NCBI GenBank assembly: GCA_016187515.1
Contig: JACPJN010000005.1
Location: 1 to 56,390 of the forward strand
DNA: 56,390 nucleotides
From: Candidatus Uhrbacteria bacterium
Lineage (GTDB): Bacteria; Patescibacteriota; Patescibacteriia; GWA2-47-26
Direction of reading: 5' to 3'
The position numbers were made by a program, and so were the translations under genes. The notes beneath the pieces are model-generated. The model had not been told where the DNA came from, searched no databases, and saw only the letters and a list, made by a program, of their open reading frames with translations. Within the stretch, counting starts at the first letter, position 1; every line of letters starts with the position of its first letter. Below are positions 1-56,390 of this stretch, one piece after another.

Positions 1-140
1 TGCGGACCCTTCTATGAAAATAACGATCGGCGATCTCCTTTCTTTGAATGGGGGTGAGCCGTGTAGATTTATGAATTGTCATAGTGTTCCCACTTTATCC
101 CAAGAATGGTAAAGTGTGAACAACGCGGCGATTTCTTACA
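1..140 (-). mobile_element. Left end of an IS481-family-like insertion sequence, running off the window; transposase start at 82
   Basis: The minus strand reads TGTAAGAAATCGCCGCGTTGTTCACACT... from 140 (TGT terminus). An ORF from 82 reads MTIHKSTRLTPIQRKEIADRYF, resembling the MxxHxNxRLTP N-terminus of IS481 transposases. Only 27 codons are visible. Confidence 0.65.
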
Positions 141-1215
141 CTTTAACATACTGCGCAAACGTAATCCGTGGCTCACAATCGCGGTAGCCGGCCACCAGCC
201 AAGTCAGCGTGAGGTTATGCGTACGCAGAGCAAGGCCAGCGGCGCGCAGAACTGACGGATCGGCGGAGTAGCGCAGCAGCGTTTCCAAGCCGCCGGGATT
301 TGCCACAACGTCGGCGATTGATCGCGCCACTTCGCAAGTAGCGCGCAAATCAAATGGCGGTTTGTGCCTCGCGCGCCATTCCAGCATATCTCGGACAGTG
401 TCCAGCGGAACCGCCTGCGCGCTAAGCCACGGGGCATTGCGCGCAAGTTCACGGACTATTTCCGCCGATACTTGCCCTGATGCGATGCGTAGCGCCAGCT
501 CCAGCAAACAGTGCGCGCAGGAAAAATACTTTGTCAGGGCGGTAATTTCTCCATGCCGGAGTTCGCACAAACGCAGCATTGCCGCGGCCGGTAGCGCGCT
601 AGGCAGAGCGCTTGCGAAATTCCACAGTCGTTCAGTTAGATCCGTATTCGCAAGCGCGATAGGTAATTCCTGGTCGTGTATATGCCCGGCTGGATGTTCA
701 ATCGCCATCCGGACCGCGAGTTGAACGGTTCGCGCGTCGGCGCGCAGAACTTGCGCAAAGCGGATTCCGTCAGATTCCTTTTCAAAGGCAATCTTCAGCG
801 CCGTAATGCCGATTTGCAGAGCTAAAAGACGCTCTGGTTCGGGAAAATGCGCGCGAATTGCCTGGTGCAGAGCCGTAAGATGAGCCAGCACATCGCGCAA
901 GTCCAACCCGACGCCTTCGGCATCAATTAAGAGATCAACCGGAATGACATGCGCGACGCGGCCCGCCGGGGTGTGTACCTTAATGCGTTCAAGATCATCC
1001 CAGATTTTCAGCAGAGTTTCTCCCCGAGGCGCGCCTTTCGCCGCCCGTCGTGTGATTTCACGCATTAAGTAATCCACGAGCGCATCCCGCACGTCTTCTC
1101 CGTCAAAAGCGTATGCGGCGGTAACTCCCTCCAGCAGGAGACCGCGAAATTCATCCGCTGAAAGATCAGCAGCCATCCTTGCGGCGTCCCGAAACAATTT
1201 CTTTTGAACTCTCAT
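136..1215 (-). CDS. Hypothetical helical protein (359 aa); its stop codon lies inside the putative IS end
   Basis: Long ORF with an upstream sigma70 promoter; no recognisable motif. Confidence 0.7.
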   Translation of the reverse strand: MRVQKKLFRDAARMAADLSADEFRGLLLEGVTAAYAFDGEDVRDALVDYLMREITRRAAKGAPRGETLLKIWDDLERIKVHTPAGRVAHVIPVDLLIDAEGVGLDLRDVLAHLTALHQAIRAHFPEPERLLALQIGITALKIAFEKESDGIRFAQVLRADARTVQLAVRMAIEHPAGHIHDQELPIALANTDLTERLWNFASALPSALPAAAMLRLCELRHGEITALTKYFSCAHCLLELALRIASGQVSAEIVRELARNAPWLSAQAVPLDTVRDMLEWRARHKPPFDLRATCEVARSIADVVANPGGLETLLRYSADPSVLRAAGLALRTHNLTLTWLVAGYRDCEPRITFAQYVKV

Positions 1216-1289
1216 GAGTGGATCCTTTCAAAGAGCGCTTCAGCGGGCGATTGCCCCGTTGGGTTTCCGGAAACGGTTTACCCGATTTA

Positions 1290-1318
1290 AGCATAGCAAT
1301 TGCCGGTTAGGGTGTCAA
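1290..1318 (-). promoter_or_regulatory. Sigma70-type promoter for 136..1215
   Basis: TTGACA-17 nt-TATGCT with extended TG, followed by GCTCTTTGAAA at 1236..1226. Confidence 0.65.
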
Positions 1319-1403
1319 GATAAGCCCCGGCGCTTTTCAATTCGGAACCTTGCCACTATGCCGATTCTTGTTATAATCGCGGGTTGATCTGGACAGGACC
1401 TCA

Positions 1404-1439
1404 AGGATCTATAATAAGCGATCGCTTATTATAGATCCT
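1404..1439. repeat. Perfect 36-bp palindrome
   Basis: AGGATCTATAATAAGCGA|TCGCTTATTATAGATCCT. Confidence 0.95.
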
Positions 1440-1532
1440 ACCCAACGGTGTCTAGATGAGTATTGATGGGGGGGATGGCGGGCTTGACGGCCGCGCTGTG
1501 GTTGGGTAGGATGGGAGTAGGAGGTGTTCCCC

Positions 1533-1736
1533 ATGAGTCAAACAAATTGGGTTCTCCCGTTCATCATCCTGTTTCTCCTGATGGCACTGTTGCTTGCATG
1601 GCGAACCTGGGTAGTGAAGGTCCTTTGGGCACAGCCGCAAAAGAGATCAGCGCGAATTCTTCTCGCCGTGTCCTTTGTTCTCCTATTGGCATGCGCAATA
1701 GGAGCCCCGCTACTCGGTGAAATCATGAGGCGATAG
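1533..1736 (+). CDS. Small two-TM membrane protein
   Basis: AGGAGGTG SD before the ATG at 1533, two hydrophobic segments, and promoter TTGCCA-16-TATAAT at 1350..1377. Confidence 0.65.
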   Translation: MSQTNWVLPFIILFLLMALLLAWRTWVVKVLWAQPQKRSARILLAVSFVLLLACAIGAPLLGEIMRR

Positions 1737-1877
1737 TGAGGCATGCGCTTCAGCATCCGGTTCTTTCCCGCCTTGGTTCCCCTTCGGGGCCCGGGCTTTT
1801 TTTCTTTTTACATTATGGGTTTTTAAATTCTCCCGCACGATTGGTATCCTTGTTCTATTTCTGATACAATAATAATT

Positions 1878-1945
1878 GTCATTCCCGTGGAAACGGGAAT
1901 CCACGATTGGTCGATTGTGGATACCCGATCGCGGTCGGGGATGAC
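1878..1945. repeat. GTCAT...ATGAC bipartite palindromic element (intergenic)
   Basis: GTCATTCCCGTGGAAACGGGAATCCA...TGGATACCCGATCGCGGTCGGGGATGAC; related copies at 2250, 9353 and 19595. Confidence 0.8.
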
Positions 1946-1964
1946 CGTAAGTACATACATTACT

Positions 1965-3347
1965 ATGCAAAAGAATATCGTCATTCTTGGCGCGGGGTTT
2001 GGAGGGGTGCGGTGCGCGCTGGACCTGGCAGGGAAGGTGCCGCACGATTGGAAGGTAATCCTTGTTGATCGCAATGCGTACCATTTGTACTATCCGAGGT
2101 TGTACGAGGAAGTGATACCTCACGTATCACGTAACACGTATCACGTAACACGAAAATGCGCAGTTGACGTGAACGAGATTTTGAAAGGGACCAGGGTGGA
2201 GTTTGCGCAAGGGGAGGTGCAGGGGATTGATTGCAAAACCAAAACCGTTGTCATTTCGACCAAGCGACTCGATGGAGCGCGTGGAGAAATCTCTACCGCG
2301 AGAAATACGTATGGTAAAGAGATCTCTCGACTTCGGCCTCCGGCCTCCGCTCGAGATGACGAAAATTTTTCTTTAGCTTATGACTATCTGGTGCTTGCTT
2401 TTGGAGCGGATGCGGATTATTTTGGGATTCCGGGACTTAAGGAATATGCCTGTACGCTTAAGAGTTTGGAGGATGCGGAGATGATTCGGGAGCGGGTGGG
2501 GGAGTTTCTTAGGGTTCATAACCCACCCCGACCCCCTTCTACCCCCAGGGAGAGAGAGACGCCTTTTTCAATCGTGATCGGGGGGGCGGGAGCAACTGGA
2601 GTAGAAGTCGCGGCCGAACTGGCGTATTTATTTCGCAAGATTCCGCAAGAGCGGTGGTCAATTACGCTGGTGGAGGCGCTAAGCCACGTGCTGTGGATGT
2701 TTCCGCCAGCAGTGGGCCGGTATGCGCATAAGCGGCTCGAGGAGTTGGGAGTGAAGCTCATGCTGGATACATGTATTAAGGAGGTACTGGGTGGAGAGCG
2801 TGGAGTTGAAGTAGTCCTTGCCCCGCGGCCGCTGAAACCCGGAGAAAAGGAAAGCGAACTGGCGTGTGATTTTTTGCCGGAGCATGAAAAACGCGTGGCC
2901 GCTGACATTTTGCTTTGGGCCGGCGGTGTGCGTGCCAACACTTTAATTGCGCAGTGCGGGATTCCGACTGATCGCAAGGGACGGGTAGAAGTGGATGAAC
3001 ACTTAGTGGTGAAGGGAATGGAGGGTGTGTTTGCAATTGGCGACAACGCGGCGCTTACGGATCCGACTTCAAAGCAGCCGGTTCCGGCAATTGCCCAGGC
3101 CGCGCTTCTTGAAGGCAAGATCGCGGCGGAAAACATCGCGCGCGCAATCCGCGGACAACCGCTGGCGCTCTACCCTTTCCCACAATTTCCCGCCATTGTG
3201 CCGCTGGGCAGACGCGATGGGGTGGCCTTGCTGGGCAACCGCGTGCTGTGCGGATTGCCCGCATGGTTACTTCGCCAAATGGCGGATGGCCGATATTTTG
3301 CGAGCATTGTGGGATGGCGGAAGGCGTTGAAAAGGTGTATACTGTGA
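1965..3347 (+). CDS. ndh: Type II NADH dehydrogenase-like FAD/NAD(P) oxidoreductase with three in-frame repeat inserts
   Basis: IVILGAGFGG, YDYLVLAFG, GAGATGVEVAAEL, VFAIGD and AQAA motifs. The start is moved to ATG 1965 because the upstream extension is repeat-derived. Confidence 0.85.
   Translation: MQKNIVILGAGFGGVRCALDLAGKVPHDWKVILVDRNAYHLYYPRLYEEVIPHVSRNTYHVTRKCAVDVNEILKGTRVEFAQGEVQGIDCKTKTVVISTKRLDGARGEISTARNTYGKEISRLRPPASARDDENFSLAYDYLVLAFGADADYFGIPGLKEYACTLKSLEDAEMIRERVGEFLRVHNPPRPPSTPRERETPFSIVIGGAGATGVEVAAELAYLFRKIPQERWSITLVEALSHVLWMFPPAVGRYAHKRLEELGVKLMLDTCIKEVLGGERGVEVVLAPRPLKPGEKESELACDFLPEHEKRVAADILLWAGGVRANTLIAQCGIPTDRKGRVEVDEHLVVKGMEGVFAIGDNAALTDPTSKQPVPAIAQAALLEGKIAAENIARAIRGQPLALYPFPQFPAIVPLGRRDGVALLGNRVLCGLPAWLLRQMADGRYFASIVGWRKALKRCIL
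2250..2360. repeat. GTCAT...ATGAC palindromic element in frame within ndh (111 bp)
   Basis: GTCATTTCGAC...GAGAAATCTCT...AGAGATCTCTC...TCGAGATGAC; encodes VISTKRLDGARGEIS...RPPASARDD. Confidence 0.85.
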
Positions 3348-3351
3348 CCAT

Positions 3352-4626
3352 ATGAAATCAGCGCGGGAGCTAAAAAATATCCGCGGCAAGCGCGTACTGG
3401 TACGGGTTGATTTTAACGTGCCGTTGGCGAAGTCGTCAGTTCACAGTTCACAGTTCACAGTAGAGGACGATACGCGGATCAATGCTGCAATTCCTACGAT
3501 TGAATTTTTGCTCAAAAAGGGGGCGAAGGTGGTGTTGATGAGCCATTTTGGAAGGCCAGGAAAAATTAAAAATGTAAAATTGAAAATGAAAAATGATTTG
3601 GAACCAATTGTGGATCGGCTTAGTGAGTTGTTGAAGAAGAAAGCGGGCGGGGTGGAGAAATGGGATTTTACGCTCATTTACGAGCGAATAAAAAAAATGA
3701 AAGCCGGAGGGATTTTAATGCTTCCGAATTTGCGTTTGCATCCCGGGGAGGAAAAAAATAGCGCGGCATTTGCGCGCGATCTGGCCGGGCTGGGGCAAAT
3801 TTACGTGAACGAAGCATTTTCCGTATGCCACCGTAAGCATGCTTCCGTGGTTGGCGTGCCGAAATTTTTGCCATCCTATGCCGGACTGCAGTTGATGAAA
3901 GAAGTGGAAGTGCTTAGTCGTGTACTCCATAAACCAGAAAAGCCGCTCCTGGCGCTTATGGGTGGCGGAAAAATTGCCGATAAAATCGCACTAATGCGTG
4001 CGATGGTAAAACGCGCAAACGCAGTGCTCGTAGGCGGTGCGTTAGCTACGCATTTTTTCAAAGCCATGGGCTATGGAGTAGGCGACTCGCGCATTGAGGC
4101 CGAGGGGGTGCAGCTGGCCAAGAAGTTAGTGGGGAACCACCGCCATGGCGGGGCAAGTAAAAAAATTGTGCTTCCGCGTGATGTGGTGGTGGGAAGGGAT
4201 GATGGGGAAGGGGCGAGGGTGGTGGAGGTTCTGGCCAAGAGCCAAGAGCAAAGAGCAAAGAGCTCTACGCCCTACGCTCTATGCTCTAAGCCAGATGCCG
4301 TTTTAGACATTGGGCCGCAGACCATTTTGGAATATGCCAAACATATTAAAGGCGCGCGCACGCTGATCTGGAACGGGCCAATGGGGCTTTATGAGATAAA
4401 GCGATATTCGCATGGCACCCTTGCGCTTGGTCGGCTGTTTGCCGCGCGCTCGCGTGGGCGCGCATTTGGCGTGGCCGGAGGAGGGGAGACGATTGATGCG
4501 CTCAATCAAACCGGTATGCTGGAATATGTGGACTTTGTTTCCACCGGCGGAGGCGCGATGCTGGAGTTTTTAGGAGGCCGGAAATTACCGGGGATTGAAG
4601 CCCTGCATAACACTGAAAAACACTGA
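3352..4626 (+). CDS. pgk: Phosphoglycerate kinase
   Basis: RVLVRVDFNVP, SHFGRP, IWNGPMG and VSTGGGA motifs. Confidence 0.97.
   Translation: MKSARELKNIRGKRVLVRVDFNVPLAKSSVHSSQFTVEDDTRINAAIPTIEFLLKKGAKVVLMSHFGRPGKIKNVKLKMKNDLEPIVDRLSELLKKKAGGVEKWDFTLIYERIKKMKAGGILMLPNLRLHPGEEKNSAAFARDLAGLGQIYVNEAFSVCHRKHASVVGVPKFLPSYAGLQLMKEVEVLSRVLHKPEKPLLALMGGGKIADKIALMRAMVKRANAVLVGGALATHFFKAMGYGVGDSRIEAEGVQLAKKLVGNHRHGGASKKIVLPRDVVVGRDDGEGARVVEVLAKSQEQRAKSSTPYALCSKPDAVLDIGPQTILEYAKHIKGARTLIWNGPMGLYEIKRYSHGTLALGRLFAARSRGRAFGVAGGGETIDALNQTGMLEYVDFVSTGGGAMLEFLGGRKLPGIEALHNTEKH
4234..4290. repeat. Bipartite heptamer repeat in frame in pgk
   Basis: (AAGAGCA/C)n followed by complementary (GCTCTAC/T)n; encodes AKSQEQRAKSSTPYALCSK. 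A sibling lies in eno at 6657..6726. Confidence 0.9.
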
Positions 4627-4628
4627 AT

Positions 4629-4886
4629 ATGAACGGAAAAGACACAGAAAATAAAAAATCACTCAAAATTGAAATCGTGGAGAAACTTTCCACGCTGATG
4701 GCCGCCGGATTTGGATTGGTGGCCGCGTTGGCCTGGAACGACGCGATACAGTCGTTGTTTACAACAATCTTTCCCACTGCCTCAAATGTCGTGGCAAAAT
4801 TTGTGTACGCCGGGCTCATTACCGTGCTGGTGGTACTGGTTACCACTCGTCTGGCCCGCCTTGCGGATAGATTAAAAAAAGAATGA
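4629..4886 (+). CDS. Small two-TM protein, DUF5654-like
   Basis: AGFGLVAALAWNDAI motif. Confidence 0.75.
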   Translation: MNGKDTENKKSLKIEIVEKLSTLMAAGFGLVAALAWNDAIQSLFTTIFPTASNVVAKFVYAGLITVLVVLVTTRLARLADRLKKE

Positions 4887-5026
4887 GAGGTCAGCGAGGT
4901 ACCAGGCGGATCGGTTAGTTGCCGGGGTTTGTCAAGTGTGGTATGATAGGCGTATATAGGATTGCTCGAAAATATGACTCAAAGTGTCAATACTATACGC
5001 AATACAATATTGCAATAACAATAAAT

Positions 5027-5224
5027 ATGACTCAAACAGCACAGATTACTACCACTGAAAGAGAAATTATTATTCGCATTCCTCGTACTGTAGTTGAAAA
5101 GCAAGCAAAGAAAATAGTGAGTATCAGTCATTTACGCGGTTTAATGAAACGATCCCGATACGCGAAAGCGGGATCAGTTGCCGCACAACACGCTGCATGG
5201 AGGAAAGAAAATAATCAACAATAA
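5027..5224 (+). CDS. Small hypothetical protein, possibly an orphan antitoxin
   Basis: 65-aa ORF from ATG 5027, directly upstream of hicBA. Confidence 0.45.
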   Translation: MTQTAQITTTEREIIIRIPRTVVEKQAKKIVSISHLRGLMKRSRYAKAGSVAAQHAAWRKENNQQ

Positions 5225-5256
5225 CGTGGGCGTGGGAAGTAACTAATTTTCTTTAT

Positions 5257-5499
5257 ATGCAGATCAGTAACATCCTTACGTACACGGTTTTATTCGAACA
5301 GGCCGAGGAGGGTGGTTATGTGGCATATGCGCCGCTTCTTCCGGGTTGTCATTCGCAGGGTGAAACGCTTGAAGAAGTAGAAGTTAACATTCAAGAGGCA
5401 ATTGAGGCATATCTTGAATCCTTGCGAGCACATGGTGAAGAAGTGCCTGTGGAGCGTAAAATATTTCATGGCAGTGTGACGGTCCCTGTCGCGGTATAG
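5257..5499 (+). CDS. hicB: HicB-family antitoxin (short form)
   Basis: EEGGYVAYAPLLPGCHSQGETLEE...IQEAIEAYLE. Confidence 0.92.
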   Translation: MQISNILTYTVLFEQAEEGGYVAYAPLLPGCHSQGETLEEVEVNIQEAIEAYLESLRAHGEEVPVERKIFHGSVTVPVAV

Positions 5500-5505
5500 G
5501 AAGCT

Positions 5506-5733
5506 ATGCCCAAAGTTCCACCGCTTCAAGCAAAAGAGGTAGTCCGCGCTCTGAAGCGTCTTGGTTTTATTGAGGATCGACAAAAGGGAAGTCATCTGGT
5601 GATGTGGAATCCAAAGACAGGCGCTCGGACAGTGGTGCCGATGCATTTTGGAAAAACGCTCAAACGAGGACTTCTTTTTGGTATTATTAAAGACGCGCAG
5701 GTAAGCACAGAGGAATTTACCAAAGCATTATGA
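5506..5733 (+). CDS. hicA: HicA-family mRNA interferase toxin
   Basis: LKRLGF..RQKGSH..VVPMH..LKRG.L..I; the catalytic GSH His is present. Confidence 0.92.
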   Translation: MPKVPPLQAKEVVRALKRLGFIEDRQKGSHLVMWNPKTGARTVVPMHFGKTLKRGLLFGIIKDAQVSTEEFTKAL

Positions 5734-7049
5734 AAATCAAAAAAATTTTTGCCCAAGAGATTTTGGATAGCCGGGGAAATCCGACGGTCAAGGTGCGCGT
5801 TATGCTGCGAAATGGCGCGATGGGGGATGCGGCCGTGCCGTCGGGCGCCTCCACCGGCACGCATGAGGCGGCGGAGCTTCGTGATCACGACAAAAAGCGC
5901 TATGGCGGCAAGGGCGTGCTTAAGGCCGTGAAAAATGTAAATACGGTAATCGCAAAAAAGGTGCGCGGCATGAGCGTGGCGAATCTTCGCGCGATTGACG
6001 CAGCCATGATAAAGCTGGATGGCACAAAAAATAAACGCAAGCTCGGCGCCAATGCGATTCTGGGCGTGTCCCTGGCCTGCGCGCATGCTGGCGCCCGCGC
6101 CTCCGGTATGCCCCTTTATAAATGGCTCCGCAAAACTTACTCACTTACTCACTTACTCACTTACTCACTTCCCATCCCCACCATGAACGTCCTCAATGGC
6201 GGGGCGCATGCGGATTGGACTATTGATTTTCAAGAATGCATGATTGTGCCGCAACACCAACTGTTCCGCGAGCGAGTACGGATTGGGTCCGAAGTGTTTC
6301 ACGCCTTGCGCGCAATTTTAAAAGAAAAAGGATTTTCCGTGGGGGTCGGGGATGAAGGCGGATTTGCGCCGCGCCTGAAGCGAAACGCGGATGCCCTGGC
6401 CATGATCGCGCTGGCGGTAAAAAAATCCGGCTATCGTCTTGGCAAAGATGTTTGCTTTGCGATGGATCCGGCGGCATCAGAGTTTTATGATCCTAAGACA
6501 AAAAAATACACCTTGCGCACGGATGGGAAGGCGCTGGATGCGAAGGGCATGATTGCGATGTGGGCGGCGCTCACGAAAAAGTATCCGTTTGTTTCGCTGG
6601 AAGATGGACTGGCCGAGGATGATTGGGAAGGATGGGTTGAGTTGATGCGTACCCTGGCAAAGAGCCAAGAGCAAAGAGCAAAGAGCAAGCATCCGAACTC
6701 TACGCTCTATGCCCTACGCTCTATGCCGTTCATCATTGGGGATGATTTGTTTACCACTAATGTCGCGCGACTAAAGAAAGGGATCGCGCTTAGCGCGGCA
6801 AATGCGATTTTGATTAAAGTAAATCAAATTGGCACGCTTTCCGAAACAATTGATACGATTTTACTTGCGCAAAAACATGGCTATGCGATTTCAGTGTCGC
6901 ATCGTTCGGGCGAGACGGCCGACACGACGATTGCCGATCTTGCGGTGGCAGTGAACGCGGAGTTTATTAAAGCCGGAGCGCCTTCGCGAGGCGAACGTAT
7001 TGCAAAATACAATCGCCTTATGGAAATTGAACAAGAGCTCGCTCATTAA
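5730..7049 (+). CDS. eno: Enolase
   Basis: EILDSRGNPT, VPSGASTG, VGDEGGF, LIKVNQIG and SHRSGET motifs. Confidence 0.98.
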   Translation: MKIKKIFAQEILDSRGNPTVKVRVMLRNGAMGDAAVPSGASTGTHEAAELRDHDKKRYGGKGVLKAVKNVNTVIAKKVRGMSVANLRAIDAAMIKLDGTKNKRKLGANAILGVSLACAHAGARASGMPLYKWLRKTYSLTHLLTYSLPIPTMNVLNGGAHADWTIDFQECMIVPQHQLFRERVRIGSEVFHALRAILKEKGFSVGVGDEGGFAPRLKRNADALAMIALAVKKSGYRLGKDVCFAMDPAASEFYDPKTKKYTLRTDGKALDAKGMIAMWAALTKKYPFVSLEDGLAEDDWEGWVELMRTLAKSQEQRAKSKHPNSTLYALRSMPFIIGDDLFTTNVARLKKGIALSAANAILIKVNQIGTLSETIDTILLAQKHGYAISVSHRSGETADTTIADLAVAVNAEFIKAGAPSRGERIAKYNRLMEIEQELAH

Positions 7050-7064
7050 GAAGGAGGATAACGC

Positions 7065-7325
7065 ATGGCCTGTCCATGGTGCAAACAAGCTAACTGTGAC
7101 GGCCCGGAACGTGCCGGACCGTATTGCTGTGAATATGCCAAAGCATGCCGTAGGCGTCCTAGTCCGCCCCATCCGGACGTCGTGTTTCAGATGATCAGAG
7201 GCCGCGTGAGACCCCCGGCACTGGTGCGGATGAGGAAGGGGATATCCGTGCGCGGAGCCGCGTCTTCGCGAAAGAGGGCCGCGGATCAAAATCGTGGAGG
7301 ACCGCGTTCCAAACGCCCCGTTTAA
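7065..7325 (+). CDS. Small Cys-rich basic hypothetical protein
   Basis: AAGGAGG SD; CxxC...C...CC...C N-terminus; downstream hairpin plus T-tract at about 7348-7376. Confidence 0.5.
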   Translation: MACPWCKQANCDGPERAGPYCCEYAKACRRRPSPPHPDVVFQMIRGRVRPPALVRMRKGISVRGAASSRKRAADQNRGGPRSKRPV

Positions 7326-7404
7326 GGTCAGCTGCGCTTACGGCAGATTACCTTTTGCGGGGTACCTTCTTTTTTGGCACGCTTTCTGTTATACTATCTC
7401 AAAT

Positions 7405-9003
7405 ATGTCCACACGGCTAAAACCAGTGGTACTCATGATCCTTGACGGATTTGGCATAGCGCCGCCGGGAAACGGCAATGCCATCACGCGCGCCAAGCTG
7501 CCGGTCTATAATCGGTTGATTAGAACGTATCCGGCAGTTACGTTGCGGGCTTCCGGCGATGAAGTCGGCCTTTCTTGGGGAGAGATGGGCAATTCGGAAG
7601 TGGGGCACTTAACCATCGGCGCGGGACGGGTGTTTTATCAGACCCTGCCGCGGATTAATAAATCAATTGAGTCCGGAGATTTTTTCAAAAACGAGGCCTT
7701 TGGGAGAGCAATCCGGCAGGTGAAAAAAGAGGGCGCGACCCTGCACCTTATTGGGCTGGTTTCTCCCGGAGGCGTGCATAGCCATCAGGATCATCTTTAT
7801 AAATTGCTGGAGCTGGCCAAGAAAGAAAAAGTTAAAAATGTCGCGGTGCACGCGATTCTGGACGGACGCGATACGATCCGCGATACCGGAGCGCAATTTA
7901 TCGAAGCCCTGCGGAAAAAGATGAAAGAATTTAAAATTGGAGTGATTGCCTCGATCTCCGGCCGGTATTTTGCCATGGATCGCGACAATCGCTGGGATCG
8001 CACGGGCAAAGCGTATCGGGCGATGGTCGGGAACGGGGAGCGGGGAACGGGGAACGTAGCAACGGCGGAAGATCCCAAAAAAGCGATAGAGCAATCGTAT
8101 AAGGAAAAAGTTTATGATGAGGAATTTGTGCCGACCGTGATTGTGGAAAAAGATAAACCAGTTGCGCCGATTTCCGGAAGCGACGCGGTGATCTTTTTTA
8201 ATTTTCGCGAAGATCGGATGCGGCAGCTGGTTAAGGCCTTCGCGCTTCCCACTTTTGATAAATTCGATCGCGGAGCTTTTCCTAAAGATGCGCTTTTCGT
8301 CACGGTAACCGAATACGAAAAGGATTTGCCGGTTATTGTGGCGTTTCCGCCCGAGATTATTACGACCTGCCTTGCCAAATTGATTAGCGACGCGAAACTC
8401 AAGCAGTTTCATATTGCCGAGACGGAAAAGTACGCGCATGTCACTTTTTTCTTCAATGGCATGACCGAAGCGGCGTTTTCGGGAGAGGATCGCGAGATTA
8501 TTCCCTCGCCAAAGGTGGCCGCTTATGATAAAAAACCGGAGATGTCCGCTAAAGCCGTCGCGGACCGAGTGATCAAAGAGATTCAAAGCGGCAAGCCCGA
8601 TTTTATCGCGCTTAATTTTGCCAATCCGGATATGGTCGCGCATACCGGAGATCTTAAGGCGACGATCGCGGGATTGGAAGCCGTGGACGCGGAAGTGGGC
8701 CGGATTGTTGAGGCGACGCTCGCGAAAGGGGGGATGGCCTTGCTTACCGCCGATCACGGTAACGCGGAAGAGCTCGTTAATTTGCAAACCGGCAAAATGG
8801 ATAAAGAACATTCGACGAATCCGGTACCTTGCGTAGTTATCGGCGCTGCTTACGAGGGCCAAGGCGGGCCGCAAATCGAGGCGGTCGGAGGCGATCTGTC
8901 GCTGCTCCAGCCGGTGGGCACGCTCTCGGACGTGGCGCCCACCGTGCTTAAACTGATGGGACTCAAAAAACCGAGGGAAATGACGGGAGTGCCGCTTGTT
9001 TGA
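7405..9003 (+). CDS. gpmI: 2,3-BPG-independent phosphoglycerate mutase
   Basis: LMILDGFG, MGNSEVGH, AETEKYAHVTFF and TADHGNAE motifs. Confidence 0.98.
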   Translation: MSTRLKPVVLMILDGFGIAPPGNGNAITRAKLPVYNRLIRTYPAVTLRASGDEVGLSWGEMGNSEVGHLTIGAGRVFYQTLPRINKSIESGDFFKNEAFGRAIRQVKKEGATLHLIGLVSPGGVHSHQDHLYKLLELAKKEKVKNVAVHAILDGRDTIRDTGAQFIEALRKKMKEFKIGVIASISGRYFAMDRDNRWDRTGKAYRAMVGNGERGTGNVATAEDPKKAIEQSYKEKVYDEEFVPTVIVEKDKPVAPISGSDAVIFFNFREDRMRQLVKAFALPTFDKFDRGAFPKDALFVTVTEYEKDLPVIVAFPPEIITTCLAKLISDAKLKQFHIAETEKYAHVTFFFNGMTEAAFSGEDREIIPSPKVAAYDKKPEMSAKAVADRVIKEIQSGKPDFIALNFANPDMVAHTGDLKATIAGLEAVDAEVGRIVEATLAKGGMALLTADHGNAEELVNLQTGKMDKEHSTNPVPCVVIGAAYEGQGGPQIEAVGGDLSLLQPVGTLSDVAPTVLKLMGLKKPREMTGVPLV

Positions 9004-9085
9004 GTGAAGTAAATCAGGTGAATCAAGTAAATTAAGTAAATCAAGCCCGTGATTTACCTGTCTTGCCTGATTTACTTGATTTACC
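9004..9085. repeat. Bipartite inverted 9-mer tandem repeat
   Basis: (GTAAATCAA/G)n followed by (TGATTTACY)n, between gpmI and mutM. Confidence 0.9.
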
Positions 9086-9093
9086 CAAAACCC

Positions 9094-10020
9094 ATGCCTG
9101 AACTGCCTGAAGTTGAAACCATCCGCCGCCAGCTGCAAAAAAACATGGTCGGCAAGACAATCAAAGTGGTGGAGGTGCAATATCCCAAGGTCGTGCACGG
9201 AATGAGCACGGCTGATTTTGTGCGCGCAATGCACGGGCGTAAAGTGCGCGAGGTTGGACGGCAGGGGAAGTTGATTTTGATACGACTGGAAGGAAACGAG
9301 ACGCTGGTAGTGCATTTGAAAATGACGGGCAGATTGCTATTGCAATCTGCCCGTCATCCTGAGCCCCGACGCGATAGTCGGGGCGAAGGATCCCTATACC
9401 ATGGCATGAGTAAGAGATTGCCACGCTCACTGCGTTCGCTCGCAATGACGGACTATAGCGTCAATAAATCCACTGAAGTCATCTTCACCTTCACCAATGG
9501 CTCAATCCTCCGCTACGACGACCTGCGTCGGTTTGGGTATATGAAAGTAGTACCGACTTCCGAGGAGGCGAAAGTTGTGCAGAAAGAACAGCTTGGAATT
9601 GATTTTTTTGACCGCGTCCTTACCGTGCAGAAGTTTAAAGAGTTAATTCGCGCGCGCGGCGGCTCGCAGATTAAGCCGTTGCTTTTGGATCAATCCTTAA
9701 TTGCGGGCGTGGGTAATATCTATGCCCAAGAGGCCTGTTTTATGGCAAAGATTCATCCCCTGCGCAAAGTCAGCAGTTTGAACGATGCTGAACTTAATGC
9801 GCTTTATCGCGCCTTGCAGACTATCATGAAAAAAGCAATTGTCTATGGCGGAACCACGGCAGATGATTATCGCGATGCTTACGGAAAAGAAGGAAAATTC
9901 GCCGTGCATCTTAAAGTATATGGGCGTCAGGGCAAACCCTGTTTGCGTTGTAAAGGCAAGCTTATCAAAAGCAGTATTGGAGGCAGAGGCACAGTATTTT
10001 GCCCGAAGTGCCAGAAATAA
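9094..10020 (+). CDS. mutM: Formamidopyrimidine-DNA glycosylase
   Basis: MPELPEVET start, HLKMTG, AGVGNIY and a C-terminal CxxC..CxxC zinc finger; in-frame palindromic insert at 9353..9449. Confidence 0.97.
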   Translation: MPELPEVETIRRQLQKNMVGKTIKVVEVQYPKVVHGMSTADFVRAMHGRKVREVGRQGKLILIRLEGNETLVVHLKMTGRLLLQSARHPEPRRDSRGEGSLYHGMSKRLPRSLRSLAMTDYSVNKSTEVIFTFTNGSILRYDDLRRFGYMKVVPTSEEAKVVQKEQLGIDFFDRVLTVQKFKELIRARGGSQIKPLLLDQSLIAGVGNIYAQEACFMAKIHPLRKVSSLNDAELNALYRALQTIMKKAIVYGGTTADDYRDAYGKEGKFAVHLKVYGRQGKPCLRCKGKLIKSSIGGRGTVFCPKCQK

Positions 10021-10040
10021 GCTATTTCCAGGTAAAACAC

Positions 10041-10069
10041 TTGACAAAGTGGGCTTTCTGTGGTATACT
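10041..10069 (+). promoter_or_regulatory. Sigma70-type promoter
   Basis: TTGACA-17-TATACT, followed by TGTTCTTTGATAA. Confidence 0.8.
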
Positions 10070-10074
10070 GCATT

Positions 10075-10378
10075 GTTCTTTGATAATGGGATTTATAGCG
10101 AAATAGGCGAGTGAAGCGCAAGGTGTCTTTCGTCTTTTTCCTCCCCTTAGGTTAAGGGGAGGTAGGAGGGGTTACGAGTCATGCACGGCTCATAACTCAC
10201 CCTACCCTCTCTTAACTTAAGAGAGGGAATACGATTGGACATCGCGCGCTTCACTCGATTCTCTGGGTGCGCTAAAGGGAATCCCATGCCGGGAAACCCA
10301 AGGTCATGCGACCGTTGCGACTAGGCCTGGAGATCAACTCCTGTCCCGACGTAAAGTCGGGAACAAGGGGAGGGACCG
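10075..10378 (+). ncRNA. Candidate structured leader or ncRNA with a nested palindromic element
   Basis: A 12-bp stem (10108..10119 with 10246..10257) encloses an inverted pair of CCCCT..TTAAG..GGGG elements; further hairpins follow. Confidence 0.4.
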
Positions 10379-11290
10379 ATGGAAGATTCGCAGACGAACG
10401 GAAAGAAGTGGTACATGCGGGCGTGGGCGCATCTCACGCGCAAGGTGCAGGGCAGTGCGGTCAGCTGGCAGGTGTGGGGACTGATCGTCTTCACGCTCAT
10501 GCTCACGGCGTTCGCGCTGTGGGTGCTCCCCACCGTGTACGCCATGACTCACCCGATCTTCGCGTGGGTGATGGTGGCGTGCGGGGCCGGCGTGTTCGTG
10601 CGCTTTGTGCGGATGATCGGGCATAAGCGGCCGGAGCGCTGGTCGTTCGCGATCAGAAGCGTGTGGCGTCCGGGAATTTGGCATATGGTGTGCAACAATG
10701 ACACGAAGCGCTCTCATTACACATGGCGGCGCTTCCTCCTTGCCAACCTGCTCATCTTCGGGGCGCTCCCGACGGTGTGGGCCGCGAGCCAGGTGTGGGC
10801 GTGGTTTGGCCCCCAGATCCCCCCGATCTCCTGGCCGGACGTTTTGGCAGACCTTCTCCTTTCCGTGCTTGCAATCGGCGGCGTAGTGTTCGTTCTATTC
10901 TTGGCGTGGAAGGGGATCGAGTGGGTCAAGGACACCGTCGGCCTGCGCAGACCGTACGAGGACAAGCTTCGGGAATTCCGGAACGCCATTGACGGGTGGA
11001 AGAGTGCACTCGAAGAACGCGATGCGACCATCAAGAAGCTGCGCGCCGCAGGGGCCGATGCGCTCGACGCGATTGCCATGGCGATGGTCCAGATCGAGGA
11101 GGAAAAGGGCGCGCGCAGCAAGGACGCGCAGATCGTCGCAGCAGTGGTAGCCAAGCACAAGCTCAAGGAGGCACTGATTCGCCTCGTTCCCGAGGAGAGT
11201 GGACGCAAGGGTGTCATCGGCCGAGCGTACGCGAACTTGCATCCGGAGCTTGCGGAAGCCCCGGCCCAGACCGACGTGCCCGCGGCGTAG
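10379..11290 (+). CDS. Hypothetical membrane protein (about 4 TM plus C-terminal coiled coil)
   Basis: GGAGG SD, GC-rich codons, hydrophobic segments, own terminator. Confidence 0.8.
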   Translation: MEDSQTNGKKWYMRAWAHLTRKVQGSAVSWQVWGLIVFTLMLTAFALWVLPTVYAMTHPIFAWVMVACGAGVFVRFVRMIGHKRPERWSFAIRSVWRPGIWHMVCNNDTKRSHYTWRRFLLANLLIFGALPTVWAASQVWAWFGPQIPPISWPDVLADLLLSVLAIGGVVFVLFLAWKGIEWVKDTVGLRRPYEDKLREFRNAIDGWKSALEERDATIKKLRAAGADALDAIAMAMVQIEEEKGARSKDAQIVAAVVAKHKLKEALIRLVPEESGRKGVIGRAYANLHPELAEAPAQTDVPAA

Positions 11291-11311
11291 AAAAATCCCA
11301 TTCGGGTTGTA

Positions 11312-11357
11312 CCCCGCCCAGTGCGCAAGCGCTGTGGCGGGGTTGATTTTTTTTATT
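11312..11357 (+). terminator. Rho-independent terminator
   Basis: CCCCGCC...GGCGGGG followed by a T-tract. Confidence 0.7.
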
Positions 11358-11446
11358 GGGCGGGGTAAGGTGGGGGAATAATTGTGTGGGCGGAGAATGA
11401 CCCCTCCTATCCTCCCCTTGAAAAGGGGAGGAAATTGAAAGACAAT

Positions 11447-12598
11447 ATGCCGATATTGGGAATTGACGCTTCGCGGGCGGTGAAAAAGGAGAAAACTGGG
11501 GTGGAGTGGTATTCTTGGCATTTGCTTCAGGCCATGCAGAAACTAGCACCTCCCGATTGGCGGGTTCGTCTTTATGTTCCAGAGGAAATTGGAAATTGGA
11601 AATTAGAAATTAGAAATTGGCAGTGGCGCGTGCTCAAGTGGATCGGGCGGGGGTGGACGCAGGGACGGCTCTCGCTGGAGATGATGAAAAGCCCGCCGGA
11701 TATATTGTTCGTGCCATCGCATACGATTCCGTTGGTGCATCCCGAGCGCACTGTAACTACTGTGCATGATGTGGTGTTCGCGCGACATCCGGAATTATAT
11801 GATCCTAAGGACTTGAAAGCGCAAAAGCGCGGACTGGATTTTGCTTTGAAGTTTGCCAGAAAAATTATTGTGCCGAGCAAGGCAACGCGGGAGGAGGTGG
11901 TGCGGGCAGGGGCGAGAGAGGAGCAGGTGGTAGTGGTGCCGCATGGAGTTGGTGTTGGTGATTGGGGATTAGTTAATTCGTTAATTCAAAACGAATCGTC
12001 TAATCAACCAATTAACCAATCAACCAATCAACGATACATTCTCTTCATCGGCCGCATTGAAAAAAAGAAAAATGTGCTGGGGTTGGTGCAGGCGTTTCGA
12101 CGGTTGATGCATAACGCCCCCCAACCCCCTCTTACCTTAAGAGGGGGAGACGAATTGAAGCTCGTGCTTGCCGGTTCGCTTGGCTACGGGGCAGAAGACG
12201 TACTCCAGGCCATCAAAACTTTCAAACTTGAGGACCGCGTGATACACTTAGGGTATGTGGAGCGCGCGCAGTATCAGACACTGCTAAAGAACGCCGCGCT
12301 CCTGGCATCCCCTTCTTTTGGCGAAGGATTTGGATTTCCGGTTTTGGAAGCCATGGCGGCCGGCGTGCCGGTGGTCTGTGCTGACTTGCCGGTGCTTCAC
12401 GAGGTTGGCGGCAACGCGGCGCAGTATGTTAATCCGCGCGATCCGGAAGATATCGCGCGCGGCATTGAAGGCGTGCTTCAAAATGAAATGCTGCAATCGG
12501 AAATGATCAAGCGGGGGAAGGAAATTGCGGCGGAATTTACCTGGGAAAAGACCGCGCGAGAAACTTGGAATGTGCTATGCAATATAGCTGGCCGCTGA
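11447..12598 (+). CDS. GT4/GT-B glycosyltransferase with three in-frame repeat inserts
   Basis: GIDASR, TTVHDV, FIGRIEKKKN and EGFGFPVLEAMAAGVPV motifs. Confidence 0.93.
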   Translation: MPILGIDASRAVKKEKTGVEWYSWHLLQAMQKLAPPDWRVRLYVPEEIGNWKLEIRNWQWRVLKWIGRGWTQGRLSLEMMKSPPDILFVPSHTIPLVHPERTVTTVHDVVFARHPELYDPKDLKAQKRGLDFALKFARKIIVPSKATREEVVRAGAREEQVVVVPHGVGVGDWGLVNSLIQNESSNQPINQSTNQRYILFIGRIEKKKNVLGLVQAFRRLMHNAPQPPLTLRGGDELKLVLAGSLGYGAEDVLQAIKTFKLEDRVIHLGYVERAQYQTLLKNAALLASPSFGEGFGFPVLEAMAAGVPVVCADLPVLHEVGGNAAQYVNPRDPEDIARGIEGVLQNEMLQSEMIKRGKEIAAEFTWEKTARETWNVLCNIAGR

Positions 12599-13488
12599 TT
12601 GGTCACCAGAATGTCAGAAATTATTTTACTAAGGCATTTTCCGCCGGCCGGATTCACCATGCTTATTTATTTCAAGGGCCGAGTCAGGTGGGTAAGGATA
12701 CTTTTGCGCGGATGTTAGTAAATACTCTGCTTTGTAAAGACGAGCAGGTCCGGCCTTGCGGAAAATGTCAGGGGTGTCAAGCATTCGCGCGCGGGGCGCA
12801 TCCGGACGTGCTGACGCTTGTTCGCGGGGAGGATGCCTCAATTGGCGTGGAAAAGGCGCGCGAGTTTATTGCGAGTATTTCCTTAAAGCCCTTGCTTGGC
12901 GCGTGGAGAATTGGTATGATAGAGGGAGCCGCGCAGCTTACCAAAGAAGCCGCCAGCGCGCTCCTTAAAACCCTGGAAGAGCCCCCTTTACGCGTAGTTC
13001 TTTTTCTCGTCAGCGCGGTTGAACTGCTGCCGACCATCACTTCGCGCTGTCAACGCATCAGATTCGGGTTTGTCCCCGCCCAAGACATTGCCGAATATTT
13101 AGCGGCAAATTCCGCGGCGTTTACGGGTACCGGATATCGGGAAGTTGCGCAGCTTGCCGCTGGGCGCCCGGGTCGGGCCATTGAACTTACGCAGCCGGCC
13201 GCGTATGAAACGCGGATGCGGGAACTTACCGAGGTGGATGGGCTTCTTGACCAGAGTGAGGCGGCGCGGATTGTCTTTGCGGTGGCGCGGTTTGGAGGAA
13301 AGGGCGATCTTGCCGAAAAGCGCGAGGCATGCTTGGAGTTTATCGAGGTGCTGCAGTATGCTTTGCGGAAGCGCCTGCGCCTGGATAAAGGATTTGTTTC
13401 GCTGCTGAAAAACACTTTTAAAGCCGAGGCATATCTCCAGGCCAATGTTGATCCCAAACTCGTAATGGAATGTTTACTTTTTTCATAA
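12577..13488 (+). CDS. holB: DNA polymerase III delta' subunit
   Basis: HAYLFQGP..VGK, C..C..C zinc module, HPD, ALLKTLEEPP and LPTITSRC motifs. Confidence 0.93.
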   Translation: MQYSWPLIGHQNVRNYFTKAFSAGRIHHAYLFQGPSQVGKDTFARMLVNTLLCKDEQVRPCGKCQGCQAFARGAHPDVLTLVRGEDASIGVEKAREFIASISLKPLLGAWRIGMIEGAAQLTKEAASALLKTLEEPPLRVVLFLVSAVELLPTITSRCQRIRFGFVPAQDIAEYLAANSAAFTGTGYREVAQLAAGRPGRAIELTQPAAYETRMRELTEVDGLLDQSEAARIVFAVARFGGKGDLAEKREACLEFIEVLQYALRKRLRLDKGFVSLLKNTFKAEAYLQANVDPKLVMECLLFS

Positions 13489-13501
13489 TCCCTAATCGCC
13501 T

Positions 13502-14560
13502 ATGACCAACTCACTAAATAAAATTATTGTCGCCTTTGGCGCGCTGATGCTTTTTGGAGCCGGCTGCATCAGTATAAGCAGCGGACCCGCGGGCAATGAT
13601 GGGGGGGTATTTAAATCCACGACGTTCGGACGAGAATGGGCGCCGAAGGTTACCCTGGTTACCTCGGCCGGACTAAAAAATTTTGGCGGAGCGAACATTA
13701 TTACTTTCGCGGTTGATCCGCAAGATCATCGCGCGATTTACGCCGGATCCGATCTTTCCGGCATGTTTTACACTTATGACGGGGGGGAGACCTGGCAGCA
13801 GCCCCAGGCCTTGACCCACGGATATGTTTCCGCGATCGCGATTGATCCGAAAAATAAGTGTATAACGTATGCGGCGGTTGATAATCGGATACTTAAGTCA
13901 GTGGATTGCAACCGCACGTTTTCCGAAATTTATCGGGAGGTTAGGGCGGAAAATACTTTAACGGCCTTTGTGATTGATCCTCGCGATTCCGCTAATCTTT
14001 ATGCCGGAACCGTGCGCGGAACGCTGCTTAAAAGCAATGACGCCGGTCGGACTTGGATTCTGGAGCATACTTTTCCGGGGCGGCGGATAGTGAGCATCGT
14101 AATTGATCCGCGCGCCTCGGCCGTGCGCTATGTCGCGCTGACGGGCAAGGGGGTATGGAAAACGACCGATGGCGGAAGCACTTTCAAAGAGCTTAGCGAG
14201 CCGCTAAAATCCTTCACCCGCGCGTTTGACGTGCGCTACTTGATCTCCGCGCGCAGCGCTTCCGGACATTTATTGCTCGCGACTCGCAATAGCATCTTGC
14301 GCACCGTGGACGGCGGCGAGCATTTTGAGGCGTTGCCGCTGGTTAGTCCCGGGGATGTCGATATTCTATCGATCGGTATGGATTTGAATAATCCGGACGC
14401 GGTATATTATGGAACCTCGACGACGTTTTATATTTCCGGAGATGGCGGTAAGGGCTGGTCAACAAAAAAGCTCCCTTCGACGCGCGCCGCCACCGCCCTG
14501 ATTGTTGATCCGGAAGAGCCGAACAATCTTTATCTCGGGGTGACCAAGATTAAACGCTGA
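13502..14560 (+). CDS. Lipoprotein with BNR/Asp-box beta-propeller (YCF48/VPS10-like)
   Basis: Lipobox LFGAGC; repeated (S/T)xDGGxTW boxes. Confidence 0.85.
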   Translation: MTNSLNKIIVAFGALMLFGAGCISISSGPAGNDGGVFKSTTFGREWAPKVTLVTSAGLKNFGGANIITFAVDPQDHRAIYAGSDLSGMFYTYDGGETWQQPQALTHGYVSAIAIDPKNKCITYAAVDNRILKSVDCNRTFSEIYREVRAENTLTAFVIDPRDSANLYAGTVRGTLLKSNDAGRTWILEHTFPGRRIVSIVIDPRASAVRYVALTGKGVWKTTDGGSTFKELSEPLKSFTRAFDVRYLISARSASGHLLLATRNSILRTVDGGEHFEALPLVSPGDVDILSIGMDLNNPDAVYYGTSTTFYISGDGGKGWSTKKLPSTRAATALIVDPEEPNNLYLGVTKIKR

Positions 14561-14565
14561 TTTTT

Positions 14566-15117
14566 ATGATTAATCTCGATGGTTCAAAATCAGAATTTGA
14601 AAAAAGCGTCACTCACCTCAAATCCGAACTGGGTGGTCTACGGAGTACGCGAGCCACCCCCGCGCTGGTTGAGCATGTGATGGTTGAAGTATATGGTTCA
14701 AAACAATCCTTGAAGGCCCTGGCTTCAATTTCAGTAGTTGATCCGAAAACGCTTACGATTGAACCCTGGGACAAATCAATTGCCAAAGAGATTGAACGCG
14801 CGGTAAGCGCGGCCAACCTGGGAATAAATCCGGTTAATGAGGGGCAGATTATTCGGATTATTTTACCGCCGCTTACGGAGGAATCCCGAAAAGAGCTGGT
14901 CAAGATTATTCACGATCGTCTGGAATCCGTCCGACAGGCCCTGCGTACTCTACGGGAAAAATTGCGGCAGCAGATTATTGACGCGGAAAAGAAAAAGGAG
15001 ATTAGTGAAGATGAAAAGTATAAGCAACTGGAAAAGCTCGATAAGCTGGTAGGGGAGTATAATGAACAAGTCAAAAAATTAGGAGAGAGTAAAGAAAAAG
15101 AAATAATGACGGTGTAA
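14566..15117 (+). CDS. frr: Ribosome recycling factor
   Basis: LRSTRATPALV, IEPWDKS, PPLTEESRKELVK and KEKEIMTV motifs. Confidence 0.97.
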   Translation: MINLDGSKSEFEKSVTHLKSELGGLRSTRATPALVEHVMVEVYGSKQSLKALASISVVDPKTLTIEPWDKSIAKEIERAVSAANLGINPVNEGQIIRIILPPLTEESRKELVKIIHDRLESVRQALRTLREKLRQQIIDAEKKKEISEDEKYKQLEKLDKLVGEYNEQVKKLGESKEKEIMTV

Positions 15118-15232
15118 CAGGTATCGTTGGCGGTATCGTAGCCCGTATCGTAGGATGGTATGGGTGTCGTCAATTGACGTAACCGTGTAACGACACCGAT
15201 ACGAGCAGCGAAACCCACACCGTCTCGCGACA
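15118..15232. repeat. Degenerate bipartite tandem repeat with ~12-nt units
   Basis: (GTATCGT-containing)n followed by complementary (ACGACAC/GATACGA)n, between frr and glyQS. Confidence 0.65.
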
Positions 15233-15244
15233 TCTTTCACTAAT

Positions 15245-16555
15245 ATGGAAAATTTGATGGACAAGGTCGTATCACTCGCCAAGCGGCGAGGTTTTATATT
15301 TCCCGGCAGCGAAATTTATGGGGGGCTGGGGGGGACGTGGGATTACGGTCCGGCCGGCGCGCTTTTGAAAAAGAATTTGAAAGATAGTTGGTGGAAAGAC
15401 CTGGTGCAGCTGCGCGGCGATATTGTGGGAGTAGATGCCGCGATCATGATGAACCCAAAGGCCTGGGAAGCATCGGGACACACGCAGGCGTTTGTTGATC
15501 CTTTGGTTGAGTGTAAGCTATGCCATGAGCGATATCGGGCGGACCACGCGGATGAGATCGCGCTGCATGAGAAAAAACATAAAGGGAAAACAGTTGACTG
15601 GACCGAGCCGCGGCAGTTTAATCTGCTCGTGCGCGCGTATTTGGGAGTTGTGGAAGGCGCGCAATCCGAGATTTTTTTGCGCGGAGAGATTACCAATGGC
15701 GCGCAGGTAAATTTCAAAAATGTGTTGGATTCCACACGGGTGAAAATTCCGTTTGGCGTTGCGCAAATTGGGAAAGCGTTTCGCAATGAAATTACGCCGG
15801 GCAATTTTACGTTCCGCTCGCGCGAATTTGAACAGATGGAGGTACAGTTTTATATCAAGCCCGAGGAAAAAGAAGGAAAGAAATGGTTTGATTACTGGAA
15901 GAAGAATCGCATGGCTTGGTATGTCGGGCTGGGAATGAGCAAAAAGAATCTGCGTTTTCGCGACCACGCGGACGATGAACGCGCGCATTATGCGCGCGCC
16001 GCCACTGATATTGAGTATAAAACGCCTTGGGGCTGGCAGGAATTTATGGGCATTCATCACCGCGGCGATTATGACCTGGCCCGGCATCAGCAGTACTCCA
16101 AAGTTGATTTGCGCTACCGCGATCCGTACACCGGCGAGGCGTATTTGCCATGGGATATTGAAACTTCGGCCGGCGTTGATCGCTCAATTTTGTTTTTGTT
16201 GATTGACGCCTACCATGAAGAAGGCGAGCGAGTGGTGCTGAAATTGCACCGCACGCTTGCCCCGTACAAAGTCGCGGTGTTCCCGCTGCTTGCCAACAAG
16301 CCGCAGTTGGTTGAAAAGGCGCGCGAAATTTATGATACATTGAAACCGCACTACATGGTGGCCTGGGACGAACGCGGCAACATCGGCAAACGCTACTTCG
16401 CCCAAGACGAAATCGGCACGCCGTATTGCGTAACAGTGGACTTTGAAAGCGTGGAGGATAAAAAAGTCACCGTGCGGGACAGAGATACAATGAGGCAGGA
16501 GCGGTTCGATATCAACGAATTGATAGATTATCTACAACAGAAATTAAGATTGTGA
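15245..16555 (+). CDS. glyQS: Glycine-tRNA ligase (alpha2 type)
   Basis: SLAKRRGF, WDYGP.G, QIGKAFRNEITP, FRSREFEQME and QDEIGTP motifs. Confidence 0.97.
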   Translation: MENLMDKVVSLAKRRGFIFPGSEIYGGLGGTWDYGPAGALLKKNLKDSWWKDLVQLRGDIVGVDAAIMMNPKAWEASGHTQAFVDPLVECKLCHERYRADHADEIALHEKKHKGKTVDWTEPRQFNLLVRAYLGVVEGAQSEIFLRGEITNGAQVNFKNVLDSTRVKIPFGVAQIGKAFRNEITPGNFTFRSREFEQMEVQFYIKPEEKEGKKWFDYWKKNRMAWYVGLGMSKKNLRFRDHADDERAHYARAATDIEYKTPWGWQEFMGIHHRGDYDLARHQQYSKVDLRYRDPYTGEAYLPWDIETSAGVDRSILFLLIDAYHEEGERVVLKLHRTLAPYKVAVFPLLANKPQLVEKAREIYDTLKPHYMVAWDERGNIGKRYFAQDEIGTPYCVTVDFESVEDKKVTVRDRDTMRQERFDINELIDYLQQKLRL

Positions 16556-16584
16556 TTGGTGAGGTTTGCTTTAACGACAATGTT

Positions 16585-16920
16585 ATGTCAAACAGAAAGA
16601 TAACGCTGCTTTACTTCGCCTCTGTCGGTCTGAGCGCACTAGTATTTCCGTTTCTTGTGTATTTTATGCACTACACCGGAGGCCCACAAAGATCGATTCC
16701 ATTCTGGTTCTTGGTCTTTGAGATACTATCTCTAGGAGGATTTACCATCCCAATTATTATTTATGTTATTTTTCCGCTCCATACATTGCACTTCACAGAT
16801 GGTTCTCGTAAATACCTCCACCACCTGTGCATATTAGCTATTGGCATCATACTATATGTGGTGATGGTGATTCTTCTTTTTGGCTTTTTGAACGTTTCAC
16901 CCGCAGTGTTGCCTTTATGA
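16585..16920 (+). CDS. Hypothetical three-TM membrane protein
   Basis: AT-rich hydrophobic ORF. Confidence 0.6.
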   Translation: MSNRKITLLYFASVGLSALVFPFLVYFMHYTGGPQRSIPFWFLVFEILSLGGFTIPIIIYVIFPLHTLHFTDGSRKYLHHLCILAIGIILYVVMVILLFGFLNVSPAVLPL

Positions 16921-17001
16921 GGTGTCATTCGTCGAGACTGTGGTAATAGTAATCACTCCACTCGCGGTGAGGTGAGAAAAAGTAAAAACTAGCCCGTCAT
17001 A

Positions 17002-17752
17002 ACTCGTCCTGCATTTGGCTCGATCGCGTCAATGTCAAGACGACTTGGAAATGAAATTTTATGATTATGATTTTCATAAATTACTATGGGTTCGAAATTG
17101 ACTAAAGTTCAGATTACGCTTTTGGAACTTTTTGCGGTCTATCGGGATATTGATGACGCGCTGGCGTCCTATCGGCCATTGTATCCGAGTTTGAAATATG
17201 AACCTGCATATTTTATTGAGAAAGGGCGCAGGCGAGCAAAAAAAGAACAGGCCCAGCTTCGCAAACACCTTGATTATCTCAAGAGCCGGCATTATATTGA
17301 GGTGAAAAATGAGGGGGAGGAAAAATTGGTTCGTCTGACTGCCAAAGCCAAGTACGAATTATTGCGGCTTCAGTTTGCGTTGCACATGCGCGCTCAAAGA
17401 AAGCGCGCGTGGGATCGGAAGTGGCGGCTGGTTATTTTTGATGTACCGGAAATTCGAAAGAGATACCGTGATTTTTTGCGTAAACTCATGCGCGTAAACG
17501 GTTTTCGTATGTGGCAGTTGTCGGTATGGGTGTCACCATATAATCCGGAGCCGCACCTTTCGAATCTGCTTCAGTATTTGGGTATTGAAAAGCATTACGA
17601 GCTGATTGAGGCAGACTGCGCAAAATGCAGTCCGCGCCTACTCCACAAGTTTGCTGAAGTAAAGTAGGGTTGTGAAAGCAGGCAATGCGGTGATGTATCT
17701 CTAACCTAAGTCGTCTTGCAAAAAACGCGATCGCGCCAAATGCGGGACGAGT
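17002..17752. mobile_element. Putative element: 45-bp imperfect inverted repeats (17002..17046 and 17708..17752) around a PaaX/Cas2-like gene
   Basis: 38 of 45 nt match between the left arm and the reverse complement of the right arm. Mobility is inferred. Confidence 0.55.
17086..17667 (+). CDS. PaaX-like protein: winged helix plus Cas2/VapD-like domain
   Basis: YLKSRHYI..VRLTAKA wing; WDRKWRLVIFDVPE..RDFLR..GF..WQLSVW. Confidence 0.85.
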   Translation: MGSKLTKVQITLLELFAVYRDIDDALASYRPLYPSLKYEPAYFIEKGRRRAKKEQAQLRKHLDYLKSRHYIEVKNEGEEKLVRLTAKAKYELLRLQFALHMRAQRKRAWDRKWRLVIFDVPEIRKRYRDFLRKLMRVNGFRMWQLSVWVSPYNPEPHLSNLLQYLGIEKHYELIEADCAKCSPRLLHKFAEVK

Positions 17753-17832
17753 AGTATTATGGGGCATGGATGGCGTGGTGAGGATAATTGTTGCCTTGTA
17801 GCATATTTGCGTGCGTGATATAATCACTCTCT

Positions 17833-18135
17833 ATGAATTGTGCATGTTGCGGCAGAGATTGCCCGGACATTACAAAACACCATCTTGTGCCGCGCACTCG
17901 GCACAGTAATAAAAAAACGAAGAAATGTTTTACTCGTGCAGAGTTACAAACGACAGTAGATTTTTGTCGTTCCTGTCATCGGCAAGTGCACGCGCTCTTT
18001 ACCGAAAAGGAGCTTGAACGTTCTTATTTTACTCTTGCGGCATTGCTGACGCATCCCGCAATGTCTCAGTTTATTAATTGGATTAAAACCAAATCCGCTG
18101 ATGTGCGGCCGAGGGTAAAGAGGTTAAATTCATAA
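17833..18135 (+). CDS. Small HNH endonuclease
   Basis: CxxC..TKHHLVPR..CRSCHRQVH. Confidence 0.85.
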   Translation: MNCACCGRDCPDITKHHLVPRTRHSNKKTKKCFTRAELQTTVDFCRSCHRQVHALFTEKELERSYFTLAALLTHPAMSQFINWIKTKSADVRPRVKRLNS

Positions 18136-18181
18136 CTCCCCCTACCCCCTCTTACCTTAAGAGGGGGGAAATTACCAAAGT

Positions 18182-19480
18182 ATGTTTGAAAAGAGAATAC
18201 TTAAAAATGGAGTAACCGTGGTGCATGTGCCGCTGGTCTCAACCAAGGCGGCCACAGTTTTGGTTTTGTTTCGGGTGGGATCGCGGTATGAGACGCGCAA
18301 TATCAACGGGATCGCGCATTTTGTGGAGCACATGATGTTTAAGGGGACGAAAAAGCGGCCGACCACCCTGCATATTTCCAAAGCGTTGGATCGGTATGGC
18401 GCGGAATACAACGCGTTTACCAGTAAAGATCAAACCGGTTACTACATTAAAATAGATCGCGATAAACTCGGCGAGGCCATGGATATTTTGTTTGACATGC
18501 TGCTGCACTCCAAAATTGATCCGGCCGAAGTAGATCGTGAGCGCAAGGTGATTTTTGAGGAAATAAAAATGCATGATGAAAATCCGCTGATGCATATTGA
18601 GGATATGTTTGAGAGCGTGCTTTTCCGCGGCTCAACCTTGGGATGGGACATCGCTGGCACTAAAGAGAGCATGTCCAAAGTAACGCGGCAAAACATCGCG
18701 GACTTTGTGCATGATTACTACCGGCCCTCACGTACGCTGGTGGTGGTGTGCGGAAATGTGGATGAACATATTTTCAAAGATGTGGAGAAGGGGACCCGGC
18801 AGTTGCGCGAGCCAAGACATCGTGAGCGAGTATGGAAACCGTGGGTTTCCGCCCCTCACCCTGCCCTCTCCCGCGGGGAGAGGGGTGCCGCAGGCCGGGT
18901 GAGAGTGCAATTTAAGGAATTGGAGCAAACCCAACTCATGCTCGGGTTTCCCGCGTATAAGTATGGCGACGAGCGGCTACTTACGCTTTCGCTTTTGCAT
19001 GTGATATTGGGCGGGACGATGTCTTCGCGACTATTCGTGGCCGTGCGCGAGCGGCGCGCGCTGGCCTATACGGTGCGTACGGATGTGGGGAGTTATGAAG
19101 ACACGGGATCGTTCTCTGTCCATGCCGGTCTGGACGCGGCGCGCGTGCCCGAGGCAATCAAAGTAATCCGCGCTGAACTTTCTCGTGTAGTAAAAAGTGG
19201 TGTGACAGCGCGCGAGCTGGAGGACGCGAAAAATACGATTAAGGGACGCACGGTGTTAAGTTTGGAAGAATCCAATGATCTTGCGGGCTGGTTTGCCAAG
19301 CAAGAGCTTTTTCAGGGCAAGATGGAAACACCGGAGGAGCGGTTTAAAAAACTTGATGCGGTAACGCGCGAAGATGTGTTGCGCGTAGCGCGTCAAGTAA
19401 TTCAACCCCGCAAAATGGCCGCGGCGGTAATTGGACCGTTTAAGGAGGAGGGGAAAGTGCGTGGGTATTTGTTTAAGTAA
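18182..19480 (+). CDS. M16 (pitrilysin) family zinc peptidase
   Basis: VGSRYE, HFVEH (HxxEH), NAFTS and SSRLF..VRE motifs; in-frame PHPALSRGERG insert at 18852..18885. Confidence 0.95.
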   Translation: MFEKRILKNGVTVVHVPLVSTKAATVLVLFRVGSRYETRNINGIAHFVEHMMFKGTKKRPTTLHISKALDRYGAEYNAFTSKDQTGYYIKIDRDKLGEAMDILFDMLLHSKIDPAEVDRERKVIFEEIKMHDENPLMHIEDMFESVLFRGSTLGWDIAGTKESMSKVTRQNIADFVHDYYRPSRTLVVVCGNVDEHIFKDVEKGTRQLREPRHRERVWKPWVSAPHPALSRGERGAAGRVRVQFKELEQTQLMLGFPAYKYGDERLLTLSLLHVILGGTMSSRLFVAVRERRALAYTVRTDVGSYEDTGSFSVHAGLDAARVPEAIKVIRAELSRVVKSGVTARELEDAKNTIKGRTVLSLEESNDLAGWFAKQELFQGKMETPEERFKKLDAVTREDVLRVARQVIQPRKMAAAVIGPFKEEGKVRGYLFK

Positions 19481-19489
19481 ATGTCATAA

Positions 19490-19620
19490 TTCCCACTATT
19501 CCTTATTACCTCCGACGCCCTGCGGGGTCGGAGTCCGACCTCCGACGCTCCGGTCGGAGCAGGCGAAGCGTCGGACTTAAGAGGGGGGATCGACTAGATT
19601 CCCGCGTGCGCGGGAATGAC
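19490..19620. repeat. Nested cluster of three palindromic element families
   Basis: A TTACC|TTAAGAGGGGG element is split by CCGAC-type hairpins (19510..19576) and followed by GATTCCCGCGTGCGCGGGAATGAC. Confidence 0.8.
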
Positions 19621-19626
19621 ATTGTT

Positions 19627-20358
19627 ATGAAAAAACTTATTGTGGCGAATTGGAAAATGTACCTTACTCTTAGTCAGAGCGTAACTCTGACTAAGAGAAT
19701 TTCCAAATCACAAATCACAAATCACAAATTGAGGGTGGTGCTGTGTCCGTCTTTTGTGGCGCTGGAGGAAGTGGGAAAGATCGTGCATGGCACGCGCGTG
19801 AAACTTGGCGCGCAGGATGTTGAGCCGGAAAAGCGCGGGGCGTTTACCGGCGAGGTGGGACTTGACGATCTGGCCTCACTTCAGGTAGAATACGTCCTTG
19901 TTGGCCATTCCGAGCGGCGGCGGATTTTCCATGAAACCGATGCGCTGGTCAACGAAAAGTTGCGCGCGGTAATCAAAGCCGGAATGCGGCCGATCCTATG
20001 TGTCGGGGAGCCGCATGGCGTGAGAACGCAGGGGATGGCGAAGGTACGAAGGTATGTAGGTACGCAGGTAAAAACTGGACTTCGCGGTGTGGCGAAGAAA
20101 GATTTAAGGCGTACCGTGATTGCCTACGAGCCGATTTGGGCGATTGGGAGTGGAAAATCTGATATGCCTGAAGACGCGGTCCAAATGCACGCCTGGATTC
20201 GTAAGGTTGTCGGTATCAAAAGCGTGCGGATTCTCTACGGCGGCAGCGTCAGCGCAAAAAACGCCCGCGCGTTTCTGCGCGCGCCGGGTATAGACGGTCT
20301 GCTGATTGGAAAAGCGAGCGTTAACCTCGGTCAGTGGCGAGCGATTACTCATCTATAA
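19627..20358 (+). CDS. tpiA: Triosephosphate isomerase
   Basis: VANWKM, GHSERR, AYEPIWAIG and YGGSV motifs. Confidence 0.97.
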   Translation: MKKLIVANWKMYLTLSQSVTLTKRISKSQITNHKLRVVLCPSFVALEEVGKIVHGTRVKLGAQDVEPEKRGAFTGEVGLDDLASLQVEYVLVGHSERRRIFHETDALVNEKLRAVIKAGMRPILCVGEPHGVRTQGMAKVRRYVGTQVKTGLRGVAKKDLRRTVIAYEPIWAIGSGKSDMPEDAVQMHAWIRKVVGIKSVRILYGGSVSAKNARAFLRAPGIDGLLIGKASVNLGQWRAITHL

Positions 20359-20366
20359 GCGGTCTT

Positions 20367-21128
20367 ATGATTATTGGTATTTTAGCGGTTGCCGCGCTTG
20401 TCGCGCTGGGGGTCATGGCTTGGGTCGTGGTTCCGAAATTATCACTGCTATCATCACTGCAAATTGAAGAATCTCCGCGGGAGCGGTGGAGACGCCTTAA
20501 AAAGCATATTGTAATTAGCCGGATGATCAGAAAAGTCAAAGAGCAGTCGACCGAGCTGGAAAAAAGGATATTCAATAAAGAACGCCGAGCGCGGTTTCGC
20601 TTCCGCATCGAAAGCGCGATTGCAAAATTGAGGAAACTGGAGGAAAATTATCGCGAGCAGACCAAGGATCACAAGATTGTAATGCTGTTAAAAAAGGCGG
20701 CCGAGCAGCTGGAGGATAATTCAGAAAGCGCGGAAGAAAAATTTTTGGAGGTGGTGCGGCTTGATCCGCACAATCTTGAGGCCTATGAAGGTCTTTTACA
20801 GATCTATCTTACTCGGAAAAAGCTGGCGGAGGCCTCCGAGATAGTTGATTTTCTAAAGAAAATAAACCCGGCTTCGGTTGGCCGGTACTCCTTTGATCTG
20901 GCAAAGTTGCTGCTGGAAGGAGGGGAGTTTAAAAAAGCCAGGAAGTATGGCGAGCAGGCGCTTAAAGATGAACCGGAAAATCCCAAGTACCTTGATTTTT
21001 TGATTGAGGTTGCTATACTGGGTGGCAAGCGCGGCGAGGCGCAGCAGCACGTGGACAGATTAAGGGAGGTTAACCCGGAGAACGCCAAGATCGTCGAATT
21101 TGAGAGTAGGATCGGGGCATTAAATTAG
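20367..21128 (+). CDS. Membrane-anchored TPR protein
   Basis: N-terminal TM; repeats ending LDPHN..AY, EPENPKY and NPEN. Confidence 0.85.
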   Translation: MIIGILAVAALVALGVMAWVVVPKLSLLSSLQIEESPRERWRRLKKHIVISRMIRKVKEQSTELEKRIFNKERRARFRFRIESAIAKLRKLEENYREQTKDHKIVMLLKKAAEQLEDNSESAEEKFLEVVRLDPHNLEAYEGLLQIYLTRKKLAEASEIVDFLKKINPASVGRYSFDLAKLLLEGGEFKKARKYGEQALKDEPENPKYLDFLIEVAILGGKRGEAQQHVDRLREVNPENAKIVEFESRIGALN

Positions 21129-21129
21129 C

Positions 21130-21204
21130 GCCGTTGTAGCTCAGTGGTAGAGCAACTCCATGGTAAGGAGTAGGTCGCCGGTTCAATCCCGGCCAACGGC
21201 TCCA
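21130..21204 (+). tRNA. tRNA-Thr(GGT)
   Basis: Cloverleaf with GCCGTTG/CAACGGC acceptor stem, anticodon loop ATGGTAA and encoded CCA. Confidence 0.96.
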
Positions 21205-21217
21205 GATAAGCGAGTGT

Positions 21218-21301
21218 GGGCAGGTGGCAGAGCGGTCAAATGCACCTGACTGTAAATCAGGCGCCCCTGTGGCTACCTAGGTTCGAATCCTAGCCTGCCC
21301 A
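21218..21301 (+). tRNA. tRNA-Tyr(GTA)
   Basis: GGGCAGG/CCTGCCC acceptor stem, loop CTGTAAA, long variable arm; CCA not encoded. Confidence 0.95.
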
Positions 21302-21424
21302 ATTTTCTGGTTAGTTTTGTAAAAGCTGAATTCGCGAAGAATTCACTTTTTGGTTTCAGACAAAAAAATACGACCCCACGCACGGTGCATGAGGTCAAGG
21401 AACGATTTACTACTCCTTACTACA

Positions 21425-22192
21425 CTACTCCACGTAGCAGGATTTGTCGTCGTGGTGTTGCTGGTGGGGTTGGCAGGTGCTGTAATCCACGCAGAATTTT
21501 GACCCGCCTTTGTAGTAATCTTCTGGCGAGCAGAGGCGCGGTATGTTGTCTGTACACTCGATGAAATTGCCTTGGGTATTGCGGTAGATCACCGTGACGT
21601 GTGTCTTACCGCGATCACACCACAACTTGCGACTCCAGAATTTACCGGGTGCCTGGCGAGAGAGACAAGTTCGCCCATCAATCTCTCCGGCGGTAGCACA
21701 CGGGCTGTCGCTAAAGGGGCGAGCGTAAGCGCACCAGAACACTTCGCCGCGCTTGGTCACGTAAGGGACTACGCGCGGACATTCCGGCTCCGGCACAGAT
21801 GAGTCCGAGCGGCGCGTACTTTCTCCCGGACCTGGAGTCATGGAGTATTGGCGTGTGTTTGGCGCGTGACATGGAGGCATTATACTTGCCACGAAGAACA
21901 TGGCAAGCAGAATCTCGGTGAGCCGACCGAGTAGCCACATCCGCAATATCCGTTCCACTACGAGTGGCTGCCACCAGGGATCGCGGGGAGTCGGCGCATA
22001 CCTGGTCTCGCACAACCACGCGGCGCGTAGTGCAAGCGTACATGCCAGGAGGATTCCTGTAGTTGTAAGGAGCAGCACCGGCCTCGTATTCCACGACAGG
22101 GCGAACATGATGGCCGTCATTGCCGCAAAGGCAATAGTGAGAATCCGGTAGGACTTTACGTCCGCAGAGGTTGGAGACAGTGTCGTATCCAT
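21425..22192 (-). CDS. Hypothetical membrane protein with a Cys-rich C-terminal domain
   Basis: GGAGG SD, promoter TTGACA-17-TGTAAT (22256..22228), 3 TM, about 10 Cys, and a terminator near 21362..21397. Confidence 0.75.
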   Translation of the reverse strand: MDTTLSPTSADVKSYRILTIAFAAMTAIMFALSWNTRPVLLLTTTGILLACTLALRAAWLCETRYAPTPRDPWWQPLVVERILRMWLLGRLTEILLAMFFVASIMPPCHAPNTRQYSMTPGPGESTRRSDSSVPEPECPRVVPYVTKRGEVFWCAYARPFSDSPCATAGEIDGRTCLSRQAPGKFWSRKLWCDRGKTHVTVIYRNTQGNFIECTDNIPRLCSPEDYYKGGSKFCVDYSTCQPHQQHHDDKSCYVE

Positions 22193-22327
22193 CGGTTATT
22201 CCTCCCTCTTGAGAAGGCCTCGCCCTCATTACAACACGAAAGCTAGCCCTTGTCAAGTGCTGTGCCAACGTGCTATATTACGAAGACAGACAATAGTGAA
22301 ATCTGGATCCCGTGCATTCAGAATTTT

Positions 22328-22390
22328 GCCACCTTAGGGCCGACGCTACGGTCGGTCGGCCGACTGAAACGTCGGCCCTCAATGGTAGAG
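22328..22390 (+). pseudogene. tRNA 5' fragment interrupted by a 40-nt hairpin
   Basis: GCCACCTTAG [insert 22338..22377] CTCAATGGTAGAG. Confidence 0.6.
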
Positions 22391-22403
22391 TCCCGCACCT
22401 TTT

Positions 22404-22477
22404 GCCAACGTAGCTCAGTGGCAGAGCAGCTGTTTTGTCCCCCTGCGGCGGATCACCCGTAGGGTGATAAACAGTAG
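22404..22477 (+). pseudogene. Truncated tRNA-Thr(TGT) with a 30-nt insert in the anticodon loop
   Basis: GCCAACG TA GCTC..GAGC A GCTGT TTTGT [22439..22468] AA ACAGT AG; no T-arm or 3' acceptor strand. Confidence 0.75.
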
Positions 22478-22552
22478 GCCGATGTAGCTCAATGGCAGAG
22501 CAACGCTTTTGTAAAGCGTAGGTTGTCGGTTCAACTCCGACCATCGGCTCCA
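22478..22552 (+). tRNA. tRNA-Thr(TGT)
   Basis: GCCGATG/CATCGGC acceptor stem, loop TTTGTAA, encoded CCA. Confidence 0.96.
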
Positions 22553-22603
22553 GAATCTGACAACCCATGATTCATTATTCCTGATTCATAATTCATTCAA
22601 CGT

Positions 22604-22759
22604 ATGTCCCAAGACAATCTTATCAAGTTCGAATGCACCGTGTGCAAAAAGATAAATTATCACTCCACGAAAAATAAGAAGACGCTCAAGAACCGGCTGG
22701 AACTCAATAAATTCTGCAAGGGGTGCAGGAAGCATACGGGGCATAAAGAAACGAAGTAA
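22604..22759 (+). CDS. rpmG: 50S ribosomal protein L33, zinc-binding type (not in the ORF track)
   Basis: Translated by hand: [51 protein letters not shown]. Confidence 0.96.
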
Positions 22760-22855
22760 ACGGGATAGCCATGGATAGGAGACAGGATAGCCACAGGATC
22801 ACAGATCCGTGATCAGTCGGCCATCCGTCAAAAATCAGTGGCAATCCGTGTTCAC

Positions 22856-23545
22856 ATGAACCCCATTATCAAGATTCTCATTTTCGCGGATTTTTTCGTG
22901 TTTTCCGGTCTGGGGCTGATTAACCCGATTTTTGCGGTTTTTATCAAAGAAGATTTGCGCGGCGCAACGCTGGCCTCGGTCGGCATGGCCGCCACGATTT
23001 TTCTGGTGGTCAAAGCCGTTTTACAGATTCCGATCGCGCGCTTTACTGATCGGGAGCCAGCCAGTTTGCGAGAGTTTTGGACTCTGGTTGTCGGGCAGGG
23101 TATTATCGCGATTGTACCCTTTTTGTATCTCCTAATTGATAGTGTGGGAGAGCTTTATGGCGTGCAAGCGCTTTATGGCCTTGGCGCGGCCTTGGCCTTC
23201 CCCGGCTTTATGGCCATCTTCACCAAATTCGGCGATCATGAAAAAGCCGCGTTTTCTTGGTCGCTGCATAGTACCGTGGTCTTGCTTTCCATGGCCGCTG
23301 CCGCGGGTATTGGCGGATATGTTGGCCAGCACTATGGATTTAGGGTTTTGCTTGTCGGCGTTGGGGCGCTGACTTTTTTGGGATTTTTTACCACGCTTGG
23401 CCTCGCGCTTTTTTACCGCGAATTGAGTAATGAGAAATTAAAAGCGGGCGGTTCATTTTGGAAGCGTTTAGCGTCCGCGCTGCGGCGCAGTAAACAACCG
23501 CCGCCGCCTCCGGCCGCGCTGGCCGGAACAAGTGTTCCGAAATGA
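22856..23545 (+). CDS. Half-size (6 TM) MFS-like transporter
   Basis: GLINPIFAVFI, QIPIARFTDR and YGLGAALAFP motifs. Confidence 0.8.
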   Translation: MNPIIKILIFADFFVFSGLGLINPIFAVFIKEDLRGATLASVGMAATIFLVVKAVLQIPIARFTDREPASLREFWTLVVGQGIIAIVPFLYLLIDSVGELYGVQALYGLGAALAFPGFMAIFTKFGDHEKAAFSWSLHSTVVLLSMAAAAGIGGYVGQHYGFRVLLVGVGALTFLGFFTTLGLALFYRELSNEKLKAGGSFWKRLASALRRSKQPPPPPAALAGTSVPK

Positions 23546-23664
23546 GAAGAAGAAGGAGGATTCTGCCCGTTTCGGGCGGTAAATGGGGCGGTAAGAAAAT
23601 TTGACAGATTTAAGGATGGTTGATATAGTGGGAGTGTAATACATAGTATTAACTATCATTCAAT

Positions 23665-23898
23665 ATGCGCACATCATCTCTAGTAAGTATTTCTCTGCCG
23701 CCTTCAATGGTCAAGGAAGCCGAAAAGGTCGCGAAAAAGAAACATATGACCCGTTCAGAGTTTATGCGCGCCGCGCTGCGGCATTTTATTGAGGAGATGC
23801 AGTTTGATGAAGCGGTTCGTATTGCGGATGAAGAATTAAAGACCGGAAAGTACAAGGTCTTGCCGCCGGGTGGTCTTGCCGCCTTAATACAACGGTAA
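23665..23898 (+). CDS. CopG/ribbon-helix-helix antitoxin-like protein
   Basis: VSISLP..AKKKHMTRSEFMRAALRHF. Confidence 0.85.
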   Translation: MRTSSLVSISLPPSMVKEAEKVAKKKHMTRSEFMRAALRHFIEEMQFDEAVRIADEELKTGKYKVLPPGGLAALIQR

Positions 23899-24020
23899 AA
23901 GGTACTCGCAAAGACCACTGGTCGTTTTCAATCACCTATAAACATCGTATCGTGTTCAGATTTCTTAGCGGCGATACGGTGTATTTTGTTGATGTAGGAG
24001 ATCACTCGATATATCTATGA
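23898..24020 (+). pseudogene. C-terminal remnant of a RelE/YafQ-like toxin
   Basis: Hand translation: KGTRKDHWSFSITYKHRIVFRFLSGDTVYFVDVGDHSIYL*; no N-terminal half. Confidence 0.75.
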
Positions 24021-24271
24021 AACTTCAATTTCAAAAATCCGAAATTGGAAATGCGGCCGTATTTATCCGCCGTTGCGGATATGGAGAGTATTACGATCGG
24101 CGGATGAGAAAAACCAGCTATATGAAGCGGGCGCGGATGAGCGATATGTTTCCGCGTTACCATGTCTATATTGAAGAGCAGGGCGAGGAGGTCGTGCTCG
24201 ATTTGCATTTGGATCAAAAACGGCCGAGTTATGAAGGGTCGGCCATGCACAGCGGGGAATATGACGGGGCG
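24007..24271 (+). repeat. 265-bp direct repeat, copy 1 (copy 2 at 25546..25810)
   Basis: Near-identical from CGATATATCTATG to GACGGGGCG. Confidence 0.95.
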
Positions 24272-24304
24272 TTTGACAGGTTGGGCTGTTTGTGCTATTA
24301 TTAA
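24017..24304 (+). CDS. Hypothetical protein, copy 1 (C-terminus possibly truncated)
   Basis: FPRYHVYI..LHLDQKRPSY..HSGEYDG; duplicated. Confidence 0.65.
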   Translation: MKLQFQKSEIGNAAVFIRRCGYGEYYDRRMRKTSYMKRARMSDMFPRYHVYIEEQGEEVVLDLHLDQKRPSYEGSAMHSGEYDGAFDRLGCLCYY

Positions 24305-24461
24305 GCGTTGCTCCTTAATATTAAGAATTTGGCTTGAAAACGGCGTGGTGTGGTTATATCTATGACCTCACGCCGCCGTTTTCAATCAAAGGCAAGTTCG
24401 TACAACCGTGAATGTTCACGGAACGGACCAGCCGAACGGCACAAAAAGGAGGCAAGCCATC

Positions 24462-25274
24462 ATGGCCAGCCTTTCGACCGCAACGGACGGAGAGATCACG
24501 GAGTTCAAGAGGCGTCTCGGTCGCGCGGGGTTCAGCGCGGAGATCATCCGCGAAGTGAACCGTGGTGACGACAACGTGCTCGCCACGACCATGTACGAGG
24601 CCCTGATGCGCCACCCGCGCTTCACCCTCGTCCACGGCGTGTTCACGAAGCAGGACAACGTGCTCGCGGCCTTCAAGGCGCGCTGCGCGGCGAAGGACAT
24701 CAACTTCGGCAAGTTCTCGTGGGTCGGTCCCGAAACCGCGCCCGACTTCGATCCGGACGATCCGGAGACGGTCGTCGTCCTCGACGCCACCCTCGACACG
24801 CTCCAGAACACGTTCGAGTTCGCCTGGGCGTGGACGGTCGACGGACAGGACGACAAGTGGCGCTGGGATGGCATGGTGTCGGATGCCAGCAAGCTCCGAC
24901 TCCTGTCCGATGAGCGTCCGGACGATGCCGAGGGTGACAGCCCCGAGTTCAAGCCCTGGACGATCTCGTGGCGTCGCATCAAGCTCAACACCTTCGTCGG
25001 CAAGAAGCCCGGCGACGTGCGCAACGCGAAGTCCTCGCCCGGCTGCGCCCTGCTCTTCGTGGCGGCGGAGCACCCGGCCCGGATCAAGGCCACGGACTAC
25101 AAGACCCGCTTCGGCTTCTGGCTCGCTGGCCTGAAGTGCACGGCGCCCGACGAGGAGCCGTGGCAGGACGTTCCGTACGTCAGCTTCAACCTCGGCCACC
25201 GTCAGGTGGAGCTCTCCTCGGACCCGTGCCCTGACGCCCACGGCCACCTCGCCGTGCCGTCCTTCAGGGAGTAG
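24462..25274 (+). CDS. GC-rich hypothetical protein
   Basis: AGGAGG SD before ATG 24462, promoter TTGACA-17-TATTAT at 24273..24301, strong GC3 bias. Confidence 0.8.
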   Translation: MASLSTATDGEITEFKRRLGRAGFSAEIIREVNRGDDNVLATTMYEALMRHPRFTLVHGVFTKQDNVLAAFKARCAAKDINFGKFSWVGPETAPDFDPDDPETVVVLDATLDTLQNTFEFAWAWTVDGQDDKWRWDGMVSDASKLRLLSDERPDDAEGDSPEFKPWTISWRRIKLNTFVGKKPGDVRNAKSSPGCALLFVAAEHPARIKATDYKTRFGFWLAGLKCTAPDEEPWQDVPYVSFNLGHRQVELSSDPCPDAHGHLAVPSFRE

Positions 25275-25555
25275 AGGAGCTCGTACCTCGGACTCTTGGG
25301 TCTCGGGGATCATGGACTTCGGTCCTTGGTTCTCGAGCCCTTTTTTAATTTACTGCATTATGATATTCTGGCATTGGAGAGTAGGCTCATGAATCTTGAT
25401 TGAAGGATCAAGATCGCCGAAATCCGCTCAATTCGCAAAAGCCGCCAGAGTCTTCACTTATTTGTAAGTGTTGAGCGTGTGGCGCGAATGATGAGTACTC
25501 CGTGCTTCTTTTTGGGACTGGTCTATACAAAGAAGCGAGTCCCGCCGATATATCT

Positions 25556-25903
25556 ATGAAACTTCGATTTCAAAAATCAGAAATTGGAAATGCGGCCGTA
25601 TTTATCCGCCGTTGCGGATATGGCGAGTATTACGATCGGCGGATGAGGAAGGTGAGTTATATGAAGCGAGCGCGGATGAGCGATATGTTTCCGCGTTACC
25701 ATGTCTATATTGAAGAGCAGGGCGAGGAGGTCGTGCTCGATTTGCATTTGGATCAAAAACGGCCGAGTTATGAAGGGTCGGCCATGCACAGCGGGGAATA
25801 TGACGGGGCGACGACAGCAGGTGAAAAAATAACAAATAACAAATTCCAAATTACAAACAAATCACAAACTCCAATGATCGAAATTACAAATTCAAGTTTG
25901 TAA
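25556..25903 (+). CDS. Hypothetical protein, copy 2 (tail read from a heptamer repeat)
   Basis: Same first 85 aa as 24017..24304 apart from two substitutions. Confidence 0.6.
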   Translation: MKLRFQKSEIGNAAVFIRRCGYGEYYDRRMRKVSYMKRARMSDMFPRYHVYIEEQGEEVVLDLHLDQKRPSYEGSAMHSGEYDGATTAGEKITNNKFQITNKSQTPMIEITNSSL

Positions 25904-25945
25904 TTTGTAAATTGTGGTTTCCTTGGGATTTGTGATTTGGAATTT
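25827..25945. repeat. Bipartite inverted heptamer repeat (CAAATNN)n/(NNATTTG)n
   Basis: Shares CAAATTCCAAATTACAAACAAATC and TTTGTGATTTGGAATTT with 46537..46650. Confidence 0.9.
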
Positions 25946-25998
25946 TATATGGTATAGTTTTTAACGAAGTTTAGTTGTATCTGTGGATAATATCGTGT

Positions 25999-27624
25999 AT
26001 GTCCAAATTTATTTTCGTCGTCGGCGGGGTGATGTCCGGGGTGGGCAAGGGGACGGCCGCGGCCTCCATTGGAAAAATTTTGCAAAGCAAGGGGTTTGCC
26101 GTTACCGCCCTGAAGATTGACCCTTACATTAACGTGGACGCGGGCACGATGAATCCGGTGGAACACGGCGAGGTTTTTGTTACCGACGATGGGGACGAGA
26201 CGGATCAAGATATTGGGACCTACGAGAGGTTTTTGGATACGACAATCAGTTCGGTAAATTACATGACCACCGGCCGAGTGTATCAGACCGTGATTGAGCG
26301 CGAGCGGAATTTGGAATATGGAGGGAAGTGCGTGGAAGTGGTTCCGCATGTGCCGGAAGAAGTGATCCGGCGCATTCGCCTTGCCGCCAAACGCGCCAAG
26401 GCCGACATTACGCTTATTGAAGTGGGCGGAACGGTCGGGGAATACCAGAATATCTTATTTTTGGAAGCGGCGCGCATGATGAAACTGGCTGCTCCGCGCG
26501 AGGTGCTGTTTGTGCTGGTGTCTTATCTTCCGATTCCGGGCAATTTGGGGGAAATGAAGACCAAGCCCACCCAATATGCCTCCCGCACCCTTAACTCCGC
26601 CGGAATTCAGGCCGATATTGTAATCGCGCGTTCGGAGCGTCCTTTAGATGAACCGCGGCGCAGGAAGCTCGCCATGTTTTGCGGTGTTGCCGCGCAGGAT
26701 ATTGTTTCCGCGCCCGACGTTGATTCCATCTACAAAGTGCCGCTCAATTTTGAAAAACAGCGTTTAGCCGAACTGATTCTGGCCAAGTTTGCCATGAAGG
26801 TCCGCCGCGGCCGGGACATGAGCGATTGGAAGAAAATGGTACGCACCGCGGAGCACGCCAAACGCACGGTGCGCATCGGGGTGATTGGCAAGTATTTTTC
26901 CACCGGTGACTTTACGCTCTCCGACGTATATCTTTCGGTGATTGAAGCGCTTAAACACGCGGCCTGGTTTCATCGCGTAAAGCCGGAACTCCTCTGGCTG
27001 AATTCGGAAGCGTATGAAAAAAATCCCGCCCTGCTTAAAGAGCTGGACGATCTTGACGGCGTAGTGATTCCCGGCGGTTTTGGCACGCGGGGAGTAGAGG
27101 GGAAGATCGCGGCCATTCAGTACGTGCGCACGCGTAAAATTCCGTATCTGGGATTATGCTACGGCATGCAACTGGCGGTCGTGGAATTTGCCCGTCATGT
27201 CGCGGGTCTGAAAGACGCCAATACCGCCGAGATTAAGCCGGATGTCATTACGCCGGTTATTCACATCATGCTCGGGCAAGAAAAAATTATGGCTACCAAA
27301 AAATACGGCGGGACCATGCGGCTCGGCGCGTATCCGTGCGTACTTCATGCTCACTCCATCGCGCGGAAGGCCTATGGCGCGCGCGCGATCTCGGAACGCC
27401 ATCGTCATCGCTACGAACTTAACAATAAATATCGGCCGCTTTTTGAAAAAAGGGGCCTGCTGATCGCCGGGACCTCGCCGGACCGCAAACTCGTGGAAAT
27501 TATAGAACTTCCGCAGCACCCGTTTTTTGTGGGCACGCAATTTCATCCGGAATTTAAGTCCCGCCCGACCCGTCCGCACCCGCTTTTCCGGGAATTCATC
27601 CGTGCCGCGATGAGAAATCGGTAG
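25999..27624 (+). CDS. pyrG: CTP synthase
   Basis: GGVMSGVGKG, KIDPYINVDAGTM, GLCYGMQ and QFHPEF motifs. Confidence 0.98.
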   Translation: MSKFIFVVGGVMSGVGKGTAAASIGKILQSKGFAVTALKIDPYINVDAGTMNPVEHGEVFVTDDGDETDQDIGTYERFLDTTISSVNYMTTGRVYQTVIERERNLEYGGKCVEVVPHVPEEVIRRIRLAAKRAKADITLIEVGGTVGEYQNILFLEAARMMKLAAPREVLFVLVSYLPIPGNLGEMKTKPTQYASRTLNSAGIQADIVIARSERPLDEPRRRKLAMFCGVAAQDIVSAPDVDSIYKVPLNFEKQRLAELILAKFAMKVRRGRDMSDWKKMVRTAEHAKRTVRIGVIGKYFSTGDFTLSDVYLSVIEALKHAAWFHRVKPELLWLNSEAYEKNPALLKELDDLDGVVIPGGFGTRGVEGKIAAIQYVRTRKIPYLGLCYGMQLAVVEFARHVAGLKDANTAEIKPDVITPVIHIMLGQEKIMATKKYGGTMRLGAYPCVLHAHSIARKAYGARAISERHRHRYELNNKYRPLFEKRGLLIAGTSPDRKLVEIIELPQHPFFVGTQFHPEFKSRPTRPHPLFREFIRAAMRNR

Positions 27625-27637
27625 AAAATACAATCGC

Positions 27638-27777
27638 TTGACCCCGCGCCTTAAGGCGGATATGTAAAATGAAAAATGCGGAGAGCGAGACAGTCTTTGA
27701 TTACAGGGCATAGCCCCGCACACGATTGTACCCCACGGCGTGTTGCGCCGAAGTCCGCTTAAGGCGCGGGGTTGACA
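27638..27777. mobile_element. REPIN/MITE-like element, copy 1
   Basis: Ends TTGACCCCGCGCCTTAAGGCGGA and TCCGCTTAAGGCGCGGGGTTGACA; second copy at 32737..32878. Confidence 0.75.
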
Positions 27778-27870
27778 CGCTATTATTCTTGCGTTAGGAT
27801 AAGAAATCGTATCCTGTCAATGGTGGCCGGGATGCGGGTTCCTTTTTTGCGCAACAAGATGGAGGAGAAC

Positions 27871-29967
27871 ATGAACGGTAAAGAGTTGCCGATTTGGGCG
27901 GTCATGCCGCAAGTACTCGCTCCTCTGCGGGAGGGGCGCAATGTCGTCGTTACGTCTCCGACCGGTTCCGGGAAGACCACGCAGGTTCCGCAGGCCATCC
28001 TTGATTCCGGGCTTGCCTATGACGGTATGATTTTCGCGGTTCAGTCACGGCGGGTCGCGTGCCGGGCTGCCGCGGTGCGCGTGGCCGAAGAGCGTGGCGC
28101 ACAGCTAGGTCGGGAGATTGGCTACATTGTTCGGTACGATAGGAAAACGTCCGAAGGTACGCAGATTTGCTTTGTAACCGATGGCGTGCTGATGCGTTTC
28201 CTGGAGAAGGATCCGGAACTGCGCAAAGTGAGCGTCGTCATTCTGGATGAGTTCCATGAGCGGCGGATGTTGTCCGATGCGGCGCTCGCGCTGATGCGGC
28301 AGGTGCAGAAGAAGCGCACGAACCTGCGGCTTGTCGCGATGTCGGCCACCCTCGATACGCTCGCGGTGCAGAAATTTCTTGATGCCGCGGTGGTGGACTC
28401 CGGAGGGGAAAAACTTTTCCCGATCGAGATCCGCCAATTCGGGAGAAGGCCGTTAACCAGGATGCTTCCGGAACAGATCGCAACGAGCGTACGCAACCTG
28501 TGCAGTAGCGGGAAATCCGGTCACATTTTGGTATTCCTTCCGGGCAAGGCCCTTATCCAAGATACGCGGCAAATGCTTACGCGCCGGGCCGAAAGATTTC
28601 CAAAGGAGTTTGCCAATACGGTCGTATTGCCGCTTCACGCGGAGCTTTCCGAAGAGGAACAGGATCGGGTCTTTAAGCCGACTGCGGAGCGCAAGATTAT
28701 TCTCGCGACCAACGTGGCCGAGACCTCGCTGACCATTCCCGGAGTGACCATGGTGGTTGATTCGGGATTGGAGCGTCGCGCGCGGTACTCTCCGCACAGC
28801 AGTATTACGCACTTGGGGATTGTTCCGATCTCCAAGGCATCCGCCACCCAGCGTACCGGCCGGTGCGGCCGCGAAGCGCCCGGGATTTGCGTGCGGCTGT
28901 GGTCGGCGAGCGAACATGCGCGCCTTGAAGCGCTGACGCCCCCGGAAATTCGGCGTACGGATGTGGGTGGACTGGTACTGTCGCTCAAAGCCGTAGGTGT
29001 CAATGAAGTTGGGAAGTTCCAATTTTTTGAGCCGCCTTCGGAAGAGCGACTCGCGAAAGCGCAAGAGTTGCTCACGAGATTGGGCGCGCTTGATCAAGGG
29101 GGAGGTCTGACCAAGATTGGTTGGAAAATGCTCCGCCTGCCGCTTCCCCCAAGACAGGCCAGAATGGTGGTTGAAGCACGAAAGAGCCGATGTCTGAAGA
29201 TGGTGTCAACGATTGCCTCTTGCATGCTTGATCCCTCAATTTTCGCGCGGCCGATGGGAAAGCGTGAATGGGCGCAAGATCAGCATCGCTCGTTCGCGAT
29301 TGATGATACCTCGGATTGCTTCAGTTTCCTTCAGCTCGTTCGCGAGGCCGATCATTTTAAGTTCAGTCCGGAGTGGTGTACGCGGCATGCAATCAATCGA
29401 AGCGCGCTTCTTGAGGCGTGGCGGTTGCGTTGGCATGTAATGCGCGCGGTGCATCGGATTGATCCAATGCATGTGGCGCCCGGACGAGAGCCCCACTTGC
29501 CTTCGCTTAGGGAACAGCGCGCGGTAATCCGCCGTTGTATTGCCGCCGGACTGGTGGACCGGGTTGCGCGGCGCGTGGCGCCCGGGCGGTACGAGCTTTG
29601 CACCGGAGCTGTCGTGGACCTTGACCAGGGCTCGGTGGTTGATGCGGAGTGGATCGTTGCCGGAGATATGCGCAAGGTGGGTACCACCAAAAAAGCGCCG
29701 GTTCGAATTTCGCTTGCCACCATGGTAGACCTTCCGATGATGGAGCAATTGGCGCCAACGCTCTTTCGAAGCAGTCGCGAGGTGATTGAGCGCTACCCGC
29801 TTACCAAGACCGCGCGGGTGCGTCGTGAACGCCGCTATCTGAACCTTGTTCTTGAGCAGGAGGAAGGATTGGTCGCGGACGGAAACGCCGGCGGAGAAAG
29901 CGGGCTTGCAAAACGCCTGGCGCCGCTCTCCGAGGCCGTTGCGCGGCTTACCGGAAAAACCAAGTAG
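27871..29967 (+). CDS. hrpB: HrpB/HrpA-like DEAH-box RNA helicase
   Basis: SPTGSGKTT, DEFHER, MSAT, ATNVAETSLTIPG and QRTGRCGR motifs; GGAGG SD before ATG 27871. Confidence 0.85.
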   Translation: MNGKELPIWAVMPQVLAPLREGRNVVVTSPTGSGKTTQVPQAILDSGLAYDGMIFAVQSRRVACRAAAVRVAEERGAQLGREIGYIVRYDRKTSEGTQICFVTDGVLMRFLEKDPELRKVSVVILDEFHERRMLSDAALALMRQVQKKRTNLRLVAMSATLDTLAVQKFLDAAVVDSGGEKLFPIEIRQFGRRPLTRMLPEQIATSVRNLCSSGKSGHILVFLPGKALIQDTRQMLTRRAERFPKEFANTVVLPLHAELSEEEQDRVFKPTAERKIILATNVAETSLTIPGVTMVVDSGLERRARYSPHSSITHLGIVPISKASATQRTGRCGREAPGICVRLWSASEHARLEALTPPEIRRTDVGGLVLSLKAVGVNEVGKFQFFEPPSEERLAKAQELLTRLGALDQGGGLTKIGWKMLRLPLPPRQARMVVEARKSRCLKMVSTIASCMLDPSIFARPMGKREWAQDQHRSFAIDDTSDCFSFLQLVREADHFKFSPEWCTRHAINRSALLEAWRLRWHVMRAVHRIDPMHVAPGREPHLPSLREQRAVIRRCIAAGLVDRVARRVAPGRYELCTGAVVDLDQGSVVDAEWIVAGDMRKVGTTKKAPVRISLATMVDLPMMEQLAPTLFRSSREVIERYPLTKTARVRRERRYLNLVLEQEEGLVADGNAGGESGLAKRLAPLSEAVARLTGKTK

Positions 29968-29990
29968 AAAAATCCGTCCATCATGGCGGT

Positions 29991-30023
29991 GAGGTCGCAG
30001 AATATCGCGACCTCTTTTTTATT
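29991..30023 (+). terminator. Rho-independent terminator
   Basis: GAGGTCGC..GCGACCTC followed by a T-tract. Confidence 0.75.
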
Positions 30024-30118
30024 GAGGGGTCACTCCGGTGGGGTGTTGATAAGTGATTATTAAGTGTGGTATACTCAATTTGACAGGAATCTAAGCAGAT
30101 GGTAAAAGGATAAGCGAT

Positions 30119-30340
30119 ATGGGCATTGAGAATACATTCTATCTTTTTGCAAAGCCTTCATTTATTGAAGGAGTTGGGCGCGTACTTGACTTAGGTGGAG
30201 TACTTGATACCTATAACATCAGTACAACCCCAGCCGAAGCAGATGCCAAGGCACTCCGCACTGATTGGATGGCAGTCGGTAATGATCTAAGGAGTGCCAT
30301 GCAACAATATGCAAGCCAATTCTCCGGCGTCGCAAGATGA
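30119..30340 (+). CDS. Small hypothetical protein paired with the DUF2335-like gene
   Basis: PSFIEGVGRVLDLGG..ADAKALRTDW.AVGNDL; overlaps the next gene. Confidence 0.7.
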   Translation: MGIENTFYLFAKPSFIEGVGRVLDLGGVLDTYNISTTPAEADAKALRTDWMAVGNDLRSAMQQYASQFSGVAR

Positions 30341-30716
30341 ACGACGTATCTTTTCCGCTACTCAAGAATTACATGTGGGTCCTCTTCCGAAGCCGCAAGA
30401 TTTCGAGTATTATGAGCGAGTGTTGCCCGGAGCTGCTCAAAGAATACTCGCGATGGCGGAACAGCAATCAATGCATCGGCGCAAGCAAGAAAATCGCGTG
30501 ATCCTGGGAGATTTGATAAAATCGGCAGTCGGGCTCCTTTTTGGATTTTTGATAGGTATGGCGAGCATTATAGGAGGGATTTGGTTGGTATATCAAGGTA
30601 AATCAGTAACAGGAGGGTTTATTAGTTTTACAGGCGTTGCAGCATTGACAAGTGTTTTTGTCTATGGTTCTCAACAACGCAGGAGAGAACGCGAAGAACG
30701 ACGAATTACTAATTGA
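30309..30716 (+). CDS. DUF2335-like membrane protein
   Basis: GPLP.P..YERVLPGAAQRILAMAEQQ.HR followed by 2 TM. Confidence 0.8.
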   Translation: MQANSPASQDERRIFSATQELHVGPLPKPQDFEYYERVLPGAAQRILAMAEQQSMHRRKQENRVILGDLIKSAVGLLFGFLIGMASIIGGIWLVYQGKSVTGGFISFTGVAALTSVFVYGSQQRRREREERRITN

Positions 30717-30833
30717 ACGATTATAATAATAGAGAAAAAAACGGCCCGCAAAAACATCGCGGTCCATTTTCTTATAAACTGCCCTCGCGATCTTGACGGA
30801 AAGCATAGGAGGCGGTACTATCCTTTTGCTCAC

Positions 30834-31349
30834 AGGGAACTGGATGGTCGCTGCCCCGTGCTTAAGGCGGGGGAGAGGAAAGTCCGGACACCCTCCGCAG
30901 CAATGCGGAGAAAAAGGTACCAGCTAACGGCTGGGCATCTTGACCGGGATAACTCCGACGCTTCGGTCGGAGAAAAACCGGCTGACGGACAGTGCTACAG
31001 AGACCATACTACCCGAGCGTCACCCACTCTCTCCTCCCAGTGTGGGTTAATAGCCCCACTGGTCAGGGTGGCGTTGGGGAAAGGTGAAAAGTGAGGTGGT
31101 GTTGAATTATGTGCTTCGCCCAAAAGGTGGCGCATGTAAAACGGCTACACCTCTTCCCGGCAGGCAACTGTCGCGGAGGAAAACCCTACCTGGTGCAAGG
31201 CCTAGAGCCGCTTGAGCCCAATCGCGAGGTTGGGCCTAGAGGAATGACCGTCGCCTTTTGCGCAGGGCCTTGTTTGGCAAGTATCCGCAAGGATACTTAG
31301 TCAGCCGAAGCTTTGGCAGGAGGAACAGGATCCGGCTTATAGGTTCCTT
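30834..31349 (+). ncRNA. rnpB: RNase P RNA, enlarged (about 515 nt)
   Basis: GAGGAAAGTCC at 30875, CAGTGCTACAGA, AAACCC...GCAAG and ACAGGATCCGGCTTAT; P1 GGAAC/GTTCC; promoter TTGACG-17-TACTAT. Confidence 0.93.
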
Positions 31350-31389
31350 GTGAGCGTTTTTGACGTTTTTCAAACGGAAGGGGAACGGA

Positions 31390-31593
31390 ATGTCTGCAAA
31401 AAGAAAAAAGAAGGCAAGAGGTCAGCCATTGCCACAGGAATCCATACCACAGAAGAGTGGCCCCCCCGCAGTGATAAAGGATGCGGACGGCAATGTGGTT
31501 CGTTTGGTTGCTACGCCCGAGCAGGAAAAGGAGGTTCTACGGAAAATCGTGAGAATACTGCTTGGCTCAACCTCATCATCCTCTTCTAAATAA
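31390..31593 (+). CDS. Small basic hypothetical protein
   Basis: ATG 31390 after a purine-rich SD-like stretch. Confidence 0.45.
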   Translation: MSAKRKKKARGQPLPQESIPQKSGPPAVIKDADGNVVRLVATPEQEKEVLRKIVRILLGSTSSSSSK

Positions 31594-31775
31594 GGTGGCA
31601 CTGCGGTACCTATTCATCAATCAACGCGCGCCAATTGGGGCGAGCGTGCTCTTTCTCGCCCGGCATGAATGTGTTGGGCGCTTTTCTTTTTTAGGTACAG
31701 GTGCTTGACACGCACCACTTGGTGTGTAATAATGCGGACATGCTCTTTGATATATGAGCAGGAAAGGAGACGATC

Positions 31776-32672
31776 GTGATAAATACCGTGCTGGTTGGGA
31801 TTTTGTTCTTCATTGTGGTTGCAAGCCTTCTCACGATCGTGAGTTGGATTGCCGCGAGGTTTGCGCAACTCTATCCAAAGAAGGAAGGGCTTTTTGCCGC
31901 CGGGTCGAAGCAGTCTCATTCTGACGAAGCGCGCCCGCTCTCTCTCGCTCAAAAGGTATTGATAGGGGTGGTGTTAGTTCTGACTACGATTGTTGTACAA
32001 GTCATTGAGCAGAGAACCGGTCTCCGTATCTTTCTCATCGCCAGTTACTGGTGTGGGGTTCGGTTGCTTGTATTGCTTGTGCAAGAAACGATGGGCGACT
32101 CGCGCAACTCCGTTGTTTGGTGTGTTACATCATGGAGTATCCCAACCATTATTACGGCCGGATGGATGGGATTTCCCAATTGGGTAACGCTCAACAGCAC
32201 CGGCATAATGATAGTGTGCGCAATGTTGATTACCATGCGGCATATTTCGCCTCGCGCGGTGGTCATTATTTCGTTTGTGATCATGGTGTTCGACATCGTT
32301 GCGGTCTACGCCTCGGACATCATGCTCAAGATAGTAGGAGTGTATGACGGAATGCCCGGAATGCTTTGGGTGCCAAAGGATTGGTCGCTTGCTGGAGGGT
32401 TTGGAGTACAGAATAGAATCATGGATCTTGGGTTGGGCGACTTGTTTTTTCCGGGCCTTTCCATGATATATATCGCGCGGATCGCGCTTGAGAAGAATGC
32501 AATCGCGTCGGTTGTCGGCGCGTATCTTGGATACATTTTCGGCGGCGCAATTGCGATGAGCGTCTCTGCGGTAACCCACACGGGGCAACCGGCCACGATC
32601 TTTCTCATCCCCGCGGTGTTTGTCGGATACCGACTGGGAAATGCACTTGCGCAACCGCAGGTTGCGCAATAG
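31776..32672 (+). CDS. Presenilin/signal-peptide-peptidase-like intramembrane aspartyl protease
   Basis: VFDIVAVY (YD-like), LGLGDLFFPG (GxGD), QPAT (PAL-like), about 9 TM. Confidence 0.8.
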   Translation: MINTVLVGILFFIVVASLLTIVSWIAARFAQLYPKKEGLFAAGSKQSHSDEARPLSLAQKVLIGVVLVLTTIVVQVIEQRTGLRIFLIASYWCGVRLLVLLVQETMGDSRNSVVWCVTSWSIPTIITAGWMGFPNWVTLNSTGIMIVCAMLITMRHISPRAVVIISFVIMVFDIVAVYASDIMLKIVGVYDGMPGMLWVPKDWSLAGGFGVQNRIMDLGLGDLFFPGLSMIYIARIALEKNAIASVVGAYLGYIFGGAIAMSVSAVTHTGQPATIFLIPAVFVGYRLGNALAQPQVAQ

Positions 32673-32736
32673 CTTCCGCCCGGCGCTCTCTGCGCTGTGG
32701 CGGACTTTTTTATTTATTCAATAAATGCTACAATGT

Positions 32737-32878
32737 TTGACCCCGCGCCTTAAGGCGGACATGTAAATATAGGGTAACTCAAAAACCAGGTGAACTTTAA
32801 TTGTATCCCTGAACTTACTCATAAAATTGCACCAAGCGGCGCCTTGCGCCGAAGTCCGCTTAAGGCGCGGGGTTGACA
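32737..32878. mobile_element. REPIN/MITE-like element, copy 2
   Basis: Same ends as 27638..27777, with an unrelated middle. Confidence 0.75.
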
Positions 32879-32958
32879 GCCGAGCCAAAGGGTGGTAGGT
32901 TGAAAGGTCCTTTGACAATAATGGGCAACAGGCCCAAAAACAGAAAGGTAGAAAACCC

Positions 32959-33678
32959 ATGTATTCCGACATGGAGGCGCGGCTGGCCGCGCTGGAACAA
33001 CGACTGGGCGTGGAGTTCAAGGATCGCAAGCTACTGCTGGAGGCGGTAACGCACCGTTCCTACCTGAATGAAAATCGGAGGCATCCGGTAGGGCACAACG
33101 AGCTTTTGGAGTTCTTGGGCGACTCGGCGCTTGAACTCGCCATCACCGAGTACTTGTTCAAAAGGTTCCGCGGCAAGGAAACCGAAGGTGTGCTTACCAA
33201 CTTTCGCGCCGCACTCGTCAATCTGGATTCGTGCGCCACTATCGCCATCGAGTTGAAGCTCGACGAAGCGATCCTCATGTCGCGCGGAGAAGTCAAGTCA
33301 GGGCGCGGTTCCAAGAGTTGGCGCGTCATCATGGGTAACGCCATGGAAGCAGTGCTTGGCGCGATCCTCGTGGATCAAGGAATCGGCGCGGTGCGGCTGG
33401 TGGTGGATGCGCTTTTCAGCGCGCGTTTTTCCCAGATCGTCGCGCGCCACGAGGATCCCAAGAGCGAACTTCAGGAGTTGGTGCAGGATCGTCAAAGCAT
33501 CACTCCGCATTACAGTGTGGTGCGCGAGTGGGGCCCGGATCACGCGCGCCATTTTCGGATGGCGGTGTATGTGGGCTCCATGAAGATCGGGGAAGGGGAA
33601 GGAGATTCCAAGCACGAAGCGGAAAAACAGGCGGCGCGGGCAGCTCTCAAAACCATCAACCGTCAAAGTGACGCTTGA
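32959..33678 (+). CDS. rnc: Ribonuclease III
   Basis: THRSY, NELLEFLGD, EAVLGAI and a dsRBD (DPKSELQE..GPDH..EAEKQAA). Confidence 0.95.
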   Translation: MYSDMEARLAALEQRLGVEFKDRKLLLEAVTHRSYLNENRRHPVGHNELLEFLGDSALELAITEYLFKRFRGKETEGVLTNFRAALVNLDSCATIAIELKLDEAILMSRGEVKSGRGSKSWRVIMGNAMEAVLGAILVDQGIGAVRLVVDALFSARFSQIVARHEDPKSELQELVQDRQSITPHYSVVREWGPDHARHFRMAVYVGSMKIGEGEGDSKHEAEKQAARAALKTINRQSDA

Positions 33679-33732
33679 GGTAGCGGGGCATTGCCCCCCT
33701 GCCTTAAGCGCCTCTGGAGAAAGGAAAACAAC

Positions 33733-36024
33733 ATGTCCGACACGGATGATACCTTGTTTCATCGGGACTTTGAGGGTAAAGAAGGCCGCCAGTTGGACGC
33801 GATCGAGGAGGCGCGTGCGGTACTTCCTTTTAACCGAAACGACGAGCTTGACAAATACTTCGCCGCGTTCAAGCGGTATCCGAAGTTCCCGAATCGGGAA
33901 GCGTTTTTGGAAGCGCACACGCGCTTTCGCGCCGGCGCAACCGAGGAAGAACGCTTGGCGGCGCGCGACGAAATCGTGTATCGCAACGCGCGGCTGGTGT
34001 TTTCGGTGGCCTACCCCATGTCAGGTCGCGGCCTTGGGCTTTTGGACATGCTCCAAGAAGGAGCAATTGGACTCATGACCGCGCTTGAGAAGTACCAGGT
34101 CGAGCTGGGCTACGCGTTTTCGACCTACGCCACGCACTGGATTCGGCAGGCAATCAGCCGGGCGATCACCGAGCTCAACGAAAGGCGTCCGTACCGAATC
34201 CCGGTGCATGTCGCGGATAAGATGTGGCCGGTACAGCAGATCATTGAGAAGCATGTGCTTGAACAGGGTCAGTGGCCCAAGCCCAAAGAGGTGCTGGAGG
34301 AGCTGCAGCGCAGTGACAGTATCACTGACCGTCAGACCACGCTTGGGCAAGTTGTGGCGTGCATGCGCATCTTGCTCGAGGGGTATGTGTCGCTCGATCA
34401 GTCCGTCGGTGAGTACCAAGACGACGGCGATTTACCTACTCTCGGGACCATCGTAGAAGACGAACGCGTGGACACCGAATCCGTGGTAGAAGCGCGGCGC
34501 ATGCTTCACGAGTACGAGCAAGCGTTGGCCCGCATCGAGGCCGAGGTGGACAAGCTTGATCCGCGCAGTGCCATGGTCATCCGACTGCGCTTCGGTTTTG
34601 GCGAGTTTGACTCCATGACACTCCAAGAAGTGTCCGAGCGCTACGAGATTACTCGCGAACGCATCCGGCAGATTGAGGTCAAGGCGCTTGGTCAGCTGGG
34701 AGAGATACTCAGCGTCACCGGCGAGGAAATCAGCCAGATCATCGCGGCAGTGACCGAGCTTCGAAACATCACGGGTGCAGAGCCGGCAGAGCGGGCGGCG
34801 GAAACTGCGCCGGAGAAGAATGCTTCGGTCGTTGCGTCGCTTGATCATTTGTTCGGCTTGCTCTGCGAACATGTCATGCTCACCCCCGCAGGATTGCGGA
34901 TCGTGAAGGCGCCGCTTGCCACGCTTCAAGTGCGCGGGCGGCTGATCTATGGCGAGGCGTGCGCTGCGCTCGGCGAACTCCAGACGCGCGGGTTGATCGA
35001 GGGAGTTGCGCCTTGGGTGATGATCAAGATCATTCCCGAGGTGGCAATTCCGGAGTACCGTCACGGCGCCGGTCAGATGGGCAAGAGGGACGTGGAAGAA
35101 GATGACGAGGAAGTGGAAGATGCGGCTGACGAGGGCGCTGATGGAATTGTTCCCTCACCCCAACCCCCTCCCACCGGGCTCGCGGAGCGATCCAAGGGAG
35201 AGGGGGTCTGTGTACCGGTGGTGGTTGCGCCGAGGGTGGCGGGTTCGCCAGAAGCGAAGCCGCGCGGACGACCGCCGGCTAGTCAGTCCGGGATTCAGCA
35301 TTTCCCGGCGCACAAGGGTCCGCAAAAGCGTCGCGCGGGTGTCATCCTCGATCGGCTGACCTATGCCGAGGTGTACGAGGTGCTTACCTCGCGGGCGAGC
35401 GCAGTGTCTGGCGAACGGGTGGTGCGTGGCGCAGCGCCCATCCTCGAGACCTGGTTCAAGATCTGGACGCAAGACGCGACCCGGGTCTTGGAAAAGCTCG
35501 CGGAACAAGGGTACATCACTGCGCGCGACGGTTTCCGAGTAATCGTACTTCATTACGATCGTCTGGACCGGCAGGAGCTGATGTTCGGGGTTGGAGTTGT
35601 TTCCGCACCCGCTCCGACTGCGGTCGGAGCACCCTCTCCTGTCGGGAGAGGGGAACGTCGCGCGGTATTTTATGTGCCGCCAAGCGGGGCACAAGACCCC
35701 GTGCTTCGGGTGATTCCGGGCGGTGAGGCGTCTCCGCGCAAGGAGGCCGCGGTGCGTGCTCCTGCGCCTCTGGCCACGCAGCAGGCGCGAGGACCCCGCC
35801 ACGATGTGCTCGATACGGCGGTCCGCTGGATCGAGCAGCAGCTTCCGCACCTGCGGGCTTCGCTTGGCGAGGCGCACGAGCGGCTGGTCAAGCTTGAGGT
35901 GGCGTGTATCACCTTGAGAAAGGCGCGCGACGGCCATCAGCAGACGGCCTCCGCGGTGGAAGGCGCGATTGCCGAAATGGAGTCGGCAATGCAAGAGTTC
36001 TTTACTTTGCTTCGGCAGGGCTAG
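33733..36024 (+). CDS. RpoD-like sigma-70 factor with an approximately 400-aa C-terminal extension
   Basis: Region 2 (DMLQEGAIGLM..FSTYATHWIRQAI) and region 4 (TLQEV..ITRERIRQIE). Confidence 0.88.
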   Translation: MSDTDDTLFHRDFEGKEGRQLDAIEEARAVLPFNRNDELDKYFAAFKRYPKFPNREAFLEAHTRFRAGATEEERLAARDEIVYRNARLVFSVAYPMSGRGLGLLDMLQEGAIGLMTALEKYQVELGYAFSTYATHWIRQAISRAITELNERRPYRIPVHVADKMWPVQQIIEKHVLEQGQWPKPKEVLEELQRSDSITDRQTTLGQVVACMRILLEGYVSLDQSVGEYQDDGDLPTLGTIVEDERVDTESVVEARRMLHEYEQALARIEAEVDKLDPRSAMVIRLRFGFGEFDSMTLQEVSERYEITRERIRQIEVKALGQLGEILSVTGEEISQIIAAVTELRNITGAEPAERAAETAPEKNASVVASLDHLFGLLCEHVMLTPAGLRIVKAPLATLQVRGRLIYGEACAALGELQTRGLIEGVAPWVMIKIIPEVAIPEYRHGAGQMGKRDVEEDDEEVEDAADEGADGIVPSPQPPPTGLAERSKGEGVCVPVVVAPRVAGSPEAKPRGRPPASQSGIQHFPAHKGPQKRRAGVILDRLTYAEVYEVLTSRASAVSGERVVRGAAPILETWFKIWTQDATRVLEKLAEQGYITARDGFRVIVLHYDRLDRQELMFGVGVVSAPAPTAVGAPSPVGRGERRAVFYVPPSGAQDPVLRVIPGGEASPRKEAAVRAPAPLATQQARGPRHDVLDTAVRWIEQQLPHLRASLGEAHERLVKLEVACITLRKARDGHQQTASAVEGAIAEMESAMQEFFTLLRQG

Positions 36025-36133
36025 GGTAAGTGAAACCCTGGGGCGGCGGTTCTTCGCGAACCGACCGCCCCTTTTTTATTGACGAGATGCCACGGATGTT
36101 ATATGGTATGGATGGTTCTTTTAAGGAGAAACC

Positions 36134-37054
36134 ATGGCTCATGAGCACGATCCTGTAGAACAGTTGAGCAGCGTAGTTTCCGCGTTGCGCGCGATTCAAC
36201 CCCGGTCGCCGGCGCCAGGTTCAAAAGATGTGGCACCGGCAATCGTGCCGAAGTGTCCACGCATTACAGAACTGCGTCTTCCCAGCGGGCATCAACCACT
36301 GAAAAAGTTTCAGCGCCGCGCCGCGCCGGATCTGCCCGTGGTAGAGGAAATAGTGAAAGACGGTCACCCGTATGATGTGATCGGGCGTGCGCTTGCCGCT
36401 TATTACGGGGTGGAGGTCATGTTTATCTATGGCTTGACGCGCGAACAACCGTCAGCGCTGGTTCGCCAAATCATGATGTATCTGATCGTGCGCGTGCTGG
36501 AAGTACCCCAGGCGGAGGTTGGACGGGTGTTTGGATATGATCACACCACGATAATGAGTGGATGCAATAAGGTGGCGAAGTTACGGACGCTGGATGCGCG
36601 CCTTGACGAACAATTGACCGCGTTTGGTCAGCAGTTCGCACCCCTGCGGGAAAAGGTTGCGCCATTCCGGAGAGTAGTGAACAGCCCGCTTACGCAAGCC
36701 ATGTACGCGATTGTGCAAACCCACCGCCAAGCCGAATCGCAGGTACAGGCGCAATCCGCGGCTGAACTGGGGCTTACTTCATTTCCCCCGGGAATGTCTC
36801 CATCGCGCCTGCGCTGTTATCACGCAATTGTGATGGCCTTTCATGCGGGGAAGCTGGAGAAAATGGCGGCGATCAGTGCAAATCTTCCCCGAATGCTGAC
36901 CCTGCGTTTTGGGCTGGATCAGCTTGATCGGCCGGTGTACCGCACACTCCAAGAAGTTGCTGACCTGATGAACGTGAGCCGGCAGCGGGCGCTTCAAATT
37001 GAACAGCGCGCGTTCAAACTTTTGGGCATCACGAAAGAGAAATCCGCACCTTGA
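36134..37054 (+). CDS. DnaA C-terminal-like HTH fused to a sigma region 4-like HTH
   Basis: RQIMMYL..EVGRVFGYDHTTIMSGCNKV and LRFGL..RTLQEVADLMNVSRQRALQIE. Confidence 0.85.
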   Translation: MAHEHDPVEQLSSVVSALRAIQPRSPAPGSKDVAPAIVPKCPRITELRLPSGHQPLKKFQRRAAPDLPVVEEIVKDGHPYDVIGRALAAYYGVEVMFIYGLTREQPSALVRQIMMYLIVRVLEVPQAEVGRVFGYDHTTIMSGCNKVAKLRTLDARLDEQLTAFGQQFAPLREKVAPFRRVVNSPLTQAMYAIVQTHRQAESQVQAQSAAELGLTSFPPGMSPSRLRCYHAIVMAFHAGKLEKMAAISANLPRMLTLRFGLDQLDRPVYRTLQEVADLMNVSRQRALQIEQRAFKLLGITKEKSAP

Positions 37055-37207
37055 GCCGCAGGCCGTTTACCGCGCAATGGTCAACGGCTTTTTTCTTTGC
37101 AAATTGCAAGCCCTTGACACGCCTGAAAATTGTTGCTACATTAGAGCCAGTGTTCTTTGGGCATGGTGCCCTTTGACATGAGCAAAAACGAGCAGAAGGA
37201 GGACGCC

Positions 37208-39484
37208 ATGACGCACGCGGAAATTCGACGCGCGCTGGCGGAGCGTTTGCGCGCCCTTCTTGGGGCGCATCAGAATCTTCCGATTTCGCTGCGGCCCTAC
37301 CAGTTGGAAACACTTCGCGCCATCCTTTCCTTGCTTGAAGATCCGGAAGGCAGCCGGCGCGGCTATGTGGAACACGCGACCGGTCTGGGCAAGACCGTGC
37401 TGTTTGCGGCGCTGGCCGGGTTCTGTACGGATCTGCGCGTGCTGATTGTGGTGCCGAGCTTGATCCTGGTTGAGCAGACGGCGAGAGCGGCCGTGAAGTT
37501 TACCGGCGGCATGCTGGGCTACTTGGGCAGCAATCCGTCAGTGACGGATGAGCGCGGACAAGTGATTGCGATGCGCGGACACAAATTTTCCAATGTGGTG
37601 GTTACCACGGACGAAAGTTTCGCGCGCAGTCCCCGCCGCATTGCGGAGGAGTTCAATCCGCATTTGATCGTGTTTGACGAGTGCCACTGGGCCTATACCG
37701 GAAAGTCGTCGTGGGCGCTGACTCTTTTCCCGGAGTCGGTGATCATCGGGTTTTCCGCCACGCCGGATTATCTGACCACGACTGCGCGATCCGACTACAC
37801 GCCAGTGGCGCTCGATAACGGCCAGACGCTTTACGCGCCGCCCGCGCGGCTGGCGCAGCACGAGTTTGGCACGCTGATTGATAAGCGCACGGTGCCTTGG
37901 GGCGTGAGTCAAGGATGGCTTGCGCCGCTGGCCTGGAGCCGGGTGGAATTTGATGTCTCGCTTGACGGCCTACCGGTCAATGAGGGCGAGGGCGGCATGG
38001 ATTATCAGGTCAATGCTTTGACCCGGTATATGGAGCAGGAATGGTGGAGGATGATGCGTGCGATACGCCGCGTGTACGGAGAAGGAAGGTACGGACTTGC
38101 GAATCGGCAAGTATTCGCAGTTTGCCCCTCGGTGGTAGCCGCGAATGAGCTTGCTCGCGCAATTTCCGAGCTGGGGGTTTCCTCGGCCTGCATCACCGGG
38201 CATACGCCCGGGCAGGAGCGACATCGGATTCTCCGGGCCTACGCCCGCAATGAAGTACGCCTGCTCACCTCGGTTATGGTTTTGCGGGAAGGATGGGATG
38301 CTCCTAACGCCGAGGTCTGCCTCATGATGCGGCCGACCAAGTCGCGCGTGCTCTATGTGCAGGCCGTCGGGCGCGTACTGCGGCCTTCGCCTGATGGCAA
38401 GGACAAGGTTGCGCTGGTGCTGGACGGGCACTTTAGGGATACCATCTTCCAGCCGCTTTCCGCGCCGGTCTTGTTTGCGCCGGTAGGAAGAACTATGGCT
38501 ATGGGTGAGATTATCCTGCAAGTGAACCAAGGCGCAGCAGGTCCGGCACGGCCGGTTAAATCTCCCTATGTGGTTGACGGCGCGGATACGTACACGGTTG
38601 AACCGATCGCGCTGGAACATCACGCCGGGAAAGACGGGACGTTCGTGGATAACGGCGAAATTTGGGGTTCGGAACGCGGACTGGCCAAGAAGCTGGGAGT
38701 CGACATTCACTATATCCAGACCTGGGTAATCCACAGCAAGGCGCGTACGCGGGTTGCCAAGACCGAGACCGGACAAACCGCAACCTTTTACGCGTTGTCT
38801 GATGTCGTGGCTGCGGCACACACGACGGGCTACCATTCGGATGTGCAGTCCGGAGCGATCGCAGATCGCGCGAAAGCGGCCTTGGCCGAGGTGCGCCAGC
38901 GGTCGGTTGCGGCACTTCCTGCGCCAAAGGCGGTGAAGGAGATTCCTGCGGCTGTGGCACAGCCGGTAGTGATTGAAAAGGTTGTTCCCTCGCCGGTTAC
39001 GCCGAGGGTGTCAGCCCCAGTTCAACTGGAGCTGAAGGCGCCTGTAAGCGGATCGTTGGTCGTGGAAAAGAGGGAAGTGCAACCCGAAGGCGTAGCGCCT
39101 CCGTGGGCAGCAGCCGGATCTGGCTGGGGTCAGGTGATTGAATTCAGACCGCGGCCTGTAAGACCGTCTCCCAAGGCGCGACCAGTGGCGGCGCCAGCGA
39201 CGGTCGTTCCTACCAAAGCCAAACCGCGCAAGAAAACGCGAAAGGCGGAGGCGCAGAGCGATCTCCGCGGGCTTCGCCGCGGATGGATCAGTGCTGCGCA
39301 AAGCGTACTTGGGAAAATCCAGCGCAGGGTTGACCTTCGCACGCAGGACCGCAAGGTTCGCGAGCTTCTGCGTATTGCCAAGGAGCTGGCGCGGCTCGAG
39401 CGTTCCGGTACGCGCAAGGTTCGCAGGAAAAAGCACCATACGCTTCGCGTGAAGAACGCAAAAGCGGCGGGCGAGGATGAGTAA
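37208..39484 (+). CDS. SF2 DExH helicase, paralog 1, with one HTH-like module and a low-complexity/basic tail
   Basis: LRPYQ, ATGLGKT, DECH, SATP, LREGWDAP and QAVGRVLR motifs. Confidence 0.9.
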   Translation: MTHAEIRRALAERLRALLGAHQNLPISLRPYQLETLRAILSLLEDPEGSRRGYVEHATGLGKTVLFAALAGFCTDLRVLIVVPSLILVEQTARAAVKFTGGMLGYLGSNPSVTDERGQVIAMRGHKFSNVVVTTDESFARSPRRIAEEFNPHLIVFDECHWAYTGKSSWALTLFPESVIIGFSATPDYLTTTARSDYTPVALDNGQTLYAPPARLAQHEFGTLIDKRTVPWGVSQGWLAPLAWSRVEFDVSLDGLPVNEGEGGMDYQVNALTRYMEQEWWRMMRAIRRVYGEGRYGLANRQVFAVCPSVVAANELARAISELGVSSACITGHTPGQERHRILRAYARNEVRLLTSVMVLREGWDAPNAEVCLMMRPTKSRVLYVQAVGRVLRPSPDGKDKVALVLDGHFRDTIFQPLSAPVLFAPVGRTMAMGEIILQVNQGAAGPARPVKSPYVVDGADTYTVEPIALEHHAGKDGTFVDNGEIWGSERGLAKKLGVDIHYIQTWVIHSKARTRVAKTETGQTATFYALSDVVAAAHTTGYHSDVQSGAIADRAKAALAEVRQRSVAALPAPKAVKEIPAAVAQPVVIEKVVPSPVTPRVSAPVQLELKAPVSGSLVVEKREVQPEGVAPPWAAAGSGWGQVIEFRPRPVRPSPKARPVAAPATVVPTKAKPRKKTRKAEAQSDLRGLRRGWISAAQSVLGKIQRRVDLRTQDRKVRELLRIAKELARLERSGTRKVRRKKHHTLRVKNAKAAGEDE

Positions 39485-39713
39485 GGAAACAAACTCATCT
39501 CCGCCCGTTTTTTGTTTTTTGTCTAAAATTTTTTGCAAAAATTTTAGGTACAAAAACCAATCCGCCGAGCTACAGGTGCCTCGGAGCCGAATGGTATGGG
39601 CGGTGGGCAGAGAGGCGGATATGTCTCTTGCAAGCATTGAGTATCTGTGTTAATGTCTTTGTAGGTCAGAAGACCTTTGACATTCACCAATAAAAAAGAA
39701 AGGAAGGAGAGTC

Positions 39714-41831
39714 ATGCAGCATCCAGATATTCGCCGTGCGCTTGCGGAGCGGCTGCAGGCCCTCCTGGAGTCGCAAGAACGGCTGCCGATCAAACCGCGT
39801 CCGTACCAGTCCGAAACGCTCGGTCGTACCGCGCAGTGGCTTGAAGATTTTGGCGGGACTCGCCGCGGCTATGTTTCCCAAGCCACCGGTTTAGGCAAGA
39901 CCTGGCTTTTCTCGGCCATGGTCAGCCACTGCACCGGCCTGCGAACGCTGATCGTGGTGCCCACCAAGGTTCTGATTGAGCAGACGGCGCGTTTTGTGGT
40001 GCAGTTTACCGGCGGACTCATCGGACATCTTTCCGGTCTCAAGCAGATTCGACGCGCTGACGGAGAGGTGGTCGCCGTGCGCGGCCATGAGCACTCGGAT
40101 GTGGTCATCACCACGGATGAAAGTTTTATCAAGCACGCGGGCAAAATCGCTTCCGAGTTTGGACCGCATCTGATCGTGTGGGACGAATGCCATTGGGGTT
40201 ACACTGCCGAAGCGCAACGGGCGCTGGCGGCGTTCCCCGAGGCGGTCGTGATCGGGTTTTCCGCAACGCCGGACTACCTCGGCACTGCGGCGCGCGGTGG
40301 ATTTGTGCCGGTTACCCTCGACAATCGTCAAGTGCTTTACGGCGATCCGCAGCGGCTCGCGGCAACGCACTTTGGTACTTTGATTGACGAGCGGACGGTG
40401 CGGTGGGGCATTGAGAACCAGTGGCTGGCACCGTTTGCCTGGGGCATGCTGGAGTGCAACATCGCGCTTGACCAACTGCCTACGGCGCTTACCGGTGCGG
40501 GCATGGATTATTCCGAAAACGCGCTTCAAACGCTCATGTCGCGGCACTGGTCAACGATCGTTGAAGTGGTGCGACGCTTGTACGCGGATGCGCAGTACAC
40601 GCTGGCGCAGCGTCAAGTGTTTGCGGTGTGTCCGAGCGTGAAAACCGCGGAAGCGCTCGCCAAGGCAATCCATGAAAGCGGGGTGCGCTCCGCTTGCATC
40701 ACGGCGGCAACTTCGGATACGGAGCGCAATGTGGTTCTGGCTTCTTACGCCACCGGCGAGATCAAGTTTTTGACCTCGGTCATGGTGCTTCGCGAAGGAT
40801 GGGATGCTCCCAACGCCGAAGTGTGCCTTATGCTCCGGCCGACCAAGTCGCGGGTCTTGTACCTGCAGAGCATGGGGCGAGTCCTGCGGCCCGCGGCAAA
40901 TGGCGGACGCAAGGTCGCGCTAGTGGTGGATGCGTTTTCCCAGAGCGAAAAGTTTTCCGCGCTTTCCGCGCCGGTGCTTTTCGGCGAGCCCGGGAAGTCC
41001 GTGCGCGAGCGCGCGATTCTCTTGGGGCCGAAGCTTCCCACTGCGGATGCTCCGGAAGAAACTTCGCCCTATCTGCCCGAAGGAGTGCAACCGCGGCTCG
41101 TGTTCGTACATCCGCTTCAGATCGAGTACTGGGTGGGCAAAGACGACATCCTTGAGTTGGACGGGGAGACATGGGCACTGGCAGGTGTACTTGGAAGATT
41201 GTTTAAGCTTGATCCTAACACGGTTAGGAGTCGCTTAGCTCGAGCACAGGTACGCACCAAGGAGATGAGAGGTGGGCGTAGCCAAATCAACACCTTTTAT
41301 TGCGTTTCTGATGCTCGTCAAGCATGCGCTGACCTGTTGCGCTTTCCGAGAGCCGGGGCGAAGGGTATGTTCCGTGCCGATAGTCGGTTGTGGGCAAGCC
41401 CGCCGGCGCTTTACTCTTGGTTCGGTATCAAAAGAGCGCGGGTGATAGAGGGTCGGATTAAGACGCACAAAATACGGCCTCGGAAAGGACGAGACCGTTC
41501 GGGCAGGGTTGCCGATTTCTATTCTGTGGTTGCGGTGAGGAAGATCTGTGGGGATTTGGTGGAAGCATCGCGGGTGGGCCTGACGCACCACGGCATACTA
41601 AAGGTCCGAGGCATGCTCTGGGTAAGTCGGAGTGGACTCATACCACTCTTGAAGGCAGATGCACACACGATCGCAGCGTATTTGCAATCTCCGATGGTGC
41701 GGCGCCTTCAAGCCAGGAATCGGGCTGGACGTGTAGTGACTGTATATGCTCTTAGGGATGTACGGAAGCTCCGTCATAGTATGCAAAAAGGCACCAGCAG
41801 AGACAAGGTGTCAGTTGAGAAAGAAACTTAG
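39714..41831 (+). CDS. SF2 DExH helicase, paralog 2, with three HTH-like C-terminal repeats
   Basis: PRPYQ, ATGLGKT, DECH, SATP and QSMGRVLR motifs. Confidence 0.9.
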   Translation: MQHPDIRRALAERLQALLESQERLPIKPRPYQSETLGRTAQWLEDFGGTRRGYVSQATGLGKTWLFSAMVSHCTGLRTLIVVPTKVLIEQTARFVVQFTGGLIGHLSGLKQIRRADGEVVAVRGHEHSDVVITTDESFIKHAGKIASEFGPHLIVWDECHWGYTAEAQRALAAFPEAVVIGFSATPDYLGTAARGGFVPVTLDNRQVLYGDPQRLAATHFGTLIDERTVRWGIENQWLAPFAWGMLECNIALDQLPTALTGAGMDYSENALQTLMSRHWSTIVEVVRRLYADAQYTLAQRQVFAVCPSVKTAEALAKAIHESGVRSACITAATSDTERNVVLASYATGEIKFLTSVMVLREGWDAPNAEVCLMLRPTKSRVLYLQSMGRVLRPAANGGRKVALVVDAFSQSEKFSALSAPVLFGEPGKSVRERAILLGPKLPTADAPEETSPYLPEGVQPRLVFVHPLQIEYWVGKDDILELDGETWALAGVLGRLFKLDPNTVRSRLARAQVRTKEMRGGRSQINTFYCVSDARQACADLLRFPRAGAKGMFRADSRLWASPPALYSWFGIKRARVIEGRIKTHKIRPRKGRDRSGRVADFYSVVAVRKICGDLVEASRVGLTHHGILKVRGMLWVSRSGLIPLLKADAHTIAAYLQSPMVRRLQARNRAGRVVTVYALRDVRKLRHSMQKGTSRDKVSVEKET

Positions 41832-41833
41832 TG

Positions 41834-41868
41834 CCGCGCGACTCTACGGAGTTTCGCGGTTTTTTATT
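41834..41868 (+). terminator. Terminator at a convergent junction
   Basis: CCGCG..CGCGG followed by a T-tract. Confidence 0.6.
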
Positions 41869-42175
41869 CGGGAAGCGCGGAATCGGGATTTACCGCAAAG
41901 GGGTCCCGGATTCCGTTTAGCTTTAAGACCGCCCCGCTTTTTTTGATCTCTAACCAGCGCATCGCTTTCGTAAATAAGTTCAATTTTAGCGGTTCAAGCA
42001 CGGCTTGTTCTTTGAGTTCGGCAAGCGTCTTGGTTTCCTGAAGAGCAAGAAAGAAGTTTTGATACAAAAATGCTCCTAAAGCGGCGCAAAGCAGGATAAC
42101 AAAAATGATCGCGAGCACAAAGTGATAGCGCGATAAAAAACCGCTGAAACGAGCCGAGGATTTATTGATGAACAT
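41864..42175 (-). CDS. Pilus-operon protein in the PilP position
   Basis: One TM and a C-terminal RDPF motif; last gene of the operon. Confidence 0.65.
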   Translation of the reverse strand: MFINKSSARFSGFLSRYHFVLAIIFVILLCAALGAFLYQNFFLALQETKTLAELKEQAVLEPLKLNLFTKAMRWLEIKKSGAVLKLNGIRDPFAVNPDSALPE

Positions 42176-42698
42176 AGGCGGCGCCTCTAAATATACTAGT
42201 CAATTCATTTTTACGCTCTTCGCCAGCCGGGTTCAGACGAAATTCGAGTTCGGAAAGCGGTAAGAGCAAGGGAGCGCTTTCCAATTCCCCGATGAAATTA
42301 AGCGTGCTGGTGAGGTTGCCTTTGACCTCGATTTCAATGGGTAGTTCCAGGAGCGCATGTTTACCGGCTTGCGGTTCACCCAAGCGCAGTTTTTCGGACA
42401 GTCCGGACCGGCGGCTCTTCTCCTCCAGCAGAGTGAACAGCTCGATTTCGCGGCCCGGTTTAATAAAGAGTTCCATGAGCCGGGGCAGGGCCTCTTTTAC
42501 TTTTTGCACGTCGCCCCCGGTGTGCCGCAGTCCCAAGGCGCCGCTCACGGTTTTTTCAATGCGCGCGCGTTCTTCGTCAATGGCTTGCGCCAGTACCCGC
42601 ATACTTGCGATTGTCGGCGCCACGACGATCAGCATAATCACGGCCAAACCGGCAACTAAGACGGCCACGGACAGCAGTGCGCGATAAAAAAGAGACAT
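42162..42698 (-). CDS. pilO: Type IV pilus assembly protein, PilO-like
   Basis: TM, coiled coil, ELPIEIEVKG..FIGELE. Confidence 0.75.
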   Translation of the reverse strand: MSLFYRALLSVAVLVAGLAVIMLIVVAPTIASMRVLAQAIDEERARIEKTVSGALGLRHTGGDVQKVKEALPRLMELFIKPGREIELFTLLEEKSRRSGLSEKLRLGEPQAGKHALLELPIEIEVKGNLTSTLNFIGELESAPLLLPLSELEFRLNPAGEERKNELTSIFRGAAYVHQ

Positions 42699-42707
42699 AT
42701 CCTTTGT

Positions 42708-43247
42708 TTACGGCTTAATTTTCTGCGCATCGATTGCGCCCGTGATCCGGAAATTGGCCGCCTTTTCTTTTACAAGAAACTGCAGGGGCAGGTCCACGCT
42801 TTTTAGGTAAGGGATTTTTTCAAGCGCGCTTTTGAAGGCCAGCAGCTGATCCCGCGCCGCGGCCGTTCCCTGGATCTCAAGGGTTCCGGCGCTATTGATC
42901 CTTAGCGAAGAAAACGAGATCTCGGCAGGGGCGGCCTGCAGCACGCCTTGAATAAGCGGCGACCAGAGCAGGGAATTCTGCATTACGGAATCAATGGCCA
43001 GCAGGTCCCGATTGATCAGGCGAATATCGCGGTTCAGCCGTTCAATTTTGGCGGTCCCCGGGACATATTCCACAACGACCGCGCGGAATTTTTGTGAAAG
43101 TATAAAATGCGCGGCCAGGAGGATCAGCGCTCCCAGCGAGAAGGCGATAAAAATAAATAGCAAAATTTCATGGAGCAGCGTGAGGGCCGCCACGCGCTCC
43201 AGTTCCTGTTTATGAGTTGGCGGTAGGAGATTAAGGGCGGGGAACAT
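42708..43247 (-). CDS. pilN: Type IV pilus assembly protein, PilN-like
   Basis: LNLLP N-terminal motif, TM, IQGTA..LLAFKSALE. Confidence 0.8.
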   Translation of the reverse strand: MFPALNLLPPTHKQELERVAALTLLHEILLFIFIAFSLGALILLAAHFILSQKFRAVVVEYVPGTAKIERLNRDIRLINRDLLAIDSVMQNSLLWSPLIQGVLQAAPAEISFSSLRINSAGTLEIQGTAAARDQLLAFKSALEKIPYLKSVDLPLQFLVKEKAANFRITGAIDAQKIKP

Positions 43248-43288
43248 AAGACCTTTTGAGGAATTAAAATCCAGCGGCGGGAAGCAGA

Positions 43289-44329
43289 TTAAATCGCGTG
43301 TTCCCGGGTTAAACCCGTAAGCGCCAGGCCGCAGGCCGTGGTAAAACGTATCCCGGCCTTTACGCCGATCTGGATGCCGATGGCTTCCGGGGTGTTGGTC
43401 CACGGGTCGCCGATTTTAACTGGGATACGCAGCAGGGGAGTCAGCGCCTCCGGAAGTCCCGTAAGCAAACTGCCGCCGCCGGAAAGGATTATTTCGGAAA
43501 TTGCCGGACCCGGGTGAACGCGGTTTAAGATAAAGGAAATCGTGCTGTTGATCCGCTCGGAAAGAGTCGCGAGGTAGGTTTGGACGACGGCGCGGTATGG
43601 TTCAGTACCATCCCGGGCGCCATATTTATATTTCATTTCTTCAGCCGCCCCAAGCTCAATATTCATTCTTTGCGCGATAGCGCGGTTAAGTTCGTTTCCC
43701 GGACTTCTCCCATCAGCGGTGGTGAGTATGGTTCGCTGATTAGCCACAATAATGGTGGACTTTGTCGCGCCCAGGTCAACGATCGCAACACATCCGGGAG
43801 TTTGGCGCTCATTAATCATGGATCGAACAATGCAGAGCGGCTCCAGGTCAAAGATGAAGGGAATCAGTCCGGCCTGCTTCACGGCGTTTTGGTATGACGC
43901 AATAAGGGTTTTGGGCGCGGCGCCGACCAGGACTTCCAGACCGGTAGCTCCGGTTGAGACAATCCGGAAATCCCACCAGACCTCGTTCAATTCATAGGGG
44001 AGGAGCTTGGACAGTTCTAATCGGATTTGCTCTTCGACGTTTTCCGGATTGGCGCCCATTACGTTAAGCGTAGTTATAAAACTTTTGGCTTCCGGAAGCG
44101 CCAGGACCACCCGTTTGGCAACGATGTGGGTTTTACGCAGGAGCGCTTGCAGCTGTTTGGCCAATTCATCAGACCGGAGGATTTCCCCCTTTTCAATAAT
44201 ACCTTCGGGCAGGGTGAGCTCTCCAAAGGCGACCAGGTAGGTTTTATGCTTGCGAATTCTAAACTGGAGGACCTTGAGCGAACGATCTCCAATATCCAGA
44301 CCGAAAGCAAGTTCGTTGCGATAACTCAT
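43289..44329 (-). CDS. pilM: Type IV pilus assembly protein PilM
   Basis: FGLDIG..LK, VDLGATKS and ILSGGGS (actin-like) motifs. Confidence 0.92.
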   Translation of the reverse strand: MSYRNELAFGLDIGDRSLKVLQFRIRKHKTYLVAFGELTLPEGIIEKGEILRSDELAKQLQALLRKTHIVAKRVVLALPEAKSFITTLNVMGANPENVEEQIRLELSKLLPYELNEVWWDFRIVSTGATGLEVLVGAAPKTLIASYQNAVKQAGLIPFIFDLEPLCIVRSMINERQTPGCVAIVDLGATKSTIIVANQRTILTTADGRSPGNELNRAIAQRMNIELGAAEEMKYKYGARDGTEPYRAVVQTYLATLSERINSTISFILNRVHPGPAISEIILSGGGSLLTGLPEALTPLLRIPVKIGDPWTNTPEAIGIQIGVKAGIRFTTACGLALTGLTREHAI

Positions 44330-44392
44330 GGTTGTAAGAGAAATAGGTGGTTAGGAAATCAGAAAGCGGTCGCTGATCTCATTATACCACAA

Positions 44393-45568
44393 CTAGTATT
44401 GTTCTTCCCAGTGGCTGGTTTCGATAATCGGGGAGGAAAGATTCAGGTCAGCGTTTAAAATACGGCGAAGCAGCGCGGGATCGTGAGTTATTATGATACT
44501 CACGGATCCCTCCTGGTCGCGCTCCAGCTCGATTTCCCTGGCCATTAATCCGCCGCGGACGCTGACTTCAAGCGGCGCGGCAGTGTCATCGTCATCAAAT
44601 TCGATCTCCAGGGTATTGGTGGCGTAGACCAGTCCTTCCAAGGAGGAGGAATTTTCAATTTCCAGATCGCCGCGAACCAGCAGTCCGGCCGGACCGGTCT
44701 CCGGCGCTTCAATATACAGGTGCCCGGGCTGTTCAATTTCAAAACTTCCGTTGATGACCAGCAGCCCCCGCACCGTCAGGTCGCGCCGCAGATCGTTGGG
44801 GGCCCCTTCCAAGTAAATGATGCCTTCTAGGATGGTACCGCTCGGGAGCCGATTAAACTCGTGCGGGGTAATTCTTTGAGTGGCTTGATTTCTCCAGGAG
44901 GTGGCGAGGGCGGAATTAAAATCCACCGCCGGCAGCTGAATTTGGTCAACGCCGGTCCTGGTCGGGCCGATAAGCGCGGACCCTTCCGAGACGCGAATTT
45001 CATCATGGGCGTGAAAACGTCCGTTGGTCCGGGCCTGGACGCGCGCGTTATTTCGCACGTCGATGTCATCGTTGGAAAATAGAATTCCGCCGACCAGATC
45101 AAGATCCAGTTCCAGTTCAATATCGCGTCCGGGCGCGCCGCTGAAAACCGAGTAATCCGTGATCGCGCTGCCCAGCGCGCGGGCGACCGCGGTTTCGATC
45201 CGGCGCGTCGCCGAGGTTTCCGCCAGGGGCGTTTGTCCTTGCGATATCAGGGTGGCTTCTCCCGGCGCGCTACTTACCGCGTGGGCGACAAGAGTTTCTC
45301 CGATCCGAAAGACATCCAGGTATTGACGCTGTGAGGATGCCTCGGTTAGCGTACCCTCCACAAAGGCCGTTTGCAACTCGCCCGTTTCTTCCAGTTCATG
45401 GGTAAGTAGCATGCGCGCGGTTTCCGCCAGATAGTAGGCCCGCACCGTGGCGCCGTGGGCTTGCGCGATCCGGATTTCGCTAAGCGACCCGGAGACAAAA
45501 AATATACCCAACAGCAAAATCAGCGCGGTAATAATGGTGGCCGCGATTAGCGCGAATCCCTGTTTCAT
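44393..45568 (-). CDS. PilX-like minor pilin
   Basis: KQGFAL prepilin without E5, AYYLAE, C-terminal WEE. Confidence 0.8.
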   Translation of the reverse strand: MKQGFALIAATIITALILLLGIFFVSGSLSEIRIAQAHGATVRAYYLAETARMLLTHELEETGELQTAFVEGTLTEASSQRQYLDVFRIGETLVAHAVSSAPGEATLISQGQTPLAETSATRRIETAVARALGSAITDYSVFSGAPGRDIELELDLDLVGGILFSNDDIDVRNNARVQARTNGRFHAHDEIRVSEGSALIGPTRTGVDQIQLPAVDFNSALATSWRNQATQRITPHEFNRLPSGTILEGIIYLEGAPNDLRRDLTVRGLLVINGSFEIEQPGHLYIEAPETGPAGLLVRGDLEIENSSSLEGLVYATNTLEIEFDDDDTAAPLEVSVRGGLMAREIELERDQEGSVSIIITHDPALLRRILNADLNLSSPIIETSHWEEQY

Positions 45569-45584
45569 AAAATGATGTTTAAAA

Positions 45585-46160
45585 TTAGGCGCCGGTGAAA
45601 TTTCTGCCGAAAATACTGGTGTTTGAAATTACTCGCGCCTCTCCGCGGCGAACTTCGAGGTTGATGTGAATATTCTCGTCTCCCCAAAAAGATAGGACGC
45701 TCACGCCTTCCGCGACGGCTAGATCCTGCACCACCGTTTTTACCGGAGCATTGCCGTCTTCGTCGCGGACATTGTAAACGACGCGGAGCTCCGGCGCGGA
45801 GGGAAAGGCGTAGTAGGATTCTTCCCGATAGAGCAGCCCATCAATTAGATGATAGCGCAGATAAGTGAGGGTCTCCGGATCATGGCCATCGTGAAATTCT
45901 ATTTCCGTAGGCGGAGGCAAAAGGGGATCATCGGCGGTATCCGGAAGATTGGTGACCAGTTCTTCGGCTTGGCGCAGATCGCGAGTGATTCTTTCCAGCG
46001 CGATGCGCGCGTTTTGAACGGCCTCCGCGCGGTCGCCTCCGCTATTTAGCGCGACTCGCGTTAAAGAAAGAATGTGTAAAACTCCTAACAAAATTATCAA
46101 GCTCGCGGCAACCCCGGCGACCAGTTCAATCAAAGTAAAACCACGGCCCTTATGATTCAT
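45585..46160 (-). CDS. PilW/GspJ-like minor pilin
   Basis: RGFTLIEL; ARIALERITRDLRQA. Confidence 0.85.
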   Translation of the reverse strand: MNHKGRGFTLIELVAGVAASLIILLGVLHILSLTRVALNSGGDRAEAVQNARIALERITRDLRQAEELVTNLPDTADDPLLPPPTEIEFHDGHDPETLTYLRYHLIDGLLYREESYYAFPSAPELRVVYNVRDEDGNAPVKTVVQDLAVAEGVSVLSFWGDENIHINLEVRRGEARVISNTSIFGRNFTGA

Positions 46161-46536
46161 TGATGATCGTGGAGATTTCATATAAACGCGAACCAAAGGA
46201 GGTTCCGTAAAATACGCGGACATCAACGCGCTTAAGGCCTTGATTTACCGCGCTTGGCGCGAAAGTGTCAGGATCAATATAGCTTACCGCGGTTTCACGC
46301 TCAAAATTCGGACTGACCAGATGGCGCGCTTCAGCGACCCCCACGGCCACGGTTGCATAGGATTGATTAAGCAGGGCTTCCATCTGGTCCTGGGCAAGAT
46401 TGGCGGCATTCGTGATCGCCTCCGCGCGGCTGACCAGATTTAACGCGCGCGGAAAAATTTGCGCGCTGCCCATTACCAGAAATACCAGTAGCGCGATGGA
46501 GACGATCAGTTCAATAAGGGTAAATCCCTGCTTCAT
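46150..46536 (-). CDS. PilV/GspI-like minor pilin
   Basis: KQGFTLIEL; ANLAQDQME. Confidence 0.85.
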   Translation of the reverse strand: MKQGFTLIELIVSIALLVFLVMGSAQIFPRALNLVSRAEAITNAANLAQDQMEALLNQSYATVAVGVAEARHLVSPNFERETAVSYIDPDTFAPSAVNQGLKRVDVRVFYGTSFGSRLYEISTIINES

Positions 46537-46650
46537 AAATTCCAAATTCCAAATTACAAACAAATCTCAAATCCCAAATACCAAACGTTTGTGATTTGTG
46601 ATTTGGAGCTTGGAATTTCCTTGTAATTTGGTGTTTGTGATTTGGAATTT
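46537..46650. repeat. Bipartite inverted heptamer repeat filling the gap between two pilin genes
   Basis: (CAAATNN)n followed by (TTTGNNA)n; sibling of 25827..25945. Confidence 0.9.
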
Positions 46651-47116
46651 ATTCGATTCTGACATATCCGGAAGGGCGAACGTTAATTAGCATCGTGGTT
46701 CCGCTTGCGTGTATCAGCGTAATTATCCCGGGCGTGGCAGTGGCCCCCAGCGTGTTGAATACTACGGTTGCCTCCGGAACGGTAATTTCCCCCAGCCGGA
46801 CCGTTTCGTTTATTCGGGCGTTTTTTATTATAATTTCCGGATCAGCAAGGCGGACTAGCGCGTAAGCTGAACCAGCCGGATTAAGGCGGAGTGCGTGAGC
46901 GGTTTGGGTTGAACTGGCCAGTTCCGAGGCGTAGCGCAGGTCCGCGGCCAAGGTCCGCGCTGCCGCCCTTGTGGCGAGCGTTGGTCCGGCGGCGCGCAAG
47001 GAAGCGGCGGCAACGGTCAAAAGCAGCGCCAGAATTCCAAAGGTGGTGAGGAATTCGACCAGAGTAAACCCTTTAGCCATCACATTGCGATAAAACCAAG
47101 TCATAGCGGATTTCAT
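46649..47116 (-). CDS. FimT/GspH-like minor pilin (start could be 47080)
   Basis: KGFTLVEF; AARTLAADLRYA; VFNTLG. Confidence 0.82.
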   Translation of the reverse strand: MKSAMTWFYRNVMAKGFTLVEFLTTFGILALLLTVAAASLRAAGPTLATRAAARTLAADLRYASELASSTQTAHALRLNPAGSAYALVRLADPEIIIKNARINETVRLGEITVPEATVVFNTLGATATPGIITLIHASGTTMLINVRPSGYVRIE

Positions 47117-47119
47117 TCT

Positions 47120-48169
47120 CTAGATTTGCTCCAGTAAACTATACATCGGAAGCAGAATGGCCACCGCGATTCCGCCGACCCCGGCGCCCAGGATCAGAAT
47201 CAGCAAGGGCTCGATTATCGAGGATAAATTTTTTGTCATTTCATCCACGCTTTCTTCATAAAATCCGGCGACTTCTTCAAGCAGGTCGGTCAAAGTGCCG
47301 GATTCCTCGCCAATCTGGAGCATGGTAATCATGGTGGGAGGAAAAAGATTTTTGGTTTCCTTAAACGCGGCGGCCACCGCGACTCCTTGGCCGATTTTTT
47401 CCGCGGCGGCAATCGTGGCCAGCCGATATTGATCATTGCCCAGCACATCAGCCGTAATCTTTAGGGCGTCCACGACCAGGATGTCGGTGGAGAGCATGGT
47501 GGAAAAAGTGCGGGCAAAGCGGGCCAGATTGACTTTTTTTATCAATCCTCCCAAAATCGGCAAGCGCGTGAGCAGCCGGTCAAATTGTCTCTTTAGCGGG
47601 CCGCGAGCCAAATAGATTAAGAGCCAGAGGGATAGCGCCGCGGAAATGGCGAGGATAATCGCGGAGTTGGAGATAAAATGCGATAGCGCGATAAGCAGGC
47701 GCGTGGGCAAAGGAAGCTGGGCGTTAAATCCTTCAAAAAGCGGAATCAATTTGGGGATAACAAACACCATGATCACGGTCCCAATACCCGCCATCGCGAC
47801 CAGCACAAAAGCCGGGTAGGTAAGCGCGGATTTAACTCGCGAGCGCAGGTCGTAGTCCTTTTTCATCTGGACGTAAAGACGGCGAAGCGCGCCTTCAAGT
47901 TTGCCGCCTAATTCCCCGGCCCGGATCATGTTGATGAAGAGTTGTCCAAATACTTTGGGAAACTCCTCCAAACCCTTCGATAAGGCCTCTCCCTTTTTTA
48001 CGTTTTCAAGCAGGACCGCGAGGATGGTTTTAAAGCCCTTATGCTCGGTTTGTTCCGCCAGCGAGGAGAGCGCCCGGTCCAGCGGAATGGCGGCCTTGAG
48101 CATCACCGAGAGATGCTCAACAAAAAACATTTTTTCCTTAAATGGCACGCGCGGGGTAAAAATTTTCAT
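47120..48169 (-). CDS. pilC: Type IV pilus platform protein PilC/GspF
   Basis: MIRAGELGG.L, SALTYP, IGEESG.L and IEP motifs. Confidence 0.93.
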   Translation of the reverse strand: MKIFTPRVPFKEKMFFVEHLSVMLKAAIPLDRALSSLAEQTEHKGFKTILAVLLENVKKGEALSKGLEEFPKVFGQLFINMIRAGELGGKLEGALRRLYVQMKKDYDLRSRVKSALTYPAFVLVAMAGIGTVIMVFVIPKLIPLFEGFNAQLPLPTRLLIALSHFISNSAIILAISAALSLWLLIYLARGPLKRQFDRLLTRLPILGGLIKKVNLARFARTFSTMLSTDILVVDALKITADVLGNDQYRLATIAAAEKIGQGVAVAAAFKETKNLFPPTMITMLQIGEESGTLTDLLEEVAGFYEESVDEMTKNLSSIIEPLLILILGAGVGGIAVAILLPMYSLLEQI

Positions 48170-48170
48170 A

Positions 48171-49880
48171 TCACTCTTTGGTAACCCGGATAATCTCGGA
48201 GATCGTGGTCAGGCCGCGTTTGGCTTTTATAAAAGCATCTTCCAGGAGCGAAATCATCCCCTGTTTGTTAGCGGATTTTTTTAGTTCATCAGCAGCGGCT
48301 CGGCGATAGATCAAGGAAGACAATTCCGGCGTAACCTCCAGCACTTCGTGAATCGCGACTCGGCCGCGATAGCCGATCTGGCCGCACATGGCACAGCCCG
48401 CCCCTTTGAAGAAACGCATTTCCGTAAGCGGGGTCTTGGCCTCACTGATCACTCCGGTTCGCTCTAAAGCGGCGGCAATCGCCTCCATATCAAAGAGCGC
48501 GCGCAGCTCGTCGGCCATTTCTTTAGGCAGCGTGTAACTTACCGTACAATGCGGGCAAATCCGGCGCACCAGACGCTGCGCGGTAATTAGCGCAGCGGTC
48601 TGGGCGATCAAAAATGGCGGCGCGCCCAGGTCGAATAATCTGGAAATCGCCGTAATGGCGTCGTTGGTGTGCAGCGTGGAGAGCACCAGGTGGCCGGTCA
48701 GCGCGGCATTGATCGCGATATCCGCGGTTTCCGCGTCTCGAATTTCTCCAACCATGATGATGTTGGGATCTTGGCGCAAAAGCGCGCGCAGACCAATGGC
48801 AAAGGTAAAACCAATCCGGGGATTGACTTGGCTTTGGTTAATGCCGGGGATGCGATATTCAATCGGGTCTTCGATAGTGGAGATATTTACCTGCGGTTTG
48901 TTGAGCGCGGCGAGAAAGGCATAGAGCGTGGTGGTTTTTCCCGAGCCGGTTGGCCCGGTGACTAAGATAATGCCGTGCGGTTTTTGGATATTGCGCGCAA
49001 CCAGTTTCAACTGGTCCGGCTCAAATCCCAGCTCATTGATACTCAACAGCCGCAGCCCTTCCTGTAAAATGCGCAGGACAATTTTTTCGCCGTCAAACAT
49101 GGGAAAAATTGAAACGCGGATGGATACTTTATAATTGGGAATTTGCACCTTAAAACGGCCGTCTTGCGGGATATTGTGCTCATCGATTTTAAGATTAGCC
49201 AAAATTTTAACGCGCGCCGCGATGGAGGGCTGAACTTCCTTGGGTAAGATCATGGCCTCGCGCAACATTCCATCAACGCGGAAGCGGACCAGCATTTCTT
49301 TCTCCCGCGGCTCGATATGGATATCGGAGGCGCCCTGCAGGATCGCGTGTTCAAGCAGGGTGTCAACAATCCGCACTACCGGGGCCTCCTTGGCGAGTTC
49401 CTCCACCGGTTTTTTGCTGGCTTTCGCAATCTCTTTAAACTCGGCTTCCAAGCTCTTCTTATATTGCTTAAGCGCGTCCTCACAGCTCTCCGGATCAGTG
49501 AGCGAAATTTCGAGCGCGAGTCCGAGTTTCTTTTCAATAAAATCCAGAATTTGCAGATCGTCCGGATTAAGCGCGGCGATCTTTACGGTTAAACCTTCTT
49601 TGGCATAGGGAATAATGCCGTGGGTCCTCGCGATGGGTTCGGGGATGAGATTAAGCACCGCGCTGGGAATAATGGTCCCCAAAAGTTCGATATAGGGGAG
49701 GTTGAAAAATTTGGCCGCGGCTTTGTAAAGCAGGGGCGGGTTGACCAGGCGTTTCTTAAAAATACACTGCTCCAGTGAAAGTCCTTTGCATTCCGCTTCT
49801 TCCTGGATTTTCGACAGGTCCTTTTTATTCAAAATACCGGCCTGGTCTAAAATGTCGGGGAGTTTTTGGATTGGCAGCAT
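48171..49880 (-). CDS. pilB: Type IV pilus assembly ATPase PilB/GspE
   Basis: ASDIHIEP, GPTGSGKTT, LRQDP..MVGEIRD, TGHLVLSTLH and a tetra-Cys motif. Confidence 0.95.
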   Translation of the reverse strand: MLPIQKLPDILDQAGILNKKDLSKIQEEAECKGLSLEQCIFKKRLVNPPLLYKAAAKFFNLPYIELLGTIIPSAVLNLIPEPIARTHGIIPYAKEGLTVKIAALNPDDLQILDFIEKKLGLALEISLTDPESCEDALKQYKKSLEAEFKEIAKASKKPVEELAKEAPVVRIVDTLLEHAILQGASDIHIEPREKEMLVRFRVDGMLREAMILPKEVQPSIAARVKILANLKIDEHNIPQDGRFKVQIPNYKVSIRVSIFPMFDGEKIVLRILQEGLRLLSINELGFEPDQLKLVARNIQKPHGIILVTGPTGSGKTTTLYAFLAALNKPQVNISTIEDPIEYRIPGINQSQVNPRIGFTFAIGLRALLRQDPNIIMVGEIRDAETADIAINAALTGHLVLSTLHTNDAITAISRLFDLGAPPFLIAQTAALITAQRLVRRICPHCTVSYTLPKEMADELRALFDMEAIAAALERTGVISEAKTPLTEMRFFKGAGCAMCGQIGYRGRVAIHEVLEVTPELSSLIYRRAAADELKKSANKQGMISLLEDAFIKAKRGLTTISEIIRVTKE

Positions 49881-49949
49881 ATAGAGTAACAAATAGCGCA
49901 CGAATGATAGACAAATGGCTCACGAATCGGGGACGAATGGCTCATCAAT

Positions 49950-50070
49950 TTCTCCTCTCCTGCCCGAGGAATTTCTCCCCCTGTCCCGATTCTCGAGAAT
50001 CGAGGATCCTCGGCCGCAGCCGGGACCCGAGGGGGAGATTAAGAGGGGGTGGGAGGGAGGGGTGGCCGCA
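49950..50070. repeat. Nested palindromic element cluster
   Basis: TCTCCCCCT...AGGGGGAGATTAAGAGGGGGTGGGAGGGAGGGG enclosing the CGATTCTCGAGAATCG hairpin. Confidence 0.65.
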
Positions 50071-50180
50071 AAGTTCCTCCGCAAGTCCTATATTATACCA
50101 CATGCCAAAAGGTTTGACTAAATCCGCCAATATGTTAGGATGGAGGCAGCTGTAGAAGCAACCAATAAAGGGAGGTCGCC

Positions 50181-51041
50181 ATGCGTATCGGTTTCATTGG
50201 TCTTGGCATCATGGGAACTCACATGGTTCGGCATCTCATCCGTGCCGGCCATCAAGTCATGGTATGGAATCGTACCGCGTCAAAAGCCACCGCGCTTGAG
50301 GCAGAGGGTGTGGTGGTTGCCCGGTCGCCGCGCACGCTTGGGACGATGGTTGAAGTCGTAATCACCTGCGTGACGGACACGAGCGATGTGGAGGAGGTGC
50401 TGTTCGGAGCGCAAGGGGTTGCGGAGTGTGGGACAAACGGCCTTGTGGTCGTTGACATGAGCACGATTTCCGCGGGCGCGACGCGAACAATGGCGGCGCG
50501 GTTCAAGGAGCGCGGAATTGATATGCTCGACGCGCCGGTTTCCGGCGGAGAGCTTGGCGCAAAGAACGCGTCGCTCTCCATCATGGTTGGAGGGAAACGT
50601 GAAGTGCTCGAACGCGTCCGTCCCATCCTGGCCGTTCTTGGCAAGAGCATTGTGTATGTCGGAGAGCATGGTGCAGGGCAAACGGTAAAAGCCTGCAACC
50701 AGATTCTCTGTGCGGTGACGCTCGTGGGCGTGTGCGAAGCAATCGCGCTTGCGCGGAGGGCGGGCGTGGATCCCCAGAAGATGCTGGAGGTTACCAGGCA
50801 AGGCGCAGGAGGATCCTGGACGCTGGACCACCTTGGTCCGAAGATTCTTGCTGGTGATCTGTCTCCCGCGTTCATGGTGATGCTCATGCAAAAGGATCTG
50901 GGATTGGTTGTCGAGCTTGCCGACGAGGTGGACGCGACCATTCCCGGTACCATGCTTGCCCAATCACTCATGGCACAGCTTGTTTCGATGGGCCTTGAAC
51001 GGTTTGGAACACAGGCGCTCGTCAAGGCCTTTGAGGAATAG
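50181..51041 (+). CDS. NAD(P)-dependent beta-hydroxyacid dehydrogenase (GarR/GlxR/MmsB family)
   Basis: IGFIGLGIMG, DAPVSGG, GAGQTVKACNQ and F...LMQKDL motifs. Confidence 0.93.
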   Translation: MRIGFIGLGIMGTHMVRHLIRAGHQVMVWNRTASKATALEAEGVVVARSPRTLGTMVEVVITCVTDTSDVEEVLFGAQGVAECGTNGLVVVDMSTISAGATRTMAARFKERGIDMLDAPVSGGELGAKNASLSIMVGGKREVLERVRPILAVLGKSIVYVGEHGAGQTVKACNQILCAVTLVGVCEAIALARRAGVDPQKMLEVTRQGAGGSWTLDHLGPKILAGDLSPAFMVMLMQKDLGLVVELADEVDATIPGTMLAQSLMAQLVSMGLERFGTQALVKAFEE

Positions 51042-51196
51042 CTGACCGCACGACGGGGATCAAGACGGCACACGCGTGCCCGCCTCCCCGTCGTTTTTTA
51101 TTTAAGGGCATCGAAAAATTCCTCCTCCCTTGGTGGGAGGGGTAGGGGAGGGGGCGGGGGTGGTGCGTTGAAAAAAGTGGCTTATATTTTCGGACA

Positions 51197-51226
51197 AAAG
51201 TTACATAGTGTACACTATGTAACTTT
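51197..51226. promoter_or_regulatory. Perfect 30-bp palindrome, candidate operator
   Basis: AAAGTTACATAGTGT|ACACTATGTAACTTT; followed by the 14-bp hairpin CTAAACGGCTCGAC/GTCGAGCCGTTTAG. Confidence 0.6.
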
Positions 51227-51313
51227 CCACTCAATCGCTAAACGGCTCGACCTGCCGGTCGAGCCGTTTAGTTTACTTGCAAAATACGGCAGTTGCGGTA
51301 CAATACCATTGCT

Positions 51314-53182
51314 ATGCCAGAACGCATTCCCCACAATAGCGAAGCACTCAAAGCGCGATTTCCCGAGGTTTATCAGGAGTTTTTTTCAAAATGCGCGTTG
51401 GTGTGTTCCGCGCCGCGGGCGGTAACCTGGGTGGGGGAACACACGGTTCGCTACGGCGGGCTGACCATGCGACAGTCGCTCCCGATGCGCACCTATGTTG
51501 GCATTACTCCGGTGAAGACCCCGCGCATAAAAGTGGTCAGTCATACAACTTACGATCCGCTCGTTGACGGCTTTCGTAACGATACGCTTCCACGGGAGGA
51601 GTACATTGACCCGCTAGAACATCACCTACTCACATTTTTGAAAGATGTGGGCGGATATAAATTTGATTCTGGATTTGACATTCATATCCTTACTGGACTG
51701 CCTTTTGAGCGAGCGATCGGCGCGGCTGGATCATTTTTGGCAGCGTTATTTAGCGCGCTTCTTTTGCATAATAAAGTTTTATCCGTAAAACATATTAAAC
51801 TTTGGGCGGATCGCACTGTCGCGGATCTTCAAAAAGATAAAGAATTAATGTTTGACGGAGTTTTACGGTTGATTTGGAAATGGGAAGGAATAATTTTTGA
51901 TAACCCAAGCGCCGCAAATCCGTTTTCCGCGTTGCTCCCTTCTCCAACCCCGATTATTTTTGCTGCCAAGCGTCCGCCAATGACAGAAACACTACAGGGT
52001 TTCCTGCCGGTTGAGCGCTTGGCGACCGGCATCACTTGGGTGGACAGCGCGCGCTGGTGGGGCGCGCGCACCAGCGAAGTATTCGGGAAACACGTTGGGT
52101 GGCCGCTACCTTTTGATTGGGGTGTAATTTCGGCTTCCGGGACCTGGCTACTGCGGGATGCGGTATTTTCAACCGCGAAGTTGAATAGCGAGCTTTTGCA
52201 TGCTACTCGCTTCGCAAAAAATATTTGCGATACTATTTTTAAAAATCTTACGCCGGAAGATTTACCCGATTTTTTAAGTCTTTGTCAGCAAGGGAATCAG
52301 CCGCAACTATGGCAAGAGTACATTAAGCCGCTTCATTTATTGTCCTTTCAAGCGTTTATGCGCTTTAAAAAAATCATTGAAAGCGGCCCTGCGCTTCCAG
52401 AAGCGCAGGCGTTATTTGAGGTACTGTATAAAGCACATTCCATGCTTTATATTTTGGGTTTTTCTTCACCGAGAGTTGAACAAATGGTTTACTGGCTTCG
52501 CACATTAGTTCACGAAAAAAGCGGTGGCGTGCAGATCGGAATTAAGTTAAACTCAACTTCCCAGCGAGGTAATCTGCTTTTCGCGATGCAGGCCTCGGTA
52601 GTGCGCGCATGGATGCCGGAGATTATTGCGGAGCTGCGCGCGAAAATTGACGATAAAATTACGCTTGACTACGCGTCCTGGATTGATGGCTATGATGAAG
52701 AAGGGGGAGTAAAGATTGAGCAGTGGCTTGAGGAAGGGATACACTCGCCGCTTTTAGCTTCTGATGCGGTGCGGGTTATCCTCTGGAATAAGAAAGGAGA
52801 ACAAAGGATCGAAACCTCCGCGCGGGAGGAGGTCTTGAAAAAGAAACACGATCTGCTTTTTGACTGCATTGTGCATCATGTGCGCGTGGCCGGCAAAGAA
52901 TGCACTTCCAAAGAGTTGCCTTCCCAAAAAGCCACGGTGGCCATTATGGACGCGCTTTTGAGCGCCGAAGGTCATCGCCTGCACAATCGCGCGCTTCCGG
53001 AATCCGGATATACCAAGTATCGCAATGAATTTCAAGGTAAGATTACCGGTCCGCTTGTGGCGCTTATTAAAAAACGCTTGAAAAAAGACCTCGCGCTCAA
53101 AGTCGAAGGCACGCTTACCGATTTTACCGTCTCCCTTGACCCGAAAGGATTTGATATTGCGGTGGTGAAGAAGTTGGGGTAG
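51314..53182 (+). CDS. GHMP-kinase-like protein with a C-terminal OmpR-like winged helix, paralog 1
   Basis: SAPRAVTWVGEHTVRYGG resembles mevalonate/galactokinase motif I; LPFERAIGAAGS is a degenerate PxGxGLGSS. Confidence 0.65.
   Translation: MPERIPHNSEALKARFPEVYQEFFSKCALVCSAPRAVTWVGEHTVRYGGLTMRQSLPMRTYVGITPVKTPRIKVVSHTTYDPLVDGFRNDTLPREEYIDPLEHHLLTFLKDVGGYKFDSGFDIHILTGLPFERAIGAAGSFLAALFSALLLHNKVLSVKHIKLWADRTVADLQKDKELMFDGVLRLIWKWEGIIFDNPSAANPFSALLPSPTPIIFAAKRPPMTETLQGFLPVERLATGITWVDSARWWGARTSEVFGKHVGWPLPFDWGVISASGTWLLRDAVFSTAKLNSELLHATRFAKNICDTIFKNLTPEDLPDFLSLCQQGNQPQLWQEYIKPLHLLSFQAFMRFKKIIESGPALPEAQALFEVLYKAHSMLYILGFSSPRVEQMVYWLRTLVHEKSGGVQIGIKLNSTSQRGNLLFAMQASVVRAWMPEIIAELRAKIDDKITLDYASWIDGYDEEGGVKIEQWLEEGIHSPLLASDAVRVILWNKKGEQRIETSAREEVLKKKHDLLFDCIVHHVRVAGKECTSKELPSQKATVAIMDALLSAEGHRLHNRALPESGYTKYRNEFQGKITGPLVALIKKRLKKDLALKVEGTLTDFTVSLDPKGFDIAVVKKLG
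52886..53182 (+). repeat. 297-bp coding repeat (partner at 55913..56209)
   Basis: 94 of 98 aa identical, with many synonymous differences. Confidence 0.95.
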
Positions 53183-53191
53183 ATTTGATTT

Positions 53192-54334
53192 ATGAAACTG
53201 GGTAGTTGTAAAGCAATATTTTTTGACATGAACGGCCTTTTGGTTAATAGTGAAGACTTATTGCCAAGGGCTGGGAAAGCTTTTTTTAGTGCGCATGGCG
53301 TGCGTTGGCATGATAGGTATCAGCAAGAGATTAAAGGAATGGCCGTTCAAGAATATGCGGTGATATGGAAGGTACGATTTGGCTTCCACGAGAGTATTTC
53401 GTATATTGTAAAGGAATTAAAGAGATTGGAGGAACAATTAGTGTATCGCAGTGGTCAGTTGAAATTGCTTCCCGGTGTGATAGATTTTCTTGACTGGGTT
53501 GCTGTACAGCCACTTCGGTGCGGTTTGGTGACTACAAGTTGGCGTGACGTTGCAGTGTTTGTTCTTCGGCGTTTTCATATTAGGCGTTATTTTGATGTTC
53601 TTGTAACATTAGAGGATCTCAACGGTGCTCATTCGAAACCGGCTCCTGATTCTTATCTTATAGCGGCTAACAAGCTGAAAATATCGCCCAAAGAGTGTGT
53701 AGTATTCGAAGATTCAGTGACTGGTGCGCGTGCGGCGAAAAGAGCTGGCATGGCATGTGTGGTGGTGAATAGTACCGCATCGCGACGAAAGTACCCCAAT
53801 GTAGGATTATTTGTTAGATCATTTAAGGACGCACGGGTATTTGATTTTGCGAGAAAGCAGCGTCAAGCTGCCGCGCTCTATTTGGGTCGGTTCCAACCAT
53901 TTCATCGCGGGCATCTTTGGTGTATCAAAAAAATTCTGGAGAATAATCAGAAATTGATTATCGGTCTGTTTAATGACCCATCAGACCATAGGAATATTTT
54001 TACTCTTTCCGAACGCCAAAAAATTATTACCACTGCTCTTCGCGCCGCGGGCATTGACCCCCAGCGATGGCGGTTTGTTGTGGTGGACCGAAGCAAAGCA
54101 GGATGGGCAACGCACTTGCACGAACAATACCCATTTGGTACGCTCTATGCGGGCAACCCTAATCTCAAGAAGCCTTTTCGCAATGTTTCTTGTGTTATTC
54201 GTCATCTTCCACGCAAAGCGAATGCATTTTCCGCTACTGAAATTAGAAAACGATCCAAGCGCGGAGAATCAATTAGTACCCTCGTCGTACCCGGGACGGT
54301 ATCTATGATTAATGCATTGTTTAAAGAAAAATAG
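53192..54334 (+). CDS. HAD-family phosphatase fused to an HxGH nucleotidyltransferase (NMNAT-like)
   Basis: FFDMNGLL, KPAPD and FEDS..G..AA; then GRFQPFHRGH and SATEIR. Confidence 0.88.
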   Translation: MKLGSCKAIFFDMNGLLVNSEDLLPRAGKAFFSAHGVRWHDRYQQEIKGMAVQEYAVIWKVRFGFHESISYIVKELKRLEEQLVYRSGQLKLLPGVIDFLDWVAVQPLRCGLVTTSWRDVAVFVLRRFHIRRYFDVLVTLEDLNGAHSKPAPDSYLIAANKLKISPKECVVFEDSVTGARAAKRAGMACVVVNSTASRRKYPNVGLFVRSFKDARVFDFARKQRQAAALYLGRFQPFHRGHLWCIKKILENNQKLIIGLFNDPSDHRNIFTLSERQKIITTALRAAGIDPQRWRFVVVDRSKAGWATHLHEQYPFGTLYAGNPNLKKPFRNVSCVIRHLPRKANAFSATEIRKRSKRGESISTLVVPGTVSMINALFKEK

Positions 54335-54337
54335 AGT

Positions 54338-56209
54338 ATGGACACTTTTGATCGTCGGGAAAATACCGAGGCGTTGCAGGAACGATTTCCGGAGGTGTAT
54401 AAGAAATTTTTTGCAGAAAACGATGTAGTTGTTTCAAGTAGCGTGCATTTTACGCACACCTCAGCGCAAAGTTATCGTATTGGAGGATTGGATATTTTTC
54501 AGAAACTACCGTTCAGGGGATATGTGGGGGTTAAAAAAGATGGAGGGGTGGGACGGCTTCGAATGGGAGACATAGAAGTGTATTTTAGTGACAAAAAATA
54601 CTTCTCATCAGAAGGACACGATCTTCATTTTCGGGACAAGGGTTTCGAATTTCTACAGGAATACTTGGTGAAGGCTCTTGGGAGGAAGGATTTTTCGAGT
54701 GTGAGCTTTAATTTATTGCTCGAGCAACCCGAGAACATTGGTTTTGATACCTCAATTGCTACTCTCATTATGGCGGGTGTGCAACTGTATTATAGCCTGT
54801 TGTTGCCCGAAAATCTTAGGGCGATGACTTTATTGAAGAGTAAGGCAGTGTTAGATAGGAACGGAGATATCGTACAAAAGTATCTGCGTCTCCATGCAGA
54901 TACTTTGAAGTTGATAACCCAATTCGTTCGTCCGACTGCGTCTGGCGGTACTATTTATGCGAATATCATGGATTCCGAGGATCCTCTCGTTTATTTTACC
55001 GAGGATCGACGAGGGAGCGATTTAGATCAGGTTGAGGGGTTTTTCCCCGCTGAGGTATTTGAGAGGGTGGGTTTGTTCGATGATTTTCGATGGTTTGGTT
55101 TTCGATTAGGTGATGTTGTCCGATTGAGCAATCAATTTCCACTTGATGTAGTGAGTATTTTCCCCGGGGTTGGTAAGGGCGAAATACTTGAGATGTATGA
55201 GTCCGTCCATCGTACCATCGGGGAACACTTCGAAGAGTTGCAGACATTTATGGGCAGTGTTTTTTCAGTGGGAACAACTGATTGGAGCCTTGGGCGTCAA
55301 CCTCCTTTTTACAAAGATATCTCGGAAGCAAAAAGTTATTGGTATAAATTTGCGACAGGACAAATGTTTTCGGCATTATTTATATTTAAGCGGCTCTTAG
55401 AATTATATAAGCATAAGTCTTCTTCTTCGGCATTCCAGAATTTTATAGATGCGCTACAAGCGCAGAACACAATCAACGAGCCCTTTGAGGAAACGCCTTC
55501 TTCAAATATGTTGTATATTGTGCGTAGAATTTATCAGAAGGCAGAGGAGGTAGGAGTGCCGGTAGGCGTACGGTTGCTCTCTACAGGTAAACAGGATGCC
55601 AGCATTTTGGTATTTAGTCAGATCCCCAAATTTAGAGAAGAAATAAAGGAATTGGTAGATGAGCTTATTCACCATCACGACAAGCGCATCCATATCAACT
55701 TCGCTTCCTGGCGCGATGGGTGGGGAAAGGACGGATTGCGGGTGGAGCAATTTATTTCCAAAGGCATCTACTCAAAGTTTATCGAGCAGGGCGCAATGCG
55801 CTTGGTGCATTGGACTCGAAAAGGGGAAGTCAACGCGAGTGTGGTAAAGAATGGTGCACTAAAGAGCGCAGGGCGCGATCTGCTGATTGATCTGGTACAC
55901 GAGAAAATTCAAGTGGCCGGAAAAGAATGCACTTCCAAAGAACTGCCTTCCCAGAAAGCCACTGTAAAAATCATGGACGCGCTCCTTACTGCTGAAGGTC
56001 ATCGTTTGCATAATCGCGCGCTTCCGGAATCAGGATATACCAAATATCGCAACGAATTTCAAGGCAAAATTACCGGTCCGCTTGTGGCGCTGGTCAAAAA
56101 ACGCCTTAAAAAGGATTTAGATCTCAAAGTTGAAGGTACGCTTACCGATTTTACCGTCTCGCTTGATCCGAAAGGATTTGATATTGCGGTGGTGAAGAAG
56201 TTGGGGTAG
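54338..56209 (+). CDS. GHMP-kinase-like protein with a C-terminal OmpR-like winged helix, paralog 2
   Basis: Shares EAL..RFPEVY..FF, ASW.DG and the last 98 aa with paralog 1. Confidence 0.6.
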   Translation: MDTFDRRENTEALQERFPEVYKKFFAENDVVVSSSVHFTHTSAQSYRIGGLDIFQKLPFRGYVGVKKDGGVGRLRMGDIEVYFSDKKYFSSEGHDLHFRDKGFEFLQEYLVKALGRKDFSSVSFNLLLEQPENIGFDTSIATLIMAGVQLYYSLLLPENLRAMTLLKSKAVLDRNGDIVQKYLRLHADTLKLITQFVRPTASGGTIYANIMDSEDPLVYFTEDRRGSDLDQVEGFFPAEVFERVGLFDDFRWFGFRLGDVVRLSNQFPLDVVSIFPGVGKGEILEMYESVHRTIGEHFEELQTFMGSVFSVGTTDWSLGRQPPFYKDISEAKSYWYKFATGQMFSALFIFKRLLELYKHKSSSSAFQNFIDALQAQNTINEPFEETPSSNMLYIVRRIYQKAEEVGVPVGVRLLSTGKQDASILVFSQIPKFREEIKELVDELIHHHDKRIHINFASWRDGWGKDGLRVEQFISKGIYSKFIEQGAMRLVHWTRKGEVNASVVKNGALKSAGRDLLIDLVHEKIQVAGKECTSKELPSQKATVKIMDALLTAEGHRLHNRALPESGYTKYRNEFQGKITGPLVALVKKRLKKDLDLKVEGTLTDFTVSLDPKGFDIAVVKKLG

Positions 56210-56390
56210 GCAAGGTTTTTTAAATTTGACATGTATGTGATGGTATGGTATGTAGGATTTAGTCGCGTTGTTCACAGTTTTTGCGGATAAAAGTAATTAA
56301 TTAGTTGTTCCATGGGGGTAAGATTGTTGATGCCTTTGTGCGGTTTAACGGTATTGTAGTAGTTCACGAATCGGATAAGTTCTTGTTTCC

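Follow-up and report, generated by a model that had tools for sequence, protein, structure and literature searches.

Among the closest described systems are the Rickettsia palindromic elements (RPE), said to have been reported by Ogata and colleagues in 2000 as elements of roughly 100-150 bp lying in frame in housekeeping genes. Judging by that description, the repeat modules considered here resemble RPE in forming dispersed families that lie in frame in housekeeping genes, are apparently translated and are tolerated in loops, and in their hairpin potential; we know of no transposase for RPE, a trait that the modules share. The analogy, already drawn in a preliminary description of this DNA, fits those copies that form two-arm hairpins, found in pgk, eno and a glycosyltransferase gene. 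Unlike RPE, the present modules measure ~30 nt per arm and consist of 7-9-nt units in tandem, in coding DNA they mostly occur as one arm without a palindrome, and sites are common to two genera with the sequence swapped; the lineage also differs. Mobile-looking, well under 100 nt and heptamer-associated as well, again by description, are the small dispersed repeats (SDR) of Nostoc, which Elhai and colleagues reportedly characterized in 2008 as unique 21-27-nt sequences inserted into tandem heptamers and for which, to our knowledge, no enzyme is known. Here, unlike in Nostoc, the periodic array is itself the dispersed unit.

An excess of heptanucleotide simple sequence repeats in bacteria, including tandem heptamers in cyanobacteria and GGGAATC in Xanthomonas, is described in the available text of PMC4692102, which cites a 2007 survey. 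As far as that text goes, those repeats share with the modules a strong over-representation, occasional inverted stem-loop pairs, turnover of length and sequence between related genomes and the lack of an established mechanism; for the most part they are described as intergenic, with one unit type or a few, whereas the present genome has 61 different heptamer units in addition to 8-mers and 9-mers, with 117 of 154 period-7 arrays lying in ORFs, core enzymes among them. The TAACTGA repeats of Beggiatoaceae, cyanobacteria and Bacteroidetes (PMC4679880, as excerpted) are likewise heptamer direct repeats, in 2-6 copies at many loci, and their ORF copies have one orientation only, because the opposite one encodes stops; the excerpt raises possible mobility, without an evident mechanism. 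Unlike the present modules, they are of a single unit type, lie mostly just upstream of start codons and, within ORFs, mainly in protein ends or hypothetical proteins, and the excerpt holds no comparison of orthologous sites such as the one below. The REP/REPIN sequences with their RAYT transposases, a system on which PMC3733652 and PMC3116915 bear, are likewise small hairpin-forming repeats dispersed over the ends of genes. Our paired intergenic 9-mer hairpins resemble them in position, but the present genome yielded no Y1/RAYT gene, the arms are tandem arrays and about two thirds of all arrays fall within ORFs. Borg tandem repeats (PMC9879509) are similarly pervasive and fast-evolving and add disordered hydrophilic segments to proteins; they are reported to originate independently at each place and belong to giant archaeal extrachromosomal elements, whereas the present units, at 7-8 nt, have lengths not divisible by three and form dispersed families on a bacterial chromosome. 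Our literature search found no printed description of such modules.

The host is a small groundwater bacterium, and its assembly comprises 10 contigs (100% complete by marker genes, 52% GC). The preliminary description had noted 7/8-mer repeats at 2121..20070 of the window, by which we mean the whole 56,390-nt stretch analyzed. These are present, and the window shows a local sample of a genome-wide excess far above chance that also includes 9-mers and inverted pairs. Tandem Repeats Finder (TRF) returned 1059 non-redundant arrays genome-wide at a threshold of at least 30, compared with 189 in an order-2 and 238 in an order-5 Markov shuffle; at thresholds of at least 40 and at least 50 the corresponding counts were 516 (33 and 43) and 278 (5 and 4). 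Period 7 predominates, accounting for 86 of the 278 arrays, and 72 of these 86 lie within ORFs called crudely, by a greedy choice of the longest ORF first.

We further confirmed that the window arrays (Table 1) are real and lie in intact ORFs of ndh, pgk, eno, gpmI, a glycosyltransferase and tpiA, as had been claimed. Each claimed array has a TRF match, translation places all the listed coding arrays within uninterrupted ORFs, and Pfam names these ORFs as PGK, enolase, TIM, iPGM/metalloenzyme, Pyr_redox_2 and GT4/GT1. The perfect enolase octamer array, previously given as four copies of ACTTACTC, is present with a higher copy number, and the second tpiA array is the weakest and least convincing of those listed. 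That the arrays could be an assembly or sequencing artefact might be suggested by the contig breaks at some of them, which occur because their 31-mers recur elsewhere. However, contigs assembled per run from three runs in one study reproduce region 2051-20100 without a single mismatch or gap, a second study gave identical pieces at low depth, the frames are intact and bear the selection signatures described below, and independently assembled relatives carry the same kind of array at the same sites, so that an artefact is scarcely credible.

Table 1. Repeat arrays and modules in the window, with TRF calls, length change relative to a reference and fold z-score.
Position	Strand	Feature	Location	Product	TRF	Length change	Fold z-score
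2120/2121..2152	+	heptamer array (CACGTAW)n	ndh-like Pyr_redox_2 ORF 1887-3347	HVSRNTYHVTR	2120-2152: 7-mer x4.7, or 14-mer x2.3 (100% match)
3431..3461	+	31-nt AGTTCAC-family module	pgk ORF 3352-4626	SSVHSSQFTV	3437-3461: CAGTTCA x3.6, 100% match	+7 aa (PDB 1vpe)
3560..3596	+	imperfect heptamer array, GAAAAAT-like	pgk	KIKNVKLKMKN	7-mer x5.3, 76% match
4234..4290	+	two-arm hairpin module, (AAGAGCA)n then (CTACGCY)n	pgk	AKSQEQRAKSSTPYALCS	4237-4263: AAGAGCA x3.9		-3.31
6135..6170	+	perfect octamer array (ACTTACTC)x4.5	enolase ORF 5730-7049	TYSLTHLLTYSL	100% match	+1 aa (same-class relatives)
6654..6727	+	two-arm hairpin module, same family as pgk 4234-4290	enolase	AKSQEQRAKSKHPNSTLYALRSMP	6657-6688 and 6700-6727	~+20 aa (PDB 4yws)	-6.05
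8029..8056	+	heptamer array (GGGAACG)x4.0	gpmI ORF 7294-9003		x4.0	~+6 aa (PDB 1ejj)
9007..9085	.	hairpin of two 9-mer arrays, (AAGTAAATC)n and (TGATTTACY)n	intergenic, 4 nt past gpmI stop codon		called		-8.42
11584..11620	+	heptamer array (GGAAATT / AGAAATT)n	glycosyltransferase ORF 11384-12598	EIGNWKLEIRNW	x5.3
11949..12032	+	two-arm module, right arm (AATCAACC)x3.9	glycosyltransferase, linker GT4/GT1		11968-11987 and 12002-12032		-5.54
19704..19729	+	perfect heptamer array (CAAATCA)x3.7	tpiA ORF 19606-20358	KSQITNHK	100% match	0 (PDB 1b9b)
20039..20070	+	octamer array, CGAAGGTA-like, x4.0	tpiA		83% match	~+2 aa (PDB 1b9b)
25826..25945	.	inverted pair, (ACAAATN)n then (NATTTGT)n	intergenic		25827-25945, plus direct reading

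A module typically comprises ~30 nt, with a unit of 7, 8 or 9 nt present in ~4.3 copies, and the units are AT-rich (28-34% GC, with 0.32 for period-7 units, vs. 52% for the genome). Only 61 canonical units account for all 154 period-7 arrays, and in 125 arrays the unit is found again at a further locus, compared with a mean of 50 and a maximum of 63 in 200 within-unit letter shuffles. The AGTTCAC family alone occupies 36 loci, of which 25 lie in ORFs in sense orientation, 3 are antisense and 8 are intergenic; the copies are all ~31 nt long, include an internal variant unit and have unrelated flanks. Similarly, the hairpin modules of pgk and enolase have 33 nt in common at 97% identity, the main unit of the 9-mer hairpin downstream of gpmI is found in 28 arrays, and the inverted pair at 25826 belongs to the unit family of the first tpiA array. 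These data support the arrays being modules of limited, dispersed families rather than products of local slippage, and lend support to the earlier suggestion of a repeat-generating or mobilizing process. The preliminary description had also proposed that only certain copy numbers keep the frame; however, the ~4.3-unit size is equal in intergenic and coding copies of the same families and thus seems inherent in the module rather than set by frame selection alone. As a side observation, perfect period-7 runs in ORFs peak a second time at 21-27 matched bases (n = 23, vs. 12 at 14-20).

Array sites persist between genera while their content is replaced, often without a change in length. In a comparison with G003, a member of a related genus (778 kb of its genome, 453 reciprocal-best ORF pairs, mean identity 66.7%), 36 of 89 analyzable arrays had an array at the aligned site, vs. 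703 of 8768 random positions (8.0%) in the same genes, and the unit was identical in only one of the 36. Of 19 orthologous pairs with period 7 on both sides, 16 have mismatches at three or more of the seven positions even in the best rotation. The first tpiA site holds a different heptamer array in G003 (canonical unit AACGTGT, net change 0), the first enolase loop holds (GCTCTAC)x5 in L002 and (AGAGTTA)x3.9 in G003, the ndh loop holds AGGTKTC in the relative L114, and at pgk 3560..3596 L114 and L113/G003 hold other heptamer arrays. The idea of invasion by insertion therefore stands in part: there are length gains at some sites, but at shared sites the unit is replaced, several window arrays bring no or almost no net insertion (the first in tpiA and the first in enolase), and the modal length difference from the G003 ortholog is 0 (17 of 89 arrays).

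Periodic arrays with different units at the same sites in two genera could also have arisen purely locally, by slippage and re-homogenization in place with selection of in-frame states, recurrence of units being convergence without copying between loci. Consistent with this, the enolase loop-1 units contain the codons for Y-x-L, a motif that is conserved locally, period-7 units of orthologous arrays resemble one another slightly more than permuted pairs do (mean distance 2.89 vs. 3.38, p ~0.01), one orthologous pair (AGGGGCT vs. AGGAATT) shows the same three transitions repeated in each unit, and the second peak of perfect runs noted above fits as well. The available text of PMC4692102 attributes the bacterial heptamer excess to polymerase slippage, and a general property of polymerases could contribute, heptamer arrays being found in unrelated bacteria too. 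We nevertheless think a purely local origin unlikely in view of the 36 loci sharing one 31-nt sequence with its variant unit, the stretch common to pgk and enolase, the recurrence of units beyond the shuffle maximum, their low GC and their equal size inside and outside genes; moreover, gains in length over G003 orthologs are most frequent at +9 to +10 aa, which corresponds to a complete module, rather than at +7. The reading that we put forward, of small periodic modules that occur genome-wide, are copied between loci and are filtered by selection in genes, we regard as evenly poised.

Within genes, the modules lie in predicted loops. In AlphaFold2 models, all pgk and eno modules fall between secondary-structure elements, in agreement with what had been proposed, and pLDDT is lower at each of them except enolase loop 1. 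The first pgk module lies in loop 28-34, between two strands, at the second pLDDT is <50 at residues 69-78, and the two enolase modules lie in loops 137-148 and 318-333 (pLDDT <50 at 322-329); the two-arm glycosyltransferase module lies in the linker between Pfam domains at 39-189 and 207-380. The more hydrophilic orientation is the one used in 32 of 36 testable coding arrays, i.e., those with the antisense strand open in all three frames (p ~2e-6), and in the AGTTCAC family variant units occur at 15 of 20 Phe-read TTC positions vs. 14 of 52 others (Fisher p = 3e-4), both p-values being optimistic as family copies are non-independent. On the sense strand, A exceeds T in 102 arrays and T exceeds A in 42, and 60 of 152 coding arrays have a stop triplet in the consensus unit, with none in frame in open ORFs. 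From the avoidance of stops and Phe and the hydrophilic orientation we infer that coding copies are probably translated, and probably filtered by selection against stops, Phe and hydrophobicity, much as the selection for frame and loops envisaged in the preliminary description.

The same description had considered slippage-based phase variation, in which the arrays would be contingency loci switching genes on and off, the logical point being that a change of one unit, not a multiple of three, shifts the frame. Yet every array-bearing ORF is intact, the targets are core glycolytic enzymes, and the arrays are distributed along whole genes without concentration at 5′ ends. Contigs of four runs revealed no copy-number variant at arrays, rare variants being invisible in contigs, and orthologous arrays persist between genera, one of them with its sequence conserved. 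We consider phase variation very improbable, and the overall interpretation given earlier partly supported.

Some arrays occur as inverted pairs: 74 of 365 have an inverted partner within 70 nt, vs. 2 of 365 in a reversed control, and two-arm modules have fold z-scores of -3.3 to -8.4, compared with ~0 for single arrays. Paired hairpins are common past stop codons, in addition to the in-frame copies in pgk, eno and the glycosyltransferase gene; any role of the intergenic hairpins is putative. It is feasible that the arrays are functional motifs (binding arrays, terminators, ribosome-binding sites or uptake signals) fixed at their sites by selection or molecular drive, with coding copies as by-products or acting at the mRNA level. 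The 9-mer hairpins begin 2-9 nt past stop codons, arrays containing AGGTGA precede start codons by 2-10 nt, and the excerpt of PMC4679880 proposes TAACTGA repeats as regulator binding sites. By hand count, the first pgk array keeps 28 of 31 nt between genera (the 3 differences being seen in L111/L114) vs. 22 differences in the following 52 nt, and 2 of 32 nt differ in an AAAATGT array vs. 7 of 24 in its flank. However, a sequence-specific function would be incompatible with 61 heptamer units and with the change of unit at 35 of the 36 sites shared, no structure is predicted for single coding arrays, and no Rfam family matched the region. The glycolytic cluster holds 13 arrays vs. 4.5 expected, an enrichment that is post hoc, as the region was chosen for its repeats. 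Altogether, fixed functional motifs appear quite improbable.

If modules are indeed copied between loci, whole modules would pass from locus to locus without the mobilizing enzyme families searched for, our best guess for the route being a template switch linked to replication or repair, or a gene-conversion-like copy. The copy would arrive at, or overwrite, a site already bearing or tolerating a module; the paired form would occupy intergenic gene ends, and intragenic modules would be read through by the ribosome as loop segments of ~10 residues. Selection may then retain only copies that keep the frame, lack an in-frame stop and encode a hydrophilic peptide, and because of this selection some families would be single-arm and of one orientation in coding DNA. 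Y1/RAYT transposase, reverse transcriptase, Cas1, TnpB and DDE_Tnp_1 were not found in the 10-contig genome (profile search with PF01797, PF00078, PF01867, PF07282 and PF01609, 0 matches each). The mobilizer candidates present, from a search that took in seven enzyme families, are one rve integrase and two tyrosine recombinases.

Tandem Repeats Finder (TRF) located an array at every position between 2121 and 20070 for which the preliminary description had claimed in-frame 7/8-mer repeats, and the frame is kept at all of them, as six uninterrupted open reading frames (ORFs) contain them. By Pfam these encode phosphoglycerate kinase (PGK), enolase, triosephosphate isomerase, cofactor-independent phosphoglycerate mutase, a Pyr_redox_2 (NDH-2-like) oxidoreductase and a GT4/GT1 glycosyltransferase. 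Two details required revision: the enolase octamer is present at 4.5 copies rather than 4, and the second tpiA array is present but weak. An excess of arrays extends through the whole genome (1.215 Mb in 10 contigs, the window being contig C5; 51-53% GC; 100% complete by marker genes), with 1059 non-redundant arrays at TRF ≥30, compared to 189 and 238 in order-2 and order-5 Markov shuffles, respectively; 516 compared to 33 and 43 at TRF ≥40; and 278 compared to 5 and 4 at TRF ≥50. Period 7 is dominant (230 arrays vs. 20 and 25 in Markov shuffles), followed by period 9 (231 vs. 32 and 36) and period 8 (112 vs. 36 and 31). ORFs were called crudely, the longest being chosen greedily, and covered 87-93% of each contig. 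At TRF ≥40, 335 of the 516 arrays are within these ORFs (117/154 for period 7), 63 cross an ORF boundary and 118 fall between ORFs, so that intergenic DNA is several-fold denser in arrays per base (3-5x coding), although the majority of arrays are genic. At least one array occurs in 123 of the 1208 crude ORFs. The glycolytic cluster (2000-20100) contains 13 arrays of 7-9-nt units vs. 4.5 expected genome-wide (Poisson p ~8e-4), a post hoc comparison as the region was picked for its repeats.

Assembly artefact is unsupported as a source of the arrays: in one groundwater study, the separate contigs of each of three runs match 2051-20100 without a single differing letter or gap, and identical low-depth pieces were recovered in one run of a second study; some contigs break off at arrays. 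No insertions or deletions at arrays were seen in the contigs of the four runs, contigs being prone to drop rare variants. Slippage-based phase variation, which had been proposed as one cause of the arrays, is likewise unsupported, since contingency loci are surface, virulence or restriction genes with the repeat typically near the 5' end, whereas the arrays are in core enzymes and spread over every decile of gene length.

The arrays are dispersed modules rather than products of local slippage. The 154 period-7 arrays (TRF ≥40) have 61 canonical units, and the unit recurs at another locus in 125 of them, compared to a mean of 50 and a maximum of 63 in 200 within-unit letter shuffles; units also recur for period 8 (46/68, null mean 10.7) and period 9 (53/78, null mean 4.7). 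Unit GC is 28-34%. The AGTTCAC family, a member of which is in pgk, occurs at 36 loci, of which 25 are sense copies in ORFs, three are antisense and eight intergenic; its copies are all ~31 nt (4.4 units) with one or two variable units and unrelated flanks. ORFs and intergenic DNA share a copy-number peak at 4.0-4.5 units, its lower side being truncated by the score threshold, and module size is ~31 nt for single arrays and 57-84 nt for those paired as inverted arms. The two-arm modules of pgk and eno have 33 nt in common at 97% identity and belong to a family with 12 places that encodes EQRAKS...STPYAL. We had considered that the bimodal perfect runs represent one ancestral unit with three added, but dropped this given the fixed 31-nt modules, intergenic ones included.

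Comparison with 778 kb of G003, a relative from another genus of the same family, yielded 453 reciprocal-best ORF pairs with a mean identity of 66.7%. The paired ORFs contain 103 arrays of our genome, of which 14 were removed (alignment anchor beyond the gene end), leaving 89 for analysis. An array (TRF ≥34) is at the aligned G003 site in 36 of the 89, vs. 703 of 8768 random positions in the same genes (8.0%), and the canonical unit is the same in both genomes at only one of these 36 sites. In the reciprocal test, 28 of 46 sites of G003 arrays were shared and the unit was common to one. For the 19 pairs in which both arrays have period 7, the best-rotation distance was 0, 1 and 2 once each and at least 3 in 16, with a mean of 2.89 vs. 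3.38 ± 0.19 when permuted (p ~0.01). For instance, (AGGGGCT)n corresponds to (AGGAATT)n in G003, the third unit being variant in both; the enolase array (ACTTACTC)4.5 corresponds to (AGAGTTA)3.9; and in tpiA (CAAATCA)n corresponds to an array with canonical unit AACGTGT, with a net length difference of 0. In a conserved AAAATGT array, 2/32 nt are changed and in its adjacent flank 7/24. The mode of the net length difference relative to G003 is 0 (17/89), with 41/89 between -2 and +3 aa and a positive tail that peaks at +9 (five cases) and +10 (two cases). The periodicity at fixed sites is thus regenerated or replaced, and is not merely decaying. Purely local slippage, by which each array would arise where it stands, accounts for the persistence of sites and for the enolase Y-x-L case; however, it leaves unexplained why 36 loci have identical 31-nt modules, why the units are AT-rich and why length differences correspond to whole modules, and is not the best fit.

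The density of arrays (7-9-nt units, TRF ≥40) is 0.247 per kb in our genome, with 129 arrays in the 778 kb of G003, three in 20 kb of G002, none in 40 kb of G001 and 11 (one within an ORF) in 280 kb of 14 other genomes of the class; 80 loci of unrelated bacteria have 0.062 per kb, a few loci holding most. Based on these differences, the dense load of arrays in genes is confined to a sub-lineage, with heptamer arrays in general being widespread. G000 and G003 are of high density, while G001 and G017 exemplify low density. Many heptamer arrays, up to 11 in 8 kb, were seen near enolase in four unrelated bacteria (L034, L038, L083 and L097: Candidatus Sediminicultor, Anaerolineales, Anaerolineae and Chitinophagaceae). 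A class-wide pattern search gave 29 overlapping matches in G000 and seven in G003, and the reversed control pattern matched 10 genomes; elsewhere in the class the matches listed all have 3 mismatches and are mostly regular arrays of an altered unit. This search is weak evidence and shows no more than the occurrence of varied heptamer arrays in the class. The enolase of our genome, scanned against genome contigs, matched distant bacteria only, at 54% identity or less; genome sizes of 0.6-1.6 Mb in the class and the groundwater origin suggest that the organism is CPR-like.

Individual sites could be followed in the relatives L111-L114, of which L113 is possibly the same organism as G003 and hence was not treated as independent of it. 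The PGKs of the metagenome relatives L111 and L114 are 68% identical to that of the window, and an AGTTCAC module with 3/31 nt changed occupies the corresponding pgk site, while 22 of the following 52 nt differ. At the last pgk site the hairpin inserts of L111 and L112 are quite different and L113 is without an insert, and at the ndh site L114 bears a different heptamer array. Other hairpin repeats lie in frame in these enzymes of the relatives: one of the GTCATTCCCGCGAAAGCGGGAATC type in L111 PGK (L111/L114 around 4800-4990), a palindrome with GTAG...CTAC ends in L112 PGK and an insert encoding EIATSPTAPRNDG in L113 NDH.

Invasion of housekeeping proteins, in the sense of simple insertion, describes the arrays only in part, since enolase loop 1 is within +1 aa of the length in 29 same-class relatives. 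Relative to solved structures, the additional length in PGK is +7 aa at SSVHSSQ, ~+4 at KIKNVKLKMKN and ~+14 at its AKSQEQRAKS...CS segment; in enolase it is +6 and ~+20 aa and in gpmI ~+6 aa, and tpiA shows no length change at the first array and ~+2 aa at the second. Several lineages among the 29 relatives have unrelated additional segments at the second enolase site. The suggested location in loops was borne out by AlphaFold2 models of enolase (pLDDT 93.2, 30-row alignment) and PGK (pLDDT 86.8, 14 rows), in which every eno and pgk module falls between secondary-structure elements. Two further segments were observed, one in pgk and one in ndh. The pgk segment for HRHGGAS is 21 nt with a 12-nt palindrome, CCGCCATGGCGG; it is missing in L112 and L113, and in L111 both halves of its counterpart are tandemly duplicated (14 aa). 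In ndh, ~27 aa are extra relative to L114, including (CGGCCTC)x2.3, with no significant structure in this insert (fold z = -0.78), and L113 has another ~25-aa segment at the same position.

Positions of modules, arrays and other repeat segments (window coordinates unless a contig or residues are given)
Feature	Position	Observation
Enolase module	residues 137-148	between secondary-structure elements (AlphaFold2)
Enolase module	residues 318-333	pLDDT <50 at 322-329
PGK module	residues 28-34	between secondary-structure elements (AlphaFold2)
PGK module	residues 69-78	pLDDT <50
PGK module	residues 294-312	pLDDT 65-67
pgk HRHGGAS segment	residues 263-269; ~4137-4157	pLDDT <50 at residues 264-268
pgk AGTTCAC array	3431-3461	
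pgk two-arm module	4234-4290	fold z -3.31
eno two-arm module	6654-6727	fold z -6.05
Glycosyltransferase two-arm module		fold z -5.54
Intergenic two-arm module	9004-9088	fold z -8.42
Second tpiA array	20039-20070	83% matches
ndh insert	2289-2375	
Array in hydrophobic context	C4:284914-284943	
9-mer hairpin family	9007-9085	many sites on C2, C4, C6, C7 and C9
Second intergenic family	C2:12829-12936	
Second intergenic family	C3:20493-20615	
Second intergenic family	C6:243124-243162	
Second intergenic family	46537-46629	possible member
Contig joins	10138-10178; 11399-11437; 12120-12149; 18129-18167	

Several features of the coding arrays are signs of translation and of filtering by selection. For 36 coding 7/8-mer arrays the antisense strand has no stop in any of the three frames; 32 of these lie in the orientation with the more hydrophilic peptide (binomial p ~2e-6), and in the sense strand A exceeds T in 31 of the 36 and T exceeds A in four. 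Overall, A>T holds for 102 arrays and T>A for 42. The consensus unit has a sense-strand stop triplet in 60/152 coding arrays and in none is it in frame, because the arrays sit in open ORFs. Among the 18 coding copies of the AGTTCAC family, variant units make up 15/20 in the phase that reads TTC as Phe vs. 14/52 in the other phases (Fisher p = 3e-4), the p-values of these selection tests being optimistic since family copies are not independent. The AGTTCAC copies showed no significant bias in reading frame, the three frames having 8, 2 and 8 of them (p = 0.14). One array of our genome on contig C4 and its G003 ortholog are in a membrane-like hydrophobic context and encode the hydrophobic peptides LLLTTYYLL and FVIGYWLLV, respectively; it seems that protein context decides which orientation of a module survives.

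An inverted partner no more than 70 nt away was found for 74 of 365 arrays (reversed control 2, complement control 15), distributed as 23/231 in ORFs, 19/47 at ORF edges and 32/87 in intergenic DNA. Windows of 100 nt that fold better than shuffles by 8 kcal/mol or more make up a share of 0.22 among coding, 0.34 among edge and 0.37 among intergenic arrays, vs. 0.07 among coding controls without arrays, and fold z-scores are ~0 for the single arrays of pgk, tpiA and eno. Families with stops in the reverse complement, such as AGTTCAC and CAAATCA, are single-arm and of one orientation where they are genic, and their intergenic copies are inverted pairs. The analogy drawn to Rickettsia palindromic elements stands in part: both are dispersed repeats in frame in genes (here at least 103 arrays in ORFs with a reciprocal-best ortholog). 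For the palindrome the picture is mixed, with a predicted hairpin in the two-arm copies (z -3.3 to -8.4) and a partner in only those 23 of 231 coding arrays. Compared by size alone, the modules are in a smaller class. Families of the Rickettsia elements are ~100-150 bp.

Other known systems also differ. REP/REPIN elements with RAYT are extragenic and a cognate Y1 transposase is expected, whereas most arrays here are within ORFs and Y1_Tnp/RAYT (PF01797) had no match in this complete genome. The search covered seven families and likewise gave 0 matches to RVT_1, Cas1, the TnpB zinc-ribbon domain and DDE_Tnp_1; the remaining two were represented by one rve ORF, not linked to arrays, and two tyrosine recombinases. 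As a control, PF01797 was found in 6 of 14 reference genomes. MITEs are characterized by terminal inverted repeats, target-site duplications and a matching transposase in trans; our genome gave no match to DDE_Tnp_1 and its rve ORF is unlinked to the arrays, and inspection by eye of the flanks of 11 AGTTCAC members identified just one possible target-site duplication, of 6 nt. The over-representation of heptamers resembles the heptanucleotide SSR excess of a 2007 survey (STRR-like), which is mainly intergenic, unlike the period-7 arrays here; in its part on this excess, PMC4692102 describes it as known since 2007 without detailed study, with slippage proposed. TAACTGA repeats, where PMC4679880 deals with them, are mostly intergenic, with copies in ORFs at protein ends. 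Borg-type repeats (PMC9879509, in its account of the repeats) have genic units divisible by 3 and independent origins, whereas ours have 7- or 8-nt units and families at many loci. Literature searches, supplements aside, did not turn up a report of 7/8-mer modules in frame in CPR/Patescibacteria genes.

The account that fits best is that periodic modules of ~30 nt form a population which would be copied between loci, occupy tolerant sites that are for the most part conserved, be replaced at those sites and undergo selection on the loop they encode. Copying may occur by template switch or a gene-conversion-like patch, either of which would explain at once why targets are not duplicated, why replacement is of equal length and why no transposase was found. 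More tentatively, and with the odds in our view against it, this small-genome groundwater lineage could keep periodic cassettes of ~30 nt at set places, both inside essential genes and along gene boundaries, and repeatedly overwrite them from a genome-specific repertoire by transposase-free templated copying. Such DNA, mobile or evolving in concert, would be of a new kind and would rewrite protein loops at constant length. Our genome and G003 provide a dense and tractable case for a bacterial heptamer excess long noted but lacking a mechanism, as they contain hundreds of fixed-size modules sorted into families, many in well-understood enzymes whose structure and orthologs make gain, loss and replacement readable. 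Should the swapping of modules at conserved sites prove true, it would be a means of fast remodeling of the surface loops in essential proteins that keeps frame and length, and would indicate an unrecognised DNA-copying activity. In practical terms, the modules disrupt short-read assemblies, and added segments of ~10 residues are to be expected in annotation and homology modelling.

Several repeat families were also observed in intergenic DNA. Dozens of copies of a 9-mer hairpin family have the layout (AGTAAATCA)x4, short loop, (TGATTTACT)x4, with GCGAGACAA as an alternative unit; many begin 2-9 nt past a stop codon, and as a result the family looks like a putative terminator. A scan of viral sequences gave 0 matches to the AGTTCAC module, and the matches of (GTAAATCAR)x3 in 24 viral contigs were considered unrelated to the 9-mer hairpins, as they are Ser-Lys-coding 9-nt repeats in AT-rich genomes and are without an inverted partner. 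In a second family, the arms (CTAATTNNC)n and (AATTAGGTS)n flank a central palindrome, TAAACAA-TCCCAAA...TTGGGATTTGTTTAG, and the right arm often stops 2-10 nt ahead of a start codon, its repeated AGGTGA motif resembling a Shine-Dalgarno sequence. At four places in the window contigs from other parts of the genome join, and a consensus such as CTCCCCTTAAGGTAAGGG is common to their loose ends, which points to a further dispersed intergenic repeat.

Follow-up and report, generated by a model that had tools for sequence, protein, structure and literature searches.

Intervening sequences (IVS) of 23S rRNA genes that carry an open reading frame (ORF) for an S23p (PF05635) protein are known from Leptospira, Coxiella and Xanthomonas relatives. 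[quoted passage not shown] For Coxiella, the accessible part of PMC4990558 describes variable-number tandem heptameric repeats beside the S23p ORF and a 176-bp deletion of this ORF in one strain. ORFs annotated as 23S_rRNA_IVP also occur in CPR rRNA insertions, according to the excerpted text of PMC11270868, and the available portions of both papers cover rRNA sites only. Heptamer repeats are also represented by the STRR of filamentous cyanobacteria and the heptamer SSRs of Xanthomonas and Nostoc, which are mostly intergenic and depleted in coding regions in the section of PMC4692102 at hand. At one Nostoc locus, (TAGGGCA)x4 adjoins CCCCAGT-type arrays. The TAACTGA repeats of Beggiatoaceae are reportedly a further heptamer-repeat system. 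Two other classes of small repeats are relevant here, namely MITEs, which are non-autonomous derivatives of insertion sequences, and the Rickettsia palindromic elements (RPE), reportedly the subject of Ogata et al. 2000.

The window, i.e., the whole stretch of DNA analyzed here, spans 56,390 nt of the small, 1.2-Mb genome of a groundwater bacterium, Candidatus Uhrbacteria (G000). Its plus strand contains the genes encoding phosphoglycerate kinase (pgk, 3352..4626; PF00162 at residues 9-409, E 5e-117; AlphaFold mean pLDDT of 91.3) and enolase (eno, 5730..7049; PF03952 and PF00113 matches; mean pLDDT of the model, 87.6). The original prediction located a common peptide, LAKSQEQRAKS, in both enzymes, and it is present as quoted, with the pgk ORF encoding VLAKSQEQRAKSSTPYALCSKP and the eno ORF encoding TLAKSQEQRAKSKHPNSTLYALRSMP. 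The two glycolytic enzymes share this peptide because each carries an in-frame copy of a hairpin repeat. The pgk copy (4230..4295, plus strand) encodes L294-P314 and reads CTGGCC AAGAGCC AAGAGCA AAGAGCA AAGAGC, followed by TCTACGC CCTACGC TCTATGC TCTAAGC C. Its 5' arm occupies 4237-4263 (AAGAGCN x4), its 3' arm 4264-4291 (the four units from TCTACGC to TCTAAGC), and the outer pair is UCUGGC/GCCAGA. The eno copy (6655..6728, plus strand) encodes L309-P333 and reads CTGGCA AAGAGCC AAGAGCA AAGAGCA AAGAGC aagcatccgaac TCTACGC TCTATGC CCTACGC TCTATGC C, with the 5' arm at 6660-6686, a loop at 6687-6698 (AAGCATCCGAAC) and the 3' arm at 6699-6726. The Enolase_C profile match is broken at residue 310, where the cassette starts. 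In both genes, four to five tandem heptamers make up each arm, one arm being built of WAGRGCN units and the opposite arm of GCYCTAN units; the loops measure 0 to 12 nt, and no S23p/PF05635 ORF lies between the arms.

The two copies have 27 identical bases in common, and their unit variants follow one another in the same order. In both genes, AAG opens each of the four 5' units and the seventh bases agree, which exceeds the requirement of the reading frame. The 20-mer proposed as a search query has exact matches at 4237 and 6660, with a further, shifted match carrying one mismatch at either site; 0.01 matches are expected in shuffles, and four or more occurred in 0/100 of them. The 5' arms of the two genes, 2.4 kb apart, are best taken as sister copies, of which one would have arisen from the other by copying or gene conversion. 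The proposed RNA hairpin was borne out on the sense strand, with folds of -28.5 kcal/mol for pgk (z, -4.5) and -30.4 kcal/mol for eno (z, -5.2), and none of 200 shuffles was as stable. The antisense folds are stronger (-40.3 and -41.0 kcal/mol; z, -5.7 and -5.9, respectively). The arm complementarity is imperfect, since AAGAGC against GCTCTA gives an A-A mismatch in every unit, and the stem is thus a run of 5-bp helices with small internal loops between them.

A genome-wide search, as advised with the original prediction, retrieved further copies, with 47 matches to the three-unit pattern AGRGCNNAGRGCNNAGRGC in G000 versus 2 for the reversed control. A strict pattern delimits 15 hairpin loci, 12 of which are held by long ORFs; inspection by eye added one hairpin, likewise in a long ORF (a Mur ligase gene), and seven solo arms. 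This brings the family to no fewer than 16 hairpins plus 7 solo arms; its members occur in frame in 19 protein genes, and one copy is situated within the 23S rRNA gene. Pfam matches span the insert in 18 of the 19 host genes, including those for ValRS, ThrRS, LeuRS, ArgRS, TsaD, TsaE, TrmD, UvrB, UvrC, SMC, GDH, PGK and enolase. The rRNA copy (C4:258384-258490) occupies the apical loop of a helix of the 23S molecule, near model position 1897, and folds at -67 kcal/mol. This site is presumably outside the classical helix 25 and 45 of IVS elements. The rRNA copy and one on a different contig (C6:306436) share 96.4% identity across 111 nt and have unrelated flanks. Together with the all-AAG 5' units of pgk and eno, this pair supports copying, and the copies appear to have arisen by movement. 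Period-7 arrays with at least three copies number 208 in the genome and 4 in a shuffled genome, and, by crude ORF calls, ORFs fully contain 258 of the 460 arrays counted over all families. Other array families likewise show their variant units in one fixed order from copy to copy. By genome, the pattern counts are 47 in G000, 27 in G004, and 0 to 1 in each of 35 further genomes from this class; no match was found in G001, G002, G003 and G005.

G000 and G004 are also the two genomes with the cognate cassette, and as they may be close kin, the shared family and cassette may reflect a single event. The small gene between the arms, left to be identified by the original prediction, proved to be a PF05635 gene, intact in relative G004. 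There, on C106, the arms TAGAGCG TAGGGCG TAGAGCT AAGAGTT and TACTCTATGCTCTTAGCTCTAAGCTC bracket a 117-aa PF05635 gene (E 1.3e-25; 90.1 bits; cut-off, 33.8). The orthologous G000 locus (C4:308848-309080) contains a PF05635 gene with an internal deletion of about 183 nt; what remains is an ORF of 57 aa with a match to positions 61-104 of PF05635 (E 4.5e-4, under the curated cut-off). G000 has seven further PF05635 genes, six of them flanked by inverted arrays of period 7-9. Six of the seven exceed an inverted-repeat score reached by only 34 of 1263 ORFs, as do five of the seven when the flanks are set from the Pfam match. Among relatives, 18 of 28 PF05635 loci score above the highest of 140 mismatched-flank controls. 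Moreover, each of the six most abundant array families has a cassette in the genome, and 187 of the 460 arrays are assignable to eight cassette-linked units. PF05635 is the sole cassette gene; it gave no transposase family match, and a search for a reverse transcriptase (PF00078) in the G000 genome was negative. In other phyla, a PF05635 gene occurs within 700 nt in 0 of 80 loci with at least four WAGRGC units, and a complementary arm accompanies only three of these loci under a strict pattern searched only 3' of the purine arm. PF05635 may have a part in the movement.

Among the 30 PGKs and 15 enolases compared, a single member of each set contains LAKSQEQRAKS, namely the protein encoded in the window itself. 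The closest enolase (L180, 80% identical) has a clean 20-residue gap at the cassette site, and the PGK insert region measures 32 aa in G000 versus 22 aa in G003. The last units of the pgk 3' arm overlap native codons, and because TGCTCTAAGCCA is common to G005, part of this "arm" is native. Both inserts resemble a replacement of approximately 15 native bases more than a pure insertion. The closest relatives found are 68 to 80% identical, and with the nearest empty site in a relative only 76 to 80% identical, the insert boundaries blur in the search for target-site duplications. No length variants were present in the contigs of four runs, although rare variants are hidden in contigs. In the predicted PGK model, the insert is located between strands E289-292 and E309-311 (ten-residue-block pLDDT of 76 and 74 versus a mean of 91); in the predicted enolase model, it lengthens a native helix, and residues 320-329 have a pLDDT of <50. 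This PGK loop contains three different inserts in three lineages. The further copies, the lack of conservation among orthologues and the gene-bearing full copy support the mobile unit that had been proposed, rather than local slippage.

Other repeat arrays occur on the plus strand of the window. A (CAGTTCA)x3.6 array of another heptamer family (3437..3461; TRF) encodes SSVHSSQF in pgk, a 7-aa insertion compared to G002-G005 that is common to L179 and L180. The CAGTTCA unit also forms hairpin arms within the 23S rRNA gene, and its reverse complement, TGAACTG, adjoins a PF05635 gene at C4:183712. Codon alignment revealed a 21-nt insertion in pgk (4138..4158) that encodes HRHGGAS and includes a 12-nt perfect palindrome, CCGCCATGGCGG; residues 264-267 have a pLDDT of <50 in the predicted G000 model. 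At this position (PGK site 2), the insertion is enlarged in L180, to HRHGHRLGGASGAS, and judging from these sequences, slippage evidently also adds or removes units inside arms. In eno, a (ACTTACTC)x4.5 array (6135..6170; TRF) encodes TYSLTHLLTYSL. Its reverse complement, GAGTAAGT, forms the arms of a PF05635 cassette at C3:26426, and in the enolase of G004 the site of this eno array is taken by GCYCTAY heptamers, encoding LYALRSTLYAL. Directly 3' of the iPGM gene, a 9-mer-family hairpin, (AAGTAAATC)x4 plus (TGATTTACC)x4, is found at 9007..9085, and its unit also arms a PF05635 cassette at C4:143548.

Each of the 12 tabulated hairpins falls within a single ORF that shows homology to either side of it. 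TAG-type units account for 0 of 14 units in codon phase 0 and 18 of 29 in phases 1 and 2, and 5' arms show reduced complementarity that avoids TAG. Neither the kept frame nor the lack of phase-0 TAG is expected without translation, which suggests that the insert is translated by read-through. No description of in-frame copies of such repeats was found in the literature. The hairpin could conceivably be cut from the RNA or bypassed by the ribosome, as with rRNA IVS, and never become protein, given that the family is IVS-like, one copy resides in the 23S rRNA gene, and the stems are presumably long enough for RNase III. However, an mRNA cut without ligation is destroyed, all 12 hairpins are in frame with their flanks although chance would give one in three for each, and the phase bias of the TAG units points the same way, making removal from the RNA or bypass extremely improbable.

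An in-situ origin by slippage from a chance native proto-repeat would also yield tandem units, with the opposite arm made by template switching (fold-back copying) and the pgk/eno likeness due to convergence or later gene conversion. Native PGK does have a perfect unit (GCTCTAAGCC in TGC TCT AAG CCA, common to G005), and GC recurs at period 7 across ALCxKPYA in the PGKs of G003 and G004. Unit number varies between relatives, as at PGK site 2, and among Coxiella strains in the accessible part of PMC4990558. A single enolase site has an 8-mer array in G000 and a 7-mer array in G004, near native length, and the partly native pgk 3' arm leaves room for a homology-guided or in-situ process. Nevertheless, slippage should act everywhere, whereas the family is absent from 39 of 41 related genomes, and it is at odds with the 27 identical bases with ordered variants and all-AAG units, the 96.4%-identical pair with unrelated flanks, the fixed variant order in copies of other families, and the gene-bearing full copy between arms. 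We therefore regard an in-situ origin as unlikely. The insertions might otherwise be kept for a selected function, as mRNA structures pacing translation, RNase III targets, DNA sites for PF05635 proteins or useful surface peptides. This would fit the retention of stems well above shuffles, the insertions kept at orthologous G000/G004 sites in TsaD (LYWLRAQSIEHRAKLYALSPKL versus LYWLRAQSAEHRVKPYALSPKL) and a PfkB kinase, and the Y to D change in pgk (TAT to GAT), which lengthens the outer stem. Such a function is, however, hard to reconcile with unrelated hosts in which the positions are merely loops, three different PGK-loop inserts in three lineages, decay of copies into solo arms, 5'-arm complementarity lost to avoid TAG, and a closest relative that does well without the enolase insert; it appears rather improbable.

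We consider it probable that the shared peptide is the read-through of two copies of gene-less derivatives of an IVS-type cassette, tolerated in surface loops. The repeat unit would be a 60- to 75-nt hairpin with four to five heptamers per arm, WAGRGCN 5' and the complement NGCYCTW 3', and the gene-less hairpins would derive from a full form with the PF05635 gene between the same arms. Copies may settle throughout the genome, the 23S rRNA gene included, and in protein genes their survival would need a kept frame and no in-frame TAG, at surface loops that accept 10 to 25 extra residues. With the ribosome presumably reading these copies through, the enzyme most likely bears the hairpin as neutral baggage.

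This reading accommodates the likeness to rRNA IVS, in which complementary flanks form a long stem, as in the pgk, eno and rRNA copies. Tandem heptamers in the stem region of the pgk and eno copies recall the Coxiella IVS, and the PF05635 gene between full-copy arms is deletion-prone in both (176 bp in Coxiella and about 183 nt in G000), as far as the accessible part of PMC4990558 describes it. Further parallels are the patchy taxonomic distribution and the one family copy in the apical loop of a 23S helix. In contrast to IVS, the pgk and eno copies are gene-less, located in protein genes rather than 23S rRNA, and predicted to be read as protein. With STRR and the heptamer SSRs of Xanthomonas and Nostoc, as covered in the excerpted part of PMC4692102, they share tandem 7-nt units of approximately four copies, scattered across the genome. 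Unlike those repeats, most heptamer-hairpin copies are intragenic, hairpin-paired and linked to a PF05635 cassette. Like RPE, they are small dispersed palindromic repeats that a reduced genome carries in frame within its housekeeping genes and tolerates as extra surface loops. RPEs are longer and have no tandem-heptamer build, and we know of no gene linked to them. Similar to MITEs, short gene-less copies share their ends with a longer gene-bearing copy (G004), with a deletion intermediate in G000. They differ from MITEs in that the full-copy gene is not a known transposase and the arms consist of tandem arrays, with units that vary from family to family.

More tentatively, the heptamer-, 8-mer- and 9-mer-armed hairpins, STRR-type repeats and rRNA IVS may form one class of mobile cassette, the autonomous form of which encodes a PF05635 (S23p/Avd-like) protein. 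Each protein variant would pair with its own arm unit, a multimer binding an array of approximately four to five units, and gene-less hairpins would be non-autonomous offspring settling at rRNA helix tips, gene ends and enzyme surface loops. For decades, an explanation has been lacking for rRNA IVS, for S23p/PF05635 proteins and for the heptamer repeats of bacteria. Here, one repeat family connects these three puzzles, as it takes three forms in a single 1.2-Mb genome: a cassette with its gene (half-deleted in G000 and intact in a relative), a 23S helix-tip insert, and presumably translated loops in 19 or more protein genes, among them four for aminoacyl-tRNA synthetases, two for enzymes of glycolysis and three (UvrB/UvrC/SMC) with roles in repair and the maintenance of the chromosome. 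The pairs of protein and cognate arm are now concrete and cloneable. Essential enzymes of reduced genomes can carry much selfish repeat sequence, which bears on annotation and on CPR protein alignments.

The pgk (3352 to 4626) and eno (5730 to 7049) ORFs of the window each carry a hairpin whose arms consist of tandem heptamers, WAGRGCN in the 5' arm and the complement (GCYCTAN/NGCYCTW) in the 3' arm, at positions 4230 to 4295 and 6655 to 6728, respectively. The two copies open alike, with CTGGC(C/A) AAGAGCC AAGAGCA AAGAGCA AAGAGC, and close with four (T/C)CTA(C/T/A)GC units; in the eno copy, a 12-nt loop separates the arms. The original prediction that the two genes share one unit and one peptide, LAKSQEQRAKS, is confirmed: both copies lie within ORFs, share 27 identical bases, match the 20-mer singled out in that prediction exactly (two loci; 0.01 expected), and encode ...VVEVLAKSQEQRAKSSTPYALCSKPDAVLDIG... 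in PGK and ...MRTLAKSQEQRAKSKHPNSTLYALRSMPFIIGDD... in enolase. The arms are also able to form the proposed RNA hairpin, with fold z-scores of -4.5 (pgk) and -5.2 (eno) for the sense strand and -5.7 and -5.9 for the antisense strand. None of 200 shuffles folded as well on either strand; the stems are imperfect, with one mismatch per unit (AAGAGC versus GCTCTA). Between the two genes lie a DUF5654 gene, another 101-aa ORF, and a hicB-like antitoxin (PF15919) and hicA toxin (PF07927) pair (5257 to 5733). In the related genome G010, this gap is instead occupied by a PF05635 gene (G010:C39:21126-21440).

Two readings of these copies were discarded. A terminator role within the genes is contradicted by the absence of a T-run after the eno hairpin, while the pgk hairpin has only TTTT, 8 nt downstream. 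It was also considered whether CTGGC, with which the pgk copy begins on its 5' side, might be the native flank of enolase carried along; this was rejected as unproven because uvrB and tsaE likewise have TGGCC or TGGCT ahead of the arm and because CTGGC is paired with the hairpin's 3' end.

The shared peptide is not conserved in orthologues: among 30 aligned PGKs and among 15 enolases, the only protein to contain it is in each case the window's own. The PGK loop measures 32 aa in the window versus 16 to 24 aa in most relatives, and the enolase loop 41 aa versus approximately 21 aa. The 40 relatives compared include no genome of the same genus. The closest relative found, represented by the metagenome contig L179/L180, has a PGK that is 68 to 71% identical and an enolase that is 76% (tblastn) or 80% (alignment) identical, and the metagenome scan returned nothing closer. 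Its enolase (L180) shows a clean 20-residue gap at the cassette site, and its PGK carries a different palindrome there, SFPRKRESMDPRSRSGMT, of the TTCCCGCGAAAGCGGGAA type. The PGK of G005/L181 has yet another insert at this site, 30 aa long and GC-rich. The occurrence of unrelated inserts in several lineages marks this PGK loop as a permissive site that has been used more than once. The PGKs of relatives concerned include L180:3501-4796 and L011, and the G005 PGK also carries RHPERSEGSRSRRELRDSSAS at another loop. Two other small PGK inserts, a CAGTTCA array and a CCGCCATGGCGG palindrome, are common to L180 and the window.

The pgk and eno inserts resemble a swap of approximately 15 native bases for 45 or 75 bases rather than a pure insertion, and the pgk 3' arm runs into native codons that by themselves amount to one unit (TGC TCT AAG CCA, also present in G005). 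Such features hint at integration guided by homology or at ectopic repair, with junctions blurred at 63 to 80% identity. An array of (GAAAAAT)x5 in pgk (3560 to 3596), encoding GKIKNVKLKMKN, is about as long as the native loop and seems to have replaced it rather than lengthened it, and an 8-mer array in eno (6135 to 6170) adds only one residue. The number of units within the arms drifts between relatives. In contigs of four runs, which hide rare variants, the stretch shows no inserted or missing letters, and across the pgk cassette a 174-nt contig from another study matches it exactly.

The search for further copies, called for by the original prediction, revealed a dispersed family. The window corresponds to C5, one of the 10 contigs of a 1.2-Mb genome (G000), across which the three-unit pattern AGRGCNNAGRGCNNAGRGC has 47 matches versus 2 for the reversed control. 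A strict bipartite pattern yields 15 hairpin loci, 12 of which lie within ORFs of 166 to 826 aa; inspection by eye added a hairpin within a Mur ligase gene and, in seven further genes, solo arms. Partner arms were sought by ungapped complementarity scoring against per-array controls; duplex energy per nucleotide was dropped since GC-rich chance duplexes dominated its control. Of the 19 host proteins, 18 are named by Pfam matches that span the insert. They comprise four aminoacyl-tRNA synthetases (ValRS, ThrRS, LeuRS, and ArgRS), three proteins of repair and chromosome maintenance (UvrB, UvrC, and SMC), and TsaD with two copies, TsaE, TrmD, PGK, enolase, glutamate dehydrogenase, a PfkB kinase, the Mur ligase, two glycosyltransferases, and a Wzy_C protein. 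UvrB contains a third LAKS.EQRA peptide, ELAKSKEQRAN. As the palindrome is nearly identical on both strands, it gives AKS/RAK/EQR followed by STPYAL/LRS/SKP peptides in either orientation.

The family also reaches the sole 23S rRNA gene of the genome (C4:256352-261103), which measures 4,752 nt versus a 2,925-position model. Here, a WAGRGC hairpin (C4:258384-258490; -67 kcal/mol) takes the place of a hairpin tip at model position ~1897. This copy is 96.4% identical over 111 nt to one on another contig (C6:306436), with unrelated flanks, which is the clearest sign that the hairpin is likely copied as a discrete unit. A second 23S insert has GGTTCAC/GTGAACT arms, of the same family as the pgk CAGTTCA array, and a third has TCCAAAT/TTTGTAA arms. 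In all, the gene holds at least three tandem-armed hairpin inserts and one 112-nt non-tandem hairpin. A group I intron model (RF00028) matches the region at 44.2 bits, below the Rfam gathering score of 50.

Within protein genes, the arms carry a mark of the reading frame. Three TAGAGCN units in a row place TAG in all three frames. Among the 12 tabulated hairpins, TAG-type units account for none of 14 units at codon phase 0, where AAG, CAG, or GAG stands in place of TAG, and for 18 of 29 at phases 1 and 2. In addition, all 12 keep both flanks in one frame, insert included. Neither constraint is expected for a hairpin that is cut out of the mRNA or skipped, which argues that the hairpins are translated and filtered by reading frame. 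In pgk and eno, all four units are AAG even in phases that tolerate TAG, and the seventh bases are identical. Because this exceeds what the frame demands, the two arms appear to be sister copies, and one probably served as template for the other, 2.4 kb away.

Structure models place both inserts in loops. The PGK model (mean pLDDT, 91.3) shows the insert as a short helix (residues 298 to 303) between strands 289 to 292 and 309 to 311, with block pLDDTs of 76 and 74; block means over the CAGTTCA insert are 85 to 87, and values below 50 are confined to residues 69 to 78 (GAAAAAT array) and 264 to 267 (palindromic insert). In the enolase model (mean pLDDT, 87.6), SQEQRAK extends native helix 299 to 317, residues 320 to 329 fall below 50, and strand 334 to 337 is followed by the GDD motif. 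As expected for tolerated baggage, the inserts are thus predicted to form loops between secondary-structure elements.

The original prediction had also asked which gene, if any, lies between the arms of full copies. At C4:308848-309080, split arms enclose a 57-aa ORF whose sole Pfam match, to positions 61 to 104 of PF05635 (S23p, "23S rRNA intervening-sequence protein"), has an E value of 4.5e-4, below the curated cutoff. On contig C106 of the related genome G004, where the flank is orthologous, a three-unit pattern match adjoins a PF05635 match. The arms are as in the window's genome (TAGAGCG TAGGGCG TAGAGCT AAGAGTT ... TACTCTATGCTCTTAGCTCTAAGCTC), running up to the contig end, and enclose an intact 117-aa gene matching profile positions 1 to 105 of 106 (E value, 1.3e-25; 90.1 bits). 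Alignment of the two shows that approximately 183 nt are missing from the middle of the gene in the window's genome. The family thus exists as a gene-bearing cassette, an internal-deletion intermediate, and gene-less hairpins. Together with the near-identical copies in unrelated flanks, the full copy supports the earlier view of a mobile unit rather than local slippage.

Other array families follow the same plan. Tandem Repeats Finder reported 1,028 short arrays in the genome, and among those with at least 3 copies, periods 7, 8, and 9 are represented by 208, 87, and 81 arrays versus 4, 1, and 0 in the Markov-shuffled genome. Six of seven further PF05635 genes have inverted tandem arrays on both sides, with arm units GAGTAAGT, ATGAATC, AGTAAATCA, GAGTTATT, TAATTGAYC, and GATAATTG. 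The same proportion exceeds an inverted-repeat score reached by just 34 of 1,263 crudely called ORFs (five of seven when flanks are counted from the Pfam match). In relatives, 18 of 28 PF05635 loci score above the best of 140 mismatched-flank controls, with arm units that vary between genomes. Each of the six most frequent array families of the window's genome has a PF05635 cassette, and 187 of 460 arrays were assigned to eight cassette-linked units. The eno array ACTTACTC is complementary to the GAGTAAGT arms, and the pgk CAGTTCA array to the TGAACTG repeats that lie next to the C4:183712 PF05635 gene, so that both belong to PF05635 cassette families. At C4:143431-143937, a complete gene-less hairpin abuts one arm of the AGTAAATCA cassette (arm, gene, arm, opposite arm), which suggests insertion of copies within or next to members of their own family.

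Other small genes are bracketed by inverted repeats as well. The gene at 17086 to 17667 of the window lies between long inverted repeats (score, 27.5) and encodes 193 aa that include a PaaX central Cas2-like domain (PF20803; E value, 1.1e-19), and its four paralogues at C1:6046, C6:95546, C3:18040, and C4:156253 show the same bracketing; these genes may represent another small mobile cassette. Three more such genes lie at C7:123340-123717, C7:188709-189005, and C6:234124-234399. One encodes a 125-aa protein that by eye resembles a DUF559-type endonuclease, flanked by GC-rich palindromes beside uvrC, and the other two encode ~95-aa proteins that by eye resemble GIY-YIG nucleases.

Within the class (41 genomes), the three-unit pattern is concentrated in the window's genome (47 matches) and G004 (27 matches); the four further members of the same taxonomic family have no match, and the remaining 35 have 0 to 1. 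TsaD and the PfkB kinase carry insertions at orthologous sites in both rich genomes, with nearly alike peptides, indicating that part of the repeat family predates their split. Outside the class, at least 119 stretches with four or more WAGRGC units occur in many phyla, including Cyanobacteria, Planctomycetota, Bacteroidota, Acidobacteriota, Omnitrophota, and other CPR. The hairpin architecture, down to the inner TAGAGTT...AACTCTA, recurs at an Omnitrophota locus; most of the others appear to be solo arrays. Among 80 outside-class loci with at least 4 units, a strict-pattern 3' partner arm occurs at only 3, and an HMM built from the PF05635 proteins of the window's genome found no such gene within 700 nt.

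As to how the cassette may spread, PF05635 is not known to be a transposase. In-frame palindromic repeats are known from Rickettsia. Literature searches, with subscription journals mostly outside coverage, returned no description of heptamer-armed hairpins in frame in protein genes and no link between gene-less hairpins of this kind and PF05635. A cDNA route as in diversity-generating retroelements was considered because PF05635 is related to Avd, their accessory protein (PMC10053308, in the part available). It was rejected, as no reverse transcriptase (PF00078) match was found in the window's genome, which is rated 100% complete.

The nearest known things to the cassette are rRNA intervening sequences. 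According to the accessible text of PMC4990558, that of Coxiella combines an S23p ORF and a stem bearing RNase III sites with tandem heptameric repeats whose copy number differs between strains, and one strain has a 176-bp deletion in the ORF. In CPR bacteria, 23S_rRNA_IVP ORFs lie within rRNA-gene insertions; the portion of that report available contains neither "tandem repeat" nor "hairpin" (PMC11270868). For Xanthomonas and Nostoc, the portion of the study consulted describes heptamer repeats as mostly intergenic and underrepresented in coding sequence (PMC4692102). The pgk/eno cassette is probably a gene-less, apparently translated member of an intervening-sequence-type repeat family. It joins three old puzzles, namely, rRNA intervening sequences, S23p/PF05635 proteins, and bacterial heptamer repeats, and the family provides cognate protein-arm pairs that are open to direct testing.

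Follow-up and report, generated by a model that had tools for sequence, protein, structure and literature searches.

SegB of phage T4 is a GIY-YIG nuclease encoded within a tRNA cluster; its published description has it recognizing a conserved motif of the tRNA T-loop and driving the inheritance of the T4 tRNA region (PMC2330249). The SegB of phage T6 is described as amplifying tRNA-bearing segments, and its homologs as co-localizing with tRNAs in phages (PMC13096335). Like SegB, the cassettes considered here from CPR bacteria are GIY-YIG genes that occur together with tRNAs, and they have partial tRNA copies on their flanks. Unlike SegB, they are chromosomal and not phage-borne, they are small (80-156 aa), and their matches to curated homing-endonuclease families are weak and below threshold. 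The CPR relics furthermore carry hairpin mini-elements and inverted-repeat clamps, and the locus that is the subject of this study lies in a window without a nuclease gene.

Partial tRNA genes also remain at the attachment sites of integrase-type islands and prophages. The relics share with such scars that truncated tRNA copies stand beside an intact gene of the same identity, with differing alleles; they differ from them in consisting of stacked 5' parts with 0-nt spacers, with no island or nearby integrase, and in having nested forms bounded by inverted, not direct, repeats. REP/BIME units, MITEs, and Rickettsia palindromic elements are dispersed bacterial palindromic mini-elements. The inserts found in the relics resemble these in being short GC-rich hairpins that occur in many copies, lie inside genes and RNA genes, and have no ORF of their own; unlike them, the insert families consist of two small tandem hairpins of 30-60 nt, and one module has almost the same sequence in several CPR phyla, in each case at tRNA bases 10/11. 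Finally, archaea have split and intron-bearing tRNA genes. Interruptions in the D-arm and just after the anticodon, as well as nested-locus halves with complementary flanks, recall these genes; unlike archaeal split tRNAs, the present pieces belong to a bacterial host, cannot be joined into a cloverleaf, and always have an intact gene of the same identity alongside. In the literature searched, we found no description of nested tRNA genes or of GIY-YIG/tRNA cassettes in CPR bacteria.

Few genes are as conserved and as essential as those for tRNAs. At one site in the streamlined 1.2-Mb genome of an ultra-small groundwater bacterium, the wreckage of three or more successive tRNA-Thr alleles is preserved in layers. 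The window, that is, the whole stretch of 56,390 nucleotides that was analyzed, is contig C5 of this genome (G000, 10 contigs; G001 and similar handles denote relatives, and L0xx or L104 fetched loci). G000 has a class A RNase P RNA and a tmRNA, as in a bacterial host. ARAGORN and Rfam called three tRNAs in the window, Thr(GGT), Tyr, and Thr(TGT), and the features around them are collected in Table 1.

Table 1 Features of the tRNA-Thr(TGT) locus in the window
Feature	Position	Strand	Basis or remark
tRNA-Thr(GGT)	21130-21204	+	ARAGORN, Rfam; start of the conserved Thr-Tyr-...-Thr-rpmG cluster
tRNA-Tyr	21217-21302	+	ARAGORN, Rfam; same Thr-Tyr-...-Thr-rpmG cluster start
Lineage-specific 255-aa ORF	21425..22192	-	ORF list; CBS-domain gene at that place in G001, G004, and G005
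Sigma-70-like promoter match (TTGTCA, 18 nt, TATATT, TG before the -10)	22250..22279	+	Consensus match
Fragment 1, 5' relic of an old tRNA-Thr	22328..22404	+	Sequence; homologs in G003 and G000
40-nt double hairpin insert (insert 1)	22338..22377	+	Between tRNA positions 10 and 11
Fragment 2, tRNA-Thr(TGT) positions 1-45, ending in the variable loop	22404..22477	+	Sequence; comparison with G005
30-nt double hairpin insert (insert 2)	22439..22468	+	Between anticodon base 36 and base 37
Intact tRNA-Thr(TGT), acceptor GCCGATG/CATCGGC, CCA encoded	22478..22552	+	ARAGORN; Rfam RF00005, 73.6 bits
rpmG (ribosomal protein L33), conserved downstream neighbor	22604..22759	+	ORF; synteny; G003 ortholog matches Pfam Ribosomal_L33

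The gene order in the relatives G001, G004, and G005 is Thr(GGT), Tyr, a CBS-type gene (identified from its sequence, without a Pfam check), Thr(TGT), and rpmG, with no fragments. The 255-aa ORF that occupies the place of the CBS-type gene in the window belonged to no Pfam family and had no match in five family members, and no close homolog of the CBS-type gene was found in G000 or G003. The promoter match, 48 nt ahead of fragment 1, has 10/12 consensus positions; shuffles gave an expectation of 1.3 promoter-like sites for 21000-22900, where the actual number was five. Because of this promoter-like site, both fragments probably belong to the 5' leader of the transcript of the working tRNA-Thr(TGT) gene.

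The anatomy of the stack, which an earlier note had described as an interrupted fragment 1 and a fragment 2 with a 30-nt insert after the TGT anticodon and without a T-arm, can be read directly from the sequence. The three acceptor strands (GCCACCT, GCCAACG, and GCCGATG) indeed differ, and the intact tRNA-Thr(TGT) directly adjoins fragment 2. Fragment 1 begins with its acceptor strand GCCACCT (22328-22334), TA (22335-36), and G (22337). Insert 1 follows; it starts with GGCCGACG, ends with CGTCGGCC, and is made of two hairpins (22338-57 and 22358-77). After the insert come the remainder of the D-arm (CTC AATGGTA GAGT, 22378-22391) and the end of the fragment, CCCGCACCTTTTG (22392-22404), whose last base, 22404, is common to fragments 1 and 2. 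The TTTTG with which the fragment closes is no anticodon loop; comparison with the nested loci described below identifies it as the left arm of an inverted-repeat clamp.

Fragment 1 together with its insert matched two places in the genome of another genus, G003:C16:6766-6872 (E 1.8e-9) and G003:C24:10117-10221 (E 6.7e-12), and homologs of fragment 1 were found at three loci overall. The one on G003:C16 lies directly upstream of tRNA-Thr(TGT)-rpmG, the position that fragment 1 has in the window, and those on G003:C24 and G000:C7 surround tRNA-Thr(CGT). At both tRNA-Thr(CGT) loci, the homolog is the 5' part of a broken outer tRNA that encloses an intact inner tRNA, and the earlier interpretation is revised on this point, fragment 1 having its homolog in the outer 5' relic of a tRNA-Thr(CGT) locus of nested build. 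In G003, this outer relic has fully paired GCCACCT and AGGTGGC strands and a T-loop interrupted by two hairpins. The inner tRNA-Thr(CGT) is clamped by an inverted repeat beginning CCCCGCACC, flush with the tRNA ends. The clamp covaries between the two genomes (CCTTAAGC/GCTTAAGG in G000 vs CCTTTTGT/ACAAAAGG in G003), its inner part having changed on both arms while remaining complementary, and the same clamp surrounds tRNA-Thr(CGT) in a third and more distant genome, G039.

By comparison with these loci, fragment 2 is read as having formerly stood inside such a clamp, of which the right arm is now gone, as is the old 3' relic. The comparison of the Tyr-Thr-rpmG locus that the earlier note had called for, with fragments in none of G001, G004, and G005 and a fragment-1 homolog in G003, also bears on the age of fragment 1. 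Because G000 and G003 both lack the CBS-type gene and both carry fragment 1, the distribution suggests that fragment 1 is older than their split and was already at the TGT locus in an ancestor common to G000 and the genus of G003.

Fragment 2 consists of the acceptor strand GCCAACG (22404-10), a normal D-arm, the anticodon stem GCTGT (22429-33), TTTGT, and the insert (22439-68), after which AA, ACAGT (the 3' strand of the anticodon stem), and AG (22476-77) complete it; the intact tRNA-Thr(TGT) begins at 22478, a 0-nt junction. With the insert removed, it agreed at 37/38 bases with positions 8-45 of the intact gene in G005, which belongs to a sister genus and has tRNA-Thr(TGT) as a working gene. 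Its anticodon stem differs from that of the intact neighbor on both strands with pairing kept. Because of this near-identity and of the compensatory differences in the anticodon stem, fragment 2 is identified as a decayed former resident tRNA-Thr(TGT) of the family. An uninterrupted copy of the fragment-2 allele gave 0 matches in a metagenome scan. The segment to the right, comprising the intact tRNA, the spacer, and rpmG, was 88% identical to G004 compared with 77% to G003 and 69% to G005 (the last over rpmG), and the left flank was 77-80% identical to G003, G004, and G005 alike. These values, which come from short segments, hint that the right-hand segment (intact tRNA and rpmG) may have been imported.

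The interruptions of both fragments are copies of dispersed palindromic mini-elements, as the numerous copies of both insert families within and between related genomes show. Insert 1 belongs to a family of two-hairpin units whose copies are scattered over G000, G003 (4 shown), and G004. Insert 2 belongs to a second two-hairpin family, and the same unit aligned in 17/17 places fetched from G010, G029, G032, G039, and G026. The module of fragment 1 was searched as TAG|GGCCGACGCTnnGGTCGG in one genome per prokaryote species, so that the TAG context is given by construction. Eleven loci were retrieved, and in 10/11 the module lay in a 5' tRNA piece between bases 10 and 11; the eleventh was a chance match in a coding gene of an actinobacterium. 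All ten tRNA-linked loci are in genomes labeled as or resembling CPR, from several phyla, and the interrupted pieces have the identities Thr, Ile, Lys, Asp, and Arg. In six loci, the module-bearing piece was followed within 0-60 nt by an intact tRNA whose acceptor strand was the same or nearly so. One hairpin of the insert-1 kind was also seen inside the RNase P RNA gene of the window.

Relics of this sort are not confined to the tRNA-Thr genes. A survey of the ±250-nt flanks of the tRNA genes in G000, with a conservative criterion (BLAST, with 26 bits as the minimum for a piece, and with a false ARAGORN call in a tandem repeat left out), found a tRNA-like piece in 11/42 tRNA flanks vs 12/420 control regions, and reading the flanks revealed further nested or relic-bearing tRNAs, among them Leu(CAG), Arg(CCG), Arg(GCG), Val(TAC), and Met. 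At the tRNA-Ala of G000, a 10-nt copy of the 5' end of the gene is separated from the intact tRNA-Ala by a GIY-YIG gene bounded by 19-bp inverted repeats. The repeat bounding a second GIY-YIG gene of G000 has as its first 12 bases the clamp around tRNA-Leu(CAG).

Small GIY-YIG genes were sampled by taking the best match per genome from 29 relatives and from G000, 30 genomes in all; a gene with a 773-aa frame was left out (n=29). A tRNA lay within the fetched ±1.5-kb locus of 14/29 of these genes and was absent from that of 15/29; the base rate, measured as how often a random 3.2-kb stretch of G000 contains a whole tRNA, was 7.6% in this single-genome control. In 13/14 cases the tRNA was 10-125 nt from the GIY-YIG gene, and in 14/14 it was on the same strand. 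Relics of the same tRNA were detected by BLAST (E < 1e-3) at 5/14 of the tRNA-adjacent loci, and none by BLAST at 9/14. Some loci reproduced the builds seen in the window: L104 has tRNA-Glu positions 1-35, an anticodon-loop hairpin, positions 36-46, a GIY-YIG ORF, and an intact tRNA-Glu, which is the build of fragment 2, and L082 has two stacked hairpin-bearing tRNA-Gln relics, a GIY-YIG ORF, and an intact tRNA-Gln, which is the build of the present stack. L086 represents the nested form: an old tRNA-Leu encloses 35-nt repeats, and these have a GIY-YIG ORF and a new tRNA-Leu between them. A Pfam GIY-YIG ORF also stood next to the relic in 4/11 of the fragment-1-module loci. The 5' remnants, which the earlier note had called notable, are on this evidence no exception in the lineage but the usual left flank of small GIY-YIG cassettes upstream of tRNA genes in relatives.

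Within the Thr-Tyr-Thr-rpmG cluster, a GIY-YIG ORF was found in G026 and a GIY-YIG-like one (not Pfam-checked) in G002, and none in G000, G001, G003, G004, or G005. In the orthologous cluster of G026, the GIY-YIG ORF is accompanied by a tRNA-Thr(TGT) that is nested and clamped and by a 3' relic whose T-loop carries hairpins; in both G026 and G002, the ORF stands before tRNA-Tyr, not before tRNA-Thr(TGT). The GIY-YIG matches of G000 itself (four at E <= 1e-5 and one weaker) were on C3, C4, C6, and C7, and because none was on C5, the window is at most the relic of such a cassette. With 0-nt junctions between its pieces, the stack shows no remnant of an ORF. The features of a SegB-like cassette, namely linkage, co-orientation, and partial tRNA copies at the borders, were looked for and found in relatives.

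Several further properties of the small GIY-YIG genes were examined. A separate DNA-binding domain was not found and would hardly fit into open frames of this length. In a test of four proteins (ORFs of 86-120 aa), matches to PHROG homing-endonuclease families had E values of 2e-4 to 8e-4, and two of the three such cases were confined to the first 31-37 residues; scores against TIGR01453, for which the cut-off is 56, were 22-24 bits, and assignment to a Seg-type protein family was rejected, the scores being below curated cut-offs. The breakpoints of the relics range from position 16 to 46, and no single cleavage site emerges. At none of the 30 GIY-YIG loci fetched did the clamp arm CCCGCACC stand beside a nuclease gene; its 5 occurrences there are scattered and unpaired around the ORF. 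Inverted repeats as a general feature of small GIY-YIG genes were likewise discarded, as only 7/29 exceeded the 99th percentile of cross-paired controls. The odd T-loop TGCAAAT of some inner tRNAs was considered as a mark of nuclease immunity and dropped as well (non-canonical T-loops in 0/15 GIY-YIG-adjacent tRNAs vs 4/42 tRNAs of G000). Some mini-elements were observed to flank GIY-YIG genes as inverted repeats.

The pieces in the window are non-functional relics. We consider it probable that the leader of the working gene holds a stack of two dead tRNA-Thr relics produced by repeated replacement in place, most likely via small GIY-YIG cassettes that have since been lost. A clamped tRNA-Thr(TGT) with the acceptor strand GCCAACG would have landed in and split an old tRNA-Thr (GCCACCT), leaving behind fragment 1 and the left clamp arm. 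A third allele (GCCGATG), the one working today, would subsequently have cost the second gene its last third together with the right clamp arm and the old 3' relic, and each relic would also have taken one copy of a dispersed double-hairpin mini-element. The driver would most likely have been small free-standing GIY-YIG cassettes that settle between a tRNA promoter and its tRNA, duplicate the tRNA or bring its replacement, and decay; at the window, the nuclease gene would have been completely lost. We infer the nuclease as the cause at the window from the relatives and the order of events from the comparisons, and the candidate promoter would drive transcription. Several findings count against a nuclease at the window: its contig has no GIY-YIG match, the flush junctions show no ORF remnant, 15/29 of the small GIY-YIG genes have no tRNA in the fetched locus and 9/14 of the tRNA-adjacent ones no relic by BLAST, the arm CCCGCACC is not beside the fetched nuclease genes, the matches to homing-endonuclease families are below threshold, and the breakpoints vary. 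This explanation retains from the earlier note, which had proposed repeated inactivation by palindromes followed by a new allele, the dead tRNA-Thr remnants, the dispersed palindromes, and the three alleles; hairpin insertion may, but need not, have come first and caused the replacement.

If nuclease cassettes are indeed the cause, they would be a chromosomal counterpart of phage SegB. Such a process would help to explain the variation of tRNA alleles between CPR genera, the many partial genes that tRNA finders meet in CPR genomes, and the tiny palindromes inside structured RNA genes. A broader possibility, which we put forward tentatively, is that the hairpins, the clamps, and the small GIY-YIG genes form one CPR mobile system that overwrites tRNA genes in place. 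The nuclease-bearing, inverted-repeat-bounded unit would then be the autonomous form, and the hairpins in those tRNA motifs that are most conserved, the D-arm (TAG|CTCA), the anticodon loop, and the T-loop (TTC|GAA), would be non-autonomous derivatives or blocks to re-cleavage; relic stacks such as 22328-22477 would record successive invasions at one essential gene.

Replacement by cassettes has to be weighed first against plain duplication and decay, in which tandem tRNA-Thr copies or ectopic recombination between the CGT and TGT genes, a 3' deletion, and the gain of palindromes would produce the stack with no endonuclease. tRNA genes in G000 are often 1-3 nt apart (Lys-Lys, Ser-Ser, Pro-Gly, and Phe-Met), and the loss of 30 nt could thus have brought fragment 2 up against the intact tRNA; the sequence that fragment 1 has in common with the tRNA-Thr(CGT) locus is what gene conversion between paralogs would give, and there is no nuclease gene here. 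We nevertheless regard this course of events as unlikely, as it leaves unexplained the inverted-repeat clamps flush with the tRNA ends, the GIY-YIG ORF exactly between relic and tRNA in identical builds of relatives, and the co-location of GIY-YIG genes and tRNAs (14/29 vs 7.6%).

Attachment-site scars of integrase-type islands or prophages at tRNA-Thr, later excised or deleted, would account for partial tRNA copies beside tRNA genes, which are their classic mark, and a 17-nt direct repeat from the anticodon loop to the variable loop does occur at the tRNA-Thr(CGT) locus. The relics of the window, however, are 5' parts with no island between them. The tyrosine recombinases of G000 (PF00589) are only at C3:508 and C7:6201, neither near a relic-bearing tRNA, and the acceptor strands of the relics and the intact gene do not fit the hybrid tRNA that a site-specific crossover would leave, which makes this origin quite improbable.

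A third alternative holds that the fragments are functional RNA, either as halves that are spliced or assembled in trans or as a structured leader controlling tRNA-Thr and rpmG. In its favor, the region is strongly structured (folding z = -5.15, a value that includes the real tRNA and the palindromes), fragment 1 has been kept at the same locus in another genus, and a promoter-like site lies upstream. Neither ARAGORN nor Rfam called a tRNA on the fragments, the sole call in 22328-22552 being the intact gene; a permissive Rfam cmscan of 21000-22800 (E up to 10), a method ill suited to truncated tRNA copies, found no partial tRNA on them. Both fragments lack a T-arm and a 3' acceptor strand and cannot form a cloverleaf, which the intact gene can. 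For fragment 2, a search of G000 found no 3' half, as none of the 4 exact matches to the pattern CGTTGGC has a T-arm. For fragment 1, the sole T-arm followed by AGGTGGC in G000 is the relic on C7; it would pair with the acceptor strand of fragment 1, but fragment 1 has no 5' anticodon-stem strand, and there is nothing for the C7 relic to pair with there. A split or trans-assembled tRNA was rejected, as far as the sequence tells, for want of a usable partner half. The closest relatives at the locus (G004, G005, and G001) moreover do without any fragments, and the outer tRNA-Tyr of G003 has no anticodon. A functional role of the fragments is in our view highly improbable, and their appearance calls for caution, as such fragments can pass for split or intron-bearing tRNAs.

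Metagenome bins can be mis-joined at tRNA genes, and in a Logan search many foreign contigs piled up on 22478-22552, yet a collapse or chimera of similar tRNA genes has a practically negligible chance of accounting for the layout, given the contigs of the sequencing runs and the independent homologous layout in G003. The layout, for which misassembly had been named as a possible objection, is not a misassembly and was reproduced in these contigs: one Logan contig, from run X2, covers all 701 nt of 22100-22800 without a difference, and overlapping contigs of X1 and X3 bridge both junctions. The 20 runs listed as holding the sequence included none of RNA. Runs X1-X3 may be the source data and hence not independent; run X5, which comes from another study and is independent, matched both sides of the stack with 0 differences (22178-22370 and 22445-22625).

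Two small ORFs of the GIY-YIG nuclease type, both in the genome under study (G000), were found to carry inverted repeats at their borders (Table). The ORF on contig C4 was flanked on one side by the intact tRNA-Ala(GGC) and on the other by a 10-nt duplicate of the 5' end of that tRNA. When the repeat bordering the ORF on contig C6 was examined, its first 12 bases proved to be those of the clamp, the inverted repeat that encloses tRNA-Leu(CAG) on C4. The C6 repeat was also present in the relative G003 (locus L107), 9-10 nt upstream of the start of the Pfam match, and a more diverged version was observed in the relative G030 (locus L103).

Coordinates of ORFs and of the RNase P RNA match
Feature	Position	Strand	Remarks
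120-aa GIY-YIG ORF	G000:C4:337037-337430	minus	perfect 19-bp inverted repeats at borders
100-aa GIY-YIG ORF	G000:C6:234130-234420	minus	19-bp inverted repeat, one mismatch, at borders
255-aa ORF	window 21425-22192	minus	
RNase P RNA match	window 30832-31355		524 nt vs 367-position model

In G003 (C16:6380-6770, locus L006), older broken copies enclosed tRNA-Thr(GGT) and tRNA-Tyr, each nested separately; the outer tRNA-Tyr lacked an anticodon and was interrupted in the T-loop by two hairpins, and the inner tRNA genes shared the unusual T-loop TGCAAAT. The cluster order was rearranged in the relative G002 (C17, about 26060-25950, locus L052), where a GIY-YIG-like ORF ran into tRNA-Tyr; there, the 3' end of tRNA-Thr(GGT) was duplicated over 14 nt (GGTCAACGGCTCCA) about 60 nt downstream, just upstream of rpmG. 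Upstream of the tRNA stack in the window, the 255-aa ORF stood where a CBS-domain gene is found in the relatives. Its N-terminal half is hydrophobic and its C-terminal half cysteine-rich; it belonged to no Pfam family and had no match among the five family members searched.

The hairpin unit CCGACGCTTCGGTCGG also occurred within the RNase P RNA match (window 30955-30970), and the same mini-palindromes therefore appear to be seated in another essential structured RNA gene. In a Saccharibacteria record (L074, minus strand from about 176 downward), a GIY-YIG ORF immediately preceded an apparently complete, putative tRNA-Ile(TAT)-like gene, which comprised acceptor, anticodon arm, T-arm, and CCA and in which bases 10 and 11 were separated by the double hairpin.

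An 83-nt ARAGORN call, "tRNA-Gly(TCC)" at G000:C7:162001-162083, fell within tandemly repeated GGAGGGGATTAAGGGGTGG-type units and is almost certainly false. The AT-rich stretch between the window's tRNA and rpmG (22561-22598) gave many short matches, both in the relatives G003, G004 and G005 and at other places in G000, and may represent a common promoter or leader motif, or a further repeat family.
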